Assembly: GCF_964213995.1 (NCBI RefSeq)
Contig: NC_135804.1
Location: 59,148,001 to 59,212,000 of the forward strand
Length of the DNA stretch: 64,000 nucleotides
Direction of reading: 5' to 3'
DNA from: Mustelus asterias
Taxonomy: Eukaryota
Part shown: in pieces, positions 1 through 64,000 of the stretch
How the letters are laid out: each line of letters opens with the position of its first letter
Position numbering within the stretch: position 1 is the first letter of the stretch
Notes under the pieces: model-generated
Database searches by the model: none
Told to the model about the DNA's origin: nothing
Seen by the model: the letters and a program-made list of their open reading frames with translations, nothing else
Position numbers and translations under genes: made by a program

Positions 1-686
1 TTCTTTGTAGCAGAAGTAATGAACACATGGTAGATAGTGGTCAGAAAAAAAATGTGGGCCCTGCATCCTGGATGATGCTACCCTCCGAATGGAGGATCCA
101 AATGTTTCTGAAATTAGTTCAGGGATTTTGCTTATCTATCTGGAAGTTCTTCCTTATGATGACTGTTACTACGTAAAGATAAATCTTCCGATATAAATTT
201 ACTTAATACTAGTTTATCACTGTTTAGCTGCCAGTAATGTTACTGTTATCAGATTTAATTTAATATGTAAAACCTCATTCCTGTTGCTTGCTCGAGATGT
301 GTGATGGATTCTACCATGTTGGCACATTTGTGTAATTAATAAGGCATAATTTATCAAATTGTACAGTGCATGAATTTAATGATGAACTGGCTTAATTTGT
401 ATGTATTATTGGAATAATTCGTGAATTTTGGATATGTTGGTAAGAACTCTAAAAGTGAGCATGTAGCTTTAAGAACTAAAAAAATCTGAAGTAATGGCCA
501 GGAAGGTGGTCAGAGTACCAGCTTGACCTCCGGTTGATACTCGTTAAAGTTAATGGTTCAAAAGGATGCAAGGGCTGTCAAGCTGGTTGGTTCAACGAAG
601 GTGGAAAGCTAGGAACATTGTCAAGAGCTGCAAATGTTTGATCATGAGTTGTTAATTGTGTTGGTCCAAGTGCAAATACTTAGGGG

Positions 687-2930
687 TTACTGATAGTGTG
701 ACATAAATCCAACATCCCTGTTTAGGCTGTCCTCATGTGTGCGGAACTTGGCTATCAGTTTCTGCTCAGCAACTCTGCGCTGTCATGTGTCATGAAGGCC
801 GCCTTGGAGAACGCTTACCCGAAGATCAGAGGCTGAATGCCCGTGACCGCTGAAGTGCTCCCCCACAGGAAGAGAACAGCCTTGCCTGGTGATTGTCGAG
901 TGGTGTTCATTCATCCATTGTCATAGCATCTGCATGGTTTCCCCAATGTACCATGCCTCGGGACATCCTTTCCTGCAGCGTATCAGGTAGACAACATTGG
1001 CCGAGTTGCAAGAATAGGTACCGTGTACCTGGCAGATGGTGTTCTCATGTGAGATGATGGCATCCGTGTTGATGATCCGGCATGTCTTGCAGAGATTGCT
1101 GTGGCAGGGTTGTGTGGTGTTGTGGTCACTGTTCTCCTGAAGGTTGGGTAGTTTGCTACGGACAATGGTTTGTTTGAGGTTGTGCGGTTGTTTGAAGGCA
1201 AGAAGTGGGGGTGTGGGGATGGCCTTGGCGAGATGTTCGTCTTCATTAATGACATGTTGAAGGCTCCAGAGGAGATGCTGTAGCTTTTGCGCTCTGGGGA
1301 AGTACTGGACAACGAAGGGTACTCTGTCCACCGTGTCCTGTGTTTGTCTTCTGAGGAGGTTGTTGCAGTTTTTCACTGTGGCGCGTCGGAACTGTCGATC
1401 GATGCGTCGAGCGCCATATCCTGTTCCTATGAGGGCATATTTCAGCATCTGGAGGTGTCTGTTGTGATCCTCCTCATCCGAGCAGATCCTATGTATACAG
1501 AGGGCTTGTCCACAGGGGATGGCTTGTTTAATGTGTTTAGGGTGGAAGCTGGAGAAGTGGCGCATCGTGAGGTTATCCGTGGGCTTGCGGCACAGTGAGG
1601 TGCTGAGGTGACCGTCCTTAATGGAGATGCATGTGTCCAAGAATGCAACTGATTCTGGAGAGTAGCCCATGGTGAGTCTGATGGTGGGATGGAAGTTGTT
1701 GATGTCATCATATAGTTGTTTCAGTGCTTGTTCACCATGAGTCCAAAGGAAGAAAATGTCATCGATGTATCTAGTGTATAGCATCGGTTGAAGGTCCTGT
1801 GCAGTGAAGAAGTCTTGTTCGAACCTGTGCATGAAGATGTTGGCATATTGAGGTGCGAATTTGCTCCCCATGGCTGTTCCATGTGTCTGGATGAAGAACT
1901 GGTTGTTGAAGGTGAAGACATTGTGTTCCAGGATGAAGTGGATGAGTTGTAAAATTGCATCTGGAAACTGGCAGTTGTCGGCGTTGAGTACTGAGGCTGT
2001 TGCAGCAATGCCATCATCGTGGGGGTTGCTGGTGTAGACATCCATTGTGACGAGGAGTGCTCCTGGTTCAACTGCTCCATGTGTGTTCAGTTTGTGTAGG
2101 AAGTCTGTAGTGTCGCGACCAAAGGTGGGGGTTCTTTGTACAATGGGTTTCAGGATGCCCTCGACATAGCCGGAGAGGTTCTCGCACAGGGTCCCATTGC
2201 CCGATACGATGGGACAGCCGGGTGTATTTGCCTTGTGTATCTTCGGGAGGCAGTAGAGATCTCCAACACGGGGAGTACGTGGGATGAGAGACGGAGGGTG
2301 CTCTGAAGGTCTGGATCAAAGGTCTTGATCAGAGTGTTGAGTTGACAGGTGTGTTCTTTGGTCGGATCTGTGGGTAACTGTCTGTAGTGTTCCTCGTTGT
2401 TCAGTTGTTGGTACACTTCTTTGCAGTAATCTGTTCTGTTCAGTATGGCGATGGCCCCTCCTTTGTCTGCTGCTTTGATGACAATGTTGCGGTTGGTCTT
2501 GAGAGCGTGGATGGCATTGCGTTGTGCTTGGGTGACGTTCGGGGCTGTCTTGTGAGTGCGGCTAATGAATTTGGTGTTGATGCACCTCCTGATGGCTTGG
2601 GCATACATGTCAAGTCGAGGGCAGCAGCCTTCTGGAGGAGTCCAATTTGACTCTTTCCTCTTCGGTTGCACTGCGGATCTCTCTGTCGGCTGTTCCGGTT
2701 CATTGGCTGTCTCATTGTGTTCGTTGTTGGCCTCTTGGGGTTTGTGGAAGAACTCCCGTAGCCTCATTTGCCTGATGAATTCCTCTGTGTCTGCTGCGAG
2801 ACTAATGGGGTCTATTTTGGTGGTGGGGCAAAAATTGAGCCCTCGGCTGAGAACTTCGATTCCATCTGGTTGACGTGTGCAGTCCGACAAGTTGACAATA
2901 GACTTCCCTGCGGTGGTACGGTTTTCTACT
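687..2930 (-). pseudogene. Disrupted PLE RT/GIY-YIG polyprotein
   Basis: Frameshift near 2290, and an in-frame TGA at 921-923 where the copy at about 13010 reads CGA (QTLRQR). Confidence 0.85.
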
Positions 2931-3063
2931 GATCTTCGGGTAAGCGTTCTCCAAGGCGGCTTTAACGACAGACGACAAAGCAGAGTCGCTGAGCAGAAAC
3001 TGATAGCCAAGTTCCGCACACATGAGGACAGCCTAAACCGGGATCTTGGGTTTATGTCACACT

Positions 3064-3370
3064 CAAAGACTATTTCCTCGGGTGGATGGAGCTATTACAA
3101 GGGGGCATAACTATAGGGTTCATGGTGGGAGATATAGGAAGGATATCAGAGGTAGGTTCTTTATGCAGAGAGTGGTTGGGGTGTGGAATGGACTGCCTGC
3201 AGTGATAGTGGAGTCAGACACTTTAGGAACATTTAAGCGGTTATTGGATAGGCACATGGAGCACACCAGGATGATAGGGAGTGGGATAGCTTGATCTTGG
3301 TTTCAGATAAAGCTCGGCACAACATCGTGGGCCGAAGGGCCTGTTCTGTGCTGTACTGTTCTATGTTCTA
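3064..3370 (+). mobile_element. 5'-truncated CR1 3' end inserted in the PLE; same subfamily as the full-length copy at 49795-54540
   Basis: Encodes QRLFPRVDGAITRGHNYRV...HMEHTRMIGSGIA*, nearly identical to the end of ORF 49878-52892. Ends in a CTATGTT-type tail. Confidence 0.9.
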
Positions 3371-3589
3371 ATCAGTAACCCCCACAGCTTGCCTCCTGGG
3401 CTTGCAGAATCTCACTGGCTGTCCTGTCTGGAGACAATACACATCTCTTTAACCTGTGCTTAATGCTCCCTCCACTCACATTGTCTGTATCTTTAAGACC
3501 TGGCTGGTTGTAGAGATTCGCATTCTAATCAGTATTCTGTAACTTGATTTTGTGTCTCTGTATGCCCTGTTTGAGAGCAGATATCCACT

Positions 3590-3626
3590 CCATCTGATGA
3601 AGGAGCAGCGCTCCGAAAGGTAATGA
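3590..3626 (+). ncRNA. Minimal type I hammerhead ribozyme motif in a PLE pLTR (stem III mutated)
   Basis: ccat-CTGATGA-a-GGAGC agc GCTCC-GAAA-ggta-atga. Confidence 0.65.
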
Positions 3627-4374
3627 CATTTGCTACCAAATAAACCTGTTGGACTTTGACCTGGTGTTGTTAAAACTCTTACTGTGTTTACCCCAGTCCA
3701 ATGCCGGCATCTCCACATCATAATAATCTAGTAGCAGGGATCTGTAAAATACAGTCTTAGATATTTTGGGAAAACCCATTTTTGTTGGGAAGTTGTTTTC
3801 AGCAGCTTGGGAGAGAGAGCGGCTCGGCAGCAGGAACTGTACAACATGCAGCTCCAGCAATTAAAATGGATTAGATGCTTTAGGTATTAAGGTAGACTGG
3901 AAAACTAGAGTCGAAGTGTTAATGTTGAAAAAGGAATTTATATTAAAGTTCAGTTGACCAAGTTAAATATTGAAGGATGTCATGAGTCAAGGGATCAGGT
4001 TCAAGGAATGAAGATGACCCAAAAGTCCCAGGAGCCAGAGAAGGATAGACTGACACATGTTGAACTCATGTATCATGCCACGGCTCCACTAGTTGAATGT
4101 TAAGTATCAATCTTTGTTCAGTAAACCTTGTTAATTTTCATTCTAAATCAGTGATTGCAGTTTTTACCAATAACGTTTTTCCTCGATAAGAATTTTCTTA
4201 CTCTGGGGTTCAGTGTGGAGTCCCTATCCCAACAAATGGATAATGCGCCAAGTTGAGTTGATGGCTATTCTCCCTCGTGCAGGGATTAATAATCTCATTT
4301 CTCTCTTGAGCCTCTCACTTTGACACCAAGGACGAAGGCTTGAGTTAAATAAGCCAATCGGATAAATCATCATA

Positions 4375-5240
4375 AGACCATAAGAAAAAGGAATAGGCCC
4401 ATCGGAGCATTCAATTAGATCACGGTTCATAAGTATGGCCTTAACTCCACTATCATCACCCACATACTCCTGACTGTCTTGTAGATTAGAATTCTGCCTA
4501 ACTCAGCTGTGAATATGTTTAATGATCTGGCCCCTACTGCATGCTGGGAAAAGGAATCCCAAAGATGAATCACCACGTGAGGGAAAAAAATCTTTCTCGC
4601 CTGTCTTAAATGGGAGAAACCTTGTCTTTTTACACTGGATCCTCTTGCTCTAGATTTTCTGATGAGAGAAAAACATTCGTCTCAGCATCCATTCTGTCAA
4701 GAACCATCCTGTCAATCACCCTCCCCTGCTGAATCGCACATTTCTTTTCATCAGATTACATATAATTCTTACGAAATCCACTGTGTCTCGGCCCAACCTG
4801 CTCAATCTTTCCTCATTATCTGCCCCCTTCATTCCAGAAATCAGTCTGGTAAACATTCTCTGAACTGCTCCAATTAACGTTGAACTCCATCCAGCCCCAC
4901 CCGGACATCAGTGAAGATGACACAAGCTGTACACAATACTCTGGGTCCAGTCTCACCAATGTCCCATACAGTTGGAGAAAAAAATTCCCACCTGTAAATG
5001 TAATCTGTCTTGCAATTTAAAAAAATGCATCAACCTTTCTAATTATTTGCTGTACTCACACTGCAACTTATTGTGATTCATGTATAAGGACACTGAGATC
5101 CATCTGTACTGCAGCATTATGCAGTCTTTTGCCACGTAAATAAAATTCTGCTTTTCTATTCTTCCAAATATTGTGGACAACCTCATATTTTCCCGTATTA
5201 TTCTCCAACATCAAATGTTTGCCCACTTACTCTTCCATTA
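4375..5240 (-). mobile_element. Old degraded CR1 3' fragment
   Basis: Starts with a cataagaccataaga tail; decayed CR1-like RT C-terminal sequence. Confidence 0.65.
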
Positions 5241-5244
5241 TTAA

Positions 5245-6760
5245 TTCAAAGGATGAAGGCTTCGCTGGCTAGGCCAGCGTTTATTGCCCATCGCTAATTG
5301 TCCTCGCGAAGGTAGTGGTGAACTGCCTTCTTGAACTACTGCAGTCGATATGCTGTAGGTGCACTCAGAGTGTAATTCGGCGGCAGAGATGATGGTGGCA
5401 GGGTGGAGGGTAGTAATAGGACTTTGACACAACCGCAGTGAACAAACAGCGACATATATCCAAGTCACATTGGTGAGTGGCTTGCAGAGGAACTTCCAGA
5501 TTGATGTTCGGCCCATATATCTGCTGCCCCGTCCTCCTAGATGGTAGTGGTCCAGTGGTTGGAAGCTGCTCTTTAAAGAACCTTGATGAATTCCTGCGGT
5601 GCATCTTATAGATGATACACTGTTACTACTGTTCGTCTGTGGTGGAGGGAGTGAATGCTTGTGAATGGGCCGCCAGTCAAGCAGGTTGCTTCTTGCTGGA
5701 TGTTGTCGAGTTTCCTGAATGTTGTTGGAGATGCATTCATCCAGGCAAGAGAAGTGCATTCGTCACGCTCCCGACTTGTGCCTTGTCAATAGTTGGGCAG
5801 ACATTGCGGAGTCAGGAGTTCAGTTACTCGCCACGGGATTCCTAGCCTCTTATCTGCTCTTGTAGCCATAGTATTTTCATGGCTAGTCCAGTTAAGTTTC
5901 TGCTTAATGGTAACTCCCAGGATGTTGATAGTGTGGAAATCAGCGATGGTAATGATATTGAATGAAACAGGGTGATGATTAGGTTCTCTCTTGTTGGAGA
6001 TGGTAATTGCTTGGAACCAGTGTGGCATGAATATTATTGTCACATGTCAGCCCATGCCTGGATATTGTCTCGTCTTGCTGTGTTTGGGCATGGACTGCTT
6101 CACTATCTGGTAAGTTACAAATGGTGCTAAACTTTGTGCAATCATCAGTGAACATCCCCAGTTCTGAACTCATGTTAACAGGAAGGTCATTGATAAAGCA
6201 GCTGAAGATGGTTGGGCCTAACATTGTACTCTGAGGAACTCCTGCAGTGATTTATTGGAGCTGACATGACTTGACCTTTAGCAACCATAACCATCTTCAT
6301 TTCTGCTTGACATCAATTCAACCAGCGGAGAGTTTTTGCTCCTGATTCACATGACTCCACTTTTGATTGGGCTCCTTGATGCTACACTCGGTAAAATGCT
6401 GCGTTGATGTGACCTCACCCCTGGAGTTCAGCTCTTTTGTTGCTGTTTGAACCAAGGCTGCAATGAGGTCAGGAACTGAAACAAAGCTTCAGTGAGCAGT
6501 TTATTGATATCCAGCTGCACTTTTTTAATAGCACTGTTGATGACTCCTCCTACCACTTTACTGATGATCGAGAGTAGATTGATTGGTCAGTAATTTGCCA
6601 GATTGTATTTGTCCTGCTTTTTGTGTGCAGGACATACCTGGACAATGTTCCATGTTGCTGGGTAGATGCCAGTTTTGTAACTTGCCTAGGGAGTCGGCTG
6701 GATCTGGAGTATAGCTCTTCAGTACTATTGTCGAAATATTGTCAGGGCCCATAGCCTTAA
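5245..6760 (-). mobile_element. Degraded non-LTR retrotransposon (CR1/L2 group) RT fragment
   Basis: ORF pieces LGPTIFSCFINDLP...GMFTDDC, INILGVTIKQKLNWTSH and MGPDNISTIVLK. Confidence 0.75.
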
Positions 6761-7694
6761 CTTACTGATATTCCTCCACAAATGTTGTGCCTTCCTTGCA
6801 ATTTGTCTTCTTATCTATATTTCTATCATCAGCAAATTTGGCTACAATGCAATTACTAATATAGATTGTAAATAGTTGAGGGCCCAGCATTAATCCCTGT
6901 GGCGCTTCACTATATACAGTTTGCCAACCTAACAATGACTCATTTATCTTGAACTTTTGTTTTCTGTTAGCTTGCCAATCCGGTATCCGTGCTAATATAT
7001 TATTCCCAACAGTATCGCAAGTAACATTGCAATCAACAGCAATTCAATGACTGGATGGCAGCATGTATGCACACTGAACATACATATGTAATTCAAACAA
7101 ACATGTACCTCTCTGGAGTTGAAGATGTCCTTAAACAAGGGCAGGCTGGGTTGGAGTGGACCTTCTGCAGTAGCTTGCCTGTTTCGGCACATTCCTGATG
7201 TAGGTGGCATGGGGAGAGCAATTTTGCTCAGGACAGAGATCCCGGGGAGATGAGTCGGTAAAAGAACACCTGTGATCATGTGCATTGCTGAATTGCACAT
7301 TGAAAAGTTTGGTGTGGACAGTATTCTGCACATTGAGCATCTGCTGGCAAGAGCAGAAATCTTTAGGGTTTTTGCCTGTGGTCTCATGAGGTACCAGCCA
7401 GTGTACTAAAAAGAAATTACAGAATTTAATTTATTCTCATCTTGATGAGGTGCTGTTAGTGAATGTACTTTCAACGGTACTGCCTGATCGTGCAGCCCCT
7501 GCCCATCCAGGGTGGTGATCAGTAATAGTCATATAGACAAACCATCTAAATGATAACAAAGCAGCAAACATTTGCACTGGCTTCACAGAATTGTTATGTG
7601 CCTCTTCATACTGTAGAAAGTTCTCCTGAATTACTCCTGGAATTTGTGCGCCCTGCTGTCCTTTACACTGCTACTATCCAACCAATATTCAGAT

Positions 7695-7816
7695 TCACCT
7701 GATGAAGGAGCAGTGCTCCGAAACTTGTGATTCCAAATAAACCTGTTGGACTTTAACCTGGTGTTGTGAGACTTCTTACTGTGCCCACTCTAGTCCAACA
7801 CCAGCATCTCCGCATC
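7695..7816 (+). mobile_element. Solo PLE pLTR 3' fragment with a hammerhead-like core
   Basis: tcac-CTGATGA-a-GGAGC agt GCTCC-GAAA-ctt-gtga, followed by the shared pLTR sequence ccaaataaacctgttggactttaacctggtgttgtgag. Confidence 0.75.
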
Positions 7817-9410
7817 AATATTCAGATAAATCACCCTTTATACTTACTGTATAATTCTTGTACTCCTCTGCAATTTCCTTGCAGATTTGGTACTCCATGT
7901 CTATACTAGTTGATGGCTTATAAACAATGTAATTGCACCTATTTTGTTCCCGAACTCTCGCAAGAGAGATTGTCCTTGACCCCTCTGGAACATCCTCTCT
8001 ACAGCACTGCAATATCATCAATTCATCAATACTAATCAATACGGCCACCCCGCCTTCTCTCTTCCCTTCCCTAGCTTTCCAGGACACCTTGTAACCAGCA
8101 ACATTTAAATCCCAGTCCTAAACCTTCTGTGGCTACAGATGACTACAACTCATCAATCTTATTTAACACAGTTCGTTCTTTCATGTACATGCACTGTAAA
8201 CCTAATTTAGACTTTTCACTTACCACCTTATGCGAAACTCATTTGACAGCTTATTATTTCCCACTATAGTATGATTTTTCTCTCTCAATATTCTGCGCAC
8301 TTTGGTATTTCTCTTAAGTATTGCCTGCTGGTTCCTATGCATGGACTGTCCAGGTCCTATCTCTCCTAGAAGTGGTGATGTGCCCCAGGAATCTAAAGAC
8401 CTCCCTCATGCATCATCTTTGCAGCCAGGCATTCATCTGTTTTCTCCTCTTATTTGGATATTTACTTAGCTGTCATACTGGGAGTGATCTGGAGATGACT
8501 ACTTTTCATGTCCAGCTTGCATTTTTCCAATCTAGTTCCCTAAATTGTGTCAGCAGGACCATATCTCTATTTCTGCTTATGTCATTCATGGTAAAATGGA
8601 CCATGTCTGCTGACTGTTCACCTTCCCTCTCGTGGTGTTATGCTGCCGCTCAAGTGATATTCTTTACCCTGGCACCAGGGTAACAGCACACCGTCCTGGG
8701 TTCACATATTTGGCCACAGAAACACATTTTCATAACCATAACTATTGAATCTCCTATCACCTTTGCTCTTCCAGCTTCTTTTGCGTCCATATTTATGGCT
8801 GAGTCACTTGGGATGCCACAGACTGTGCTCTGGCTACACTCTGTAGATCAACCGGCATTTTCATCAGGATTGGGAACTGAATACGCATTGGAGAGCGAGA
8901 TGCGTTCCTGAGTCCTGCACTACCTGCCTGTTTCATCATGACTATTTATTGATCACCCATTCCCCATCACCCTGCTTTTGATGAAGCTCTGAACATCGTA
9001 AAATGCGCTGCGGCGACACCAATTGCTGCTCAAGTTCTGAACCCCAGATTTCGAACTGGTGCATGTGGTGATACTTCCTGCATGTCCAGGATCTAGGAAA
9101 TGTCCTGGCGTACTGACATGGTGCGGAGATACCGGCGTTGGACTGGGGTAAGCACAGTAAGAAGTCTCACAACACCAGGTTAAAGTCCAACAGGTTTATT
9201 TGGTAGCACAAGCCATGATGCCGGCGTTGGACTGGGGTAAGCAACTGGCTTGTGCTACCAAATAAACCTGTTGGACTTTAACCTGGTGTTGTGAGACTTC
9301 TTATTATGTATACCGACATGGAGCAAGGTGTGCAGAGCAGATGTCAGAGCTGTCCTACAATTCCTTTTTCTATTAAATAATAAAGCCGATCGAAAAGATA
9401 CTCATTAGAA
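7815..9410 (-). mobile_element. Degraded CR1 ORF1/endonuclease region
   Basis: REGKREGGVAVLI endonuclease motif and a VCC.PGA esterase remnant near 8670-8695. Confidence 0.65.
9122..9310. mobile_element. Short inverted-repeat PLE pLTR insertion with an 11-bp TSD
   Basis: Two pLTR arms in opposite orientation. Flanks are tactgacatgg (9111-9121) and taccgacatgg (9311-9321). Confidence 0.8.
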
Positions 9411-10860
9411 ACATAGAAAGCAGAAGCAGGAGTATGCCCTTCGAGCCTGTTCCATCATTCATTTTCAATAACCTGATCCCCTCTTCCCCCCCATATCCCT
9501 TGATCCCAAGAGCTACATCTAATTTCTTCTCAAAATCAGTTTTGGCCTCGACTACATTCTGTGGTAGCGAATTCCATATATTCACCCCTCTGGGTGAAGA
9601 AATTTCTCCTCATCTAAGTTCTAAAAGATTTACCCCTTATCCTCAAACTATGACCCCTAGTTCTGGACTCCCCCACCATTGTGAGGATTCTTTCTTATTC
9701 TGCCCGCTCGAACCGTGTTAGAATTATATAAGTTTCTATGAGATCCCCTCCCACTTTTCTAAACCCCAGTGAATATAATCCTAAACAACTTAATCTCTCC
9801 TCATATGACAGACCTACCACCCCAGGAAACAGCCTGGTAAACCTTCACTGCACTCCCTCTATAGCAAGGACATCCTTCCTCAGATAAGGACACCAAAACT
9901 GCACACAATACTCCAGGTGTGGCCTCACCAATGCACTATACAATTGCTGCAAAATGACCCTATCCCTACACTCAAATCCTCTCGCTATGAAGGCCAACAT
10001 ACAATTTGTCTTCTTTACTGCCTGATGTGCCTGCACACTTATTTTCAGTGACTGATGCACGAGGACTCCAAGGTCTCGTTGCGTATCCACCTTTCTCAAT
10101 TTACACCCATTCAAATAATAATCTATCTTCCTATTATTGCTACCAAAGTGGATAACCTCACATTTATCCATATTATAATGCATCTGCCATGCGATGCCCA
10201 CACACACAGCCTGTCCAAATCAAGCTGAAGCATGTCTGCATCTTCCTCACAGCTCACCCCCCCAGCCAACTTTGTATCATCTGCAAATTTGGAAATGATA
10301 CATTCAGTTCTCTCTTTCACATCATGAATATATAATGTGAATAGTTGGTGTCCTAGCACAGATCCCTGCAGAACCCGACTAGTCAATGACTGATAATCAG
10401 AAAAAGACCCATTCATGCCACCTCTTTGTCTCTTATCTGCTAACCAGCTTTCTATCCACCTCAAGACATGACTTGCAATTCCATGCGCTTCAACTTTACA
10501 TAGTAGTCTGTTATGTAAGACCTTGTCGAAAGCTTCTGAAAATCTAAATAAACCACATCCACTGGTTCTCCTCGGTAAACTCGACTGGTTACATCCTCAA
10601 GAAATGCCAAAAGATTCGTCAAGCATGATTTCTGTTTTGTAAATCCATGCTGACTTGTCTGATTATACCACTGACTTCTAAATGCTGAGTTATGAAATCC
10701 TTGATAACAGACTTGAGCAACTTGGCCACTACTGATGTTAGGCTCACTGGTCTATAGTTCCCTGTTTTCTCTTTACCTCCCTTTTTGACTAGCGGGCTTA
10801 CAGTAGCTACCCTCCAATCAGAGCAACTAGTCCAAAGTCCAAAGAATTTTTGAAAGTAAC
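9410..10860 (-). mobile_element. CR1 LINE RT 3' fragment
   Basis: VLQGSVLG..LFTLYIHD..KFADDTKL and LVRPHLEYCVQFW motifs. Confidence 0.85.
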
Positions 10861-12552
10861 CACCAATGGATCTACTATTCCCAAGGTCACTTCCTTAAGC
10901 TGCTCTCTTCCCTTCTGCTGAAGCCACTTAAATATAGGGAGGTTTGCTGAAATGTATTGCTTAAATCTTATTATTAAAAAATGAAATTATTGAATTTTCA
11001 GCTACTTAGATCAGCTTCTCATCTTTGCAGGATAGGAAATAAAGCTACTATACACACCAGCCAATCAATTCACAGCCTTCCTGCAATGTCATATTTTGAT
11101 TTTTCCTCTCCCGCTCCCACCTGGCAGTCACAGCCCCTGAGTTCCTGACAAAGGTTATAATCCTCTTTGTTCCATTTCATTTTCACTGTTATTTCCTTCA
11201 CATTATCCAGAGCTCATTATCTTCAGAAGGTCCAGCTTTCCACTTCCAAGGAATATGCCTAATCACTTCATAACAATACGTAGCAATCCATGCCTGCAGT
11301 TCACCAACTGCAACAGTTGCACAACTGATATTGATGTACATTTCAAATTTCTTGTTTTACTCAATCTGGTCCTTGCAAATTTTGGGATCTCTAACTTATC
11401 ATAGAGGCATAGAGGTTTATAGCATGGAAACAGGTCTTCCTGCCCAACTTGTCCATGCCACCCTTTTTTTAAATCCCTTAAGCGCATCCCAATTGCCCGC
11501 ATTTGGCCCATATTCCTCTATACTCATCTTACCCACGTAACTGTCTAAACACTTTTTAAAAGACAAAATTGTACCCGCCTATACTGCTATCTCTGGCAGC
11601 TTGTTCCAGACACTCACCACCGTCTGTGTGAAAAAATTGCCCCTCTGGGCCCTTTTATATCTCTCCCCTCTCATCTTAAACCAATGCCCTCTAGTTTTAG
11701 ACTCCCTACCTTTGGGAAAATATATTGACTAGCTGATCTATGCCCCTCATTATTTTATAGACCTCTATAAGTTCACCCCCTCAGTCTTCTACACTCCAGA
11801 GAAAGAAATCCCAGTCTATCCAGCCTCTCCTTATAACTCAAACCATCAAGTCCCAGTGGCATCCTAATAAACTTTTTATGCACCTTTTTTAGTTTAATAA
11901 TATCCTTTCTGTATAAGGGTGACACTATTCCAAGTATGGCTTTACAAATGTCTTGTACAGCTTCAACAAGACGGTCCCAACTCCTGTATTGAAGGTTCTG
12001 ACCAATGAAACCAAGCATGCTGAATGCCTTCTTCACCACTCTGTCCACCTGTGACTCCACTTTCAAGGAGCGATGAACCTGTACCTAGATCTCTTTGTTC
12101 TGTAACTCTCCCCAGTGGCCTTCCATTAACTGAGTAAGCCCTGCCCTGGTTCAATCTACCAAAATGCATCACCTCGCATTGATCTAAATTAAACTCCATC
12201 TGCCATTCATCATCCCACTGGCCCAATTGATCAAGATCCAGTTACAGTCTGAGATATCCTTCTTCACTGTCCACTATGCCACCAATCCTGGTGTCATTTG
12301 AAAACTTACTAACCATGCCTCCTATATTCTCATCCAAATTTTTAATACAAATAAGAAATAACTGTGAACCCAGCAGTAATCCCTGAGGAACACTGATGGT
12401 CACAGGTCTCCAGTTTGAAAAACAACCCTCTACAACCACCCTCTAGCTTCTGTCATCAAGATGTGGAGATGCCGGCGTTGGACTGGGGTAAGCACAGTAA
12501 GAAGTCTCACAACACCAGGTTAAAGTCCAACAGGTTTATTTGGTAGCAAATA

Positions 12553-12589
12553 CCATAAGCTTTCGGAGCACAGCTCCTTCGTCAGATGG
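12553..12589 (-). ncRNA. Minimal type I hammerhead ribozyme
   Basis: Reverse complement reads ccat-CTGACGA-a-GGAGC tgt GCTCC-GAAA-GCTT-atgg. Stem I is ccat/atgg and stem III is the palindrome AAGCTT. Confidence 0.8.
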
Positions 12590-13365
12590 GGTGGATATCT
12601 GTTCTCCAACAGTGCACAGACACAGAAATCAGTTACAGAATACTAATTAGAATGCAAATCTCTACAGCCAGCCAGGTCTTAAAGGTACAGATAATGTGGG
12701 TGGAGGGAGCATTCAATACAGGTTAAAGAGATGTGTATTGTCTCCAGACAGAACAGCTAGTGAGATTCTACAAGCCCAGGAGGCAAGCTGTGGGGGTTAC
12801 TGATAATGTGACATAAATCCAACATCCCGGTTTAGGCCGTCCTCATGTGTGCGGAACTTGGCTATCAGTTTCTGCTCAGCGACTCTGCGCTGTCGTGTGT
12901 CATGAAGGCCACCTTGGAGAACGCTTACCTGAAGATCCAAGGCTGAATGCCCGTGACTGCTGAAGTGCTCCCCCACAGGAAGAGAACAGTTTTGCCTGGT
13001 GATTGTCGAGCGGTGTTCATTCATCCGTTGTCGTAGCGTCTGCATGGTTTCCCCAATGTACCATGCCTCGGGACATCCTTTCCTGCAGCGTATCAGGTAG
13101 ACAACGTTGGCCGAGTTGCAAGAGTAGGTACCGTGTACCTGGTTGATGGTGTTCTCACGTGAGATGATGGCATCCTGGGCTTGTAGAATCTCACTAGCTG
13201 TTCTGTCTGGAGACAATACACATCTCTTTAACCTATGTTGAATGCTCCCTCCACCCACATTATCTGTACCTTTAAGACCTGGCTGGCTGTAGAGATTTGC
13301 ATTCTAATTAGTATTCTGTAACTTGATTTCTGTGTCTGTGCACTGTTGGGGAACAGATATGCACC

Positions 13366-13402
13366 CCATCTGACGAAGGAGCTGTGCTCCGAAAGCTTAT
13401 GG
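13366..13402 (+). ncRNA. Minimal type I hammerhead ribozyme
   Basis: ccat-CTGACGA-a-GGAGC tgt GCTCC-GAAA-GCTT-atgg. Confidence 0.8.
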
Positions 13403-16400
13403 TATTTGCTACCAAATAAACCTGTTGGACTTTAACCTGGTGTTGTGAGACTTCTTACTCTTCTGTCATCAAGCCAATTTTGTATCCATTTAGCTACCTC
13501 ACCCGGTATCCCCTGAGATTTAACCTTATGCAACAACCTACCATGCGGTACCTTGTTAAAGGCCTTGCTAAAATCTGTGTAGACAACATTAACTGCACTG
13601 CCCTCATCTACCTTCTTGGTTACCCGTTCAAAAAACTCAATCAAATTTGTGAGACATGATTTTCCACTCACAAATCCATGCTGACTATTCCAAATCAGTC
13701 CTTGCCTGTAAATGCCTGAATGCCTGTAGATCCTGTCTCTCAAAATACCTTCCAACAACTTCCCCACCACAGATGTGAGGCTAACTGGCTGGTAGTTCCC
13801 AGGCTTTTCCATGCAGCCCTTTTTAAACAAAGGCACAACATTTGCCACCCTCCAATCTTCAGGCACCTCACCTGTGACCATCGATGATTCAAATATCTCT
13901 GCTCGGGGGCCCGCAATTTCCTCGCTAGCCTCCCACAATGTCCTGGGATACACTTCATTGGGTCCCGGGGATTTATCTACCTTGATGCATTTTAAGACTT
14001 CCAGCACCTCCTTCTCTGTGATATGTACACTCCTCAATATATCACTCTTTATTTCCCCAAGTTCCCTAACATCGTTGCTCTCCTCAACAGTAAATACTGA
14101 TGACAAATATTCATTTAGGATCTTACCCATCTCTTGTGAATCTGCACATAGTTGATCTTGTTGGTTCTTAAGAGGCCCTACACTCTCTCCAGTTACTCTT
14201 TTGGTCTTTATGTATTTGTAGAAGCTCTTTGGATTCTTATCTGCCAAAACAATCTCGTGTCCCCTTTTTGCCCTCCTGATCTCTCTCTTAACTCTACTCC
14301 TACACCTCCTATACTCTTCAATGGATTCACTTGATCCCTGCAGTCTATGCATGTCATGTGCCTCCTTCTTCTTCTTGACCAGGGCCTCAATATCCTGAGT
14401 CATCCAGGGTTCCCTACCTCTACCATCCTTGCCCTTCACTCTAAGAGGAAAGTGCTTACCCTGAATCCTGGTTAACACTCTTTTGCAAGCTTCCTACTTA
14501 CCAGACGTCCTTTTGCCTTCCCACAGTCTCCCCCAATTAACTTTAGAAAGTTCCTGCCTGATACCCTCAGAATCAACCTTGCCCCAATTTAGGATGTTTA
14601 ATTTCTGACCTTATTTATGGTCCCTCTTGCTGTTTTATGGACCAGCCCCTTGCCAATTTAATTTAAACACCAACCCAGTAAAAGCTAACCTCTCTGCTTT
14701 GCTTGGGTGCAAGCCATCCAACTTGTACAGGTGTCTTTTCCCCAAAACTGGCCCAAATGCCCTAATAAACTGCAAACCCCTCCTCCTGCATCATTTCTCC
14801 AGTCACATATTCATCTGCGCTATTTTTCTATTTGTGTCCTCACATCTGCACTAGTTTCATGTTTGTGGCCTCACTTGCATGTAGCACTGAGAGTAACCTC
14901 GAAATTATTACTCTAGTGGTTCTGTTTTGTAATCTATTTCCTAACTCCTGAAACTCCACCTGAAGGATCTCAACACTTTCTCTACTTGATGTTCGACAGA
15001 GGTTCGAGGAATCTTTTGATTTCTTGACAACTTTCTGGCTCAAGATTGAGTTCAACAATTTCAGATCATGGCAACTGCTTCCATTTCATTGTGTTGGCAG
15101 CAGTTCTGCTGTTGCCATTTACAGTTCCTCTGGACTCATGTTCTGTTTTTCCACTTGCCCCATTGTAACCACTTTTTTCTTGCACCATCACCTTTGCCAA
15201 TTAATCATTTCTGTTGTTCACCCAGTCGCAGTCCTGTTGTTTTATTTCCTCTCCGGTCTCCGCACTTCCTTATAAACTGCAGCACTCATTTTTTTCTGAT
15301 TTTGATGAAAGGCCATCTACTTGAAACAGACTGATTCTCTCTCCACAGTCGCCACTTGACCTGCTGCATATTACCAGTGTTTTCTCTTATTTCTTATATA
15401 ATTTTGCTAACTAAACTTTGATAGAGAATTCTCTTTAGGAATTTACATTGCAGGCTCAGAGATGCTGGGTAATAGCATATCAGGCAAGGACAGAATTTAC
15501 GGTAGACATTGGTGACAACAATATTTTATCAGACAAGGACAGAATTTACTATGGACTTTTCGACATGTTTTCAACTCAGCTGCTGATATGAACACATGTA
15601 GGCAAGTCAGCTTCAAGTAAGGACACCAACAGCTTCCAAGAAATGCAGAAAACACTTCATAAAAAACCATCACCTTAACAAGAAAAATTAGAGAAGTAAT
15701 CAGAAGAAAAGTGAACGATTTTTGTCTATGATACTACTAGCTTCCCTAAAAACTGGCAAGCACAAGAAAAAGTTGTTTCTATGGACGGTACATGGAACTA
15801 CCCTGCCTACGCTGAAAGCCCAAATGTCGCATGCTTGTTCTGTCTTATCAGGTGGGTTTCAGCAGAGAGTGGTGCATGTGAAAATCGAAGTTTGGCACTG
15901 CAGTCAATGTTAATCGCACATAAAAATCAAATACCTTATAAAACCTCAACAAGCCCGATTAATGAAATCAGAAAACAAAATAAACAAATCAGAGTTACGG
16001 CATTGGGAACCCGTGTGCACTTGGAACCATTCTTATCAAAAAGCAACTAATACAATTGTCACACAGCATACTTTCTTTCCACGTTACCTACCAATGCTGA
16101 ACTTGCCCAGAATTAACTTCCATGTGGTTTATAAGCTGAGGTAGACTATAGAGACATAATTGCGTTTAGCAGCAAGCAGCTTGCACGTAGTAACAAATTT
16201 AAATGACACTGTTACTCGTGGAGATTACTGTAATCAATATCGCTTAAAAAAGTAAATTCCATAGCCACTAGTACAGAAACTAGTTTCAATGTAAACATAA
16301 TTATTCATTCTGGGATCAGAAGATTATGAACAGATGTTATGCAGAATGGTGTCAGAATCCACCAAAGCCTTCAAGAGGTATCAACTTTTCTGCGTCATAA

Positions 16401-17074
16401 AATACCAGTTCAGCACCGCAAATAAGCAACATGCTTACCATTTGGTGAAGAGGGCAAGTCTGTATTGAACGGATGACTCATTCTGCAAAAACAGAATAAT
16501 AAGAAATTGAAATGACAGCATTTAAAAACCAGTCAGGGACAGGTCTTTAGCCTGGATAGCATTCCCACTGTAATAAATCATCCTTATACAAACATTTCAC
16601 GTCTTGCTTGTACATTCGTTATTAAATGCTCAGTGCCGTAAATCACAGTGTTATTTTGCTCACATAATGCATTTTTAAAAAGCCTGTAATTTTTGCAACA
16701 AAGCTTAACTAATGACTGTTCTCAAATTCGAAAGGGTCTATTAGTTTGCCTTGATCATGAATAGACAGGGAATGAAGGGAAATGGACCGCGTCGAGGCAA
16801 AACGTCTTTACTTGAGAAATGTGTCATGTGTCGGCGCAGACTTGGTGGGCCGAAGGGCCTGTTCCTGTACTGTACTGTTCTTTGATTTTTGTTCTTAGAT
16901 CTGTTGAAACTAGATTCAGCAGTTTAAGTGACAATGGCACCTTTCAATGCAACTACCAGTTGCTATTTTGATATCTGCCAAAATGTCATGCCATTCAGTT
17001 AAATTGTTTATCCGAATCTGAGCAGATTGGTGACTTTGAGAATCCATTAAGATCCATGTCAGACCCACTCAGGG

Positions 17075-17490
17075 GACCCACTCTGGCTCAGAATATTGTC
17101 TTGAGTCAGAAGCTTTTGAGTTTCCTCTGAAGAAATTTAAGCACTTATTGAAACTCCATTGAGTACTGAGGGAGTCCGGCAACGTTAGAGCTATCAAACC
17201 AAGACTCAATCTGACCTCTGAGGTGAACACAAATGACCCCGTGACACTACTTCTTAAAAGAGCAGGGAATTCTCCGGTGTCTTGACCAACGTTTATCCCT
17301 CAATCCATGCCACAACACCAGATTCTCTGGTTATTATCATATTACTGTTCGTGGAACTTTGCGAATTGGCTGCTTTGTTTCCTACATTACAACAGCAATT
17401 CGATACTTCAGAAGTACTTCATTGGTTGCAAAGTGCTTTGGAATGTCTGAAGTTATGAAATATGCTATATAAAGGAAATCTTTTTTTTGA
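17075..17490 (+). mobile_element. Deu-domain SINE (SacSINE1/AmnSINE1-like), diverged
   Basis: Characteristic stretch aattggctgctttgtttcctacattacaacag...cttcagaagtacttcattggttgcaaagtgctttggaatgtctgaagttatgaaatatgctatataaa followed by a T-rich end; recognised from memory of the consensus. Confidence 0.7.
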
Positions 17491-18081
17491 GATTGTTATA
17501 TCAGAAAGATTCAGCTGTTTTCAAACTTTGAAATAAATAGGGTCTGCCTGCTGTTCTTCTTTCTCGATTCTAATGGGCGCTAAACGGACGTATTTCACGT
17601 AAAACTGAAAGGCTGGAGCTGGAGACAATTTTCTAAGTGGTATGACAAGAATGCTTGCATTCAATGTGGTAGCAATTTGCCTTAATTCAAAAGACTCGAC
17701 ATGTTGAAGAATGTTAGTCTGTAATTGAGGTTTAGTACAGAATCAACCTACTCCTCTGCCTGACCGTGTAACAAACAATAATTAATTGTTTTAGCATAAT
17801 CTGTGTGTAGCATTTCCAACTGTCTAATGGGACCATTAATACAGAGCAAAACTAGCGCACACTGATGGAAAGGACTCAGATTTCAGTTTGTGGAGAATAT
17901 TAATTGCTGAGAGAAATTATCACTTGGCTATTGATTGGTGTAAACAGTCCCAAAACAGCACAAGAAATAAATTCATGCGACAGATTATCAAACATAGCAT
18001 CTGTATATTTACCAGTTTTGTATGGATGAGAGGCAACAGACTCCAGAAACCCTATCCATCTCCTGGGTTTTTATCTCGAAC

Positions 18082-18194
18082 CGCTTTGGCAACAGACTGC
18101 CAGAGCTGATGACTCCGACATTCATCGATATGCTCTTTGTGGAATAACCGACATTTTTCTGGAACAAGTAGCACATCGCTCGCAAACTCACAAA
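18082..18194 (-). CDS. Isolated coding exon homologous to APP/APLP exon 4 (E1 / copper-binding domain start); gene status unresolved
   Basis: (V)[37 protein letters not shown] aligns without gaps to APLP2 [37 protein letters not shown] and APP GEFVSDALLVPDKC... It is 113 nt, phase 1 to phase 0, with flanking ggcAG and GTtcga, matching the size and phase of APP exon 4. Confidence 0.85.
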
Positions 18195-20679
18195 CTGCCA
18201 GACACAAAGTTTGAAACTCTGTGGTTATTCTCAAAAAGGATTGTAATGACAAGATTTCAAACCCTTGAAGAGAACACTTATAATTAATGGGTTTTGTCAG
18301 AGATTTCAAACACCCACAGCTCATGCAAGTCGCTCAACATTTTTGTCCGACATGCACACTGTTTCATTCAAGGTTAAAATGAACTTGTGAAATATAAAGT
18401 CTAATAGATAATATTTTAGTCCAAGTTCAACACATTCTATATCTCACGCCCCCCGTCCCCCCATCACTCAAAAGTAACCGCCATTCCCCCACCGACGATC
18501 ATTGTCTCCAAGGGAAAACAAAGTGACATTTGAATTTTCAGCAGGCAAGTCAGGTAGTTCCTGCAACTTTTGAATTCTGTGCTAGATTCCTTCAATGGAC
18601 GTGAAGAAATTATGGACGTGAAGAATATGTTCACATTAACCATTTAAGGTGTAAAGCACAAATATCTAAAAATGTTCATACCCCAAGTTTAATCCCCAAA
18701 TTTTGGAGCTGTCTACTTTTACTAGCACCACTGATCAGCTTCGACTTTGCATGTGATTCATGTTGAATAGTTTAATGAGTGATGGAGTTTGAATCGTTAG
18801 ATGCTACAAATGCCTGTTATACGGTCCTCTCAATTTAACTCATTTAATCAGACTAGAACAGTACTTTACGTTTTGGATTACAGCTGAATACTAGCTACAG
18901 CAGCAGTTTTTTTTAGTAGTGTTGTGTGCATCAGGTTGCAACATTGGCATTTCATTTCATCAGATCACTTGAGAAGGTAATGGTTTTTCAATTTCACGAA
19001 TCATCACATTGCATCAACAGCAAAGATTAAACTCTGAATCCAATCTTGGTGCTCAGAGTTCAATGGAAATCCATGAGAGAGAATATCCTTCAACTGCATA
19101 AAGTAGAAACTAGCCAAATCATTTCCACTATTAAAGTAAAGCAGGCAGCAGATTAATACAAAAATTATCTGTGCTGTTTCGAAATTGCAACTCAGAAATT
19201 ATCCTACACAACTCCAATACTCAAACTTGCCAACTTCAAATTGAAAGTTACGTATTCCATTCTATTTCAGAAAGGAAATAATCCATAATGATTGAAATCT
19301 GACAACACTTGGGCAGCCACAACATAGGCACTTGCTTAATGCACAGGCTGATGCAGAAACAAAGATTCATCCTCTCACTAACAATTCTGTAATTTCTTCT
19401 AATAGTCAATAGTGGAAACGATCAGGTTCTGCCCTTTGCCTATCTTGTGATTTTGACCCAGTGAAGGAATGGCGATATTTCTCCAAGTCAGGATGGTGTA
19501 TGGCACGAATGGGAACATCCAGGTCATCGTGTTCCCATGGCATCTGTTTCCATTGCCATTCGAGGTGATAGAGGTCGTGGGTTTGCTGTTGTTGGAGGAT
19601 TGTCTCTCATTTTCCCCATTACTTCTATTAAATTTAATAAATTCCTATTATTATTTTCAAATTGTAAGATTATATTATTAACGAGAATACTAGAGCTAAT
19701 GTTATGTTAATAATAAGAATACTAATTCTTAAAATCTAACTTTATTCTTAGGAACTAACATGACTTTACCTTCTTTTTAGAATAGCAGAGTGGTAAAACA
19801 TAGAAATAGGGCCCAGTCTAGAAAAGATGCCAAAGTAGTGGGACCATGGGAAAATTATGTCAGCAAGAAACTGAGATATTGAGACTATCTTTTGCAGTGG
19901 GAATTACTTGTGTATACAAAAGCACAGGTCTGGAATGTCTGCATAGGAAGTCTTATCTGTAGGAGATAAGACATTGGAGCCTTGAGATAAGAGGCAGTTG
20001 AACGTTATGTAAAAACTCAAGTCAATTCACAACTCAGCTTTGCTACTAAGTCTGATCGTGCCTGAGAAGGAGAGAAAACCCACCCTCTCCAAAACGAATG
20101 ACACATAGACAATTGTGGTAGTACTTGACATATTATGGACATTTGTTGAGAGCAAGGAAGGATTTCGAGTTCATGGATTTGTCCACCTCGGGAAGGAAAA
20201 CCTCTGAGGAGTATAAGGACCTTTACGGACCCACACCGAACAAAGACAACTACACAAGAACAGTTCATAGAACCCCTACAGTGCAGAAAGAGGCTTTTCG
20301 GTTCATCGAGTCTGCACCGACTTTCCGAAGGAGCATCATTCCCAGGCCCCCTCCACCCTATCTCCGCCCTTTGTGGAGACTACAGATGTGAAACAGGAAG
20401 GTGATGGTTACAGCTGGGGGACGTGAGGGTGGGTGGCAGTTGGTGGTGTGGGGGTCAACCACAACATAGACTCATTCTGACACAGGAAGCTTGGCTTGAG
20501 AACTGGGGTCCATTTAGACCAGAGGTAACCCATCGCTGTGCGCTAGCAGCGACTGCTTTTGAGGCTGATGTCCGGGACAAACAGAAGGCCACCAATGAAG
20601 TCATCGGGTCTGCTCCACCGTCTGATTATGTCACGGTTGATCTGACCATGGTTATAACTCCACTTTCATAACAAGTCCC

Positions 20680-21840
20680 CTCGCACACATTCTCCTGACT
20701 CTTGTAGACCAGAATTCTGCCTAATTTAGCTTTGAATATGTTTAATGATCCGGCCTCCATAGCTTGCTGGGAAAAGGAATCCCAAAGTTTAATCGACCAG
20801 TGAAGGAAACAAATCTTCCTCACCTGTCTTAAATGTGGGAAACCCTAATTTTTACACCGTACCACATTGCTCTAGATTTTCCCACGAGAGAAAAAACATT
20901 CTCTTCGCATCCATCCTGTCAATAACCACCCTGTCAAACACTATCCCCGCCGAATCGTCTATTTTTTAAATCAGATCACACATAATTCTTATGAAATCCA
21001 CGGTGTATAGCTCAAGCTGCTCAATCTTTCCTCATTATCTGGCCCCTTCATTCCAGAAATAAGTTTGGTAAACATTCTCTAAACTGCTCCAATGAAAGTA
21101 AAACTCCACTCATCCTCACCACCGATCTTGGTGAAGATGACACAAGCTGCACACAAATATTCTCGGTCCGGTCGCACCAATGCCCTCTACTGTTGGAGAG
21201 AAAAATTCTCACTTGTCCCCGCCATCTGTCTTGCAATAACACAATGCATTGTTTTTCTCATTACTTGCTGCTCTTGCATTGTAAGTTATTGTGATTCATG
21301 TACAAGAACGGTCAGACGCATCTGTACTGCAACATTTTGCCGTCTCTTTCTATGTAAATGATATTCTGCTTTTTTATTCTTCCAAAAAATATGGACAGCC
21401 GTCTATTTTCCTGTATTATTCTGCAGCTACCCAATGGGTGCCCGCTTATTCTTATATCATTAATCAAAGGGATGAAGGCTTCGCTGGCTAGGCCAACAAT
21501 TATTGTCAATCACTAATTGTCCTCGAGAAGGTGGTGGTGAGCAACCTTCTTGAACAGCTACAGTCCATTTTGCAGGAGGCGGCGGGGGCTGGGGCAGGGG
21601 TGGGGCGGGGGGTGGGGAGGAAGGGGAGGTGTTGCGGAGGGAGGAGGTCCAGGATTTTGACCCAGTGGCAGTGAACGAAAAGCGATATGTTTCCAAGTCA
21701 CATTGGTGAATGGCTTCCGGGGAACCTTCAGGTTGATGTTGTTTCCATCTATCTGCTGCCCCTGTGTTTTAGCTGGTAGTGATCCTGTGTTTGGAAGGCA
21801 CTGTTTAAGGAGCCTTGTTGAATTCTTGCAGTGCATCTCA
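20680..21840 (-). repeat. Paralogous copy of the 4460-5610 block (old CR1 fragment joined to an L2/CR1-like fragment)
   Basis: Colinear similarity including the same inter-element junction (ggatgaaggcttcgctggctaggcca). Confidence 0.75.
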
Positions 21841-22434
21841 TTGCGCCCAGAGAGATGTGTAATCTAGGCATGTATGAACACAGGAATAAGTGCAGGCCAG
21901 TTATCTTCTCTCGGGATTTTGCCAGGCAATTGGCAACTATCTTCATTTACCAGCTTTTGCCAATATCTCGTCACATTTTTGATAGCAAATATCTCTCAGT
22001 CTCAGGTTTAAAATTAACAATTGACCTAGGTTACAAAAGCAAAAACGGATACTGGACAGCTGAAATCAAAATAAAATGCACAGAAAATATTCAGCAAGTC
22101 ATAGAAAACCTGTGGAGAGAAACATAATTAATATTTCCAGTCGAGATGGCATTGGAATCAAACGTTAACTCTTTCTCTCCACATATGCTGGCTGGCCTGC
22201 TGAAGTACTCGAGCAAAAACTGCTATTTGCGAGAGGGAGTTACAAACTTCTACCAACTTTCGTGGTAGAATTTCACTCCTATAAAGTCTGGCTCTAATTT
22301 TAGACAATGTTCCCTCATGCCCGTGTCCCCAAACAGCACGTACATGCTGCAACTTACCTCTCTGTTCGGCTTAGAATCTTGAAAACATCAATCAAATCAC
22401 CCATATCCATCCAAATTTTGGGGGCTACAATCAT

Positions 22435-23370
22435 ATAGAACAAAGTACAAAGAACAAAATGAAATACAGCACGGGAACAGGCCCTTATGCCCTCCAAGCC
22501 CGTGCTGATCATGATGCCTCAACTAAACTAAAATAAAACATTCTGCCCTTACTCGGTGCGTATCTCACTATTCCCTCCCTATTCATGTACGCATCCAGAT
22601 GTCTCTTAAATGTTATTAATGTGCCTGCCTCCACCACCTCTTCTGACAGCCCGTTTCAGGCATTCACCACTCTCTGCGTGACAAATTTCACCTGCACACC
22701 TTCCTTAAACTTTCCCCCTCTCACCTTGAATCTGTGCCCCTTTTAATTGACATTTCCACTCTTGGAAAAAACCTCAGACTAGCCACCCTGTCTATGCCTC
22801 TCATAATTTTGCGAACCTCTATCGGGTCTCCCCTCAGCTTCCATCTTTCCAGTGAAAACAATCCTCGTTTATTCAACCTTTCCTCATCGCCAACATCATC
22901 GAGACCAGGCAACATCTTGGTGAACCTTCTTTCCACTCTCTTCAAAGCTTCCACATCCTTCTGGTGGTCTGGTGACCAGAACTGCACGTAATACTCCAAA
23001 TGCGACCTAACCAAGGTTTTATATAGCTGCAACATTACTTCCCATTCCTGTACTCAATGCCCCGGCCGATGAAGACAAACATGCCACATGCATTCTTAAT
23101 CACCTTGAGCACCTGTGCTGCCACTTTCAGGGAACTGTGGACCTGCACACTCAGATCCTCCTGCATGTTAATGACTCTAAGGTTTCTGCCATTTACTGAG
23201 TAATTCACACTTAAGTTTGATCCTCCAAAATCCATCACCTCGCATTTGTCTGGATTAAACTCCATCTGCCATTTCTGTGCCCAATTCTCCAATCTATCGA
23301 TATCCTTTTATATTCTTTGACAATTCTCAGCACTATCACAAACTCTACCAATCTTCGTGTCATCCACAAA
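22435..23370 (-). mobile_element. CR1 3' fragment
   Basis: ORFs 22721-23035 and 23035-23292 (WQMEFNPDKCEVM, LVRSHLEYYVQFW). Confidence 0.85.
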
Positions 23371-24719
23371 TCTTTTGAAATCTCTTTTTGTAGTTTAACA
23401 TCCACAGCCTAGGTAAAATTTGTTATTTATTCTGGTAAACTGCACTACCTATCCAAGTGCAATATATCCTGTTTAAGGAGTAATGCTCAAACGGCCCACA
23501 ATACAGCAGATGTGCTTTCCTTTGCATTTCTGAAGCAGTTCTTCAGCCCTTTTGTATTTCAGTCCTCTAAATAAATCTCTAGCTTTCCATTAGCCTTTTG
23601 AACGTTTTTTGTATTGGTTCATGAGATTTTAATGAGCTCTGTTCTTAGATACCCAAGTCCCTTTGAAACTCCATTGCACCGAGCCTTTGGCCATTTAGAA
23701 AATATTCTATTCTATCCCATTTAGCTATAAAATAGGCTACCTCAAATTTGCCTACATTGACATCTATTCAAAACCACGTTGCTCATTCATTTAATCTATT
23801 AATATCCCTTTGCACGTTTTTGCTTCCACCTGCTCTGCATTAAACTGACTATCATTTTGTCGTCAGAGAACCTGGTTATGTGGTGGTTTATTCCACCATC
23901 TAAGCTGTTTACAAACTGAGTGAATAGGTGAATTGCTGAGGCCACATCACAGATCCTCGTAGGACACTAGTCGTCACATCCTGCTAAGCAGGGTACCTGC
24001 CCCTGAGTGGTACTCTGTCTCTTGTCAGGCAGCCAATTTCCTATCCAGATGAATAATTTGCCTTTAATTCCCTCCGCTTAAAACTTCCATGGAGGCTCCT
24101 ATACGAAAACGTTATCAATCCTTCTGACTGTCCACATCAATAACATCCATATGAATTTCCTGCCCACTACTGCAGACACTTCATCAAAAAATCTATTTTG
24201 ACTGGCATGAATTAGCTTGAAAAATCCATTCGGACTCTCCCTGATCAGCTCTACGGTGTAGAGAATTCCAAAGACCCCTGAGAAAATAAATTACACTTCA
24301 TCTCATCTTAGATAATTCCTCCCTGATTCGGAAGCTATACTCCTTAGTTCTGGATTTATCTGTGAGGAGAAGCATTTAGTTTCCACATCTACCCTTTGAA
24401 ACCCTTTCAGAATTTTATACGTTTCAATAAGTTCAGTTCTCATTCTTCTGAACTGCAACTAATGTAGGCACAATCTGTTCAACCTTTCCTCATAAGACAC
24501 CAGTTCTATCCCAGGATTCAACCTTGTTCACATTCTCTGAACTTGCTCCAATGTTCCAATATCCCTGCTTAAACAGCTGAAAAAACTAGACATAAAACAC
24601 TTTTCTGTCTTTGTATATTTCTTCCTTACGTCAAATGATATACTTCCGGCGTCAAACATTATATTTATGTCTCTGTATGCTGTTAAACTTCTAAAGGAAT
24701 TGTTAGGGACAAAATCAGA

Positions 24720-26400
24720 AACTCAAAGGTATGTTATGGAGTTACTTTGACCTCAAATGTTTTTGATTGTGACATTCGTGGAAGCATAAGGTGTTTCACT
24801 CTAGGTGTGATTCTATCAACCCACTAGGAAGCTTTTATTAAAATAAACTTTATTTAAGAACACAGTTGAAATATAACAAAATGAATTAGCATAACGTTTA
24901 TCAGTTGAAATACTTAAACATGATTAAGTATAATTCTTAACAGCTAGCTATCCCTATAGTTCTAATTTAGCCAATATCCCCACAGACATACATCCTTCTT
25001 CAGAATCAGTTATCACAAAAGTACATATAGGATCGCGTTTATGCTAGATTTCTGGCCTTTAAACCCCTTTGGCAGAGATACAGAAAGACACCTGCCTTCT
25101 GAATGCCATGCAGCAGCCCTCGAAAAAATCTGTCCTCAAACAGCAGAACTTCAGAGATAGAGACTTATTTTCTGGCAGATTCCAGTCTCAAACCCAAGAG
25201 AGAGAAAGAGAGAGGCACAGAGCTACTTCTTCTCTCTAAAGATCCCCCAAGCAGCAACTGAGTTTGTGTCGCTCTGTGACCACCCAGTCACATGACTTTC
25301 CTGTCAATCAACTTAATCAAACACGACTCTGAAAAACCCCAGGGAAAACACAAAAAATGAACACACCTGCATTAGCCCAGATTAAAACAAACATTCCAGC
25401 AATTAGAATTATTTATACTTCCAGAGAATTAACAGGTGGGCTGGCGGTCATAGTCAAAGCAACACTGGTAATTAGAATTGACTCCTCTCCAAATCCTGCG
25501 CAAGAAACATGGCAAAAATAAATTCTTAAATGCACAGTTTTGTCACTGAATGCATTGCTCCTTGAGATTGAACACATGAGTCTGTCGTTACGGCTTTTGG
25601 ACAAAAAATGAGAAAATGGAATGCCCATCCGCTATATTCGCCGTGACAATATAATACAATTGGCAGATAATAGGAAACCCTATAGTGTGCCATGGCATGG
25701 TGGCCCAATAACAATGCAAATCGGATCCATAGGTGACTTTCTTCTGCTTTCGTGCTATAGCCTCCAAAAATGCCAGTCTGCTGCAGCTATTCCCTGCAGC
25801 TACAGCCAATTGTCCAGTGTCATTCCAATTTGTATCACAGCATCTCCAACCACCTTTAGTTTATCAAATGCATGCTCCGTTTGGCGGCCAATCGCCTTAC
25901 ACAGTAGCCCAAAATTTAGATGAGTTTCGCATTTCTCCCGGAGAGAATTTGCCCAGGTATCTTGTACTCATGAACCCAATTGCCTGGGTATACTGCAGGC
26001 ATTAAACAAAAATATAATGCAATTTAGTTAATTTGTTCCTATTTAGCAACTTTATCTCTTTTGTCTCCACGTTTTAGATGAAATAATTTATCAAATTAGA
26101 ATTTCTTTCCTGACATGCTTGCCACAAAATCTTGGAAAAAAATCACTACGTTAAGAGAGGCAGTCATCAGCATTTACCACATATTTACTGTCCAGCGTTG
26201 CAGTAAAATATCATTCTTCACTCCCCATCGCCTGTCAAGCACTATTAACATTTCGGTCCGTGGCCCCAACCTTTCAAACACCCCGTTCTCACAGCAGTTA
26301 TTCCCTTTACATAGCTCTGCCAACTCCACACCCCAATATTTTAATATTGCTCCCATTGACGTCTCGACATTAATCCTTCATAAACATCACTTTCCGGACA
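24720..26400 (-). mobile_element. Highly decayed LTR (Gypsy-like) element remnant
   Basis: Shares LTR-like blocks with 46680-47090 (aaataaactttatttaagaac; ctgtcaatcaactt). A faint RNase H-like FALLLGHH stretch lies near 25700. Confidence 0.45.
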
Positions 26401-26461
26401 TCTTGCTACATATTAAAATGTTTAATGATGACCATGAAACCATTGTCGATTGTCTTAAAAA

Positions 26462-26596
26462 AACTCTGATGAAGGGACAGCCTGTTCCGAAAGCTAGTGG
26501 CATTTGCTACCAAATAAACCTGGTGGACTTTAACCTCGTGTTGTTAAACTTCTTACTATGTGTACCCCATTCCAACGCCGGCATCTCCACATCATA
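26462..26596 (+). mobile_element. Solo PLE pLTR with a hammerhead core (variant stem II)
   Basis: CTGATGA-a-GGGACA gcc TGTTCC-GAAA-GCTA-gtgg, followed by the pLTR tail ending ggcatctccacatcat. Confidence 0.75.
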
Positions 26597-27489
26597 GTCC
26601 CCTCGCTAACAGGTACAACGTTTTGGGTACTTTTGGGAGGGGGAGTGGGGGTGATAACAGTTCAGTGAAGCAAAAGAGCAGCAGCCAGGCCTATGGCACC
26701 ACAACTGGCTTTGCTGTAGAGCAGGGTCGGGCAAAGTCCAAGCGAGTGATAGTTCTAGGAGACTCGCTAGTTAAGATACAGACAAGTGTTTCTGTGGCCG
26801 CGGTCAAAACTCCAGGATGGTGTGTTGCCTCCCTGGTGCCAGGGTCAAGGACGTTTCTGAGTGGTTGCATGAAATTTTTAAGGGGGAGGATAAACAGCCA
26901 GCGGTCGTTGTGCACATTTGTACCAACGACATTGGTAGAAAGATGGATGAGGTGCTGCAAAGAGAGTATAGGGAATTAGGAAAGAGGCTGGAAAGCAAGA
27001 CTTCGAGGGTAGTAACCTCTGGATTACGACCAGTGCTATGTGCTGGTGAGGCAAGGAATAATAAAATAGGGCAGCTGAATGCGTGGCTAAGGAGCTCGTG
27101 CCTAGGGAAGAGTTTCACGCTCTGGGATGATTTGGGATTTCTTCTGGGGCACGGCTGACCTGTACAGGGACAGGTTGCAGCTAAACAGGAGGTGAACCAG
27201 CATCCTTGCCGGGAGGTTCGCTAGCGCTATTCGGGTGAATTTATACAAGAGTGGCAGGCGGCTGGGAACCAGAGCAGGAGGACAGCAAGTGGAAGGATTG
27301 AAGAGATGGTGGATGTTAGGACCAGTAAGTCTGAAAGGAAGGACAGGCAGGGATAGGTTAATAAAGATGATGGGCTGAAGTGTGCTTCTTTCAACGCAAG
27401 GTGCGTTATGAGTAAGGCAGACGAGCTTAGAGCCTGGATCAATACATGGGACTATGATGTTGCGGCCAGACAGAGACTTGTTTGAGAGA

Positions 27490-27822
27490 GGCGGCACGGT
27501 AGCACAGTGGTTAGCACTGCTGCTTCACAGCTCCAGGATCCCGGGTTCGATTCCCGGCTCGGGAACTGCCTGTGGAGTTTGCACATTCTCCTCGTGTCTG
27601 CGTGGGTTTCTTCCGGGTGCTCCGGTTTCCTCCCACAGTCCAAAGATGTGCGGGTTAGGTTGATTGGCCAGGTTAAAAATTGTCCCTTAGAGTCCTGGGA
27701 TGCGTAGGTTAGAGGGATTAGTGGGTAAAATATGTGGGGGGAGGGCCTGGGTGGGATTGTGGTCGGTGCAGACTCGATGGGCCGAATGGCCTCCTTCTGC
27801 ACTGTAGGGTTTCTATGTTTCT
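27490..27822 (+). mobile_element. HE1-type tRNA-derived V-SINE with a CR1-like tail
   Basis: A box tagcacagtgg, B box ggttcgattcc, V-domain gtgggtttcttccgggtgctccggtttcctcccacagtccaaaga, tail ttctatgtttcta. Confidence 0.85.
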
Positions 27823-27924
27823 AAGGTATGAGGCTGATTGCTCAATGTTCCGGGTTTCGATGTTTTAGACGAGATAGAGAGGGAGTTAACATATGTGGAA
27901 GAGTTGCATTATTAATCATGGAGA

Positions 27925-30682
27925 ATAGAACATAGAACATAGAACATTACAGCGCAGTACAGGCCCTTCGGCCCTCGATGTTGCACCGACCAGTGGAACC
28001 AATCTAAAGCCCCTCTAATCTACACTATTCCAATATCATCCATATGTTTATCCAATAACCATTTGAATGCTCTTAATGTTGACGAGTCCACTACTGCTGC
28101 AGGCAGGGCATTCCATGCCCTTACTATTCTCTGAGTAGTGAACCTACCTCTGACATCTGTCCTATATCTCTCACCCCTCAATTTAAAGCTATGTCCCCTC
28201 ATGCTAGCCATCACCATCCGAGGAAAAAGGCTCTCACTATCCACCCTATCTAATCCTCTGATCATCTTGTATGCCTCTATTAAGTCACCTCTTAACCCTC
28301 TTCTCTCTAACGAAAACAACCTCAAGCCCCTCAGCCTTTCCTCATACGATTTTCCCACCATACCAGGCAACATCCTGGTAAATCTCCTCTGCACCCTTTC
28401 CAACACTTCCACATCTTTCCTATAATGCAGCGACCAGAACTGTACGCAATACTCCAACTGCGGCCGCACCAGAGTTTTGTACAGTTGCAGCATGACCTCC
28501 TGGCTCCGAAACTCAATCCCTCTACCAATAAAAGCTCACACACCGTACGCCTTCTTAACAACCCTATCAACCTGGGTGCCAACTTTCAGGGATCTATGCA
28601 CATGGACACCCAGATCCCTCTGTTCATCTACACTACCAAGTATCTTACCATTAGCCCAGTACTCCTTCCAAAGTGAATCACTTCACACTTTTCCGCACTA
28701 AACGCCATTTGCCACCTCTCAGCCCAGCTCTGCAACTTATCTATGTCCCTCTGTAACCTGCCACTTCCCTCTGCACTGTCTACAACTCCACCGACTTTAG
28801 TGTCATCCGCAAATTTACTAATCCATCCTTCCACACCCTCATCCAGGTCATTAATAAAAATGACAAACAGCAGTGGCCCCAAAACAGATCCTTGCGGTAC
28901 ACCACTAGTAACTGAACTCCAGGATGAATATTTCCCATCAACCACGACCCTCTGTTTTCTTACAGCTAGCCAATTGCTGATCCAAACCACTAAATCACCC
29001 TCAATCCCATGCGTCCATATTTTCAGCAAAAGCTTACCATGGGGACCCTTATCAAACGCTTTGCTGAAATCCATATACACCACATCAACCGCTTTACCCT
29101 CATCCACCTCTTTGGTCACCTTCTCAAAGAAGTTAATAAGGTTTGTGAGGCACGACCTACCCTTCACAAAACCGTGCTGACTATCCCTAATCAAATTATT
29201 CCTTTCTCGGTGATTATAAATCCTATCTCTTATAATCCTTTCCAATACTTTGCCCACAACAGAAGTAAGGCTCCCCAGTCTATAATTACCAGAGTTGTCC
29301 CTACTCCCCTTCTTGAACAAGGGGACAACATTTGCTGTCCTCCAGTCTTCTGGCACTGTTCCTGTAGACAATGACGACACAAAGATCAAAGCCAAAGGCT
29401 CTGCAATCTGCTCTCTAGCCTCCCAGAGAATCCTAGGATAAGTCCCATCCAGCCCAGGAGACTTATCTATTTTAATCCTTTCCAGAATTGCTAACACCTC
29501 CTCCTTATGAACATCAATCCCATCCAGTCCAACAGCCTGCATCTCAGTACTCCCCTCGAGAACACTGTCCCTCTCCAGTGTGAATACCGACGAAAAATAT
29601 TCATTTAGTGCCTCTCCTATCTCTTCAGACTCCACGCACAACTTCCCACTACTGTCCTTGACTGGCCCTAATCTTACCCTCGTCATTCTTTTACTCTTGA
29701 CATACCTATAGAAAGCTTTAGGGTTTTCCTTGATCCTACCTGCCAAAGACTTCTCATGTCCCCTCCTGGCTCTTCTGAACTCTTTCTTTAGGTCCTTCCT
29801 GGCTAACTTTTAACTCTCAAGTGCCCTAACTGAGCCTTCACGTCTCATCTTAACATAAGTCTCCTTCTTCCTCTTCACAAGAGATTCAACCTCCTTAGTA
29901 AACCACGGTTCCCTCACACGTCTGCTTCCTCCCTGCCTGACAGGTACATATTTATCAAGGATGCGTAGTAGCTGTTCCTTGAACAAGTTCCACATTACAA
30001 TTGTGCCCATCCCCTGCAGTTTCCTTCCCCAACCTATGCCAGCTAAATCTCGCCTCATCGCATCATAATTTCCTTTCCCCCAACTATAACTCTTGCCCTT
30101 TGGTATATACCTATCCTTTTCCATTGCTAAGGTAAACGTAATCGAATTGTGGTCACTGTCACCAAAGTGCTCACTTACCTCCAAATCTAACACCTGGCGT
30201 GGTTCATTACCCAGTACCAAATCCAATGTGGCCTCGCCTCTTGTTGGTCTATCTACGTACTGCGTCAGGAAGCCTTTCTGCACACATTGGACAAAAACCG
30301 ACCCCTCTAATGTACTCGAACTACAGCTTTTCCAGTCAATATTTGTAAAGTTAAGTCCCCCAGTACAACTACCCTGTTACTTTCGCTCCTATCCAGAATC
30401 ATCTTTGCAATCTTTTCCTCCACATCTCTGGAACTTTTCGGAGGTCGATAGAAAACTCCCAACAGGGTGACCTCTCCTTTCCTGTTTCTAACCTCAGCCC
30501 AAACTACCTCAGTAGACGAGTCCTCATCAAATGTCCTTTCTGCCACCGTAATACTGTCCATGACTAACAATGCCACACCTCCCCCTCTTTTACACCTTCC
30601 TTGCACTTACTGAAACATCTAAACCCTGGAACCTGCAACAACCATTCCTGTCCCTGCTCTATCCATGTCTCCGAGATGGCCA
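27925..30682 (-). mobile_element. Younger 5'-truncated CR1 (ORF2 with a few frameshifts) nested antisense in the older CR1
   Basis: ORFs 30307-30606, 29810-30283, 28628-29746 ([17 protein letters not shown]) and 28020-28493; (ATAGAAC)n tail at about 27925-27945. Confidence 0.92.
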
Positions 30683-32221
30683 CGTCTGGACTCAGAGAGG
30701 ACATACTGGAGGATTCGTCTACTGAAGCAATATGGGTAGAGCTCAAAAATAAGAAAGGTGCAATTACTTTGATGGGATTATACTATAGGCCCCCAACAGC
30801 CACCGGGTCATTGAGGACCAAATATGTTGGCAGATTATGGAAAGATGCAGTAACAGGGGCGCCATAGTGGGTGACTTTAACTTCCCAAATATTGACTGGG
30901 ACTCTCTTAGAGCAAGAGGCTTACACAGGGCAGAATTTGTTAGGTGCATACAAGAGAGTTTATTGAAACAATATGTGAATAGTCCAACGAGAGCAGGGGC
31001 CATCCTAGATCTTGTATTGACAAATGAGCCTGGTTAGGTGACTAATCTTTCAGTGGGAGAATATTTTGAAAACAGATATCACAACTCCTTAGATTTTTAG
31101 ATAGCTATGAATAAGGATAAATCAGGACCTTGGGGGAAGGTACTAAATTGGGGGAGGGCAGATTGCGACAGAATTAGGTAGGACCTAGAAAGAGTTAATT
31201 GGGAGCAGCTGATATCGGGCAAACCGACCTTTGGCATGGGGAGTTGTTTAAAGACCGACTGATCAGAGTTCAGAAACGGCATGTTCCAGTAAGGAGGAAG
31301 GAGAAGCATGGTAAGTTAAGGGATCACTTGATAATGAGGGAGGTTTTGAATTTAGTCAAAAGGAAAAAAGGAAGCAGATGTAAGGTTTAGGAAGCTGAAA
31401 TCGGCCAGGGCCCGTCAGGATTATAAAGAAAACAGGAAAGAATTCAAGCAGGAGAGCAAGGAGGAGGTTATGAAATGACTTTGGCAAGTAGGGTTAAAGA
31501 GAATCCCAAGGCATTTTATACATACATTCAAAACAAGAGGATAACTAGGGAGAGGGTAGGACCACTCAAGGGTAAAGGAGCAAATTTGTGCTTGGAGGCA
31601 GAGGATGTGGGCGAGACCCTAACTTTGCTTCGGTATTCACCATGGAGAAGGACATGGAGGATAGTGGGATAAATGTGGGGCATGTTAATATGCTTGGGCA
31701 TTTTGAGATCAAGAACGAAGTGGTGTTGGGCCACTTGAAGAGCATTAAGGTAGATAAGTCTCCAGGATCCGATGGGATCAACATCAGGTTATTGAGAAAG
31801 GCAAGAGAGGAAATTGCTAGGGCCCTGACAAAGATCTTTACGTACTCAGTAACCACTGGAGAGGTCCTGGAGGACTGGTGAGTAGCTAATTTTGTCCCTC
31901 TGTTCAAGAAAGGAAAAAGGGTTAATTCAGGAAATTATTGATGGGTGAGTCTCACATCAGTGTTTGGGAAGCTATTGGAGAAAATTCTTAGAGATTGGAT
32001 TAATGTGCATTTGGGAAAGTTAGGAAAATTCAGCATGGTCTTGTGCGGGGCAGATCATGTCTCACTAACTTGATTGATTTTTTCAAGGAGGTGACGTAGG
32101 TGCCCATAAAGCTTTTGGTAAGGTCCCTCATGGTAGGCTCACCCTGAAGATTAAGATGAATGGGATCCAGGGTGCCTTGGCCACTTGGATACAGAATTGG
32201 CTTCCCCATAGAAGTCAGAAG

Positions 32222-32515
32222 TTTGAAGTTGATTTATTAGTGTCACAAGTAGGCTTACATTAACACTGCAATGAAGTTACCTAGTCGTCATATTCTGGCG
32301 CCTGTTTGAGTACATTGAGGGAGAATTTAGATGGCCGATAGACCTAACCAGCACGTCCTTTGGACTGTGGGAGGAAACCGGAGCACCTGGAGGAAACCCA
32401 CACAGGCATGTGGAGAATGTGCACACTCCGCACAGACAGTGACCCAAGCTGGGAATCAAACTGGGTCTCTGGCGCTGTGAGGCAGCAGTGCTAACCACTG
32501 TTCCACCGTGCCACC
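32222..32515 (-). mobile_element. tRNA-derived V-SINE
   Basis: Reverse complement has the ggcacggtggaacagtggttagcactgc head and the V-domain. Confidence 0.85.
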
Positions 32516-34249
32516 CACAGGAGTGGTAGTGGTGGGAGGGTGTTTTACTGTCTGGAGGTCCATGGCTAATGGTGTTGCACAGTGATCAATACTGGGACCT
32601 CTGCTATTTGTGACATATACAAATGACTTGGATGAAAACGTAGATGGGTGGGTTAGTAAATTTGCAGATTACACAAAAATGGGTGGAGTAGTGGATAGTG
32701 TGGAATGTTGTCAAAAGATACAGCGGGAGATAGATCAGTTGCCGATATGGGCGGAAAAATGGCAGATGGAGTTTCATTTGGTCAAGTGTGAGGTGCTGCA
32801 CTTTGGGAGGTCAAATGTTAAGGTTAAGTATATAGTTAATGACAAGAGCCTGAGCAGTATTGATGTGCAGAGGGATCTTGGGGTTCAAGTCCATAGCTCC
32901 CTGAAAGTGGCCAGACCAGTAGAAAGGGTGATAAGAAAGGCGTATGATATGTTTTCCTTTATTGGTTGGAGCATCGGGTACAAGAGTCAGGATTTAATGG
33001 AGCAGCTTTATAAAACTTTGCTTAGGCCGTTCTTAGAGTATTGCGTTCAATTCTGGTTGCCACATTACAAGAAGGATATGGAGGCTTGGAGAGGGTGCAA
33101 AAGAAATTTGCCAGGAAGTTGCCTGAATTAAAGGGTATGAGCTATAAGGAGAGGCAAGGCAATGTACGATTGTTTTCTCTGGAGTGGTGAAGGCTGAGGG
33201 GAAACCTAATATAAGTCGAGAAAAGTAGAGAGGCATAGATAGGCTAACAGTCAGAATCTTTTTCCCAAAGTTGAAATGTCTAATACTAGGGGGCATGCAC
33301 TTAAGGCGAGAAGGAGAATGTTCAAAGGAGATGTGAGGGCCAAGTTTTTTACACAGAGACTGGTAAGTACCTGGAATGCGCTGCCAGGGGTGGTTGTGGA
33401 GGCAGATACGATAGGGGCGTTTGAGGGGCTTTTAGAGAAGCACATCAAGATGCACGAATTGAGGGATATGGACCAAGGGCATGCAGAAGGGATTAGTTTA
33501 ATTGGTGTCATGTTCGGCACAACATGGTTGGTCTCAGGGCCTATTCTTGTGCTATGTTCTATGTTCAAAGTTGAGCCAAATTATGAAATATATTCTCTCT
33601 AATAAAGAATACTTTCGTGCCTACAGGGCACGGAATCTAGCTGTTTATTTCGAAATTAAAGGCAATTGTGTTTTGTTTCGACTAATGAGGTGTGCTGAGG
33701 AAGACATGAGTGGAATGCTGCCGATTTGATTTCCTTAAATTTCTCCAATCCAACATAAGTTTACCTACCAACTAGGCCATCTGCGGGTGAAGCTCACCAA
33801 TGGCTGAGAAAACGACTGAAAAAAAAAGCTGCCCTCAGATCGTAATCCGGGCCTTGGCAGGCATTGCTCTCTATCTATGTGCACTGCGGCCAGTTCGAAA
33901 AGCACACCGTTGCCAATATAAATGGCTACAAACCTCCGCTTCAAAGCTAACAACTTAATTTATTTTCTTAACCAATTCCTTCCACTTCCCGAGTGCTAAG
34001 TTTTCCTGGCTACAGACTTTTGCAGGACTCAGGACCTCATCCTGAATGTTCAAGTGGCAACCTAGACAATGACGTTGATCTATCGTCGCTGAAATATTGA
34101 TTAAAGAAGAAATCACTAGTAGCCTTAATTGCAGTCTTTATAAAGCCAAACAGCGCCTCAGACATTTAATATATCTTTTGCAGTTGCAGGACTGGTGGAG
34201 GCCATTAAATCAATTTCACCCGTCTATCTGGTCAACGGGAGCTCTCTGA

Positions 34250-34382
34250 TGCAAAAACAGAAAATACTGGAAAACCTCAGCGGGCCTGACAGCTCTCTCC
34301 ACAGATGCTGTCAGACCTGCTGAGATTTTCCAGCATTTTCTGTTTTGTTTCAGATTCCAGCATCCGCAGTATTTTGCTTTTA
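34250..34382. repeat. Inverted-repeat fragment of a second PLE-type pLTR family
   Basis: aaaacagaaaatactggaaaacctcagcgggcctgacagc followed by its complement gctgtcagacctgctgagattttccagcattttctgtttt. Related pieces occur at about 15300, 22050-22220, 60900-61000 and 62645-62730. Confidence 0.55.
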
Positions 34383-34899
34383 TAGTAGGAGCTCTCTGGA
34401 TGTGTTCGCTCTTCTTCCCCTGGTTTATTTTCACCGCTGATAAAACAATCCCGAAACTCGATCTAGCAGCATTGCGAGATCACATGGATCGCAGAATTAA
34501 GCTCGACATCATCTTTTCAAGTCCTACTCAGAATAGGCACTAAATGATGAAGTTGCAGCCTTGACAACACCCAAGCAATAAATTAAAAAAACACATATTC
34601 AATTGTCTTATCAATTACATTATAGTCCCCACCTCAATAACCACTTGTACTTCACTATCCAATGTCTCAATTAACCTTTATGTGAGAAGTATATCTTCAA
34701 ACCCTAGGAGGATCACGAAATTAAATCATGTGGCTTAAATAGATGTAGAAAATAGCACAATAAAACTTCTAGGATTGCAATGTAGGCTTCCTGAGCAGTC
34801 AGCGGGAAATTGTTCGGCGTTTATTTAGACAAGGTATTTTCAACAGGAACAACAGGGCAATAATAGTAATAGTTACCCTCTATTAACCGGGATAATATC

Positions 34900-37800
34900 A
34901 ACATAAAATATATAGAGGGTACATAATTCTTAGACTGCATTTAGGAGAAATTTGTTTTAAGACAGTAATATGCAAACTCCAAATGACTTAGTTTTAGGAA
35001 ATGAATCTGGGCAGGCGAAAGGCGCCTCAGTGGGGGAATAGTTTGGCAGTGAGAATCATAAATCAGTTAGACTTTGATTGTTAGGGGAAAAGTCCAGAAT
35101 AGACCAAGAGTGAAAACTTAACGTTTGTGAAAGGTCCAAAAATTAAACCGAGATCATATTTGGAAAAGTTGGACCGCAAACAGTTTCTTGAAGGAAAATT
35201 TGTGTCTCAGCAACAGGAGCCATTCACGGGGAGTTCCGAAACTTTCAAAATGACTACATTTCCATAAAGAAAAAGAATGGGACTCCCAGGTATGGATTGG
35301 CCGGCACCATCCCGCCTTCCAGATGTCAAAGAGCCCCCCAAATGTCAGTGTAGGATAAGGCAAAATAGGCCATGTCACATACGAAAGGTCTGCATTGCAG
35401 AAGGTTTGGAGGAGTGTGGAAAATACCTGTGTAACATTTAAAAGGGAACTAAAGAAATAATGAGCGGGCGTGAAAAATACTGACAAGTGTTGTTAAGGAA
35501 AACCGGAATATGCTTTATGAATGCGTAAAGAGCGGAAGAGAATTGCTACGTAATGTGACAGACTGACAAAGACTCCTAAAAAGTGATGTACTGTGTTATG
35601 GCGGAAGACCTGAACATGATTCTCAATTAATACTGCATATATGTGTTGTCAAAATATAGGCCTTATATCAACGTTTTAGTAAAGGAGGGGGAGTGTGAGA
35701 TGTTGGATGCTATAAGCATTGCGAGGGAGAGCATAGCATCTTTGAAAGTGGTTAGATAACCAGCTCTGGAAGAAATCTATCCTAAGTACTAAGACAAACA
35801 AGGCAGGAAATAATGCGAGCTCTGCTTACCATCTTTCTCACCTATCTGGCTACAGGCCTGGTGCCAAAGGACTACGGACAACTAAAATTGTCTCTTACAG
35901 TTGTTAGCATTGCTGCCTCACAGCGCCAGGGACCCGGGTTCGATTCCCGGCTTGGGTCACTTGTCTGTGCTGTGTTTGCACGTTCTCCCCGTATCTGTGT
36001 CGGTTTCCTCCGGGTGCTCCGGTTTCCTCCCACAGTTCAGCACAGACGTGCTGGTTAGGTGCACAGACGTGCTGGTTAGCGGCATTGGCCATTTCAGGCT
36101 GAATTCCAACTGCCACCTTTCTTCCCATCTGACCAATTCATAGATATCTTCCTGAGTGCTGCAGCTCCCATCATTACTATCAACACACGAGTAATTTTAT
36201 GTCATCTGAAAACTTCTTAATCATGCCAAATAAATTTAACTCTCGAGTTTTGGTATATACCCATGTGAAGCAAGGGACCTAGACCTAAACTCTGTAGAAT
36301 CCGTCTGGAATCGTACAAAATACATCCTTTGACAAATGTTCTTTGCTGTAGGCTACATTGCTACTCATCCAATTTTGGATCCAATTTGCCACTTGACCTT
36401 GGCTCTTTACCGGAACAGACGCCGGAGTATGGCGACTGGAGGATTTTCATAATAACTTCATTGCCATGTTAATATAAGCCTACTTGTGACATTAAGAAAT
36501 AAACGTTAAGCATTAAACTTTAACTTGTATAAAGACAGGGAAAGGATAGCCCCCGTGATTAGCGACAAGACAGCCTAACTTTGCCTGGGTCAACTTATTG
36601 GAAAACAATATCTGATAATTATATAAATCGTCAGTAAAAAAATGCATGTACAAATCAGTGAGAACCCCATGGACACACTAAGGGAAGTTTGTATCCGCCT
36701 AAACTGATTGATTTATTTGAGGAGGTGGCAAGGAGAGCAAGTGAGCGTGGCACGTTCAATATAGTCTATGTGGATTTAGCAGGACCTTTAGCAAGATTCA
36801 ACATTGCAAACTAGTCAGTAAAATCAGAGTCCCTAAAGAGCCAAGGTCAAGTGGCAAATTGGATCCAAAATTGGATGAGTAGCAATGTAGCCTACAGCAA
36901 AGAACATTTGTCAAAGGATGTATTTTGTACGTTTCCAGACGGATTCTACAGACTTTAGGTCTAGGTCCCTTGCTTCTCATGGGTATATACCAAAACTCGA
37001 GAGTTAAATTTATTTGGCATGATTCAGAAGTTTTCAGATGACATAAAATTACTCGTGTGTTGATAGTAAAGATGGGAGCTGCAGCACTCAGGAAGGTATC
37101 TAAGAATTGGTCAGATGGGAAGAAAGGTGGCAGTTGGAATTCAGCCTGAAAATATGTGAGGTAATTTGGGGAGTAGGAAACAACCCAATACACAACAAAT
37201 GGTAGGACATTAAGAAGTGTAGAAAAACAGAGGTACATTCACAGATCCGTAAAAGCAGCAGGTCACGTGGATGAAGTGGTTGAAGTGCATATGGGACATT
37301 TTCCTTTATTAAGCCAGGCAGCGAATATAAGAACATGGAGGTCAAGTTGGAAATGTACTAAACACTAGCTAGGCCAAAGCCACAACTCTGAGTAACAGGC
37401 ACGCCAAGCGTGCGTTCGTAGTAAAGAGGAGACAGAGCAGATTTACAGGAATGTTGTCAGGAATTGAGAATTTTAGCTATGAGAAAAAAGAGACTGGTGT
37501 TGGTTTATTTGTAACAGATAAGGCTGAGGTAAATTTAAGGTATATAAAATTATGAATCGAATGCATGTGAAGGATCTATTAACGTTAATATCTAACCTTA
37601 ACAGAAAGGTTAATATGTCAGGGGCATAGATTTAAAGTAATTGGCACTGCCTAAAAGGGCGATAATTACAAAAGAGCTTATCTCAGTTAAAGCAGTACAT
37701 GGATATAGATTCAACTTAACTCACGTGGCTACGATCCAAGAGTTCGAAAGTGAGCTTAGGCTGGTGCCAGAGGTCTAGCGGACGTTCGGCCAGGGCAAAT

Positions 37801-38110
37801 ACAGTAGAGGGGTCAATAACCAGGACACATATAAATAAGGTAAGCTGCAGGCGATTTAGAGGGGATTTGAGGAAAAACTCTTTCACCCTAAGGTTGGTGG
37901 GAATCTGGAACTCGCTGCCTGAAAGAGTGGTAGAGGTGAGAACATTCACAACATAAAAAACAGCATTTAGATGAACATCAGGAACGCCATACCATTCAAA
38001 GCTACGGACCACTTGTTGGAATATGGGATGCGAATAGATTGACGCTTGATGGCGGTACGGGCACGATGGGCGGGATGACGTCTTTCAGTGCTGTTAACTC
38101 GATGACTATG
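34900..38110 (+). mobile_element. Old, heavily decayed CR1 with a SINE and a local inverted duplication inside
   Basis: Remnant motifs such as RGDLRKNSFTLRLVGIWNSLP and a gactatgact tail near 38100. Confidence 0.7.
35900..36520 (+). mobile_element. tRNA-derived V-SINE interrupted by a 318-bp inverted copy of neighbouring DNA
   Basis: B box ggttcgattcc and V-domain present. The SINE tail resumes at about 36410 (cggaacagacgccggagtatggcgact). Confidence 0.8.
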
Positions 38111-38454
38111 ACTGCTGCGTCGTAAATGTTTCATGTTTACTTGCCACGAACTAGAATATCTTTGCATGGGACTATTACGCGCAATCTCTTTTTTCTTGTT
38201 CTCAACCTCTTTAACCTTTACGAAGGTCAACCTATTAACTTCTCTCTTTGGCTTTCCCGCTGTTATCCAATATGCTTAGACTGCAGTTACAGGAAACAAT
38301 ACTGTGCAATTGTCAATTCTGACCACGAAAACCAAATGCTTTTCTTAACTTTGTTATCCGTAACACGTGGAATTCTAACAACCGCATAAGTATACAAATT
38401 AGAAGATCCCAGTGAACAAACCAAGGTTGATTTCTGAATCCGCAGTCATAGAAC

Positions 38455-38471
38455 GTCAAGCATCATTGCGA
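38455..38471 (+). promoter_or_regulatory. Conserved proximal promoter motif of the V-C1 genes (gene 1)
   Basis: gtcaagcatcattgcga matches gtcaaacgtcattgcga at 60104-60120 at 15/17 positions. Both lie about 90 nt upstream of the ATG. Confidence 0.5.
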
Positions 38472-38559
38472 CGTAACACAGAAAGTAAACCACAAACTAT
38501 TCTTCACAGTTACAAGCTCGTAGCGACTGCAGAATCAACAGTTGTATCCGCTGCTAAGA

Positions 38560-41176
38560 ATGACGAAAATGTTTTTTCTGTGCCTGATCCTCCAAGGGAT
38601 TAATCACACAGGTAGCAATTTATTCATTTCCCCAGTTGCTTAAATTGATAATTAGCTCTGAAGTATTTCTATGTCAATTTAGCGAACCTTATTTCCTCTG
38701 TCTAGATTATGTTGTGAGCCTTTCACTTTTATGTTGTATCCAATTCAATTGACGTGTGTTTGTCTTAATTTCTGACAGCTGCGGACCACACTTCGTTCAG
38801 TGTGTCTCAAGCACCAGAAGAAACGACTGTATCCAAAGGGGGAAACATCACCTTCTACTGCATATTCCCCATTTTTCAATCCCAAGCCTGGATACGGGTG
38901 TTATGGTGGAAACATGGTGAGAATGAATTCCTGCATTCAAGCCCAGACAAGAGAAAAAGGTTTGGTATGGAAAGTAAAGTGAACGGTTTCTTTCGCTTAC
39001 TAAATGTGACAGTGCAAGACTCTGGAATCTATCACTGTACGGTGATCCGTCAGGGAGTAGGTCGAGGAAATGGAACCGGATCACATCTAATTGTGCATGG
39101 TAAATGTCAAATATACTTGTCAAATATACACAGCATCTTTTGACTGTTTCACCGATCCATTTTTGTCAGTGTTAACATGATTAGTAACACAAGCAATAGT
39201 GCTCTCTCTATATAATTGTTATTTAGACATGCAATGCCACGCGCAGAGTACTGCGAAATGAATCAATATTATTGAATTTGACAACAACTATGAAGGCAAC
39301 CTATGCGCCAACTGAATGACCGTGAAAACTCACAGCAGTTTCCAAACATATAACTGAATGAAAATCATTTATAATAAAACGCATCATTCAATCAGTACAT
39401 TGATCTTGCTCATTTGAGACACGCACCACCCTGAACATCATTTATGTTAAAATTGATCTCCCAATAAGTACACCATTCTTGTTAACTTCAGATTCTTTTT
39501 CTGCCTCTATCCCTGTCCTGGCGACTTAATATTCCTGAAATCCTGAGATTTGGATGAGGTTCGTATACAATAGGTAGAAATTTAAAAAGTCAGGAGGCCG
39601 CGTTTTTGAATTGTACTATTATAAGAAAATGAAACGAATGTATATCAGAATCAAACTTAATTTATCCAAATCGAGCACATTACTCGACTTTGTTCATTCT
39701 GTGTTCCGCAGCGGCCCCAACCCCATTGAATCTTGTCTCCAGGGCATCTGAAGGGAATTTATCTGCGCCTTTGACTCTAGTCTGTGAAACGGCAGAGTTT
39801 TATCCGGAAAATTTCACGCTCACTTGGTATAAAAATGGACTCGAAACTACATTTGGAATACACACCAGTAAAGTGCAAAACAGAGAGGGACTATATGAAG
39901 TTTCCAGCTCTTTGGTTGAAACGCAGCCTGTCCCGAGCGACGCCAATTATACGTGTTTGGTATCTCATGTCTCCCTCAAGACTCCGGCGGTTGTCATCTA
40001 CACTCGTTCTAAATCTAGCCAAGGTACGACGACAGGAATCCAAAAAGGGATTAAATAATTATTGAATTCGTAAAGGGATATAATGGACAGTTTGCACATA
40101 AAGATACTCATGGCGATAGTTCACGACATTTCATGGGAAATATAAATGAAAATATTAGATTTAATTGAGTAATATACTTCAACCTAATGTTATGTTATAA
40201 CATCAGCTGCACACATGTTCTCAGTTAAGCCTTATTGTTGATAATTGCCACTATTGTATGTATAACGTATACTAGAACATACGAAATCGAAATCGGAGTT
40301 CATCATAGGGCCCGTCGAATCTGCGTGGCCATTCGATAAGATAATTACTGACTTTCTACATCAACTCTACTTTCCAGTCCGATCCCCTAACGATTGCAAC
40401 TTTGTATATACTCAGTGACTCAGCATTCACAGCCTTCTGAGGTACTGAATTCCTAAGATTTGAAACTCTTGAATGAAGAATTCTCTCCTAACCGCAGCCT
40501 GAGATGACCAAACCCTTATCTTGTGACTTTGATCCAAAGTACTAGAGTTCCAGCCAGAGATAGCAGTTTGCTGATCTAATTTATGGAAAGAAATACATTT
40601 TTTCCCGTTCTGTATTATAGTTCCTGGGAACACTATTAGATTAACCAATGAACTGTTCGTCAGCCTCTTTGCAAAACACTCGCCACTGTGTAACATATAT
40701 TTATGCTCTTATTAATTTTGCAGATTATGTCGGTATGTCCCTTTACTACTCGTGTTTCAGATACGTGGTGGGTGTATTGGCGCTTGTACTACTCCTGATC
40801 ATCACTAGGGCGCACTGCCAAATACCGATTAAGAATGGTAAGCGTTTGATTTTAATACAAAACGTCAGATACCGAGCGTCGAGAGAGTGAGAGTCAGTAC
40901 TACATGGAGAGAGGATTTTATTGAAGTCGGAATTTTCTATTCAGAGCAAACCACTGATTGCCCCAAACAGCTCGGCACAGCATCGTGGGCCGAAAGGCCT
41001 GTTCTGTGCTGTACTGTTCTATGTTCTATAGTGACCAATTCTTCACGTCAAAACACGGTAATTATTGTAAAACCATACCACAAATGGATCTGATTAACTG
41101 TATATCTGTCACTGACATTTTTCACTTTGCAGCAACTGCTGAATTAAATATGTCGTTTCGCACAGTTTCCAACTAG
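38560..41176 (+). CDS. V-C1 immunoglobulin-superfamily membrane receptor, gene 1 (NKp30-like VJ-type V + C1 + TM with Arg). Exons 38560-38611, 38779-39099, 39712-40023, 40724-40837, 41133-41176; 280 aa
   Basis: Leader MTKMFFLCLILQGINHT. V domain VSQ.P..ITFYC..VLWWK..QDSGIYHC..GNGTGSHLIV. C1 domain LTLVCETAEFYPENFTLTWYKNG..EGLYEVSSSL..YTCLVSHVSL. TM exon ..YYSCFRYVVGVLALVLLLIITR. Tail ATAELNMSFRTVSN*. All introns are GT-AG phase 1 and the exon lengths sum to 843 nt. Confidence 0.88.
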
Positions 41177-42388
41177 TCTGTAGTGAGACTGCAGTTAGTT
41201 TGTGTGGAGCCTTGTATCGTTCAGACCTGAAATGGTTGCAGGTCATTGCTGCCCTGCACAGGAGTTGGCATTTCGGACAGTCGCGAAATCTGAATTGGAA
41301 AAACATGTTCTATTTTGGTACCTTCTCGAGTAAGGAGTTTGCAACAATTGACAATCGAACTAAGTGAGTACTTTAAAAAACCTCCTCATGACTAAATTTC
41401 AGTCATTCACGTGGCAAAAGCGTAAGGAGGACAGCAGCGCTGCCAAGAACCTGCACGTTCATTTGCGCATCTCCGGAAAGGTTTGAAATGAGAAAATAAG
41501 GATTGCATAATGAGCAATTTATTTATTGTTGGAAGTATTTGTCTCGCAAGAAATACTTAACACCAGGAGCTCGGGAATGAAACTGTTTTTGCGAAAACAA
41601 AATCAGGCGTGGCGTTGATGGTTCGCTCTTGTCCCTTTCGCGAGATCGCAGAAGACCAATTTGTCCCCGCCATCCAGTGTTTACTGTTCTAAATAGATAC
41701 GGAGCAGAAAGCAAAACTGATGGTTTTGTTGAAATCTAAAGAGGTAATCATTTTTGTAGCTTTACCTATATTTGGAAAAAAAAGTTAGCGAATCTGTATT
41801 CAAGCAGAGCAGGAACTTTAAGGATTTCAGTAACTTGGTGTGGCGAGCGCTTTGACATTTTTTAATTTAAATTCTAATTATAAATTTTAATTATAATTAC
41901 GACTTGCAATAACCGGTATTCAGATTTGCAGTTATTTGAAATTATTCAGCATGGCTTCTGTGCTTTATCTCTAGCCATTCTGCTTAATGTTTCACCAGTA
42001 GTATGTAAAATGATGCAGGGAAGTGAAATAGGCATATTTAAATATTTTTCCGGTCCATGTAAGAAACACAGGTTGAAATCGCCAATATGTTGCAGCACAT
42101 TTAAGTAGAACCATGTACACTCCAAAACTTATAATTGAATCGGAGAGGCCCGTGCACCCTCAGGCGGTGCTGAGATCAGACCGACAGCGATTATCACAGG
42201 ACTATGTGTTACCATAATATTCCCGTGATAACGAATAATAAATACAAGGTTGGTTGTTTCCTGTCGTGTATTGCAGCTCCGGTTCTGTGCATTTTTTTCT
42301 TCCTCATGAATGATTTGTGTAGAAGCCAATAAAACTGGAAAGAACACCAATTAATAATCTTTCCAAACATTAATTTTCAGACCAAACA

Positions 42389-43069
42389 AGTTATCATCAT
42401 GGATAAGGTCAATAAAATATGTTATTAGAGCTTGCTTATTTCAATCAAGCATTATTATTTTTCGTGCGTAAAATTGCAAAACCTGGTTTTTGACCTGCGT
42501 GTTTCGTATTTTGACGTCTAGAGTTGATGTTTCTTTTGAAATGGAGTCTGCAATATATTTGCTGGCCCACAGAAGCCTCAGAACACAGGAGCCTTCGCGG
42601 GTTAGAACTGTCAAACTCCAAAAGAAAACAAATGAAGAAGATTAAATGTAACAAGTGAGAAAAGAGTAGCTTATGACATTATTATGTAACTGAATATAAA
42701 ATGTAAGTGTTTGCTTTTGCTTAACGATTTGTGGAAATTTATTTGCTTTTGCTTAACGATTTGTGGAAATTTACTTGAATTGCCTATAATAGTTATTTGA
42801 TTGCCTTGATTGCCTTGTGTAGTTTGACGAATCGGTGGCACTGAATGGATGAATACACTGACTGTTGAGTTATCATCATGTATAAGGTCAATAAAATATA
42901 TGTTATTAGATCTTGCTTATTTCAATCAAGCATTATTAATTTTCGTGCGTAAAATTGCAAAACCTGGTTTTTGATCTGCGTGTGTCGTATTTTGACGTCT
43001 AGAGTTGATGATTCTTTTGAAATGGACTCTGCAATATATTTGCTGGCCCACAGAAGCCTCAGAACACAG
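42389..43069. repeat. Direct repeat pair of about 200 bp (42389-42588 and 42868-43069) with an internal short tandem duplication (about 42710-42772)
   Basis: The two copies read nearly identically from agttatcatcat to agaagcctcagaacacag. tttgcttttgcttaacgatttgtggaaattta occurs twice between them. Confidence 0.9.
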
Positions 43070-43953
43070 TTTGCATCTGATAAAACAGGAGGTGCATTTC
43101 TCTAAGTTCCCTGTGACTATCCATTTCCATTCGATATGATACGTCCAGAAAATTACAGGTCACTGGCAAACGAAATACCTTAATTGTGCTTATTGGGGGT
43201 TGTCTTCAGAACGAAAGCAATTTTAAGAGCTTCTACGTCCAGCAATACTAATTTTAAAAATACTTTTCCAATTCAATCGAATCAAGTTGAGTCGGTGTAT
43301 AGTGCTGAGTATAGGTGTGAACAATAATCGTGCAGAGTTGAAAACCTTTTTCGTATTGGAGATTAAGTCCTATTTTAGTGTGGCTATATCATCAGATGAC
43401 AGAAAGCTCGTAATTATCGTGGTTGAACGATGAATTATTTAGGAAGTATCTCACTTAAATTGCAGAGTTGGAACATTGCGCAGTTAGTTATTGGAAGAAA
43501 CGCAGCCCATCGTTTCTAATGACACAAGTGTAACTCTGATTTTAGAGCTAATACAACGCAAAGTGATTGGGTGTTGTTCTCACTGTTTCTTTGACAACTG
43601 TTTGCGTTAACACACATTAGGATCCTAGAATTTTACAGTAAGAGATTCAGGCTGGGCTGTTCTTATAGTCTGTACTCTACAATGGCTCTGCATGAACCAT
43701 TCAGTTTCCAATCAAATAATTCATTTCGAAAAGGATTCTTGGCTGTGATTCTACATTTTGTGGCAAAGAGCATCTATTATTCCCGAACCAACTTCCCGGA
43801 AAGAATATTTTGTTTCGCATCCATCTTTATATTTCCAGATTATGTTAACGTTCTCCTCATGATGTGGAGATGCCGGCGTTGGACTGGGGTAAACACAATA
43901 AGAGTTTTAACAACACCAGGTTAAAATCCAACAGGTTTATGTGGTAGCAAATG

Positions 43954-43990
43954 CCATTAGCTTTCGGAGCGCTGCTCCTTCGTCAGATGG
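43954..43990 (-). ncRNA. Minimal type I hammerhead ribozyme
   Basis: Reverse complement reads ccat-CTGACGA-a-GGAGC agc GCTCC-GAAA-GCTA-atgg. Confidence 0.8.
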
Positions 43991-44128
43991 AGTGGAAATC
44001 TGCTCTCAAACAGGACACAGAGACACAAAATCAAGTTACAGAATACTGATTAGAATGATTAGATTCTAATCAGTATTCTGTAACTTGATTTTGTGTCTCT
44101 GTGCCCTGTTTGAGAGCAGATTTCCACT

Positions 44129-44165
44129 CCATCTGACGAAGGAGCAGCGCTCCGAAAGCTAATGA
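44129..44165 (+). ncRNA. Minimal type I hammerhead ribozyme
   Basis: ccat-CTGACGA-a-GGAGC agc GCTCC-GAAA-GCTA-atga. Confidence 0.75.
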
Positions 44166-45229
44166 CATTTGCTACCAAATAAACCTGTTGGACTTTAACC
44201 TGGTGTTGTTAAAACTCTTACAACATTCTCCTCAGCAGTGGAAATATTCCGCTACTATTCGCTTTTCATGACGCCTCAGAGGCTTGAAAACTTATCAAGT
44301 CACTGATCAATCCCTAGAGCGTCGGTGATGGGAATGGGGGCGGGGTAGGGGGGTGCACTGTTCCCACATAATTACATTCCATGTTTTGCCATTTGGATGG
44401 CCCCTTTTAATTTGTTCTTGCCATCTTCCACAATTTTATGCAAGTTCTTACATCTGCTGAATATTACTTCCGTGTCATTTTTCGCGATGCCTCCAAATAC
44501 TAAATCAAGGCCATTCCTTTTCACTTTTATTACGTGATAAGTTGACGTTGCCACCATTCATTCAGGTCACTCTGCCCTTTGGCACTATTACTATTCCTAC
44601 TATTTAAAATGCATTTAATGCTCTTATTTTACACGGCCAAACGCAGTATTTCCTCGTTCTCTGAATGCTGTATCAAGCAGCTCTCTGCCCTTGGAACAGC
44701 CAATGCCGTCTGCAGCATTTCATCATCTGTTCCAGAATTGCTTCAGAAACTCTCCATGATGTTTCAACTGCAGATTATGAAGACGCTGCCTCAATTTCCT
44801 GAAGAAGGTCATTGATCTTTGTAGTAAACAAAAGCAGTCAAGTACGGCATCTGTAATACATGTTTCGACACATCTTGTCATTCCGAGAAGCCTTATTTAT
44901 CCTTACATTTTACTTTGTCTCTTTCAACCATCTTCGTATCCGTTGGGCATATTGTTCTTGCTGCAATGTATCCATACCGTCATTGGTAATGGAAAATACA
45001 CATAAGCTGCATCTACTGCATTTCATTGATCTACTCCTTCTGTTATTTTACAGAGAATTTTGTAAGGCTTTGTATAAATTTGTGCTGACTAGGCTTGGTT
45101 AATTACGTTTCTTTATGAAATAAGTAGTTTACTGCTGGTGGACAGAGGCCTGGCGTGATGTAAATAAATGGGACAATGTTAACAGTCACTAAGCAAAATG
45201 CATTAAAAGTCAGGTCGACTTCTGAAATT

Positions 45230-46390
45230 CAAAGGGTTTTAAACTAACTTGCTAGAGTTTTTTTTCCTGGTAACAGTGAGCTAAGATAAGGGCAATACTG
45301 TTGTTGTGGTGTACATAAGACATTCAAAAGGAACTTGACGTGTCAAGGTAATGGAATAAAAGCGAGAGTGGCACAGTGGATACGAAATTAACGAAACGAC
45401 AGGAAAAGTTGCATTGGGTGGTTGTTTATCGTACAGGAGGAAGGTTTATAAAGGAGTTCCCTACAATTGATGGGGGACCCCTGCACTGCCTAATATATCT
45501 CATATGTCATAAACCTGGGTGCATAGGGCGCAATTATAAAATTGGGAATGGCGCAGAACTTTGAATTATTTTGAAATGAGGAGGGTAGTGTTACACTTCC
45601 AGAGGACTTCGACAGGCCTGAATAAATGGGAAGGTAAATAGCATTTGGAATTTAATGCAGAAAAGTGTGAAGCCTTGCACTCTGCTACGAGGAGATGCAT
45701 TATGAAATAAAGGCATAGGAGCAGATGTGGAAGGCGTACATGTGCACAAATCCTTGAATGTAATTCAGGAAGTGGTTAATAAAGCGTACAGGATATTGGG
45801 TTTTATAAATAGGTATCTAGGTAAGGAGGCAATAATAAATCTGTACTGTAAATCCGAATGAAACACTAGTTCGGTCTCAACTGGAATATTGTGCAAAGTT
45901 CTGGGCACCGTCCTTAAGGAAGGATATGAAAACATTAAACATGACGTAGAGAAGGGAATGTTTCCAAGGACGAGGAACTTCAATTAAGATTGGAGAAGCC
46001 GGAACTGTTCTCCTTGAAGGTGAGAAGATAAATAGATGATTTGACAGCAGTGTTCAATTTCTTGAGCAGTCTGGACAGAATAGATAGTGAGACAATATTT
46101 CCCGTGACAGAAGGATCTCGATTCTGCTGATTGACGACCGATTTACTGCAGCAGGCAAAATAAGCAACTGCAACATGCGATTTTTTTCGAAAACAGGAAA
46201 CGGTTATAATGTGCTGGAGAGTGTGTTGGGGGCAGATTCAATCGAAACATTCAAACGAAAATTGGATAATTATCTGAAAATATAAAAATATGGTATGGGG
46301 AAAATGAAACTAGATTATTTAGTCTTGTGCGGAGTCGACACGGACAGGATTTGTTTCTGTGCAGAAACCATTCTCTGATTCTCTGATAAG
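45230..46390 (+). mobile_element. Old decayed CR1 RT fragment
   Basis: Remnants such as ctggaatattgtgcaaagttctgggcacc (LEYC..FW) and a gattctctgattct tail. Confidence 0.6.
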
Positions 46391-47104
46391 TCAAGCCATT
46401 ATTTTAATTCACCTATAGTTGTAAGTATTGCTGGGACGCACAGGCGACTTCTCATGGAACAAAAAGCTGAAGACAATTAATTTGGTCGCTTTACAATGAT
46501 TAGCTACAGATCACGCTGAGTTCTAACACCTAGGAAAAAGTAGCACTGTCCTCTCAGGGTACTGGAGCAGAATCTCAAGTCCTTAAGAAGGCAGAGTAGA
46601 CCCCGACGACTTATATATTTAGCATACATGTGAGGAGAGGATATTTCTCTCCATGAATGATTCCACTGACAAAGTATGGGTCTTTTATCGTAAAATAAAC
46701 TTTATTTAAGAACGCAATTTAAATATAACTCTAATAAATGAAGGAACTTAACCATTAACAGTCGAGCAATATTTAAAAATCAAAGGAAGCAACTTTTCTT
46801 TCTAGCTTATCAATGTTCCCGTTTCAAAAAAGCTCCATTCATGGATTGATCAACACCACTTTTAATCAATATTATTAACAAACCCAGGGATACTGGCTAT
46901 AAATTGTGTTAACAGTCTTGAAGATTTTAATGAGACTTTGTGGAGAGAGTTCTCAAGAATGGCCTGCACATGCCTCTGACTTTAGCAGCCATCCAATTAA
47001 CAATTGCAAAAGCTTCTTTCTTGCTGCCATAGACGCAGTTCTGAACTTGAACCACACTTTAATTTGACCCTGTCAATCAACTTCCTAAGAAATATTTTCA
47101 AAGA

Positions 47105-47395
47105 GTAGAATCCCTACAGTGCAGGATGGGGCTATTCGGCTCAGCGACCCTGTACCGGCAACAATCCCACCCAAACCCTAACCCTGTTACCCCGTGCATT
47201 TAATCTGATAGCCTCCCTGACACTAAGTAGGAATTTAGCATGGCCAACTAATCTAATCTGCACATCTTTGGACTGTGGGAGGAAATTGGAGCACCTGGAG
47301 TGGACCCAAGCAGACTGCAACCCGAGGCCAGAATTGAACCCAGGTCCCTGGCACTGTGAGGCAGCAGTGCTAGTGATTGTGCCACCATGCTGTCC
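47105..47395 (-). mobile_element. HE1-type SINE
   Basis: Reverse complement of the tRNA head and V-domain, with a gattct tail. Confidence 0.8.
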
Positions 47396-48195
47396 ATGTT
47401 TTGTGCAAACAAAAGTCCATTAGCTCTATCAAAGTAACTAATTCCTAGCTGAAATGCGTAATTAACTTGTTATTGCCAACCTGAAGCTAAATGTTTACCA
47501 GGCACACCGACTGTCTGTAGAATAGAACTGAAATTTCAAACATTATATAGAAACACAAAAATTGAACATTATTTATATCATTAGCTACTACCTAGTATCA
47601 TGAGACCTTACCCTTAAATAGAAAAACAAGAATATGAAAAGATGGCTTCATTTTTCTAAAGCCTTTATTATTTTCACACTATTCGTACTCAATAAGATAT
47701 ACATCTTATGGCATATAAGCATGGAAATTTAAACAGTATTATAGTCCAGTTCAGTCTCTCTTTTCCAACACGGAATATTCTATCCTTTTAGCAAATCATA
47801 GACGTGATAACACATCTGCAATCACATTCTCTCTTCCTGTCATACCTGTAATGTTCAAATTAAATGTCTGTAACAATAAGCTCCACCTAAACAGTCTTGC
47901 ACTTTCATCTTTAAACTTCTCCAGAAGCTTCAATATATTATGGTCAGTGTAAATAATTATGTTTGATGAACTGCTGGCAACATAAATATTAAAATGTTGC
48001 AATGCCAATGCAAAATTCAAGGCCTCCTTCTCCATGATCGAATATCTGTTTTGATGAACATTTCGCTGTTTGGAAAAATAACCAATAGGTCTCTTCATCA
48101 TTTCATGGTCTTCTTGTAACAGTACAGCACCAATACCCACATCACGTGCATCAATGACCACTTTGAATTGCATAATTCGGCGAGATGATTAAGAG

Positions 48196-48516
48196 TAGAA
48201 TGGAATAGAATCCCTACACTGCAGAAGGAGGCCATTCGGCCTATCGAGTCTTCACGGACCACAATCCCACTCAGGCTCTTTCCCCGTAACCCCACACATT
48301 TACCCCGCTAGTCTCCCTGACACTAGAGTCAATTTAACATGGCCAATCCACCTAACGCGCACATTTTTGGAGTGTGGGAGGAAACCGGAGCACGCCAAGG
48401 AAACACACGGGGAGAATGTGCAAACTCCATACAGACAGTTACCCGAGGCCGGAATTGAACCAGGGTCTCTGGCGTGGTGAGGCAGCAGTGCTTACCACTA
48501 TGCCACCGTGCCGCCC
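48196..48516 (-). mobile_element. HE1-type SINE
   Basis: ggcggcacggtggcatagtggtaagcactgc head on the minus strand, plus V-domain. Confidence 0.85.
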
Positions 48517-49259
48517 ACAGTTGGCTACCACAGTTTTCGGATTATCAATTGCCTCCTGACATTCAGAGGTCCACTGAAATTTCTTGTGCTTCTTCACAGT
48601 TCAGTCAGTGCCATAACCTGACTGCTAAAATTTCGCACGGATTTTCTCTAGAAACCACTGATGCACATTTCTCTTCCAGTTGACAGTTCCCAATAACTTA
48701 CTTTCCTTCTCATATTCCGTGGGGCCATCTGTCCATGTCCAATCATATGGTCGAAGAACGTGACATGGGCTTTGGCGCGCGCGCATTTTCGAGATCAAAG
48801 GAATATTTTACGAATGTTGAAGTTCTTCTAAACAGACATTAGGAAGTAATTGGAAACAGGGATGGGATATTTCACCAAGACTCCGAAGGGAAGAAATGCC
48901 ACGAAACTCAAGCGGGGGGACACAAATTTGAACAGATAGGTAATTCGGATGTCTTCAAGATTCAGTGAAAGTGGTTAGGTGAAGAAAAATGTGCTCACGT
49001 TATTTAGATAATGCGAAGCAAATTACATCTTATACTCAATCTTATAATCTCAAAATTCATTTCCGGAACATCGACTCCACTCGTTTCCTTGGCAAGTGCC
49101 TGTTGTTCATCAGATTTCTTGGAACTTAAGTGTTATGTTTGACTCCGAAGAATATTCTGACCATATATTCGCATCAACCCAGAATTATCCACGATCGCCT
49201 TTGCAACATTGCCCTCTAGAGTTGACTAGCCAGCCTCCCGCGCTGTACCCTATGTAAAC

Positions 49260-49418
49260 ACAGTAAGAAGTCTCACAACACCAGGTTAAAATCCAACAGG
49301 TTTATTTGGTAGCAAATTGGTATTTGCTACCAAATAAACCTGTTGGACTTTAACCTGGTGTTGTGAGATTTCTTACTGTGCTTACCCCAGTCCAACGCCG
49401 GCATCTCCACATCATGAC
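49260..49418. mobile_element. Short palindromic PLE pLTR insertion, 14-bp TSD
   Basis: Inverted arms. TSD taccctatgtaaac at 49246-49259 and 49419-49432. Confidence 0.85.
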
Positions 49419-49877
49419 TACCCTATGTAAACCCCAGGTTATCAACAGTCTGTCGCCCATTTTTTCCCTCTCATCAAGTTCCCTCATCCATTTACTCTCT
49501 GCTCGCTAATCTACATTTGCTCCCAACTAAGCAATTGCATTTTTCAAATCCTCAAGCTGCTTTTCATGACCTGTCCCCTTCCTCCTTCTGTAATCCTCTC
49601 CAGCCACAGAACAGGCGGAGGTCTCCGAACTCCTCTAATTCTGGCCTCTCCAACATCCCCAATTTTCACTGCTTAACCATTGGCAGCGTGCGTTCATCTG
49701 GCAAAAATCTCTAATTCCCCTCTGAACCCTTCTGCCTCCACTTCTTTTTCCTCCTTTTAGATACTTCTTTGATGAAGTTTTATCGCCCATGATATAGAAC
49801 ATAGAACATAGAACAGTACAGCACAGAACAGGCCCTTCGGCCCACGATGTTGTGCCGAGCTTTATCTGAAACCAAGA

Positions 49878-52781
49878 TCAAGCTATCCCACTCCCTATCA
49901 TCCTGGTGTGCTCCATGTGCCTATCCAATAACCGCTTAAATGTTTCTAAAGTGTCTGACTCCACTATCACTGCAGGCAGTCCATTCCACACCCCAACCAC
50001 TCTCTGCGTAAAGAACCTACCTCTGATATCCGTCCTGTATCTCCCACCACGAACCCTATAGTTATGCCCCCTTGTAATAGCTCCATCCACCCGAGGAAAT
50101 AGTCTTTGAACGTTCACTCTATCTATCCCCTTCATCATTTTATACACCTCTATTAAGTCTCCCCTCAGCCTCCTCCGCTCCAGAGAGAACAGCCCTAGCT
50201 CCCTCAACCTTTCCTCATATGACCTACCCTCCAAACCAGGCAGCATCCTGGTAAATCTCCTCTGCACTCTTTCCAGCGCTTCCACATCCTTCTTATAGTG
50301 AGGTGACCAGAACTGCACACAATATTCCAAATGTGGTCTCACCAAGGTCCTGTACAGTTGCAGCATAACCCCACGGCTCTTAAACTCCAACCCCCTGTTA
50401 ATAAAAGCTAACACACTATAGGCCTTCTTCACAGCTCTATCCACTTGAGTGGCAACCTTTAGAGATCTGTGGATATGGACCCCAAGATCTCTCTGTTCCT
50501 CCACAGTCTTCAAAACCCTACCTTTGACCCTGTAATCCACATTTAAATTTGTCCTACCAAAATGAATCACCTCACATTTATCAGGGTTAAACTCCATTTG
50601 CCATTTTTCAGCCCAGCTTTGCATCCTATCTATGTCTCTTTGCAGCCTACAACAGCCCTCCACCTCATCCACTACTCCACCAATCTTGGTGTCATCAGCA
50701 AATTTACTGATCCACCCTTCAGCCCCCTCCTCTAAGTCATTAATAAAAATCACAAAGAGCAGAGGACCAAGCACTGATCCCTGCGGCACACCGCTAGCAA
50801 CCTGCCTCCAATCCGAAAATTTTCCATCGGCCACCACCCTCTGTCTTCGGTCAGACAGCCAGTTACCTATCCAATCGGCCAACTTTCCCTCTATCCCACA
50901 CCTCCTCACTTTCATCATAAGCCGACCATGGGGGACCTTATCAAACACCTTACTAAAATCCATGTATATGACATCAACTGCCCTACCTTCATCAACACAC
51001 TTAGTTACCTCCTCAAAAAATTCTATCAAATTTGTGAGGCACGATTTGCCCTTCACGAATCCGTGCTGACTATCTCGAATTAATCCGCATCTTTCTAAAT
51101 GGTCGTAAATCCCATCCCTAAGGACCCTTTCCATCAATTTACCAACCACCGAAGTAAGACTAACCGGTCTATAATTACCAGGGTCATTTCTATTCCCTTT
51201 CTTAAACAGAGGAACAACATTCGCCATTCTCCAGTCCTCTGGCACCATCCCCGTGGACAGCGAGGACCCAAAGATCAACGCCAAAGGCTCTGCAATCTCA
51301 TCCCTTGCCTCCCACAGAATCCTAGGATACATTTCATCAGGCCCAGGGGACTTATCGACCTTCAGTTTATTCAAAACTGCCAAGACATCCTCCCTCCGAA
51401 CATCTATTTCCTCCAGCCTATTAGCCTGTAACACCGTCTCTTCCTCAAAAACATGGCCCCTCTCCTTGGTGAACACTGAAGAAAAGTATTCATTCATCAC
51501 CTCGCCTATCTCTACTGACTCCATACACAAGTTCCCACTACTGTCCTTGACCGGCCCTAACCTCACCCTGGTCATTCTTTTATTCCTCACATAAGAGTAA
51601 AAAGCCTTGGGGTTTTCCTTGATCCGACCCGCCAAGGACTTCTCATGTCCCCTCCTAGCTCTCCTAAGCCCCTTTTTCAGCTCATTCCTTACTAACTTGT
51701 AACCCTCAATCGAGCCATCTGAACCTTGTTTCCTCATCCCTACATAAACTTCCCTCTTCCTTTTCACAAGACATTCCACCTCTTTTGTGAACCATGGTTC
51801 CCTCACTCGGCCATTTCCTCCCTGCCTGACAGGAACATACCTATCAAGGACATCCAGTATTTGTTCCTTGAAAAAGTTCCACTTTTCATTAGTTCCTTTC
51901 TCTGACAGTTTCTGTTCCCAACTTATGCCCCCTAATTCTTGCCTAATCGCATCATAATTACCCCTCCCCCAATTGTAAACCTTGCCCTGCCGTACGGCCC
52001 TATCCCTCTCCATTGCAATAACAAAAGACACCGAATTGTGGTCACTATCTCCAAATTGCTCTCCCACAACCAAATCTAACACTTGGCCTGGTTCATTTCC
52101 CCGTACCAAATCCAATGTGGCCTCACCTCTAGTCGGCCCATCCACATATTGTGTCAGGAAACCCTCCCGCACACACTGCACAAAAACTGCCCCATCCAAA
52201 CTATTTGACCTACAAAGGTTCCAATCAATATTTGGAAAGTTAAAGTCCCCCATGACAATTACCCTGTGACCCCCACACATATCCATAATCTGCTTAGCAA
52301 TTTCTTCCTCCACATCTCTATTACTATTTGGGGGCCTATAGTAAACTCCTAGCAACGTGACTGCTCCTTTCCTATTTCTAACTTCAGCCCATATTACCTC
52401 AGTGTGCAGATCCCCCACGAAGTGCCTTTCCGCAGCCGTTAAACTATCCTTGATTAACAATGCCACTCCTCCACCTCTTTTACCAGCTTCCCTACACTTA
52501 GTGAAACATCTATACCCCGGAACGTCCAACAACCATTCCTGTCCTTGTTCTACCCATGTCTCCGTAATGGCCACAACATCGTAGTCCCAAGTACCAATCC
52601 ACGCCCCAAGTTCATCTACCTTGTTCCGGATGCTCCTTGCATTGAAGTAGACACACTTCAACCCACCTTCCTGTCTACCAGTACCCACCCTTGACCCTGA
52701 TACCTCCCCCAATACCTCACCACCCTCACTGACTTCTGGACTACAACTCCCTTTCCCACTCCCCTGACAAATTAGTTTAAA
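49878..52781 (-). CDS. CR1 ORF2: APE endonuclease + reverse transcriptase (open from 52892, no ATG upstream of the endonuclease)
   Basis: YFNARS, AITETW, YYRPP, GDFN and SDH endonuclease motifs; [24 protein letters not shown] and FADDTK RT motifs; no stops over 1004 codons. Confidence 0.93.
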   Translation of the reverse strand, partial: FKLICQGSGKGSCSPEVSEGGEVLGEVSGSRVGTGRQEGGLKCVYFNARSIRNKVDELGAWIGTWDYDVVAITETWVEQGQEWLLDVPGYRCFTKCREAGKRGGGVALLIKDSLTAAERHFVGDLHTEVIWAEVRNRKGAVTLLGVYYRPPNSNRDVEEEIAKQIMDMCGGHRVIVMGDFNFPNIDWNLCRSNSLDGAVFVQCVREGFLTQYVDGPTRGEATLDLVRGNEPGQVLDLVVGEQFGDSDHNSVSFVIAMERDRAVRQGKVYNWGRGNYDAIRQELGGISWEQKLSEKGTNEKWNFFKEQILDVLDRYVPVRQGGNGRVREPWFTKEVECLVKRKREVYVGMRKQGSDGSIEGYKLVRNELKKGLRRARRGHEKSLAGRIKENPKAFYSYVRNKRMTRVRLGPVKDSSGNLCMESVEIGEVMNEYFSSVFTKERGHVFEEETVLQANRLEEIDVRREDVLAVLNKLKVDKSPGPDEMYPRILWEARDEIAEPLALIFGSSLSTGMVPEDWRMANVVPLFKKGNRNDPGNYRPVSLTSVVGKLMERVLRDGIYDHLERCGLIRDSQHGFVKGKSCLTNLIEFFEEVTKCVDEGRAVDVIYMDFSKVFDKVPHGRLMMKVRRCGIEGKLADWIGNWLSDRRQRVVADGKFSDWRQVASGVPQGSVLGPLLFVIFINDLEEGAEGWISKFADDTKIGGVVDEVEGCCRLQRDIDRMQSWAEKWQMEFNPDKCEVIHFGRTNLNVDYRVKGRVLKTVEEQRDLGVHIHRSLKVATQVDRAVKKAYSVLAFINRGLEFKSRGVMLQLYRTLVRPHLEYCVQFWSPHYKKDVEALERVQRRFTRMLPGLEGRSYEERLRELGLFSLERRRLRGDLIEVYKMMKGIDRVNVQRLFPRVDGAITRGHNYRVRGGRYRTDIRGRFFTQRVVGVWNGLPAVIVESDTLETFKRLLDRHMEHTRMIGSGIA

Positions 52782-53698
52782 CCCCCCTGAAGAGCCGTAA
52801 CAAATTTCCCTCCGAGGATATTGGTGCCCCTCTGGTTCAGGTGCACCCCATCCTGTTTGTACAGGTCCCACCTTCCCCAGAACGTGTTCCAATTATCCAC
52901 GTATCTGAAACCCTCCCTCCTACACCATCCCTGCAACCACATATTTAACTGCACTCTCTCCCTGTTCCTCAACTCGCTATCACGTGGTACCGGCAACGTA
53001 CCAGAGATGACCACATGTTTCGTCTTGGCTCTCAGCTTCCAGCCCAGCTCCAGAAATTCCTGCTTTAAATCCCCGTCCCTTCTCTTACCTATGTCATTGG
53101 TACCAATGTGCACCACGACTTGTGACTGTTTCCCCTCCCCCTTCAGAATCTGGAAAACACGGTCTGAGACATCACGGACCTTGGCATCCGGTAGGCAACA
53201 TACCATCCGTGAGTCTCTTTTGCTGCCACAGAACCTCCTATCTATCCCTCTAACTAACGAGTCCCCAATAACTATCGCCCTCCCGCTCTCCCCCTTTCCC
53301 TCCCGAGCCACAGAGACGGACACAGTGCTGGAGATCCTCTCACTGCGGCTCCCCACTGGTATGTCATCCCCCTCAACCGTATCCAAAGCGGAATACTTGT
53401 TGCTAAGGGGAACGACCACCGGGGATCCCTGCACGGACTGCTTCCTCCCAGCCCCTCTCACCGTCACCCATCTGTTTTCAATCCTCGGAGTAACTGTATT
53501 CCTAAAGCTTGTGTCTATGGCCATCTCTGCGTCCCTGATGATCCTAAGTTCATCCAACTCCAGCTCCAGTTCCCTAACACGGTTTTGGAGGAGCTGCAGA
53601 TGGGTGCACTTCCCACAGGTGTAATCAGTAGGGACACTGTCGTCGTCCCTCACCTCAAACATAGTGCAAGAGGAACATTGCACTGCCTGCACACCCAT
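52772..53698 (-). CDS. CR1 ORF1: zinc finger/leucine zipper + SGNH esterase
   Basis: CSSC..CGKC zinc finger, LQNRVRELELEL coiled coil, IGDS, HIGTND and DGVH esterase motifs. Confidence 0.92.
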   Translation of the reverse strand: MGVQAVQCSSCTMFEVRDDDSVPTDYTCGKCTHLQLLQNRVRELELELDELRIIRDAEMAIDTSFRNTVTPRIENRWVTVRGAGRKQSVQGSPVVVPLSNKYSALDTVEGDDIPVGSRSERISSTVSVSVAREGKGESGRAIVIGDSLVRGIDRRFCGSKRDSRMVCCLPDAKVRDVSDRVFQILKGEGKQSQVVVHIGTNDIGKRRDGDLKQEFLELGWKLRAKTKHVVISGTLPVPRDSELRNRERVQLNMWLQGWCRREGFRYVDNWNTFWGRWDLYKQDGVHLNQRGTNILGGKFVTALQGGLN

Positions 53699-53891
53699 CC
53701 CCTCTAGATACCTTGCCAGTACCAGGTAGAAAGTGCAAAAATGAATTCAACTCACCCCTGCTCGCCCTTTCAGCCTAAGCCCTGTGAGCCAAAGTCTTAT
53801 AGCTCACACTCTGCTTCCCACACACTCCACTGCCCGCTCCCGACGCTTCCCGATGTATACTGCAGCCTATCTTTTATACTTCACGCGCTTA

Positions 53892-54540
53892 AAAAACCCT
53901 TCCCAGACTCCTTTGCTGCCCACTTCTAGTTTTCACTTTAAACTTGAAAAACTGCTGTTAAAGTAAAGGCCAAAAAAATACACACACTAGCTGACTAATT
54001 AAATAAATAAACAATTCAATTAATCTCTCACCAGCACTGCTGCTTTCAATCACCCCTCTCAGCTTGCTCCAGTGGATCAATGAGGGGGAACCTCCCAGGT
54101 AACTGACTTTTAAAGTTAAAATAAAAACCCTTCCCAGACTCCTTTGCTGCCCACTTCTAGTTTTCACTTTAAACTTGAAAAACTGCTGTTAAAGTGAAGG
54201 CCAAAAAAATACACACACTAGCTGACTAATTAAATAAATAAACAATTCAATTAATCTCTCACCAGCACTGCTGCTTTCAATCACCCCTCTCAGCTTGCTC
54301 CAGTGGATCAATGAGGGGGAACCTCCCGGGTAACTGACTTTTAAAGTTAAAATAAAAACCCTTCCCAGACTCCTTTGCTGCCCACTTCTAGTTTTCACTT
54401 TAAACTTGAAAAACTGCTGTTAAAGTAAAGGCCAAAAAAATACACACACTAGCTGACTAATTAAATAAATAAACAATTCAATTAATCTCTCACCAGCACT
54501 GCTGCTTTCAATCACCCCTCTCAGCTTGCTCCAGTGGATC
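53892..54540 (-). repeat. 231-bp tandem repeat (about 2.8 units) forming the CR1 5' UTR
   Basis: Unit starts at 53892, 54123 and 54354; the copies are almost identical. Confidence 0.95.
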
Positions 54541-57500
54541 TCCTTATTACTTTGGTGTCAATTCATTTCATAACGGTTCAATGAAGTGCCCTAGAAAACG
54601 GAGTGCCATTTTGCTCTGAGTGCTTGGGAGTTAAGGTGAGAGTGGGAGATTAGAAGAATTTGAAGAGAATTAACCTTAAATCTTGTTCGCAATGCTAACA
54701 CAAATGTTTGATATTTTTCCTCGACTGCATATTGCTGGATTAGAAAGTACTTTAGATCTAAAAAAGGTAGAAACAAGGACCCTTAGTGGACTAGCCAGAT
54801 GATTAATTTAGGGCAGATATTAAACCAGTTTAGACTGTTCTTTTGCGAACGGGAAGGCAGAGACTATAAAAACTAAATACCCGATGCCCTCGCACGGAGT
54901 GCCATTTTGCTCTGTGTGCTTGCAAGTTAAGGTGAGTGTGGGAGTTCAGGAAAGTGCAGGAGGGAGTATTGTTGCCTTGTTTCTCTTTACTGTACACACG
55001 TCAGTGAGGGCAGTTGCAGGCCAAGGTAGGAGGAGTGAACATGGGCGGTGAGTCTTTCTCTCTTATTCCTTTCTGACTTCGGAAGTGAAGGCTGGGTAGG
55101 GAAACAGAAATTGTGGAAAGTAAAAATTCGTGGTACAAAAATTAAAGCAAAGGGTATGGAGTTATTTGATTTATTTCCTTTTTTAAGACTTCTAACGTTT
55201 TGAAACTTAAAAGGATTTAGTGATGATGACCGCAGAGCTCGAAGCCGTGGTCTGGTCTTCTTGCTCCATGTGGAAGGCCGGGCAAATTACCCGTGCCGGG
55301 GACCAACGTGTGTGCAGAAGGTGTGTCCAGGTGCAGCTCCTGGAAGCCCGAGCGTCCGAGCTGGAACAGCGGCTGGGGACTCTGTGCATCATCCACGAGT
55401 CTGAGAGCACTGTGGATAGCACGTTTAGAGATATGTTCACACTACAGCTGAAGGCAGCAGGGGAACGGCTGACCCACGGGCAGTCCAAGAGCAACAAACG
55501 GGTAGTTCAGGAGTCTTCTGGGGTCTCGCTCGCAAATCGGTACTCCATTTTGGAGGCTAATGAGGGCGCTGGTTCCTCCAGGGAGTGCGTACGGACCCAA
55601 GCTTCTGGCACCACATGCAGCCTGTCTGTCCTGGGGGTGGGGTGGGGAGAAGCAGGGCATTAGTAATAGGGGATTCTATAGTCAGAGTAACAGATAGGCG
55701 CTACTGTGGCCGTCAACATGACTCCAGGATGGCGTGTTGCCTCCTTGGTGCTAGGGTCTGGGAGGCCACTGAACTGCTGCAAGGCATCCTGAAAGTGAGT
55801 GTGATAAGACAGAAGTCATGGTGCATGTTCGTGCTAATGACATCGTTCAAAAGTTCGAAAGAAGGATGAGGTCTTGCATCAAGCATTAGAGGCTAGGCAG
55901 TGGAATAAAAGGCACGATCTCTTGTTGAGTGATCTCTGGGTTATTCCCAGTGTCACGTGGTAGCGAACACAGAAATAGGAGAATACCGCAGGTGAATGCG
56001 TGGCTTAAGATTTAGTGCAGGAAAGAAGGTTTTAGATTTCTGGATTACTGGGACGAGTTCAGGGAAATGTGAGATGTGTACAAGCGGGATGGTCTACAGC
56101 TGAACCAGGGCAGGACTCATGTCCTTGCGGGACATTTTGCTTGTGCTGTTGGGAGGAGTTTTAACTAATTTGGCAGGAGCAGGGGACACAGACTATGAGC
56201 GGAATAGGGTCACCGCATAATACAATAAGACAATCAAGTCAGAGGGAGAACAGCTTTACCAAGTTTCAAGGGAGTAAGGCAAGGCTGGATGGCCTCTACG
56301 TTAATACCAGGAGTGTTGCAGGTAAAGCAAATGAATTAAGGACGAGGATTGACATGTGGAATTGTAATAATAACCATCGCAAAGATACGGTTGGGAGAGG
56401 GTCAGTACTGGCAATTCAACATCCCGGGATATAGAAACTTCAGGCAAGACAGAGGAGTGGGAAAGAGAGGAGCAAGCATTGAATTATTAGTTAAGGAGTC
56501 AGTTGCTGCAGTAAGGAGAGTTGCTATCTTCGAAGGGGCATTGAATGAAGCTTTGTGGGTAGAACTTAGGAATAAAAAATAAAGCCACATTGCTAGGTGT
56601 TTATTATAAACCCCAAAGAGTCAGTTGGAATTTGAGGGGCTAATATGTGTACAATATGCAAAGGCCTGTGAAAATAATAACAGTAGGATAATTATAATAG
56701 GTGATTTCAACTTTCCCAACATTAACTGGATAAACATAATGTTAAGGATTTGACTGGAGTAGATATTTTGAAATGCGTGGAGGAGAACTTTAGGCCAATA
56801 TGTAGAGCGTCCGACAAGGGAAGGAGCTGTGCTGGGCCTAATTCTGGAGAATGAAGCCGAACAAGTGGTTGAGCTGGTAGTGTGGGATCATTTTAGTGGT
56901 AGCGACCAGATCATGGTATGATTTAAGCTTGTTATGGACAAAGAAATATACAACTTCCCAAAAAGGTTTTGGATTGGGCAGAGCGGAGTTTAAGAAATGA
57001 GACAGGATCTTGCTAAGGCAATCTACGAACAGCTACAATTGGGGAAATCTACAGAAGAACAATGGGGGTGTTCAAATAGGAAATAGAGGGGGTACAAGCC
57101 CAGCATGTTCCAAGTAGGGTGATGGGAAAGAGTAACAATCCCAGAGAACCATGGATGACCAGATATATTCAAGGCAAGATGCAAAGGAAAAGAAAAGCTT
57201 TTAGCAGTTACAAGGAGACCAAATCAGCAGAGTCATTAGTGAAATACAGAACATGCAGGGCAGACTGTAAGAAAGCAATTTGAAATGCTAAAAGGGGACA
57301 TAAGAGAGCTCTGGCTTGTAAAAGTAGGGAAAAACCCAACGTATTCTATAAATATATCAATGGGAAGAGGTTAACCAGGGAAAGAGTAGGGTCCATTAGG
57401 GAGCAAGGGGCCAGTCTGTAGGTGGAGTGAGACAGTATTCAACGAATGCTTCACATCTGCCTTCACCAAGAGAATGAGGATGAAGGTATGGAGCTCAGAA

Positions 57501-57688
57501 GGAGGGACTGTGAGGTTCTTGAGCAAATTGACATAGGGAAGGATAAGGTACTGGAAGTATTGGCAAGCTTAAATGTGGACAAATCGCCAGGTCCAGGTGA
57601 ATTGTGTCCCAGGCTTCTGTGGCAGGCAAGAGAGGAGACTGCAGGGTTCTGACCCAATTTTTAATTTCTCTCTGGCCACAGAGGAGGT

Positions 57689-57826
57689 AAACACAGTCAG
57701 AGTTTTAACAACACGAGGTTAAAGTCCAACAGGTTTATTTGGTATCAAATAATCCTGTTGGACTTTAACTGGTGTTGTTAAAACTCTTACTGTGTTTACC
57801 CCAGTCCAACGCCGGCATCTCCACAT
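57689..57826. mobile_element. Short palindromic PLE pLTR insertion, 12-bp TSD
   Basis: TSD cacagaggaggt at 57677-57688 and 57827-57838. Confidence 0.85.
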
Positions 57827-58739
57827 CACAGAGGAGGTGCCAGAGAACTGGAGAACCTTGAATGTGGTTCCGCTATTTAAGAAGGATTGTAGAGGAAAGC
57901 CACGTAAGTACAGACCAGTGAGTCACAGGTCAATCATAGGGAAATTATTGGAGAAAATTCTGAATGAGAGCATCCACCTCTCATTTAGCGAAGCAAGTTC
58001 GATTAAGGATAGCCAGCATGGCTTTGTCAGAGGGAGGTCATGCCTACCAAAGTTGATCGAATTTTTTGAGGAGCTGACTAAGTTCACCTCCTCAAATGTA
58101 GTTTATATGTATTTCAGCAAAGCCTTTTTCAAGGTCCCACATGGGAGACTTATAAAGAAATTAAATGGAATACAGGATACATTGATAAAATGGATTCAAA
58201 ATTGGCTCAATTGAGGGAGACAGAGCGTGATGACACTTGATGATGGCTGCGTTAGTGACTGGGAGCCAGAGTCCAGTGGTGAACTGTGCTGGGTCCCCTA
58301 TTATTCATCATTTATATAAACAGCATAGGTAACTGTGGGAGGTAGGATTAATAAGTTTGTGGATGGCACAAAAAATGGCCGGATACTTAACAGTGAGGTA
58401 GAGTGTCTTGGGCTGCAAGGAGATAGAGATGGGATAATCACATGGGTAGATATGTAGCAGATTGAATTTAACCCTGAAAAATGTGAGGTGATACACTTTG
58501 GAAGGAATAATTGGACAAGAAGCACTCAATGAATGGCATGACACTAGGGAGTTCTGTGAAACTAAGGGACCATTGGGTCTTTGTCCAGAGATCTCTGAAA
58601 CCGCAAGCACATGTCAGTACATTGTTGAAAAAGTAATTGGGACACTTGCATTTATCAATCGAGGCGGAGCTTACAAAAGCAGGGAAGTCATGTTGGAGTT
58701 GTATATAACTTTAGTGAGGCCATAGCAAGAGTGCTGTGT

Positions 58740-59400
58740 GGTGAAGAAGGCATTCAGCATGCTTGGTTTCATCGGTCAGAACATTGAATACAGGAGTTGG
58801 GACGTCTTGTTGACGTTATACAAGACATCGGTAAGGCCACACTTGGAATACTGTGTGCAATTCTGGTCATTGAAAGGATATTATTAAACTAGAAAGAGTA
58901 CAGAAAAGATTTACTAGGATGCTATCGGGACTTGATGGATTGAGTTATAAGGAGAGGCTGAATAGACTGGGACTTTTTTCTCTGGAGCGTAGGAGGCTGA
59001 GGGGTGACCTTATAGAAGTCTATAAAATAATGAGGGGCATAGATAAGGTAGATAGTCAATATACCTTCCCAAAGGTAGGGGAGTCTAAAACTAGAGGGCA
59101 TAGGTTTAAGGTGAGAGGGGAGAGATACAAAAGTGTCCAGAGGGGCAATTTTTTCACACAGAGGGTGGTGAGTGTCTGGAATAAGCTGCCAGAGGTAGTA
59201 GTGGAGGCGGGTACAATTTTATCCTTTAAAAAGCATTTAGGTAGTTACATGGGTACGATGGGTATAGAGGGATGTGGGCCAAATGCGGGCAATTGGAATT
59301 AGCTTAGGGGTTTAAAAAAAAAGGGCAGCATGGACAAGTTGGGCCGAAGGGCCTGTTTCCATGCTGTAAACCTCTATGACTCTATGACTATGACTCTATG
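58740..59400 (+). mobile_element. Younger 5'-truncated CR1 nested in the older CR1
   Basis: ORF 58919-59302 and a (ctatga)n tail. The host CR1 resumes at 59401 (aattctggtcgccac). Confidence 0.85.
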
Positions 59401-60103
59401 AATTCTGGTCGCCACATTCTTGGAAGGCTGTAGTTGCTTTGGAGTGGGTGCAAAGGAGATTCACCAGGGTGCTACCTGGGATGGAACATTTAAGTTATGA
59501 AGAAAGGTTGGATAGACGTGGATTGTTTTTGTTGGAGCAGAGAAGACTGGACGGGGGAGAGGGGTGCACCTGATCGAGGTGTGTACGATTATGAGGGGCA
59601 TAGTCAGAGTGGATAAGGAGCAGCTCTTCCCCTTAGTTGAAGGGTTAGTTATGAGGGAGCATAAATTCAAGGTGAGGGACAGGAGGTTTATGGGGGACGT
59701 GAGGAAAATCCTTTCACCCAGAGTGCGGTGACGGTTTGGAATGCACTGCCTGGTAGCGTGGCAGAGGCGGGTTACCTCATAAAATGCGCCTGGATGAGCA
59801 CTTGGAACGCCATGACATTCAAGGCTACGGGTCAAGTGCTGATAAATGGGATTAGATGGGAAGTCAGGTATTTCACACGTGTTGTTGCAGACTCGATGGA
59901 CCGAAGGGCATCTTCTGCGCTGTATGATTCGATGTTATCGCGTCAAGGGGGTGGGTAAAAAAGCAAGCTGATGTTGTAAATCATCCTTTTTGAAACTCAG
60001 TTTTTTTTAACCCTCATTTTTAGTTGATCGTGCTGCAGGTGATTCCAAAAGCTGCCGGACGGTCACAAACGAAACGTATTTTTGAACAAGCGTAAAACAG
60101 GAT

Positions 60104-60120
60104 GTCAAACGTCATTGCGA
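60104..60120 (+). promoter_or_regulatory. Conserved proximal promoter motif (gene 2), next to an ETS-like acaggatgt
   Basis: Paralogous to 38455-38471. Confidence 0.5.
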
Positions 60121-60211
60121 TGGTTTTCAGATCAAATATTCAGCAGACAATTCACACAGTGATAAACACACGGTCACTCCTGTCAGACATCAACTGAACC
60201 TTTATCACAGA

Positions 60212-62919
60212 ATGTTGTCCAATCTGATCCTTCTGTTAACGTCCCTGTCTCTCCTGAAGATCATTTCAACAGGTATTGGGATATTATCTACCCCAACTGT
60301 CTTATTAAAGAAATAAATATTTCATTGTTCCCAAGTCGATAGAATTAAAGGCAGTTCGTCCTTCAAAACCTCTTCTGCATTTCCATGCAGAAACATGTTC
60401 TAAGCTCTCTCCTTTCGCATTGAATACAGTTAATTAATACAAACTTTAAATATACTTTCTAACAGGTGCTCCAGGAACTTCGATCAGAGTGTCTCAAAGT
60501 CCTAAACAGTTAACTATATTGAGGGGGACAAACATCACCTTCTACTGCATAATCCCCCTTTCTCATGACAATGTGGATGTCGAGGTGCTTTGGTGGAAAC
60601 AGGGTGAGAATAAATATATGACAATAGGAACCGATGACAGAAAACGATTCGATTTCAAAATTAAAGGAGGTGGTTCATTTGAGCTGCGAAACGCGACTCT
60701 CCAGGACTCAGGAATCTATCACTGCGCAGTGATCCGTCAGGGAAAAAATAGTGGAAATGGAACAGGATCAAATTTAATCGTCTGCGGTAAGTGACTGAAA
60801 TGGCCGGGAACATCAAGCACGCTGTTTTGCCATTATTTTATTGTGCTGCCTTTGATATTGTAAAGCTCTGTGCACAACTGCTAATTACGCAGCGGAGTGT
60901 GACATTTTATTTGCTGTGTTATTCCAAACTGCTGGAAATACTCAGCAATTCAGGGCATGTCTGCGAAGAGAGAGGCAAAGTTAAAGTCTCAGGTCTATCA
61001 ACTTTTTGAGTAATGAGGATATAATCCGTCTCTTATTCCTTACTCTGAACATTTCTCCACCAACCTGACTTTCCCCATGTTCTGTTCGCAGCTACACCAA
61101 CTCCGTTAAAGATTTTCGCTAAGCATCCCGCAAGCAATTCAACTACGTTCCTGACTCTTGTGTGTCAGACGGCTGGATTTTACCCGGGTGATTTGACCCT
61201 CCTTTGGTATAAAAATGGCGTCAACATCACAACGGTGGGAAATCCGATCAAACACCAGAACGCAGAAGGACTGTATGAAGTTTCCAGCTCTTTTGAAGAG
61301 CCGCACTTTGTGCGGAACGAAGCAGTTTACATCTGTTTGGTAACTCACATCTCCCTCCGGACTCCCGCCATTGCCATTCACACTGTTACCAACTCCTGCT
61401 CAGGTATGTGGCCAACAGGCCAAGAAGTGAAGTTAGCAGTTTTTAAAAATCAGAGAAAGGTATTGACATCACTAATCATGAAGATAGTTTTAAAATAAAA
61501 TACCGGTAAATTTAAAATTAAAGAGAAAATTGAATAATTCTATGTAAAATGTTATTGGCCCAACCCTTTTGTCAAAACGAAGTAATATCATTGTTGTTCT
61601 CCTGCCTATTGAAGCTCGGCAGGTTCCAAATTTTTAAAAAGAAAAAGTTGCAGGCGGGCTACATCTTCTGTCCATTTATTTTACATATCATGCTTATTAT
61701 TAAACACTCGCACTTGGCCATTTCTCATCCTGATTTTATATTTTCTATTACCAGTTTTCCTCACACGAGCTGCAGAACCAGAAGTGACAGTTTGTTTGGT
61801 TTGCCCAACTGTGAATGGGTCAGAAGTTAGTACTGTGAGCAGGCAGCAATGCCTCTCCATGATCTAGCGGTTAGGAGTAAAAACGCTGTTTTGTAATATT
61901 TCATTTCGCTTGCAGCCCAGGTCTGCAGTATAACTGATTGCGATTCATCTGTTTATTAATTAGCAAGTTCTGTTATTAACAAATAACCTCCCTCCGTACT
62001 GCTTCTTACTTCAGTTGACATGCTACACAAGATTCAATTTGCATATTAAGGGACTGAATAATGTCCATATTTCTCTTAGCAGTGGCGAGTTTCGTTTCAT
62101 TGAATTACGAATATTTTATTAAATAAGAGAAAACGACAAGTCAAGTGCAAGAACAAGTCTATTGATCCATCGAAATGTACTCGAATGGAATGTTTTGAGC
62201 GCCCCAAACTGGTACTCTCCCTCGCAGGTTATTCTGGTGTTGTGAGAATAAATTAGTTGGACATCAATTCAGTATGGTAAATTCCGAATAATTTGAAGTA
62301 ATGTTTTAAAGTTTATTTATTAGTCACAAGTAAGGCTTACATTAACACTGCAATTAAGTTACTATGAAATTCCCCTCGTCGCCACAGTCCGGCGCCTGTT
62401 CGGGTCAATGCACCTAACCAGCACGTCTTTCAGACTGTGGGAGGAAACTGGAGCACCCAGAGGAAACCCACGCAGACATGGGAAGAAAGTGCAAACTTCA
62501 CACAGACAGTGACCCAAGCCTGGAATCGAACTCGGGTCACTGGCGCTGTAAAGCTGCAGTGCTACTGTGCCGCCCCGATGCTCTGCTCTGATCATATTAC
62601 CCAGTTGCAGAAAACATGAGCACTAGTTTAACCAACAAATTAGGTAAAAGCAAATTACTGCGAATGCTGGAATCTGAAAGAAAAACGGCAAATGCTGGGA
62701 AATCTCAGCGGGCCTGAAAGCAGCTGTGATGAGACAATATTAATTCGAGGATTTTTTTTAGGTAGCGACCGAAATGAATTAGAACTCAGCATGATTTCAA
62801 TTTTGCAGAGTCTGATGGCAAGTATCAGTACATTTGGATTTCTGGATGTACGGTGGGTGGATTGGCTTTTCTGATATTCATGGTCATAATTGGGACGAGA
62901 GTCTGTCTGAAGAATACAG
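60212..62919 (+). CDS. V-C1 immunoglobulin-superfamily receptor, gene 2. Exons 60212-60272, 60466-60786, 61092-61403, 62809-62919; cytoplasmic exon uncertain (candidate 63156-63184)
   Basis: Leader MLSNLILLLTSLSLLKIIST. The V exon (321 nt) and C1 exon (312 nt) have the same lengths as in gene 1. TM exon ESDGKYQYIWISGCTVGGLAFLIFMVIIGTRVCLKNT. All introns are GT-AG phase 1. Confidence 0.85.
62308..62577 (-). mobile_element. tRNA-derived V-SINE in gene 2 intron 3
   Basis: B-box-like gagttcgattcc on the minus strand and V-domain; same tail type as 32222-32515. Confidence 0.8.
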
Positions 62920-63864
62920 GTAGGTGCCACTTTACGCATTCGATTTTAATGCAAATCTTCAGGCGAACGGAGAGATCGTGCTCGGCGGCACTGTAAGCAT
63001 AAGGATTACGCAATTGTCACTTATTGGATGCAAGAAAAACCGAAATCGTGAGCGTCAACTGGGGGTGATTTTATAACGTAGTAATTGTCACAAAATTAGA
63101 ATTTAATTAATCTGATTATTTGTATATTACATTGGTAACGTCCACATTCTGGCAGATGGTAAATCAGATGGAGAAGGTTTATAATTCACTTAAAAATGTG
63201 AAAATCTGGCATCAGCAGAATACGATTAATCTGAAGACTGGCAAAAAATATCAAGTCACTGATTAATGTCCTTTAGAGACGGAGACAGATTCAACGCGGC
63301 CTGACCTATATGTGACTCCAGTCCGACAGAAGTATGCTCAATTTTTTAATAACTTCTGAAGTGGTCACGCAAGCCATTTAGTTGTATCTAGCTAATGACA
63401 GCCAGAGGGGGGACAACAAAGATGCCTGTCCGCGGCACCTACGTCTTGAGAATGAATGAAGCAAGATAGCAGCTTGACATTTTCTACACCCTTAATATTC
63501 TCACATCTTTCCATAAACAACATGGTCGAGCCGCCGCTTTGCAGGCTAAAGGATCAAATTTATTCCGACCCCGATAATGAATAATCACTCCGTATCTCTT
63601 TGAACAAACGTTTGGGTTTTATTATTAATTATCAAAATTGTATTCCGTTTTGCCATGGTCTAGAACACCCCACAGCTCGATCGTTCCCTCGTATGACACA
63701 CTGTCTTGTCCATGTGGTTTCACATCCAATATTAAAGCATTGTTAATCTGCATTAAATGGACATTTTATGTGCCCTGCCAACTAAATACTTGGTCGCTCT
63801 CAGTTTCACCTTTAGTAATATTAATAGAATCCAGGGATTTTTCTTTCCATCCCCGCTGTAGCCT

Positions 63865-63948
63865 GCGTCCGTGTGTGTTTCTGTGCGTGTTTCTGTGAGT
63901 GTCTCTGTTTGTGTAATTGTGTGCATGCGTGTTTCTCCAAGTGTGTGT
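63865..63948. repeat. Degenerate (TG)n-rich simple repeat
   Basis: gtgtgtgtttctgtgcgtgtttctgtgagtgt... Confidence 0.7.
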
Positions 63949-64000
63949 TAAACTTTACCTAGCCTCTAAAAATACTTTTGAAGGCACAAATATGGAAAGT

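Follow-up and report, generated by a model that had tools for sequence, protein, structure and literature searches.

How would a receptor-like gene signal whose membrane segment carries one arginine near its outer end, and does the gene beside it, with an uncharged membrane segment, have a part in that signal? Both genes lie on the plus strand of the window, the 64,000-nucleotide stretch C4:59148001-59212000 of the 3.68-Gb Mustelus asterias genome, most of which is LINE and SINE sequence. An earlier note on this DNA had proposed that the first gene (gene 1) signals through an ITAM adaptor and that the second (gene 2) is a decoy, an inhibitory sibling or a partner chain. Judged from sequence, gene 1 does look activating and gene 2 inhibitory, but their pairing with each other does not hold up.

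Two VJ-C1 genes and their family on C4

The window contains four Ig exons, which belong to two genes, each organized as leader-V-C1-TM with AG/GT exon ends in phase 1 (window positions):

38560..38611, plus strand: gene 1 leader exon, with ATG, hydrophobic leader and phase-1 GT donor
38779..39099, plus strand: gene 1 V exon, with a J-like GxGT motif inside; 98% nucleotide identity to the V exon of the ITIM-type gene C4:59500334, flanks 56-74%
39712..40023, plus strand: gene 1 C1 exon, whose relatives are C1-set
40724..40837, plus strand: gene 1 TM exon, AG/GT, phase 1; Arg codon AGA at 40759-40761
40945..41057, plus strand: probable first cytoplasmic exon of gene 1, AG/GT ends, open in phase
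40971..41031, plus strand: 61-nt LINE 3' end inside the probable tail exon, AG at both ends
41133..41176, plus strand: last exon of the first gene 1 model, AG acceptor; coding only if 40945-41057 is skipped
60212..60272, plus strand: gene 2 leader exon
60466..60786, plus strand: gene 2 VJ exon, 97% amino-acid identity to the Arg gene C4:59366352
61092..61403, plus strand: gene 2 C1 exon, 98% amino-acid identity to the same Arg gene
62809..62919, plus strand: gene 2 TM exon, with Gly (GGA) in the Arg column

In both genes a J-like GxGT/S motif lies at the end of the V exon, inside the exon itself, which makes them non-rearranging VJ-C1 genes. Genome searches placed the strong matches of the gene 1 C1 exon on C4, at 58.8-60.0 and 67.6-70.0 Mb, and 58 of 59 matches of the gene 2 V exon on the same chromosome. 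Annotation of the 1.24 Mb around these matches yielded 57 C1-anchored genes; TM exons, located by HMM matches and each bounded by the next gene, were placed in 50 and in none of the other 7. Genes 1 and 2, like all 50 genes with a placed TM, have a single C1 exon ahead of the TM exon. Left out of the family counts are a lone V at C4:70.02 Mb and a gene at C4:54.66 Mb with V, C1 and a tyrosine exon but no placed TM; the latter (L124-L125, C4:54.656-54.666 Mb) is a divergent member of the family that stands by itself 4 Mb ahead of the first cluster. Separately, C8:50.17-51.09 Mb carries a dense array of about 25 C1 exons in both orientations, 33-34% identical to the gene 1 C1, which is a different family.

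Named relatives are all from sharks, rays or chimaeras (17/17, 43/43 and 57/57 matches in three database searches), although distant relatives may be missed because the searches need shared 5-mers. Their automatic names are inconsistent, ranging over SHPS-1-like, SIRP-beta-like, tapasin-related, CD276, B7-H6-like and light chain; the naming of gene 1 used here rests on its C1 exon and homologues. The family, confined to cartilaginous fish in the profile search (57/57), has been hidden under these names, and it is large, where few innate on/off receptor families are known in sharks. A literature search found no account of the C4 cluster; Kinlein 2021, Ohta 2019, Fu 2019, Flajnik 2012, Ohta and Flajnik 2015 or their supplements may list its genes.

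The membrane arginine and the cytoplasmic tail

The gene 1 TM exon translates as DYVGMSLYYSCFRYVVGVLALVLLLIITRAHCQIPIKN and reads as the earlier note had it. With the TM span judged from hydropathy, the Arg falls inside, not outside, the best Kyte-Doolittle windows of 19, 21 and 23 residues, at position 4, 7 and 9, respectively. It is followed by 15 uncharged residues and no more, so a helix excluding the Arg would be short. Across the family, the core of the TM alignment is gapless, and the column of the gene 1 Arg holds Arg in 20 exons, Lys in 2, Gly in 20 and other neutral residues in 8; columns +4 to +15 contain no Arg or Lys in any of the 50 exons. With 22 of 50 exons basic at this one position and none at +4 to +15, the gene 1 Arg is beyond chance.

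This one TM column separates tail-less from tyrosine-tailed genes. Of the 22 basic genes, 1 is followed by tyrosine-tail exons; of the 28 neutral genes, 22 are (Fisher p 8.5e-8, which overstates the contrast since the family genes are related and not independent). A tail was scored as found at an HMM match of at least 25 bits, some matches containing stops or frameshifts, with DNA models seeded from these same genes. At least 15.9 kb was searched behind every basic gene, the tails of tailed genes ending 3.3-16.2 kb out, and the stretches searched were similar in length for basic and neutral genes. On the C1 tree, a quick tree of 99 columns with 36 of 81 forks open, independent contrasts could be drawn for 8 well-supported pairs: about 5 went the expected way and none the opposite way (p 0.0625). 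Confined to genome genes, the contrasts numbered 5 pairs (p 0.125). The exceptions are C4:69430160, which has both Arg and tail exons, and six neutral genes for which no tail was found.

The same association is seen among database proteins of other species: of 5 that are basic in this column 1 has an ITIM-like motif, compared with 22 of the 25 neutral ones (p 0.006). This set comprised 44 proteins, 34 with a placed TM; P0001 and P0030, which match paralogues in this genome almost letter for letter, were dropped together with two isoforms. A held-out set of 17 proteins, 16 of them with a TM (15 ray, 1 bamboo shark), had an ITIM in 0 of 2 Arg and 5 of 14 neutral proteins (p 1.0) and does not contradict the rule that Arg means no ITIM; many of its neutral models end soon past the TM, being either truncated or truly tail-less.

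Several genes depart from the simple pattern. L028 (C4:69430160) and L024 (C4:68099275) are near-identical tyrosine-tailed duplicates with Arg in the key column of one and Met in the other, possibly a switch in progress or a dual-signal receptor. L011 (C4:59657431) and L053 (C4:69293245) are tailed genes with Arg at column +1 or +3 and damaged tail exons. A second activating-type TM class of 13 genes has Arg in the same column and Asp or Asn ending the hydrophobic stretch (L018, L019, L031, L032, L035, L036 and L044 at C4:59.54-59.96 Mb; L034, L043, L056, L057, L022 and L059); several have a stop just before the donor, and the Heptranchias protein P0005 is of the same type.

The tail of gene 1 differs in part from the one first proposed. 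The initial model, which joined the TM exon to 41133-41176, skipped the probable exon at 40945-41057. The paralogue L006 has the latter exon without the LINE insert and with an in-frame stop; in gene 1 the insert, 96.7% identical to LINE ends at window 3311-3370 and 49801-49861, shifts this early stop out of play. Translation of five possible tail forms (19-59 residues) revealed no ITIM, YxxL/I or YxxM in any, so that the short, motif-less tail stands; the statement that it has no tyrosine is correct for three forms, the other two having one Tyr each. The insert would give the tail an added Cys-rich hydrophobic stretch, and is a possible case of an exonised retroelement. A young LINE with a 1004-codon open frame, resembling endonuclease plus reverse transcriptase, lies on the minus strand at window 49881-52892, and its 3' end matches the insert. 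Forms with and without the insert both occur in contigs of sample S1, one of three contig sets from a single study, of unstated kind but behaving as DNA; the suggestion that S1 lacks the insert was rejected on finding a contig with its left junction.

The genome also provides plausible adaptors. Two zeta-family TM exons (PF11628) exceed the cut-off, on C17 and C275, both with Cys and Asp in a C-x-x-x-D pattern; from their sequence features, we take them to be CD3-zeta and FcR-gamma. According to PMC13107469, CD89 associates with FcR-gamma by means of an Arg close to the N-terminal TM end, a contact for which both adaptor aspartates are needed. The same assembly is assumed for NKp30 and NKp46, and it is enough that the basic residue be correctly placed. 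A contact of the CD89 type, with two zeta-family exons in the genome, favours coupling of the gene 1 Arg to FcR-gamma or CD3-zeta. The proposed signalling through an ITAM adaptor is thus supported as a likeness: the Arg column tracks missing tyrosine tails, and both zeta-family adaptors are present in the genome. A complex prediction in which the gene 1 TM exon was combined with a dimer of the FcR-gamma-like one (score 0.03, mark 0.34, controls not folded) spoke neither for nor against the contact. We put the probability at roughly 70% that gene 1 is the activating member of a paired-receptor set, in which its Arg would pair with the aspartates of an FcR-gamma or CD3-zeta dimer to give an activating signal. 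The family would allow one to ask directly whether this type of coupling already worked outside the TCR in cartilaginous fish.

Probable opposite-type partners and the proposed descent of gene 1

Gene 2 carries its signalling exons past the window. Its TM exon translates as ESDGKYQYIWISGCTVGGLAFLIFMVIIGTRVCLKNT and is neutral as described earlier, with the G-C-T-V-G run (G-xxx-G spacing and a Cys) and no charge in the hydrophobic span. Its predicted cytoplasmic exons, sought in the genome and scanned for ITIM and ITSM, were found just beyond:

C4:59212044-59212087, 59213178-59213279, 59213880-59213981 and 59214179 onward: gene 2 tail exons

The tail opens with a 44-nt linker exon, continues with a 102-nt exon present in two tandem copies and closes with a last exon, each of these having AG/GT ends. 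The tail predicted from this genomic model contains the ITIM VTYAAV twice and the ITSM TTYAQI, by which gene 2 looks inhibitory-type, as the sibling alternative had it; such a tail speaks against a decoy. Gene 2 would recruit SH2 phosphatases. Its last exon stops after nine residues, where homologues go on with more tyrosine motifs, and is frameshifted relative to them. The two ITIM exons result from a 702-nt tandem duplication (L001:3178-3981, C4:59213178-59213981), which may replace the motifs lost by the frameshift. Gene 2 and its Arg partners share an extra Cys at the end of V and another at the end of C1 (window 60783-60785 and 61397-61399), which might form a bond between chains or between domains.

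Genes 1 and 2 are not a matched pair: they are 55% identical in V and 52% in C1, while each has a 97% identical gene of opposite type elsewhere. Some 313 kb away lies C4:59500334, a neutral gene with a tyrosine (ITIM-type) tail, whose V is 97% identical to that of gene 1 at the amino-acid level; its C1 is 82% identical, and its TM exon 63% at the nucleotide level. Nucleotide identity between the two, taken per 50 nt, is 94-100% inside the V exon and 56-74% on both sides, and there are 2 synonymous differences in V versus 18 in C1. A rise in identity and a drop in synonymous change confined to the V exon is the pattern expected of a conversion tract limited to the ligand-binding exon. The 'off' partner of gene 1 is likely, on this comparison, to be C4:59500334, farther along the chromosome, and not its neighbour gene 2. 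Gene 2 is in turn 98% identical over about 1.9 kb to the Arg gene C4:59366352, 157 kb away; the identity ends after C1, past which the two diverge (TM 71%). Its V and C1 are near-identical to those of four Arg genes, and it would be paired with C4:59366352 and its copies. Three more opposite-type sets in the family have near-identical ligand-binding domains. For ligand hunting, the family supplies activating genes matched to inhibitory ones by 97% identity in V.

Two remnants behind the TM exon of gene 1 bear on its descent:

42062..42163 (start approximate), plus strand: decayed first tyrosine (ITIM) exon; donor GC, ITIM residues lost
42381..42410, plus strand: decayed start of the family's last tail exon; acceptor intact

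The first, about 1.2 kb behind the TM exon, scores 18.0 bits with nhmmer (E 4.5e-4; best reversed-sequence control 6.1 bits) and is 64% identical to the gene 2 ITIM exon over 91 nt. The second is weak alone (7.4 bits, E 1.1) and 70% identical to gene 2 over 77 nt. The two are spaced 318 nt apart, compared with 317 nt in the inhibitory-type gene C4:59244045. These decayed tyrosine exons point to descent from an ITIM-bearing gene; no basic-TM gene other than gene 1 and L006 showed the paired remnants. In the mechanism we propose, an ITIM-bearing ancestor gained the Arg and lost the tail, and gene conversion would keep the ligand-binding V exon matched to inhibitory C4:59500334, so that both would bind the same ligand and signal oppositely.

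Basic TM genes do not form one lineage. A TM-exon tree computed with the key codon removed needs six changes, and a single basic-TM clade is rejected (p-AU 2e-69). The 13 Arg genes with an acidic or Asn end form one group (support 91/75); the other nine are scattered among the neutral genes. As the tree is unrooted and has several long branches, gains can be told from losses only where fossil exons give direction. Codons in the key column are GGA or GGG for Gly and, in the scattered group, AGA, AGG or CGG for Arg. The gene 1 TM type appears older than this species, since the catshark protein P0010 shares 21 of 29 TM-exon residues with gene 1, including the Arg, and has a five-residue tail.

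A broader account can be offered tentatively: that cartilaginous fish possess an undescribed family of germline VJ-C1 receptors, about 57 in number, which is either sister to SIRP and the antigen receptors or their forerunner, and whose activating members may have arisen several times by gaining a basic TM residue one base away from the inhibitory Gly codon, shedding the ITIM exons and having V refreshed by conversion, with an Arg-zeta/gamma contact like that of the TCR. If true, gene 1 and its fossil ITIM exons would let one read how an inhibitory receptor became an activating one in the oldest lineage that has adaptive immunity.

Gene 1 might instead be decaying or non-signalling, its Arg a leftover or at the membrane surface and the gene itself a pseudogene in the making or a ligand sink. 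The LINE insert in the tail exon points that way, as do the many broken family members (3 of 22 basic genes have stops in C1). So does the sister copy L006 (L006:5068-5069, C4:59350068), 98% identical to gene 1, in which a loss of about 100 nt has removed the TM acceptor together with most of the TM exon; L006 may be a pseudogene or the source of a secreted form. The TM acceptor region exists in three forms in the S1 contigs, intact, deleted as in L006, and frameshifted by a 1-nt insertion after 40744; S1 contigs span the Arg codon with no difference listed, although they may derive from the assembled animal and are not independent support. Decay is nevertheless unlikely: the leader, V, C1 and TM exons of gene 1 are open with AG/GT ends, its V exon was recently matched to an inhibitory gene, P0010 retains Arg and short tail, and basic residues are confined to a single TM column.

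VJ-C1 domains often dimerise, and a single receptor could be built from the products of genes 1 and 2 in the manner of TCR alpha and beta, gene 1 giving the adaptor contact. The genes adjoin, the paralogues L006 and L007 are adjacent in the same order, and gene 2 has its extra cysteines. Against a heterodimer or partner chain, the V and C1 of gene 1 have canonical Cys pairs and no spare Cys, the Cys in its TM has no counterpart in the other aligned TMs, gene 2 bears predicted ITIMs itself, and the family is without two chain classes, Arg and neutral genes being intermixed by ectodomain. This two-chain arrangement is very improbable. The GxxxG and Cys of the gene 2 TM were considered as heterodimer signs and rejected as family traits (Cys in 20 of 50 TM exons, GxxxG in 12 of 20 Gly-column genes). 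Activation through DAP10 or DAP12 in place of FcR-gamma or CD3-zeta is better placed, yet still quite improbable. Two family members have Lys in the key column and, according to PMC13107469, NKG2D pairs with DAP10 through an Arg; that Arg sits mid-helix, however, and DxxxT/S adaptors otherwise take a central Lys, whereas the basic residue of gene 1 is near the outer TM end and columns +4 to +15 are never basic. The preferred reading of gene 1 is still that of an activating receptor coupled to FcR-gamma or CD3-zeta.

Relation to known receptor families

By analogy, the C4 genes would work like paired activating and inhibitory receptors such as SIRP or Siglec-5/14, with which they share opposite-type members of near-identical ligand-binding domains (gene 1 and C4:59500334; gene 2 and C4:59366352). 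Likeness to SIRP extends to a V plus C1 ectodomain and to clustering of inhibitory (ITIM/ITSM) with tail-less members. Among the best 60 matches of the family profile to solved structures, SIRP-alpha and SIRP-gamma are the best chains that are neither antibody nor UrIg (E 2e-29 and 7e-26). They rank below an IgA heavy chain and UrIg2, and the scores of UrIg2 and Ig chains are no lower than those of SIRP. The top ESM Atlas feature matches of the chimaera homologue P0016 are SIRP-like (0.97). The SIRP ectodomain is V-C1-C1, however, with two C1 domains against one in genes 1 and 2, and the TM of SIRP-beta has a central Lys for DAP12, which none of the 50 TM exons has, the Arg of gene 1 lying near the outer end. 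A V-only profile retrieved mostly multi-domain I-set proteins, naming no family, and no SIRP among its best 60 solved structures. SEP-domain genes, which mark the human SIRP locus, are on C7 and C20 and not on C4, by this single synteny marker family.

The description of gene 1 as NKp30-like is borne out for the position of the Arg, but gene 1 has a C1 domain, and NKp30, presumably present in the set of solved structures searched, is absent from the 18 matches of the gene 2 V and from the best 60 of two family profiles. PMC13107469 and PMC12272517 describe an unsplit VJ exon, as here, an Arg in the upper half of the TM and an assumed zeta/gamma coupling; the NKp30 protein is one Ig domain and a stalk according to PMC12272517, compared with V and an intact C1 exon before the TM in gene 1. 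On these sequence comparisons, gene 1 does not appear to be NKp30. CD89 (Fc-alpha-RI) and NKp46 are alike in having an Arg near the N-terminal TM end and no signalling tail. They belong to another ectodomain class and locus, and by analogy the resemblance would be of mechanism only.

Activating receptors are said to have arisen recurrently from inhibitory homologues. Siglec pairs and the activating KIR and Ly49 forms have ectodomains unrelated to the shark family, and Siglec-14 uses DAP12. The conversion pattern is nonetheless the same in Siglec-5/14 and Siglec-11/16, where, according to PMC4042635, partial conversion limited to the ligand-binding domains homogenises their exons while the signalling ends differ; the activating Siglec member is often broken or missing.

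Closest in layout are the non-rearranging UrIg/UrIg2 and PRARP/VJC1 genes, with a one-exon VJ followed by C1, the PRARP/VJC1 likeness being one of layout alone. UrIg2 is the best match of the gene 1 C1 (E 5.6e-17) and comes second in the search with the family profile. According to PMC12227049, UrIg is a secreted protein with three C1 domains, and UrIg2 has nine or more; genes 1 and 2 have one. An additional non-rearranging VJ-C1 lineage bears on the debate over the ancestor of the antigen receptor.

Identity with B7-H6 (NCR3LG1), a name borne automatically by some ray models, was rejected: its synteny marker is MYOD1, and myogenic basic-domain genes are on C9 and C25, the family being on C4. 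No B7-H6 chain is among the best 60 family-profile matches.

Two further observations concern the surrounding sequence. On C4, the gene pairs 59541024/59699867 and 59567357/59726201 lie about 159 kb apart with identical C1 and TM sequences, which suggests either a very recent segmental duplication or an assembly duplicate. At window 924-3091, on the minus strand, a further reverse-transcriptase element has long frames that are open for 464 and 313 codons; by eye it looks Penelope-like.

What the first reader, a model, noticed from the sequence alone, without database searches (positions are those of the whole stretch)
38560..62919. Cluster of non-rearranging VJ-C1 receptors: antigen-receptor architecture without RAG rearrangement
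Seen: two paralogous genes with L / V / C1 / TM / tail exons in phase 1. Each V exon already encodes a J-like G strand (GNGTGSHLIV, GNGTGSNLIV) and splices straight to a C1 domain (FYP, WYKNG, YxCLVxH). I found no RSS next to either V. Established: C1 domains are largely restricted to Ig, TCR, MHC, tapasin, SIRP and B7-H6. NKp30 has a VJ-type V ending GxGT-like and a TM Arg but no C1. Inference: this is an expanded shark family joining an NKp30-like V to a single C1, the layout expected of a pre-RAG antigen-receptor relative. Automated annotation would probably call it Ig light chain-like or SIRP-like.
Basis: partly seen in the sequence, partly recalled or inferred. Interest (0 to 1): 0.85.

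Follow-up and report, generated by a model that had tools for sequence, protein, structure and literature searches.

The report
Shark non-rearranging V-C1 paired receptor genes
Two intact neighbouring shark genes encode membrane receptors with an antigen-receptor-like V(J) domain and one C1 domain that need no gene rearrangement; they belong to a large cartilaginous-fish receptor family that databases label SIRP-like and that I found described in no paper I could search.

Summary
Two paralogous + strand genes (38560-41176 and 60212-62919) each have leader, V, C1 and stalk/TM exons, all in phase 1. The J-like G strand lies inside the V exon and no RSS flanks it.

They are not orphans. An exhaustive profile search found a large family, and every single-V relative whose name I looked up is chondrichthyan (sharks, rays, chimaera). 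RefSeq labels them variously: SIRP-alpha-like, SIRP-beta-1-like, tapasin-related-like, Ig lambda-like or NCR3LG1-like.

- **Family make-up:** it holds ITIM-tailed members and short-tailed members with a conserved TM arginine, that is, paired inhibitory and activating-type receptors. Gene 1 is the Arg/short-tail type. Gene 2 has a neutral TM and its tail lies outside the window.
- **V domain:** closest by fold to shark VNAR and human NKp30, and by profile comparison to Xenopus NCR3.
- **C1 domain:** a generic, bona fide C1 (UrIg2, MHC II beta and Ig kappa are nearest).
- **V-C1 unit:** scores about equally against Ig light chains and SIRP-alpha.

The V(J)-C1 non-rearranging idea is already published for SIRP, UrIg, UrIg2 and PRARP, so this is a variant of a known kind. 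No RNA data were available. First readers of this scan noted similar genes elsewhere in this genome (unchecked).

The parts
38560..38611 (+). Gene 1 leader exon (ATG, 17 codons plus 1 base; split leader)
   Evidence: Read and translated. Similar leaders occur in P0162 and P0041.
38779..39099 (+). Gene 1 V(J) exon: end of the leader, a V-set domain and a built-in J-like G strand (GNGTGSHLIV)
   Evidence: Pfam V-set E 5.4e-09. AF2 pLDDT 93. 86% identity to Mustelus P0001. No RSS.
39712..40023 (+). Gene 1 C1-set exon
   Evidence: Pfam C1-set E 5.4e-12. AF2 pLDDT 88.9. Foldseek top hit is shark UrIg2, TMq 0.85.
40724..40837 (+). Gene 1 stalk/transmembrane exon, with a membrane-proximal Cys and an Arg in the N-terminal part of the TM
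   Evidence: The same R-x-x-[V/M]-G context occurs in P0002, P0007 and P0054 and in P0164. Part of the DNA contigs carry a 1-base insertion after 40744 that makes a stop codon.
41133..41176 (+). Possible gene 1 tail exon (14 codons, then a stop). Prediction only.
   Evidence: AG acceptor and phase-1 frame read. No homologue or RNA support. Read-through of the TM exon donor would also give a short tail without a motif.
60212..60272 (+). Gene 2 leader exon (ATG, 20 codons plus 1 base)
   Evidence: Similar to the leader of Scyliorhinus P0164.
60466..60786 (+). Gene 2 V(J) exon (GNGTGSNLIV)
   Evidence: Pfam V-set E 4e-10. 79% identity to P0164.
61092..61403 (+). Gene 2 C1-set exon
   Evidence: Pfam C1-set E 2.7e-09. 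74% identity to P0164.
62809..62919 (+). Gene 2 stalk/transmembrane exon, with a stalk Cys and a neutral TM (Gly where gene 1 and P0164 have Arg). The tail lies beyond this exon and was not found before 64000.
   Evidence: tblastn matches to the TM regions of P0164, P0039 and P0027. Tail search.

Best explanation
These are two old paralogues of a multigene family found across cartilaginous fish. The family encodes germline-encoded (non-rearranging) type I membrane receptors. Their ectodomain is one VJ-type V domain, short and NKp30/VNAR-like with no C'' strand, followed by one C1-set domain, then a Cys-bearing stalk and a TM segment.

The family works as a paired innate immune receptor system of the SIRP-alpha/SIRP-beta or NKp30 type. 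Some members have long tails with several ITIM/ITSM-like tyrosine motifs (inhibitory). Others have short tails and a conserved Arg in the TM.

Gene 1 is of the Arg/short-tail kind. I infer that it signals through an ITAM adaptor with an acidic TM residue. Gene 2 has a neutral TM. Its tail lies outside the window, so it may be inhibitory or signal-less.

Shown: gene structure, domain types, absence of RSS, family membership, taxonomic spread, purifying selection. Inferred: expression, signalling partners, ligand, dimerisation through the stalk Cys and C1.
For: - **Structure and domains:**
- **Family size:** the V profile search of 1.84 billion representatives gave 451 hits at E<=1e-3 and 122 at E<=1e-10. 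Of the 150 listed, 82 are single-V proteins under 520 aa. Of these 82, 60 have a C1, 75 have GxG[TS] at the end of V, and 29 have ITIM/ITSM-like motifs in the tail.
- **Taxa:** 24 of 30 names looked up are chondrichthyan, and these are all the single-V ones. The 6 others are multi-V proteins of reptiles (5) and Xenopus NCR3 (1). All 11 hits and 23 of 25 hits are chondrichthyan.
- **Orthologue groups:** the V and C1 trees agree. Gene 1 groups with Mustelus P0001, Scyliorhinus P0002, Heptranchias P0162 (in the C1 tree only; it was not a row of the V tree) and the ray Hypanus P0007. Gene 2 groups with Scyliorhinus P0164, Chiloscyllium P0005 and Heterodontus P0003.
- **Splice junctions:** the junction residues I predict match the RefSeq models.
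- **TM Arg:** it sits in the same context in P0002, P0007, P0054 and P0164.
- **Selection:** dN/dS between the two genes is 0.45 (V) and 0.43 (C1).
- **SIRP paired-receptor logic:** review PMC12975943, passages.
Against: - No RNA run of this organism was offered. The three runs that hold the stretch are DNA contigs, so splicing and expression of these two genes are unproven.
- Part of the contigs carry a 1-base insertion that puts a stop at the start of the gene 1 TM exon. One haplotype may therefore encode a truncated or null product.
- No ITIM tail exon lies in the window, so the 'pair' is inferred from relatives.
- The nearest relative of gene 2 (P0164) has the TM Arg that gene 2 lacks.
- No adaptor, ligand or cell type was tested.
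Confidence: 0.72

Rival explanations
1. They are simply the cartilaginous-fish orthologues of the SIRP family (SIRP-alpha, -beta, -gamma). One C1 domain was lost or never duplicated.
For: RefSeq names most relatives SHPS-1/SIRP-alpha-like or SIRP-beta-1-like. The full-length family profile aligns colinearly with SIRP-alpha V plus d2 (65.2 bits). In that alignment the J-like motif sits on the SIRP GAGTELSV stretch, and d3 scores 48.8 bits. Relatives carry tails with three or four YxxL/I/V motifs. The inhibitory/activating pairing matches the SIRP logic.
Against: There is one C1, not two. The V fold is nearer NKp30 and VNAR than SIRP-alpha, which ranks 46. Ig lambda and kappa V-C units score slightly higher than SIRP-alpha (71.0 and 70.8 bits). 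No bony-vertebrate SIRP appeared in any of the three word-indexed searches or among the 30 names looked up. The only neighbour gene trace in the window is an APLP2-like exon, which as I recall is not a SIRP-locus marker. The tail motifs are short and recur in unrelated inhibitory receptors.
Confidence: 0.25
2. They are members of the NCR3 (NKp30) family that carry, or have kept, a C1 domain. On this view NKp30 of other vertebrates is the C1-less form.
For: Human NKp30 structures rank 3, 4, 7 and 25 in the Foldseek list, at 23-24% identity. Xenopus NCR3 P0149 is a significant hit of the V profile (E 1e-08; named). hhalign of the V alignment against Xenopus NCR3 P0187 gives probability 97%, E 7e-11 and 30% identity; BLASTP gives 32% over the whole V. 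Both share the VSQxPE start and the GNGT G-strand motif. Gene 1 has a TM Arg. RefSeq models include C1-less forms: P0071 against P0072 has 245 of 248 aligned residues identical and one 94-residue gap.
Against: By sequence profile against solved structures, NKp30 is not among the 60 rows shown; VNAR, TCR and CD79b score highest as single domains. The Foldseek E-values span only 1.5e-08 to 1e-06 across the top 50. No RefSeq relative is named NCR3-like. First readers of this scan placed V-only NKp30-like genes on other pieces of this genome (unchecked). I could not read the shark NCR3 paper (Kinlein 2021).
Confidence: 0.25
3. They are germline-joined immunoglobulin light-chain genes or decayed copies of them.
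For: Ig lambda and kappa V-C units are the best two-domain matches among solved structures (71.0 and 70.8 bits). Some relatives are named Ig lambda-1 light chain-like.
Against: Both genes have a conserved stalk/TM exon, and relatives have signalling tails. The V lacks the C'' region. All near relatives are family members, not Ig chains. The frames are intact and dN/dS is about 0.44.
Confidence: 0.02
4. One or both genes are unexpressed or dying copies in a fast birth-and-death cluster, with no function of their own.
For: The cluster sits among LINEs. A stop-creating insertion allele exists in the gene 1 TM exon. Gene 2 lost the TM Arg that its nearest relative keeps. There is no RNA evidence.
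Against: All eight core exons are open and have consensus splice sites. dN/dS is below 0.5. Each gene has its own relatives in other orders of sharks.
Confidence: 0.12

Closest known systems
SIRP family (SIRP-alpha, -beta, -gamma; SHPS-1)
   Same: A non-rearranging V domain with a J-like G strand, followed by C1-set domain(s). Type I membrane protein. Paired inhibitory (multi-ITIM tail) and activating (basic TM residue, short tail) forms. Colinear V-C1 alignment of 65.2 bits. RefSeq uses this label.
   Different: One C1 instead of two. The V fold is nearer NKp30 and VNAR. The basic residue is an Arg near the outer end of the TM. No orthology or CD47 binding was shown. No bony-vertebrate SIRP was retrieved.
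NKp30 (NCR3)
   Same: A short VJ-type V domain with a GNGT-type G strand. Best non-VNAR fold match. hhalign probability 97% to Xenopus NCR3. TM Arg in gene 1. The family has both ITIM and charged-TM forms.
   Different: NKp30 has no C domain. MHC linkage could not be shown here. Human NKp30 is not among the top sequence hits.
UrIg and UrIg2 (elasmobranch non-rearranging VJ-C1 genes)
   Same: A single-exon VJ with a split leader, C1-set domains and no RSS. The UrIg2 structure is the top C1 match by sequence and by fold.
   Different: UrIg and UrIg2 have several C domains; nurse shark UrIg2 has nine and epaulette shark UrIg2 eleven (PMC12227049, section 7). They are single genes linked to the MHC or to the Ig/TCR complex. 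The genes here have one C1, belong to a large family and have signalling-type TM regions and tails.
Immunoglobulin light chains (including germline-joined shark IgL)
   Same: V(J)-C1 order. Highest two-domain profile scores (71.0 and 70.8 bits).
   Different: These genes have a TM exon, signalling tails in relatives, a short V without C'', and no RSS or separate J segment.
PRARP (chicken non-rearranging VJ genes, Fu et al. 2019) and amphioxus IgVJ-C2
   Same: Tightly linked non-rearranging VJ-type IgSF genes proposed as relics of an antigen-receptor precursor. PRARP is cited in PMC10751288 and PMC11599192. Amphioxus IgVJ-C2 is among the best single-domain V hits (23.8 and 27.9 bits).
   Different: I had no PRARP sequence and could not read the paper, so nothing was tested. 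Amphioxus IgVJ-C2 has a C2 domain, not a C1.

Membership tests
SIRP family | N-terminal V-set domain with a J-like motif, not rearranged | tested here: met
   The motif aligns on the SIRP-alpha J-like stretch.
SIRP family | Two membrane-proximal C1-set domains (V-C1-C1) | tested here: not met
   One C1 exon per gene. 60 of the 82 single-V relatives have a C1. One skate model (P0030) has a duplicated C1.
SIRP family | Paired forms: ITIM tail, or basic TM residue with a short tail | tested here: met
   Gene 1 has a TM Arg and a short predicted tail. ITIM-like tails occur in 29 of 82 relatives. No ITIM exon lies in the window.
SIRP family | Orthology: nests with bony-vertebrate SIRPs and shares locus synteny | tested here: inconclusive
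   No SIRP reference sequence could be fetched.
SIRP family | Binds CD47 and recruits SHP-1/2 or DAP12 | not testable with these tools
   Needs experiments.
NKp30 / NCR3 | VJ-type V domain of the NKp30 kind | tested here: met
   Foldseek ranks 3, 4, 7 and 25. hhalign probability 97% and 30% identity to Xenopus NCR3. The margin over other V domains is small.
NKp30 / NCR3 | Single Ig domain ectodomain (no C domain) | tested here: not met
   A C1 exon is present in both genes. C1-less models exist among relatives.
NKp30 / NCR3 | Arg in the TM for ITAM adaptor pairing | tested here: met
   Met in gene 1 only. Gene 2 has Gly at that place. Adaptor pairing was not tested.
NKp30 / NCR3 | MHC linkage (shark NCR3) and a B7H6 ligand | not testable with these tools
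   The window holds no MHC gene. The scan's notes put MHC genes on other pieces (unchecked).
UrIg / UrIg2 | Single-exon VJ with a split leader and no RSS | tested here: met
   The feature is described in PMC12227049, section 7.
UrIg / UrIg2 | Several C1-type domains; a single gene in the MHC or the Ig/TCR complex | tested here: not met
   One C1; a multigene family.
Rearranging antigen receptors (Ig, TCR) | V segment flanked by RSS, with separate J (and D) segments | tested here: not met
   The J-like strand lies inside the V exon, which splices directly to C1. No RSS-like site sits next to V.
Germline-joined IgL | Secreted V-C chain without a TM exon | tested here: not met
   A conserved stalk/TM exon is present in both genes and in relatives.
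PRARP | Sequence relationship to chicken PRARP genes | not tested
   No PRARP sequence or paper was available. It is known to me only from citations.

The most novel reading that the evidence does not exclude
The family is neither SIRP nor NKp30. It would be a third, chondrichthyan-retained lineage of VJ-C1 receptors descended from the same pre-RAG stock.

On this reading its chains pair through the C1 domains and the stalk cysteine into TCR-like dimers. An example would be the Arg-TM chain of gene 1 with the neutral chain of gene 2. Such dimers would signal through CD3/FcR-gamma-type adaptors. That would make them a living, non-rearranging model of what the receptor looked like before the RAG transposon split a V exon.

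The C1-less splice forms would then show how NKp30-type receptors arose.
Probability: 0.08. Interest if true: 0.9.

Novelty: new variant of a known kind. Interest (0 to 1): 0.5.

Why it matters
C1-set domains and VJ-type V domains are the hallmarks of the antigen-receptor/MHC system. Each non-rearranging gene that joins the two helps triangulate what the RAG transposon invaded.

The current discussion of that question in sharks centres on UrIg, UrIg2 and NCR3 (PMC12227049, PMC10751288). In the main text of PMC12227049 the words SIRP and 'signal regulatory' do not occur.

This family is large, spans all cartilaginous fish, joins an NKp30-like V to a C1, and has activating and inhibitory forms. 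It is therefore an extra, easily testable data point for V and C1 phylogenies and for synteny with MHC paralogous regions.

It is also a likely major innate (NK or myeloid) receptor system of sharks that exists so far only under inconsistent automatic names.

It does not by itself change the picture. The V-C1 argument was made for SIRP in 2009.

Tried and rejected
- **RNA evidence.** The look-up of sequencing runs offered three runs, none on record as RNA. Read laying (901 letters, gene 1 and downstream) showed contigs running through introns, so these are DNA. The only joints were at repeats (41.0 kb to 43.9 kb and around 44 kb). Splicing could not be tested.
- **Reference sequences for trees.** The three homologous-protein searches returned almost only chondrichthyan proteins and no SIRP, Ig or TCR reference. 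They were P0016, the family alignment A5 at E<=10, and the tail region of P0162, residues 225-335 (only four Heptranchias paralogues among 287 candidates). Only within-family trees were made, from rows I picked by hand: 75 and 62 stored proteins plus the two window exons. Multi-V proteins and some fragments were left out. No row was dropped for gaps.
- **Protein Atlas**. It gave only generic C1-set and V-set clusters.
- **Sequence searches of solved structures with V**. The lists are crowded by PD-L1 duplicates or multi-domain I-set proteins. NKp30 and SIRP are not in the 60 rows shown, so their rank by sequence is unknown.
- **Gene 2 tail.** There is no DNA similarity beyond the V and C1 exons, and no convincing phase-1 exon before 64000.
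- **More APLP2 exons.** A motif scan found none.
- **Rejected readings.** Germline-joined IgL is rejected because of the TM exons. Rearranging V is rejected because there is no RSS and the J-like strand is inside the exon.
- **Papers not held.** Kinlein 2021 shark NCR3, Flajnik 2012 B7/NKp30, UrIg 2023 and Ohta and Flajnik 2015. What I say of them is recalled or taken from citations. Kinlein 2021 may describe part of this family.
- **Supplements.** I asked for none. Figures S1 and S2 and table S1 of PMC12227049, and the gene lists of PMC10751288, may bear on novelty.
- **Literature searches for a description of this family.** Searches found none.

Full report
**What is there.** The window is 64 kb without N and is dominated by retrotransposons. 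On the + strand lie two genes with the same layout.

| Exon | Gene 1 | Gene 2 |
|---|---|---|
| Leader | 38560-38611 | 60212-60272 |
| V | 38779-39099 | 60466-60786 |
| C1 | 39712-40023 | 61092-61403 |
| Stalk/TM | 40724-40837 | 62809-62919 |
| Tail | possibly 41133-41176 | not found |

All borders are AG/GT and all junctions are phase 1. The leader is split, as in antigen-receptor genes (PMC12227049, section 7). Pfam calls the exons V-set (E 5.4e-09 and 4e-10) and C1-set (E 5.4e-12 and 2.7e-09). Each V exon ends in a J-like G strand and splices straight to C1. An RSS scan found nothing beside or inside either V exon. CR1-like LINEs lie between the genes: an intact one at 49878-53698 on the - strand and a decayed one around 55220-59302 on the + strand. 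The window holds exactly two copies.

**Are the genes alive?**
- All eight core exons are open.
- The paralogues share 55% (V) and 50% (C1) identity. DNA similarity survives only in these two exons. dN/dS is 0.45 and 0.43.
- Together these point to an old duplication under purifying selection.
- The junction residues I predict are the ones found in RefSeq models of relatives.
- No RNA run was offered, and the three runs that hold the stretch are DNA contigs.

**The family.** I searched 1.84 billion representative proteins with a profile of the two V exons.
- It gave 451 hits at E<=1e-3 and 122 at E<=1e-10.
- Of the 150 listed, 82 are single-V proteins under 520 aa. Of these, 60 have a C1, 75 have GxG[TS] at the end of V, and 29 have ITIM/ITSM-like tail motifs.
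- I looked up 30 names. The 24 single-V ones are all chondrichthyan: Mustelus, Scyliorhinus, Heterodontus, Chiloscyllium, Heptranchias, Hypanus, Hemitrygon, Mobula and Callorhinchus.
- add Amblyraja, Leucoraja and Carcharodon.
- The six others are multi-V proteins of reptiles and Xenopus NCR3.
- RefSeq names are inconsistent. Most are SHPS-1/SIRP-alpha-like. Others are SIRP-beta-1-like, tapasin-related-like, Ig lambda-1 light chain-like, MHC class II beta-like, NCR3LG1-like or uncharacterized.

**Orthologue groups.** The within-family V and C1 trees agree (quick IQ-TREE; short alignments, so many forks are open).
- Gene 1 sits with Mustelus P0001 (86% V and 79% C1 identity), Scyliorhinus P0002, Heptranchias P0162 (C1 tree only; it was not a row of the V tree) and the ray Hypanus P0007. 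A starred set of 7 rows holds it in the V tree.
- Gene 2 sits with Scyliorhinus P0164 (79% and 74%), Chiloscyllium P0005 and Heterodontus P0003.
- The two genes are therefore old paralogues, each with relatives in other orders.

**Signalling parts.**
- Relatives fall into long-tailed forms with three or four YxxL/I/V motifs and short-tailed forms.
- Gene 1 has an Arg in the outer part of its TM. P0002, P0007, P0054 and P0164 have it in the same R-x-x-[V/M]-G context. Its predicted tail is short and has no motif.
- Gene 2 has Gly at that place, as does the ITIM-tailed P0027. Its tail is not in the window.
- Both stalks carry a Cys next to the membrane.
- This is the logic of paired receptors such as SIRP-alpha and SIRP-beta (PMC12975943, passages). 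That gene 1 uses an ITAM adaptor is inference.

**What the domains resemble.**
- *V fold.* The AF2 model of the gene 1 V exon is confident (pLDDT 93). It has only a short C' and no C'' strand.
- *V by Foldseek.* Shark VNARs and human NKp30 rank first (3noi at ranks 3 and 4, 6yjp at 7, 3pv6 at 25; 23-24% identity). SIRP-alpha V is at rank 46. E-values span only 1.5e-08 to 1e-06.
- *V against Xenopus NCR3.* P0149 is a significant hit of the V profile (E 1e-08). hhalign against P0187 gives probability 97%, E 7e-11 and 30% identity. BLASTP gives 32% over the whole domain. Both share the VSQxPE start and the GNGT motif.
- *V by sequence against solved structures.* It is about equally far from VNAR, TCR, CD79b, PD-L1 and amphioxus IgVJ-C2.
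- *C1.* The model (pLDDT 88.9) matches shark UrIg2 best (TMq 0.85), then MHC II beta-2, Ig kappa C and beta-2-microglobulin. Sequence search agrees.
- *V-C1 unit.* A profile of 25 full-length relatives scores as follows:

| Solved V-C unit | Bits |
|---|---|
| Ig lambda | 71.0 |
| Ig kappa | 70.8 |
| SIRP-alpha V plus d2 (d3 a further 48.8) | 65.2 |
| UrIg2 V plus C1 | 56.9 |

**Reading.** The genes are real, do not rearrange, and are antigen-receptor-like in both domains. They belong to a pan-chondrichthyan family that works like SIRP or NKp30 paired receptors.
- I do not file them as SIRP. There is one C1, the V is nearer NKp30, and orthology is untested.
- I do not file them as NKp30, because a C1 is present.
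- RefSeq models include C1-less forms. P0071 against P0072 has 245 of 248 aligned residues identical with one 94-residue gap. The two architectures may therefore be one splice step apart.

**What is known.**
- The V-C1 argument for a link to antigen-receptor origins was made for SIRP-alpha (PMC2785349, passages).
- NKp30, PRARP, UrIg and UrIg2 are discussed as VJ or VJ-C1 relics (PMC10751288, passages; PMC12227049, section 7 and passages; PMC11599192, passage).
- My searches found no paper on this shark family.
- Four key papers, including the shark NCR3 paper, are not held. I saw no supplements.

**Context.**
- An APLP2-like exon lies on the - strand at 18085-18192 (46.6 bits to APLP2 against 38.5 to APP). 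I found no other APLP2 exon.
- First readers of this scan noted further VJ-C1 genes on the same piece, one with an ITIM tail about 355 kb upstream. They placed V-only NKp30-like genes and MHC genes on other pieces. These notes are unchecked.

**Verdict.** This is a variant of a known kind, of moderate interest.

Noticed in passing
window 18085-18192, - strand: A lone exon of an APP-family gene (E1 domain). It is closest to APLP2 (46.6 bits, against 38.5 for APP). A motif scan found no other exon of that gene in the window. The receptor genes may lie beside or inside a very large APLP2 gene, which gives a synteny marker.
   Followed up: partly
window 40744 (gene 1 TM exon); also 40715 and 40726: Part of the DNA contigs of two runs from one sample carry an extra A after 40744 (depth 13 of 37 and 9 of 18.3). 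By my reading of the frame this creates a TAA stop at the start of the TM exon. It is a possible heterozygous truncating allele, or a collapsed paralogue.
   Followed up: partly
window 62404-62514; also 36051-35977, 27645-27571, 32343-32444: The last ~35 residues of the Scyliorhinus RefSeq model P0015 match a repeated element that occurs several times in the window, once inside the C1-TM intron of gene 2. That isoform's tail is probably an exonised or mis-called SINE-like repeat.
   Followed up: no
window 49878-53698 (- strand) and about 55220-59302 (+ strand): Two LINEs lie between the two receptor genes. One is an apparently intact CR1-like LINE (ORF1 of 308 aa and ORF2 of 1004 aa with endonuclease and RT). 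The other is a decayed copy in the opposite orientation.
   Followed up: no
stored proteins P0071/P0072 and P0070/P0086: These are pairs of models that differ by one internal gap of 93-94 residues, exactly the C1 domain. The family therefore includes NKp30-like V-TM forms, probably by skipping the C1 exon.
   Followed up: partly
stored protein P0030 (Amblyraja radiata): This skate family member has two nearly identical C1 domains in tandem (V-C1-C1-TM-ITIM tail). A recent internal duplication gives it the SIRP-like three-domain layout.
   Followed up: no
stored proteins P0161, P0095, P0026, P0037, P0090, P0121, P0083: A subgroup of short-tailed family members ends its TM with an acidic residue followed by His ([V/M/F][D/E]H: VDH, MDH, VEH or FDH) instead of carrying an Arg. 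This may be a second kind of charged-TM partner chain.
   Followed up: no

Follow-up and report, generated by a model that had tools for sequence, protein, structure and literature searches.

A conserved U_UUA_AAC heptamer at the ORF1-ORF2 junction of CR1 retrotransposons is a probable -1 frameshift site

We analysed a CR1 LINE within a 64,000-nt stretch of the Mustelus asterias genome (the window) and propose that the conserved heptamer U_UUA_AAC at the junction of its two open reading frames is probably a programmed -1 frameshift site, with ORF2 made as the C-terminal part of a 1273-amino-acid ORF1-ORF2 fusion. This reading is likely because the heptamer is in phase, a stop codon adjoins it, ORF2 lies one base back, no ATG precedes the endonuclease, the site is conserved at the nucleotide level from sharks to birds, and a G-run follows at a fixed spacer. 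An initial annotation of this DNA had proposed the same frameshift and fusion, and comparison of related sequences strongly supports it.

The element is intact and young and lies on the minus strand, as do all its features given below. ORF1 (52772..53698, with its ATG at 53698) encodes 308 amino acids, comprising two CxxC motifs, an SGNH/GDSL esterase domain (PF13472 at residues 192-291, E 5.5e-12, 47 bits against a cut-off of 32.9; motifs GDS, GTND, and DGVH) and a C terminus that ends in GGLN. ORF2 (49878..52775, 965 codons counted from the slip site) occupies the -1 frame and encodes an APE endonuclease and a reverse transcriptase (PF03372, E 2.3e-20; PF00078, E 6.3e-32). A 5′ UTR array (53892..54540) contains 2.8 copies of a 231-bp unit with 99% matches, and no target-site duplication of the element was identified. 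A 3′ end of short tandem repeats that lacks poly(A) is a defining trait of CR1, and the window element has such an end, (GTTCTAT)3 (49794..49814). Judged by its domains, its homologues, and a junction common to CR1-labelled consensus rows, it is a canonical esterase-type CR1 LINE. It shares its esterase ORF1, APE and reverse transcriptase ORF2, and short tandem-repeat tail with CR1 LINEs already described (PMC13343379; PMC4316615). Among 30 young copies, 18 were open through ORF1 and the 560 ORF2 codons covered.

ORF1 ends with GGG GGT TTA AAC TAA. Both the coordinates of the heptamer T TTA AAC (52775..52781) and its X_XXY_YYZ phase relative to ORF1 agreed with the initial annotation, and a -1 slip there leads into the ORF2 frame. 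The stop codon directly 3′ of the heptamer (52772..52774) is TAA in the window and TAA, TAG, or TGA among relatives. A second heptamer, G_GGU_UUA (52778..52784), overlaps the first; as the codon before TTA varies, it is not kept in all lineages. In-phase XXXYYYZ heptamers occur at 8 of 1269 codon positions of the element, and two of the eight are at the junction. The ORF2 frame, -1 relative to ORF1, is open from 52892 to 49878. It begins with a TTG at 52892 that is a mechanical ORF start, and its first ATG, at 52286, is codon 203 of the open frame, 165 codons after the TTT of the slip site. The endonuclease motifs YFNARS (52649) and ITETW (52568) both precede this ATG, as had been claimed, and the 42 codons of -1 frame from the slip site to the endonuclease (52650..52775) form a linker without ATG. 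In the window CR1 family, ORF2 overlaps ORF1 in the -1 frame and has no start codon of its own.

To sample shark elements we used P0224, a distant ORF1 homologue that ends in QGN rather than Leu-Asn, as the query; it gave 121 matches in this genome, of which we examined 60, the top 20 and 40 picked by hand. The first in-frame stop fell exactly 23 codons past the His of the DGxH motif in 47 of the 60 loci, and TTTAAAC immediately preceded the stop in 44 of these 47. Nine of the remaining 13 loci also contained TTTAAAC, shifted by an indel or followed by a mutated stop. Over all 60 junctions we counted 53 exact TTTAAAC sequences, six variants, and one missing junction. This sample, rather than the pattern-picked representatives described below, is the unbiased test of the heptamer. 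In alignments of seven subfamilies, two of which were retrieved using copies from the window that themselves have a broken heptamer, TTTAAAC followed by a stop was the majority sequence in every case and was intact in 145 of 168 copies. Bird-type CR1 elements, whose named ORF1 matches are bird proteins, kept TTTAAAC in 12 of the 13 loci that reach past the end of ORF1. The same junction was found in 16 of 20 text matches to CR1-labelled rows, scored by eye for positives only, in the part of the PMC13343379 consensus table that was available. Since the lineages share ancestry, these counts are not independent events.

The codon before TTA may be GGT, AGT, ACT, GAT, GTT, GCT, TGT, TCT, or CGT, which cover eight amino acids; CAT occurs as well, in three copies. 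Its third base is always T, which argues that the constraint acts on nucleotides. Background values came from representatives picked by a TTAAAY-plus-stop pattern, a choice that is circular where Leu and Asn codons are concerned and that took the wrong site in lineage L206: T filled 422 of 1745 third positions, TTA made up 19 of 168 Leu codons, shark and bird elements agreed at 130 of 467 fourfold sites, and ORF1 proteins were 48-58% identical among the five subfamilies compared and 26-36% identical between bird-type and shark elements. The heptamer is conserved at the nucleotide level at synonymous positions, a property of programmed frameshift sites.

The frame relation was also maintained. 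For the bird loci, structure and frame were scored from the TTTAAAC nearest the ORF1 end, checked by eye. Of 14 lineages scored, 13 had the endonuclease motif in the -1 frame, 38-89 codons on, as did 34 of the 37 loci that could be scored. Together with the heptamer majority in all seven subfamilies, this bore out the conservation of sequence and phase that the initial annotation had named as a check. Phase -1 held in only 87 of 109 scorable individual copies, with 59 more unscored and old copies carrying indels. A stop closes the -1 frame upstream of the heptamer, at a distance of five codons in six of seven shark subfamilies and of one or two codons in 6 of 12 bird loci, so that the overlap of the reading frames is pinned on the heptamer. 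No ATG preceded the first endonuclease motif in five of seven shark subfamilies and 28 of 34 loci; the other two subfamilies had one within the linker. We found no conserved near-cognate start codon in the -1 frame.

Downstream of the heptamer, the conserved element is a pair of G-runs whose 10-nt spacer is fixed. In the window this candidate stimulator reads GGGG-NNN-GGG (52755..52764), and its first base, at 52764, is 11 nt after the heptamer, as a G-run tract about 10 nt downstream had been noted. Positions +11, +12, and +13 were G in 17 of 17 lineages, and GGG was present there in 40 of 44 loci. Folding against shuffled sequences in the 17 lineages, with a model that excludes pseudoknots, revealed no conserved stem-loop: z-scores ranged from -2.74 to +2.08 and were below -2 in only two lineages. 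The junction in the window (-0.94 to +0.89) folded no better than shuffles, and neither a stem-loop nor a pseudoknot of the canonical kind was recognised 5-9 nt downstream. The initial annotation had cast the G-run as a G-quadruplex stimulator. The junction in the window scores high in G4Hunter (1.52, the top 1.3% of the element), but only three runs of at least three G occur within 50 nt, and the G-quadruplex mode of ViennaRNA predicted none for the window CR1 family and one in 6 of the 17 lineages. The two G-runs at 10 nt also differ from the arrangement of four short-loop G-tracts 6-8 nt after the heptamer; for G-quadruplex stimulators a spacer of 6-8 nt, shorter than that of CR1, is described as optimal in the available part of PMC3919603. 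As neither a hairpin nor a G-quadruplex is conserved, that proposal is unsupported. We also searched for a long-range partner of the G motif. The motif paired best with a part of ORF1 near 53430, in a duplex that would be unwound by the translating ribosome, and we rejected it.

We propose that tRNA-Leu on UUA in the P site and tRNA-Asn on AAC in the A site would re-pair on UUU and AAA, after which decoding would resume at CUA. In the coronavirus model of tandem slippage at U_UUA_AAC, the predicted junction peptide is GGLN|LICQ. The annotation had instead expected GGLK or GGFKLICQ: GGFKLICQ is not expected from a canonical tandem slip, and GGLK|LICQ would need slippage on the overlapping G_GGU_UUA, or a slip that occurs before Asn-tRNA binds. 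A minority of ribosomes would slip, and most would stop and release ORF1p, giving a ratio like that of Gag to Gag-Pol; through its ORF1 portion, the fusion would deliver reverse transcriptase to the ORF1p particle. Stimulation may come from the adjacent stop together with the G-rich motif, which would more plausibly work as single-stranded RNA, or by binding a protein, than by folding into a G-quadruplex. According to the sections available of PMC5009743, U_UUA_AAC is among the heptamers most prone to shift with mammalian ribosomes, and a nearby stop just after the slip site is important in pea enation mosaic virus. The same source describes a frameshift in PRRSV that is stimulated by protein: nsp1beta and poly(C)-binding protein act through the CCCANCUCC motif, which is single-stranded, is found some 11 nt 3′ from the site of the shift, and replaces RNA structure. 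The CR1 G-run also starts at +11, but its motif is G-rich, with no known binding protein, and the two resemble each other only in geometry.

The main rival, which we consider unlikely, is that ribosomes terminate and restart a few bases past the ORF1 stop, at an AUG where available or else at a non-AUG codon, to make separate ORF2p; the conserved motif would then be a reinitiation signal. SART1 uses an overlapping UAAUG (PMC3894237), and initiation of L1 ORF2 is considered not to depend on its AUG (PMC5009743, as far as that text was available), so the missing ATG alone does not force a frameshift. A fixed restart offset would also keep the phase constant. None of the seven shark subfamilies had an adjacent or overlapping stop and AUG; 5 of 12 bird loci did, with an ATG at -1-frame codon 4 or 5, one or two codons past the heptamer-stop and once as TAATG, making reinitiation possible for those loci. 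However, five of the seven shark subfamilies lack any ATG before the endonuclease motif, codons 4 and 5 vary freely (ATT, GAG, GAA, GTG, ATA, AAT; TGT, TGG, AGG, AGT), and the bases conserved are exactly XXXYYYZ in ORF1 phase, even in bird lineages that carry the ATG. Calicivirus TURBS motifs sit 5′ of the stop, unlike the UGGGA-like G motif of CR1, which is 3′ of it.

Still less probable is another role for the motif, for example as a packaging, transcription, or ORF1p-binding signal in the RNA or as a required Leu-Asn end of ORF1p, with ORF2 translated by internal initiation. ORF1 proteins that reach their end are near-uniformly LN-terminal (35 of 38 and 96 of 105), the G motif is unlike any canonical stimulator, and an IRES-like start has been suggested for the ORF2 of non-LTR elements (PMC3894237). 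Protein constraint, though, does not dictate TTA and AAC as the codons used or the third base of the codon before them. The motif also adjoins the ORF1 stop exactly and has the phase needed for a slip; from the heptamer onward the -1 frame is open, and just upstream it is closed. TAA-type junctions, including that of the window, read CTAAT...CAG|GGG, resembling a branch point and a CAG|G acceptor before the G-run, but production of ORF2 from a spliced RNA is hardly credible, and we rejected it. The AG is missing in 5 of 17 lineages (S4, S7, L192, L206, and L209), there is no polypyrimidine tract, and the putative branch point would be less than 10 nt from the AG. Contigs from four runs presumed to be RNA, which drop rare forms and may be DNA, contained no joint with splice ends there, and one 1757-nt contig, which may likewise be DNA, is unbroken across 52049-53794.

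The frameshift reading has parallels in known systems. The coronavirus ORF1a/1b heptamer, U_UUA_AAC, is identical to that of CR1, and both coronaviruses and retroviral gag-pol make an abundant upstream protein and a rare polymerase fusion, as proposed here; their pseudoknot or stem-loop 5-8 nt downstream has no conserved counterpart in CR1. L1 and SART1 also have bicistronic LINE RNAs with ORF2p far below ORF1p, but make separate ORF2p by initiation or reinitiation, from ORFs without overlap in L1 and with an overlapping UAAUG in SART1. A further parallel is offered by the APE-type non-LTR elements TRE5-A and TRE3-A of Dictyostelium, whose ORF2 translation is said to need a -1 frameshift (PMC5911963, in the part available); they belong to another clade and host, and no esterase ORF1 is reported for them there. 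Translation of LINE ORF2 is described as an open question (PMC3894237; PMC5009743, the latter in part). We found no report of a frameshift at the CR1 junction in the literature searched, which left out three older key papers. The available portions of PMC13343379 and PMC4316615 present ORF1 and ORF2 as a pair of ORFs without commenting on how ORF2 is translated, and the word "frameshift" does not occur in either main text or in the supplement text searched.

Most vertebrates have CR1 as their dominant retrotransposon group, and some CR1 lineages have lost ORF1, as stated in the sections seen of PMC13343379; ORF2p can therefore function unfused in those lineages. As a weak negative, none of 172 candidate homologues was a longer, fused ORF1-ORF2 protein. 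If the frameshift reading is correct, CR1 reverse transcriptase is an ORF1-ORF2 fusion, ORF2 starts are misannotated in that real N-terminal endonuclease motifs precede the first ATG, and CR1 retrotransposition assays must retain the junction. The junction would be a compact, directly testable putative recoding signal, without recognisable RNA structure, in vertebrate chromosomal DNA. More tentatively, and short of calling it probable, we suggest that esterase-type CR1 elements across jawed vertebrates may make reverse transcriptase as a Gag-Pol-like fusion through an undescribed stimulator, a stop plus a single-stranded, perhaps protein-bound G-rich motif at a fixed 10-nt spacer, and that distant relatives ending in QGN may use G_GGA_AAC. 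As no DNA for these relatives was found in viral contigs, and genome contigs gave four unrelated bacterial SGNH matches, the G_GGA_AAC idea stays at the protein level.

The window also contains decayed CR1 junctions, two of which had been listed as keeping the site. The statement holds for TTTAAAT TAA (14658..14667, minus strand), which is still XXXYYYZ and has lost the endonuclease region after the junction to a deletion, and fails for TTTTAAC TAA (56159..56168, plus strand), a subfamily S3 copy one base off its TTTAAAC TAA relatives and no longer canonical. A third copy, absent from the earlier list, belongs to subfamily S2 and has a broken site, TTTATAC AAG (27240..27249, plus strand), where its relatives have TTTAAAC TAG. 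The site is perfect in 20 of 29 relatives of the 27-kb copy and in 22 of 29 relatives of the 56-kb copy. The S2, S6, and S7 majority sequences contain stops that resemble CpG decay, with a mix of TGA, CGA, and CAA.

The window carries a full-length CR1-type LINE on its minus strand. Its 5′ UTR contains a tandem array (53892-54540, minus strand; 231-bp unit, 2.8 copies, 99% matches) that is possibly a monomer-type promoter, and 17 of 29 young copies align up to the array end at 54540. On the same strand lie ORF1 (53698-52772), with an SGNH esterase domain; ORF2 (open over 52892-49878), with APE and RT domains; and a (GTTCTAT)3 3′ tail. Searching the 3.68-Gb genome yielded 1431 candidate copies, and every one of the 40 scored was 99-100% identical. 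Named homologues of ORF1 are shark and ray proteins, which points to a cartilaginous fish as host. A database entry named Pseudomonas aeruginosa SGNH hydrolase (P0007), 70% identical to ORF1, sits on a 4.2-kb contig and is likely host contamination.

ORF1 ends in GGG GGT TTA AAC TAA. The initial annotation proposed a -1 ribosomal frameshift at the heptamer T TTA AAC (52781-52775), and the layout is as it described: the heptamer is in phase, and ORF2 is in the -1 frame relative to ORF1. The first ORF2 ATG, 165 codons 3′ of the slip site, lies past the endonuclease motifs YFNARS and ITETW, so that a protein begun there would miss part of the endonuclease. A second heptamer, G GGT TTA (52784-52778), overlaps the first. 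The junction is identical in all 30 young copies fetched, 18 of which are open in ORF1 and the sampled part of ORF2. The claim that decayed copies in the window keep the site held at 14667, which has a valid heptamer, and failed at 56159, where the heptamer is lost; a decayed copy at 27240, absent from that annotation, has no valid heptamer.

Several copies are rearranged. The one at 14667-14595 is internally deleted, its junction running almost straight into mid-ORF2 with the endonuclease gone, and another locus (L302) has also lost the endonuclease, its junction being joined almost directly to the 3′ part of ORF2. A fourth ORF1/ORF2 remnant in the window (8901-8050, minus strand) has its junction deleted. 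At locus L324 (G000:C2:2662300-2664100), changes at the junction place ORF1 and ORF2 in a single open frame of 596 aa; this single copy is probably an accident.

Heptamer and phase are conserved across CR1 subfamilies, a comparison that the initial annotation had proposed as a check. TTTAAAC followed by a stop is the majority form in each of seven sampled shark subfamilies and is intact in 145 of 168 copies. In old subfamilies, the heptamer has survived in more copies than a median 7-mer has; in S7, for instance, the figures are 14 of 20 versus 7. A random 1 Mb of the genome (100 stretches of 10 kb, ORF1 ends judged by eye) contained 10 ORF1 ends: six exact heptamers, two one-base variants, one deleted and one cut off. 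For a test not biased by the junction sequence, we used P0224, a distant ORF1 homologue that ends in QGN, as query and examined 60 of 121 matches (the top 20 and 40 hand-picked), anchored on the His of DGxH. A stop lay 23 codons after this His in 47 of the 60, and TTTAAAC preceded it in 44 of these 47; the remaining 13 loci are damaged copies, nine still with TTTAAAC. In total, the 60 loci comprised 53 exact heptamers, six variants and one missing.

The junction is also present outside sharks. Of 29 loci from a metagenome scan, 17 were read, and 13 of these reached past the ORF1 end; TTTAAAC was kept in 12 of the 13. Their ORF1 is 26-36% identical to shark ORF1 and, in the one locus tested, matches bird proteins. 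Leu-Asn is the C terminus of 35/38 shark-type and 96/105 bird-type ORF1 proteins that reach the end. Among 100 of the 150 distant representatives listed (new ids, match reaching at least profile position 300), 50 end in LN and nine in QGN (P0218, P0224, P0228, P0230, P0232, P0236, P0237, P0259 and P0281). Q precedes the GN of distant homologues in 9/9 cases, and other distant ends are FFR, FFH or KN. At the protein level, QGN would be compatible with G_GGA_AAC, which is likewise a strong slippery heptamer.

In the portion of the PMC13343379 supplement covered by a text search for TTTAAACTAA or TTTAAACTAG (400 characters per cell; positives only, with no denominator; judged by eye), 16 of 20 matches were CR1-labelled junctions, in rows prefixed AllMis, CroPor, AmiCal, AquCat, LatCha, CalMil, HypSab, PriPec, ScyCan and SquAca. 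The other four comprised two in 5′ UTRs, one in L2 and one labelled Crack. Within the same portion, the consensus rows SquAca_CR1-3 and SquAca_CR1-18 have TTTAAACTAR in the 5′ UTR, and the Crack-labelled consensus AldAff_Crack-2 has an esterase-like end with the CR1 junction motif.

Heptamer conservation points to selection at the RNA level, since base 1, a wobble base, is always T though the codon specifies Gly, Ser, Thr, Asp, Val, Ala, Cys or Arg, since other invariant esterase residues show mixed codon usage, and since phase is kept. By comparison, T makes up 24% of third positions and TTA 11% of Leu codons, and shark and bird sequences agree at 28% of fourfold sites. The endonuclease motif follows in the -1 frame, 38 to 89 codons past the heptamer. 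In 12 of 19 lineages (shark subfamilies and bird-type loci), a stop 1-5 codons upstream of the heptamer closes the -1 frame; the F-K-L codons there are therefore hardly reachable except via a shift. The junction is real, ancient and more than chance.

A canonical stimulator was not found: no hairpin 3′ of the heptamer was better than shuffles in the window, and none was conserved among 17 lineages. The G-quadruplex suggested initially also fared poorly, being predicted in only 6/17 lineages; what is conserved are two G-runs: the first has G at +11 to +13 in 17/17 (in S7 it begins at +9), and the second is a GGG located around +18 to +20. Because the +11 G is the wobble base of differing ORF2 codons (Gln, Leu, Lys, Ser, Arg, Gly or Glu, the last at L216, read as a separate case), the alignments argue that it is a nucleotide rather than a protein constraint. 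For engineered G4 stimulators, the optimal distance is 6-8 nt (PMC3919603), and the relevant part of a 2016 review knew of no natural G4-stimulated case (PMC5009743). The same part describes a PRRSV protein-binding motif 11 nt from the shift site, a spacing that the CR1 G-run matches, as an analogy and not as evidence.

Judging from these sequence patterns, the CR1 junction most likely functions as a -1 frameshift site of the retroviral or coronaviral type, though no canonical stimulator was found. Tandem slippage of tRNA-Leu and tRNA-Asn would yield ...GGLN|LICQ... and an ORF1-ORF2 fusion of 308 + 965 = 1273 aa, while the majority of ribosomes would terminate at the codon after the heptamer. 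A turtle CR1 paper reportedly noted a short overlap between ORF1 and ORF2. We found no report of a CR1 frameshift in the literature searched; an earlier remark on frameshifting may exist in older CR1 papers (e.g., Haas 1997, Kapitonov and Jurka 2003). Precedent among non-LTR elements comes from TRE5-A and TRE3-A (PMC5911963, in part). Since ZfL2-1 ORF1p dimerises via a coiled coil (PMC3905857, in part), the fused RT could co-assemble into the ORF1p particle, Gag-Pol fashion.

Counting against frameshifting are L1 ORF2, which can initiate without needing its AUG (PMC5009743, in the part cited), the existence of CR1 lineages without ORF1 (PMC13343379, in part), and an ATG directly after the ORF1 stop in 5 of 12 bird loci. 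The five bird-type loci L195, L196, L197, L200 and L209 retain the heptamer despite this ATG, and both routes to ORF2 may coexist in these lineages.

The window also contains RT and GIY-YIG-like open frames with a YIGET motif (921-3091 and 12797-13303, both on the minus strand), which resemble fragments of Penelope-like elements.
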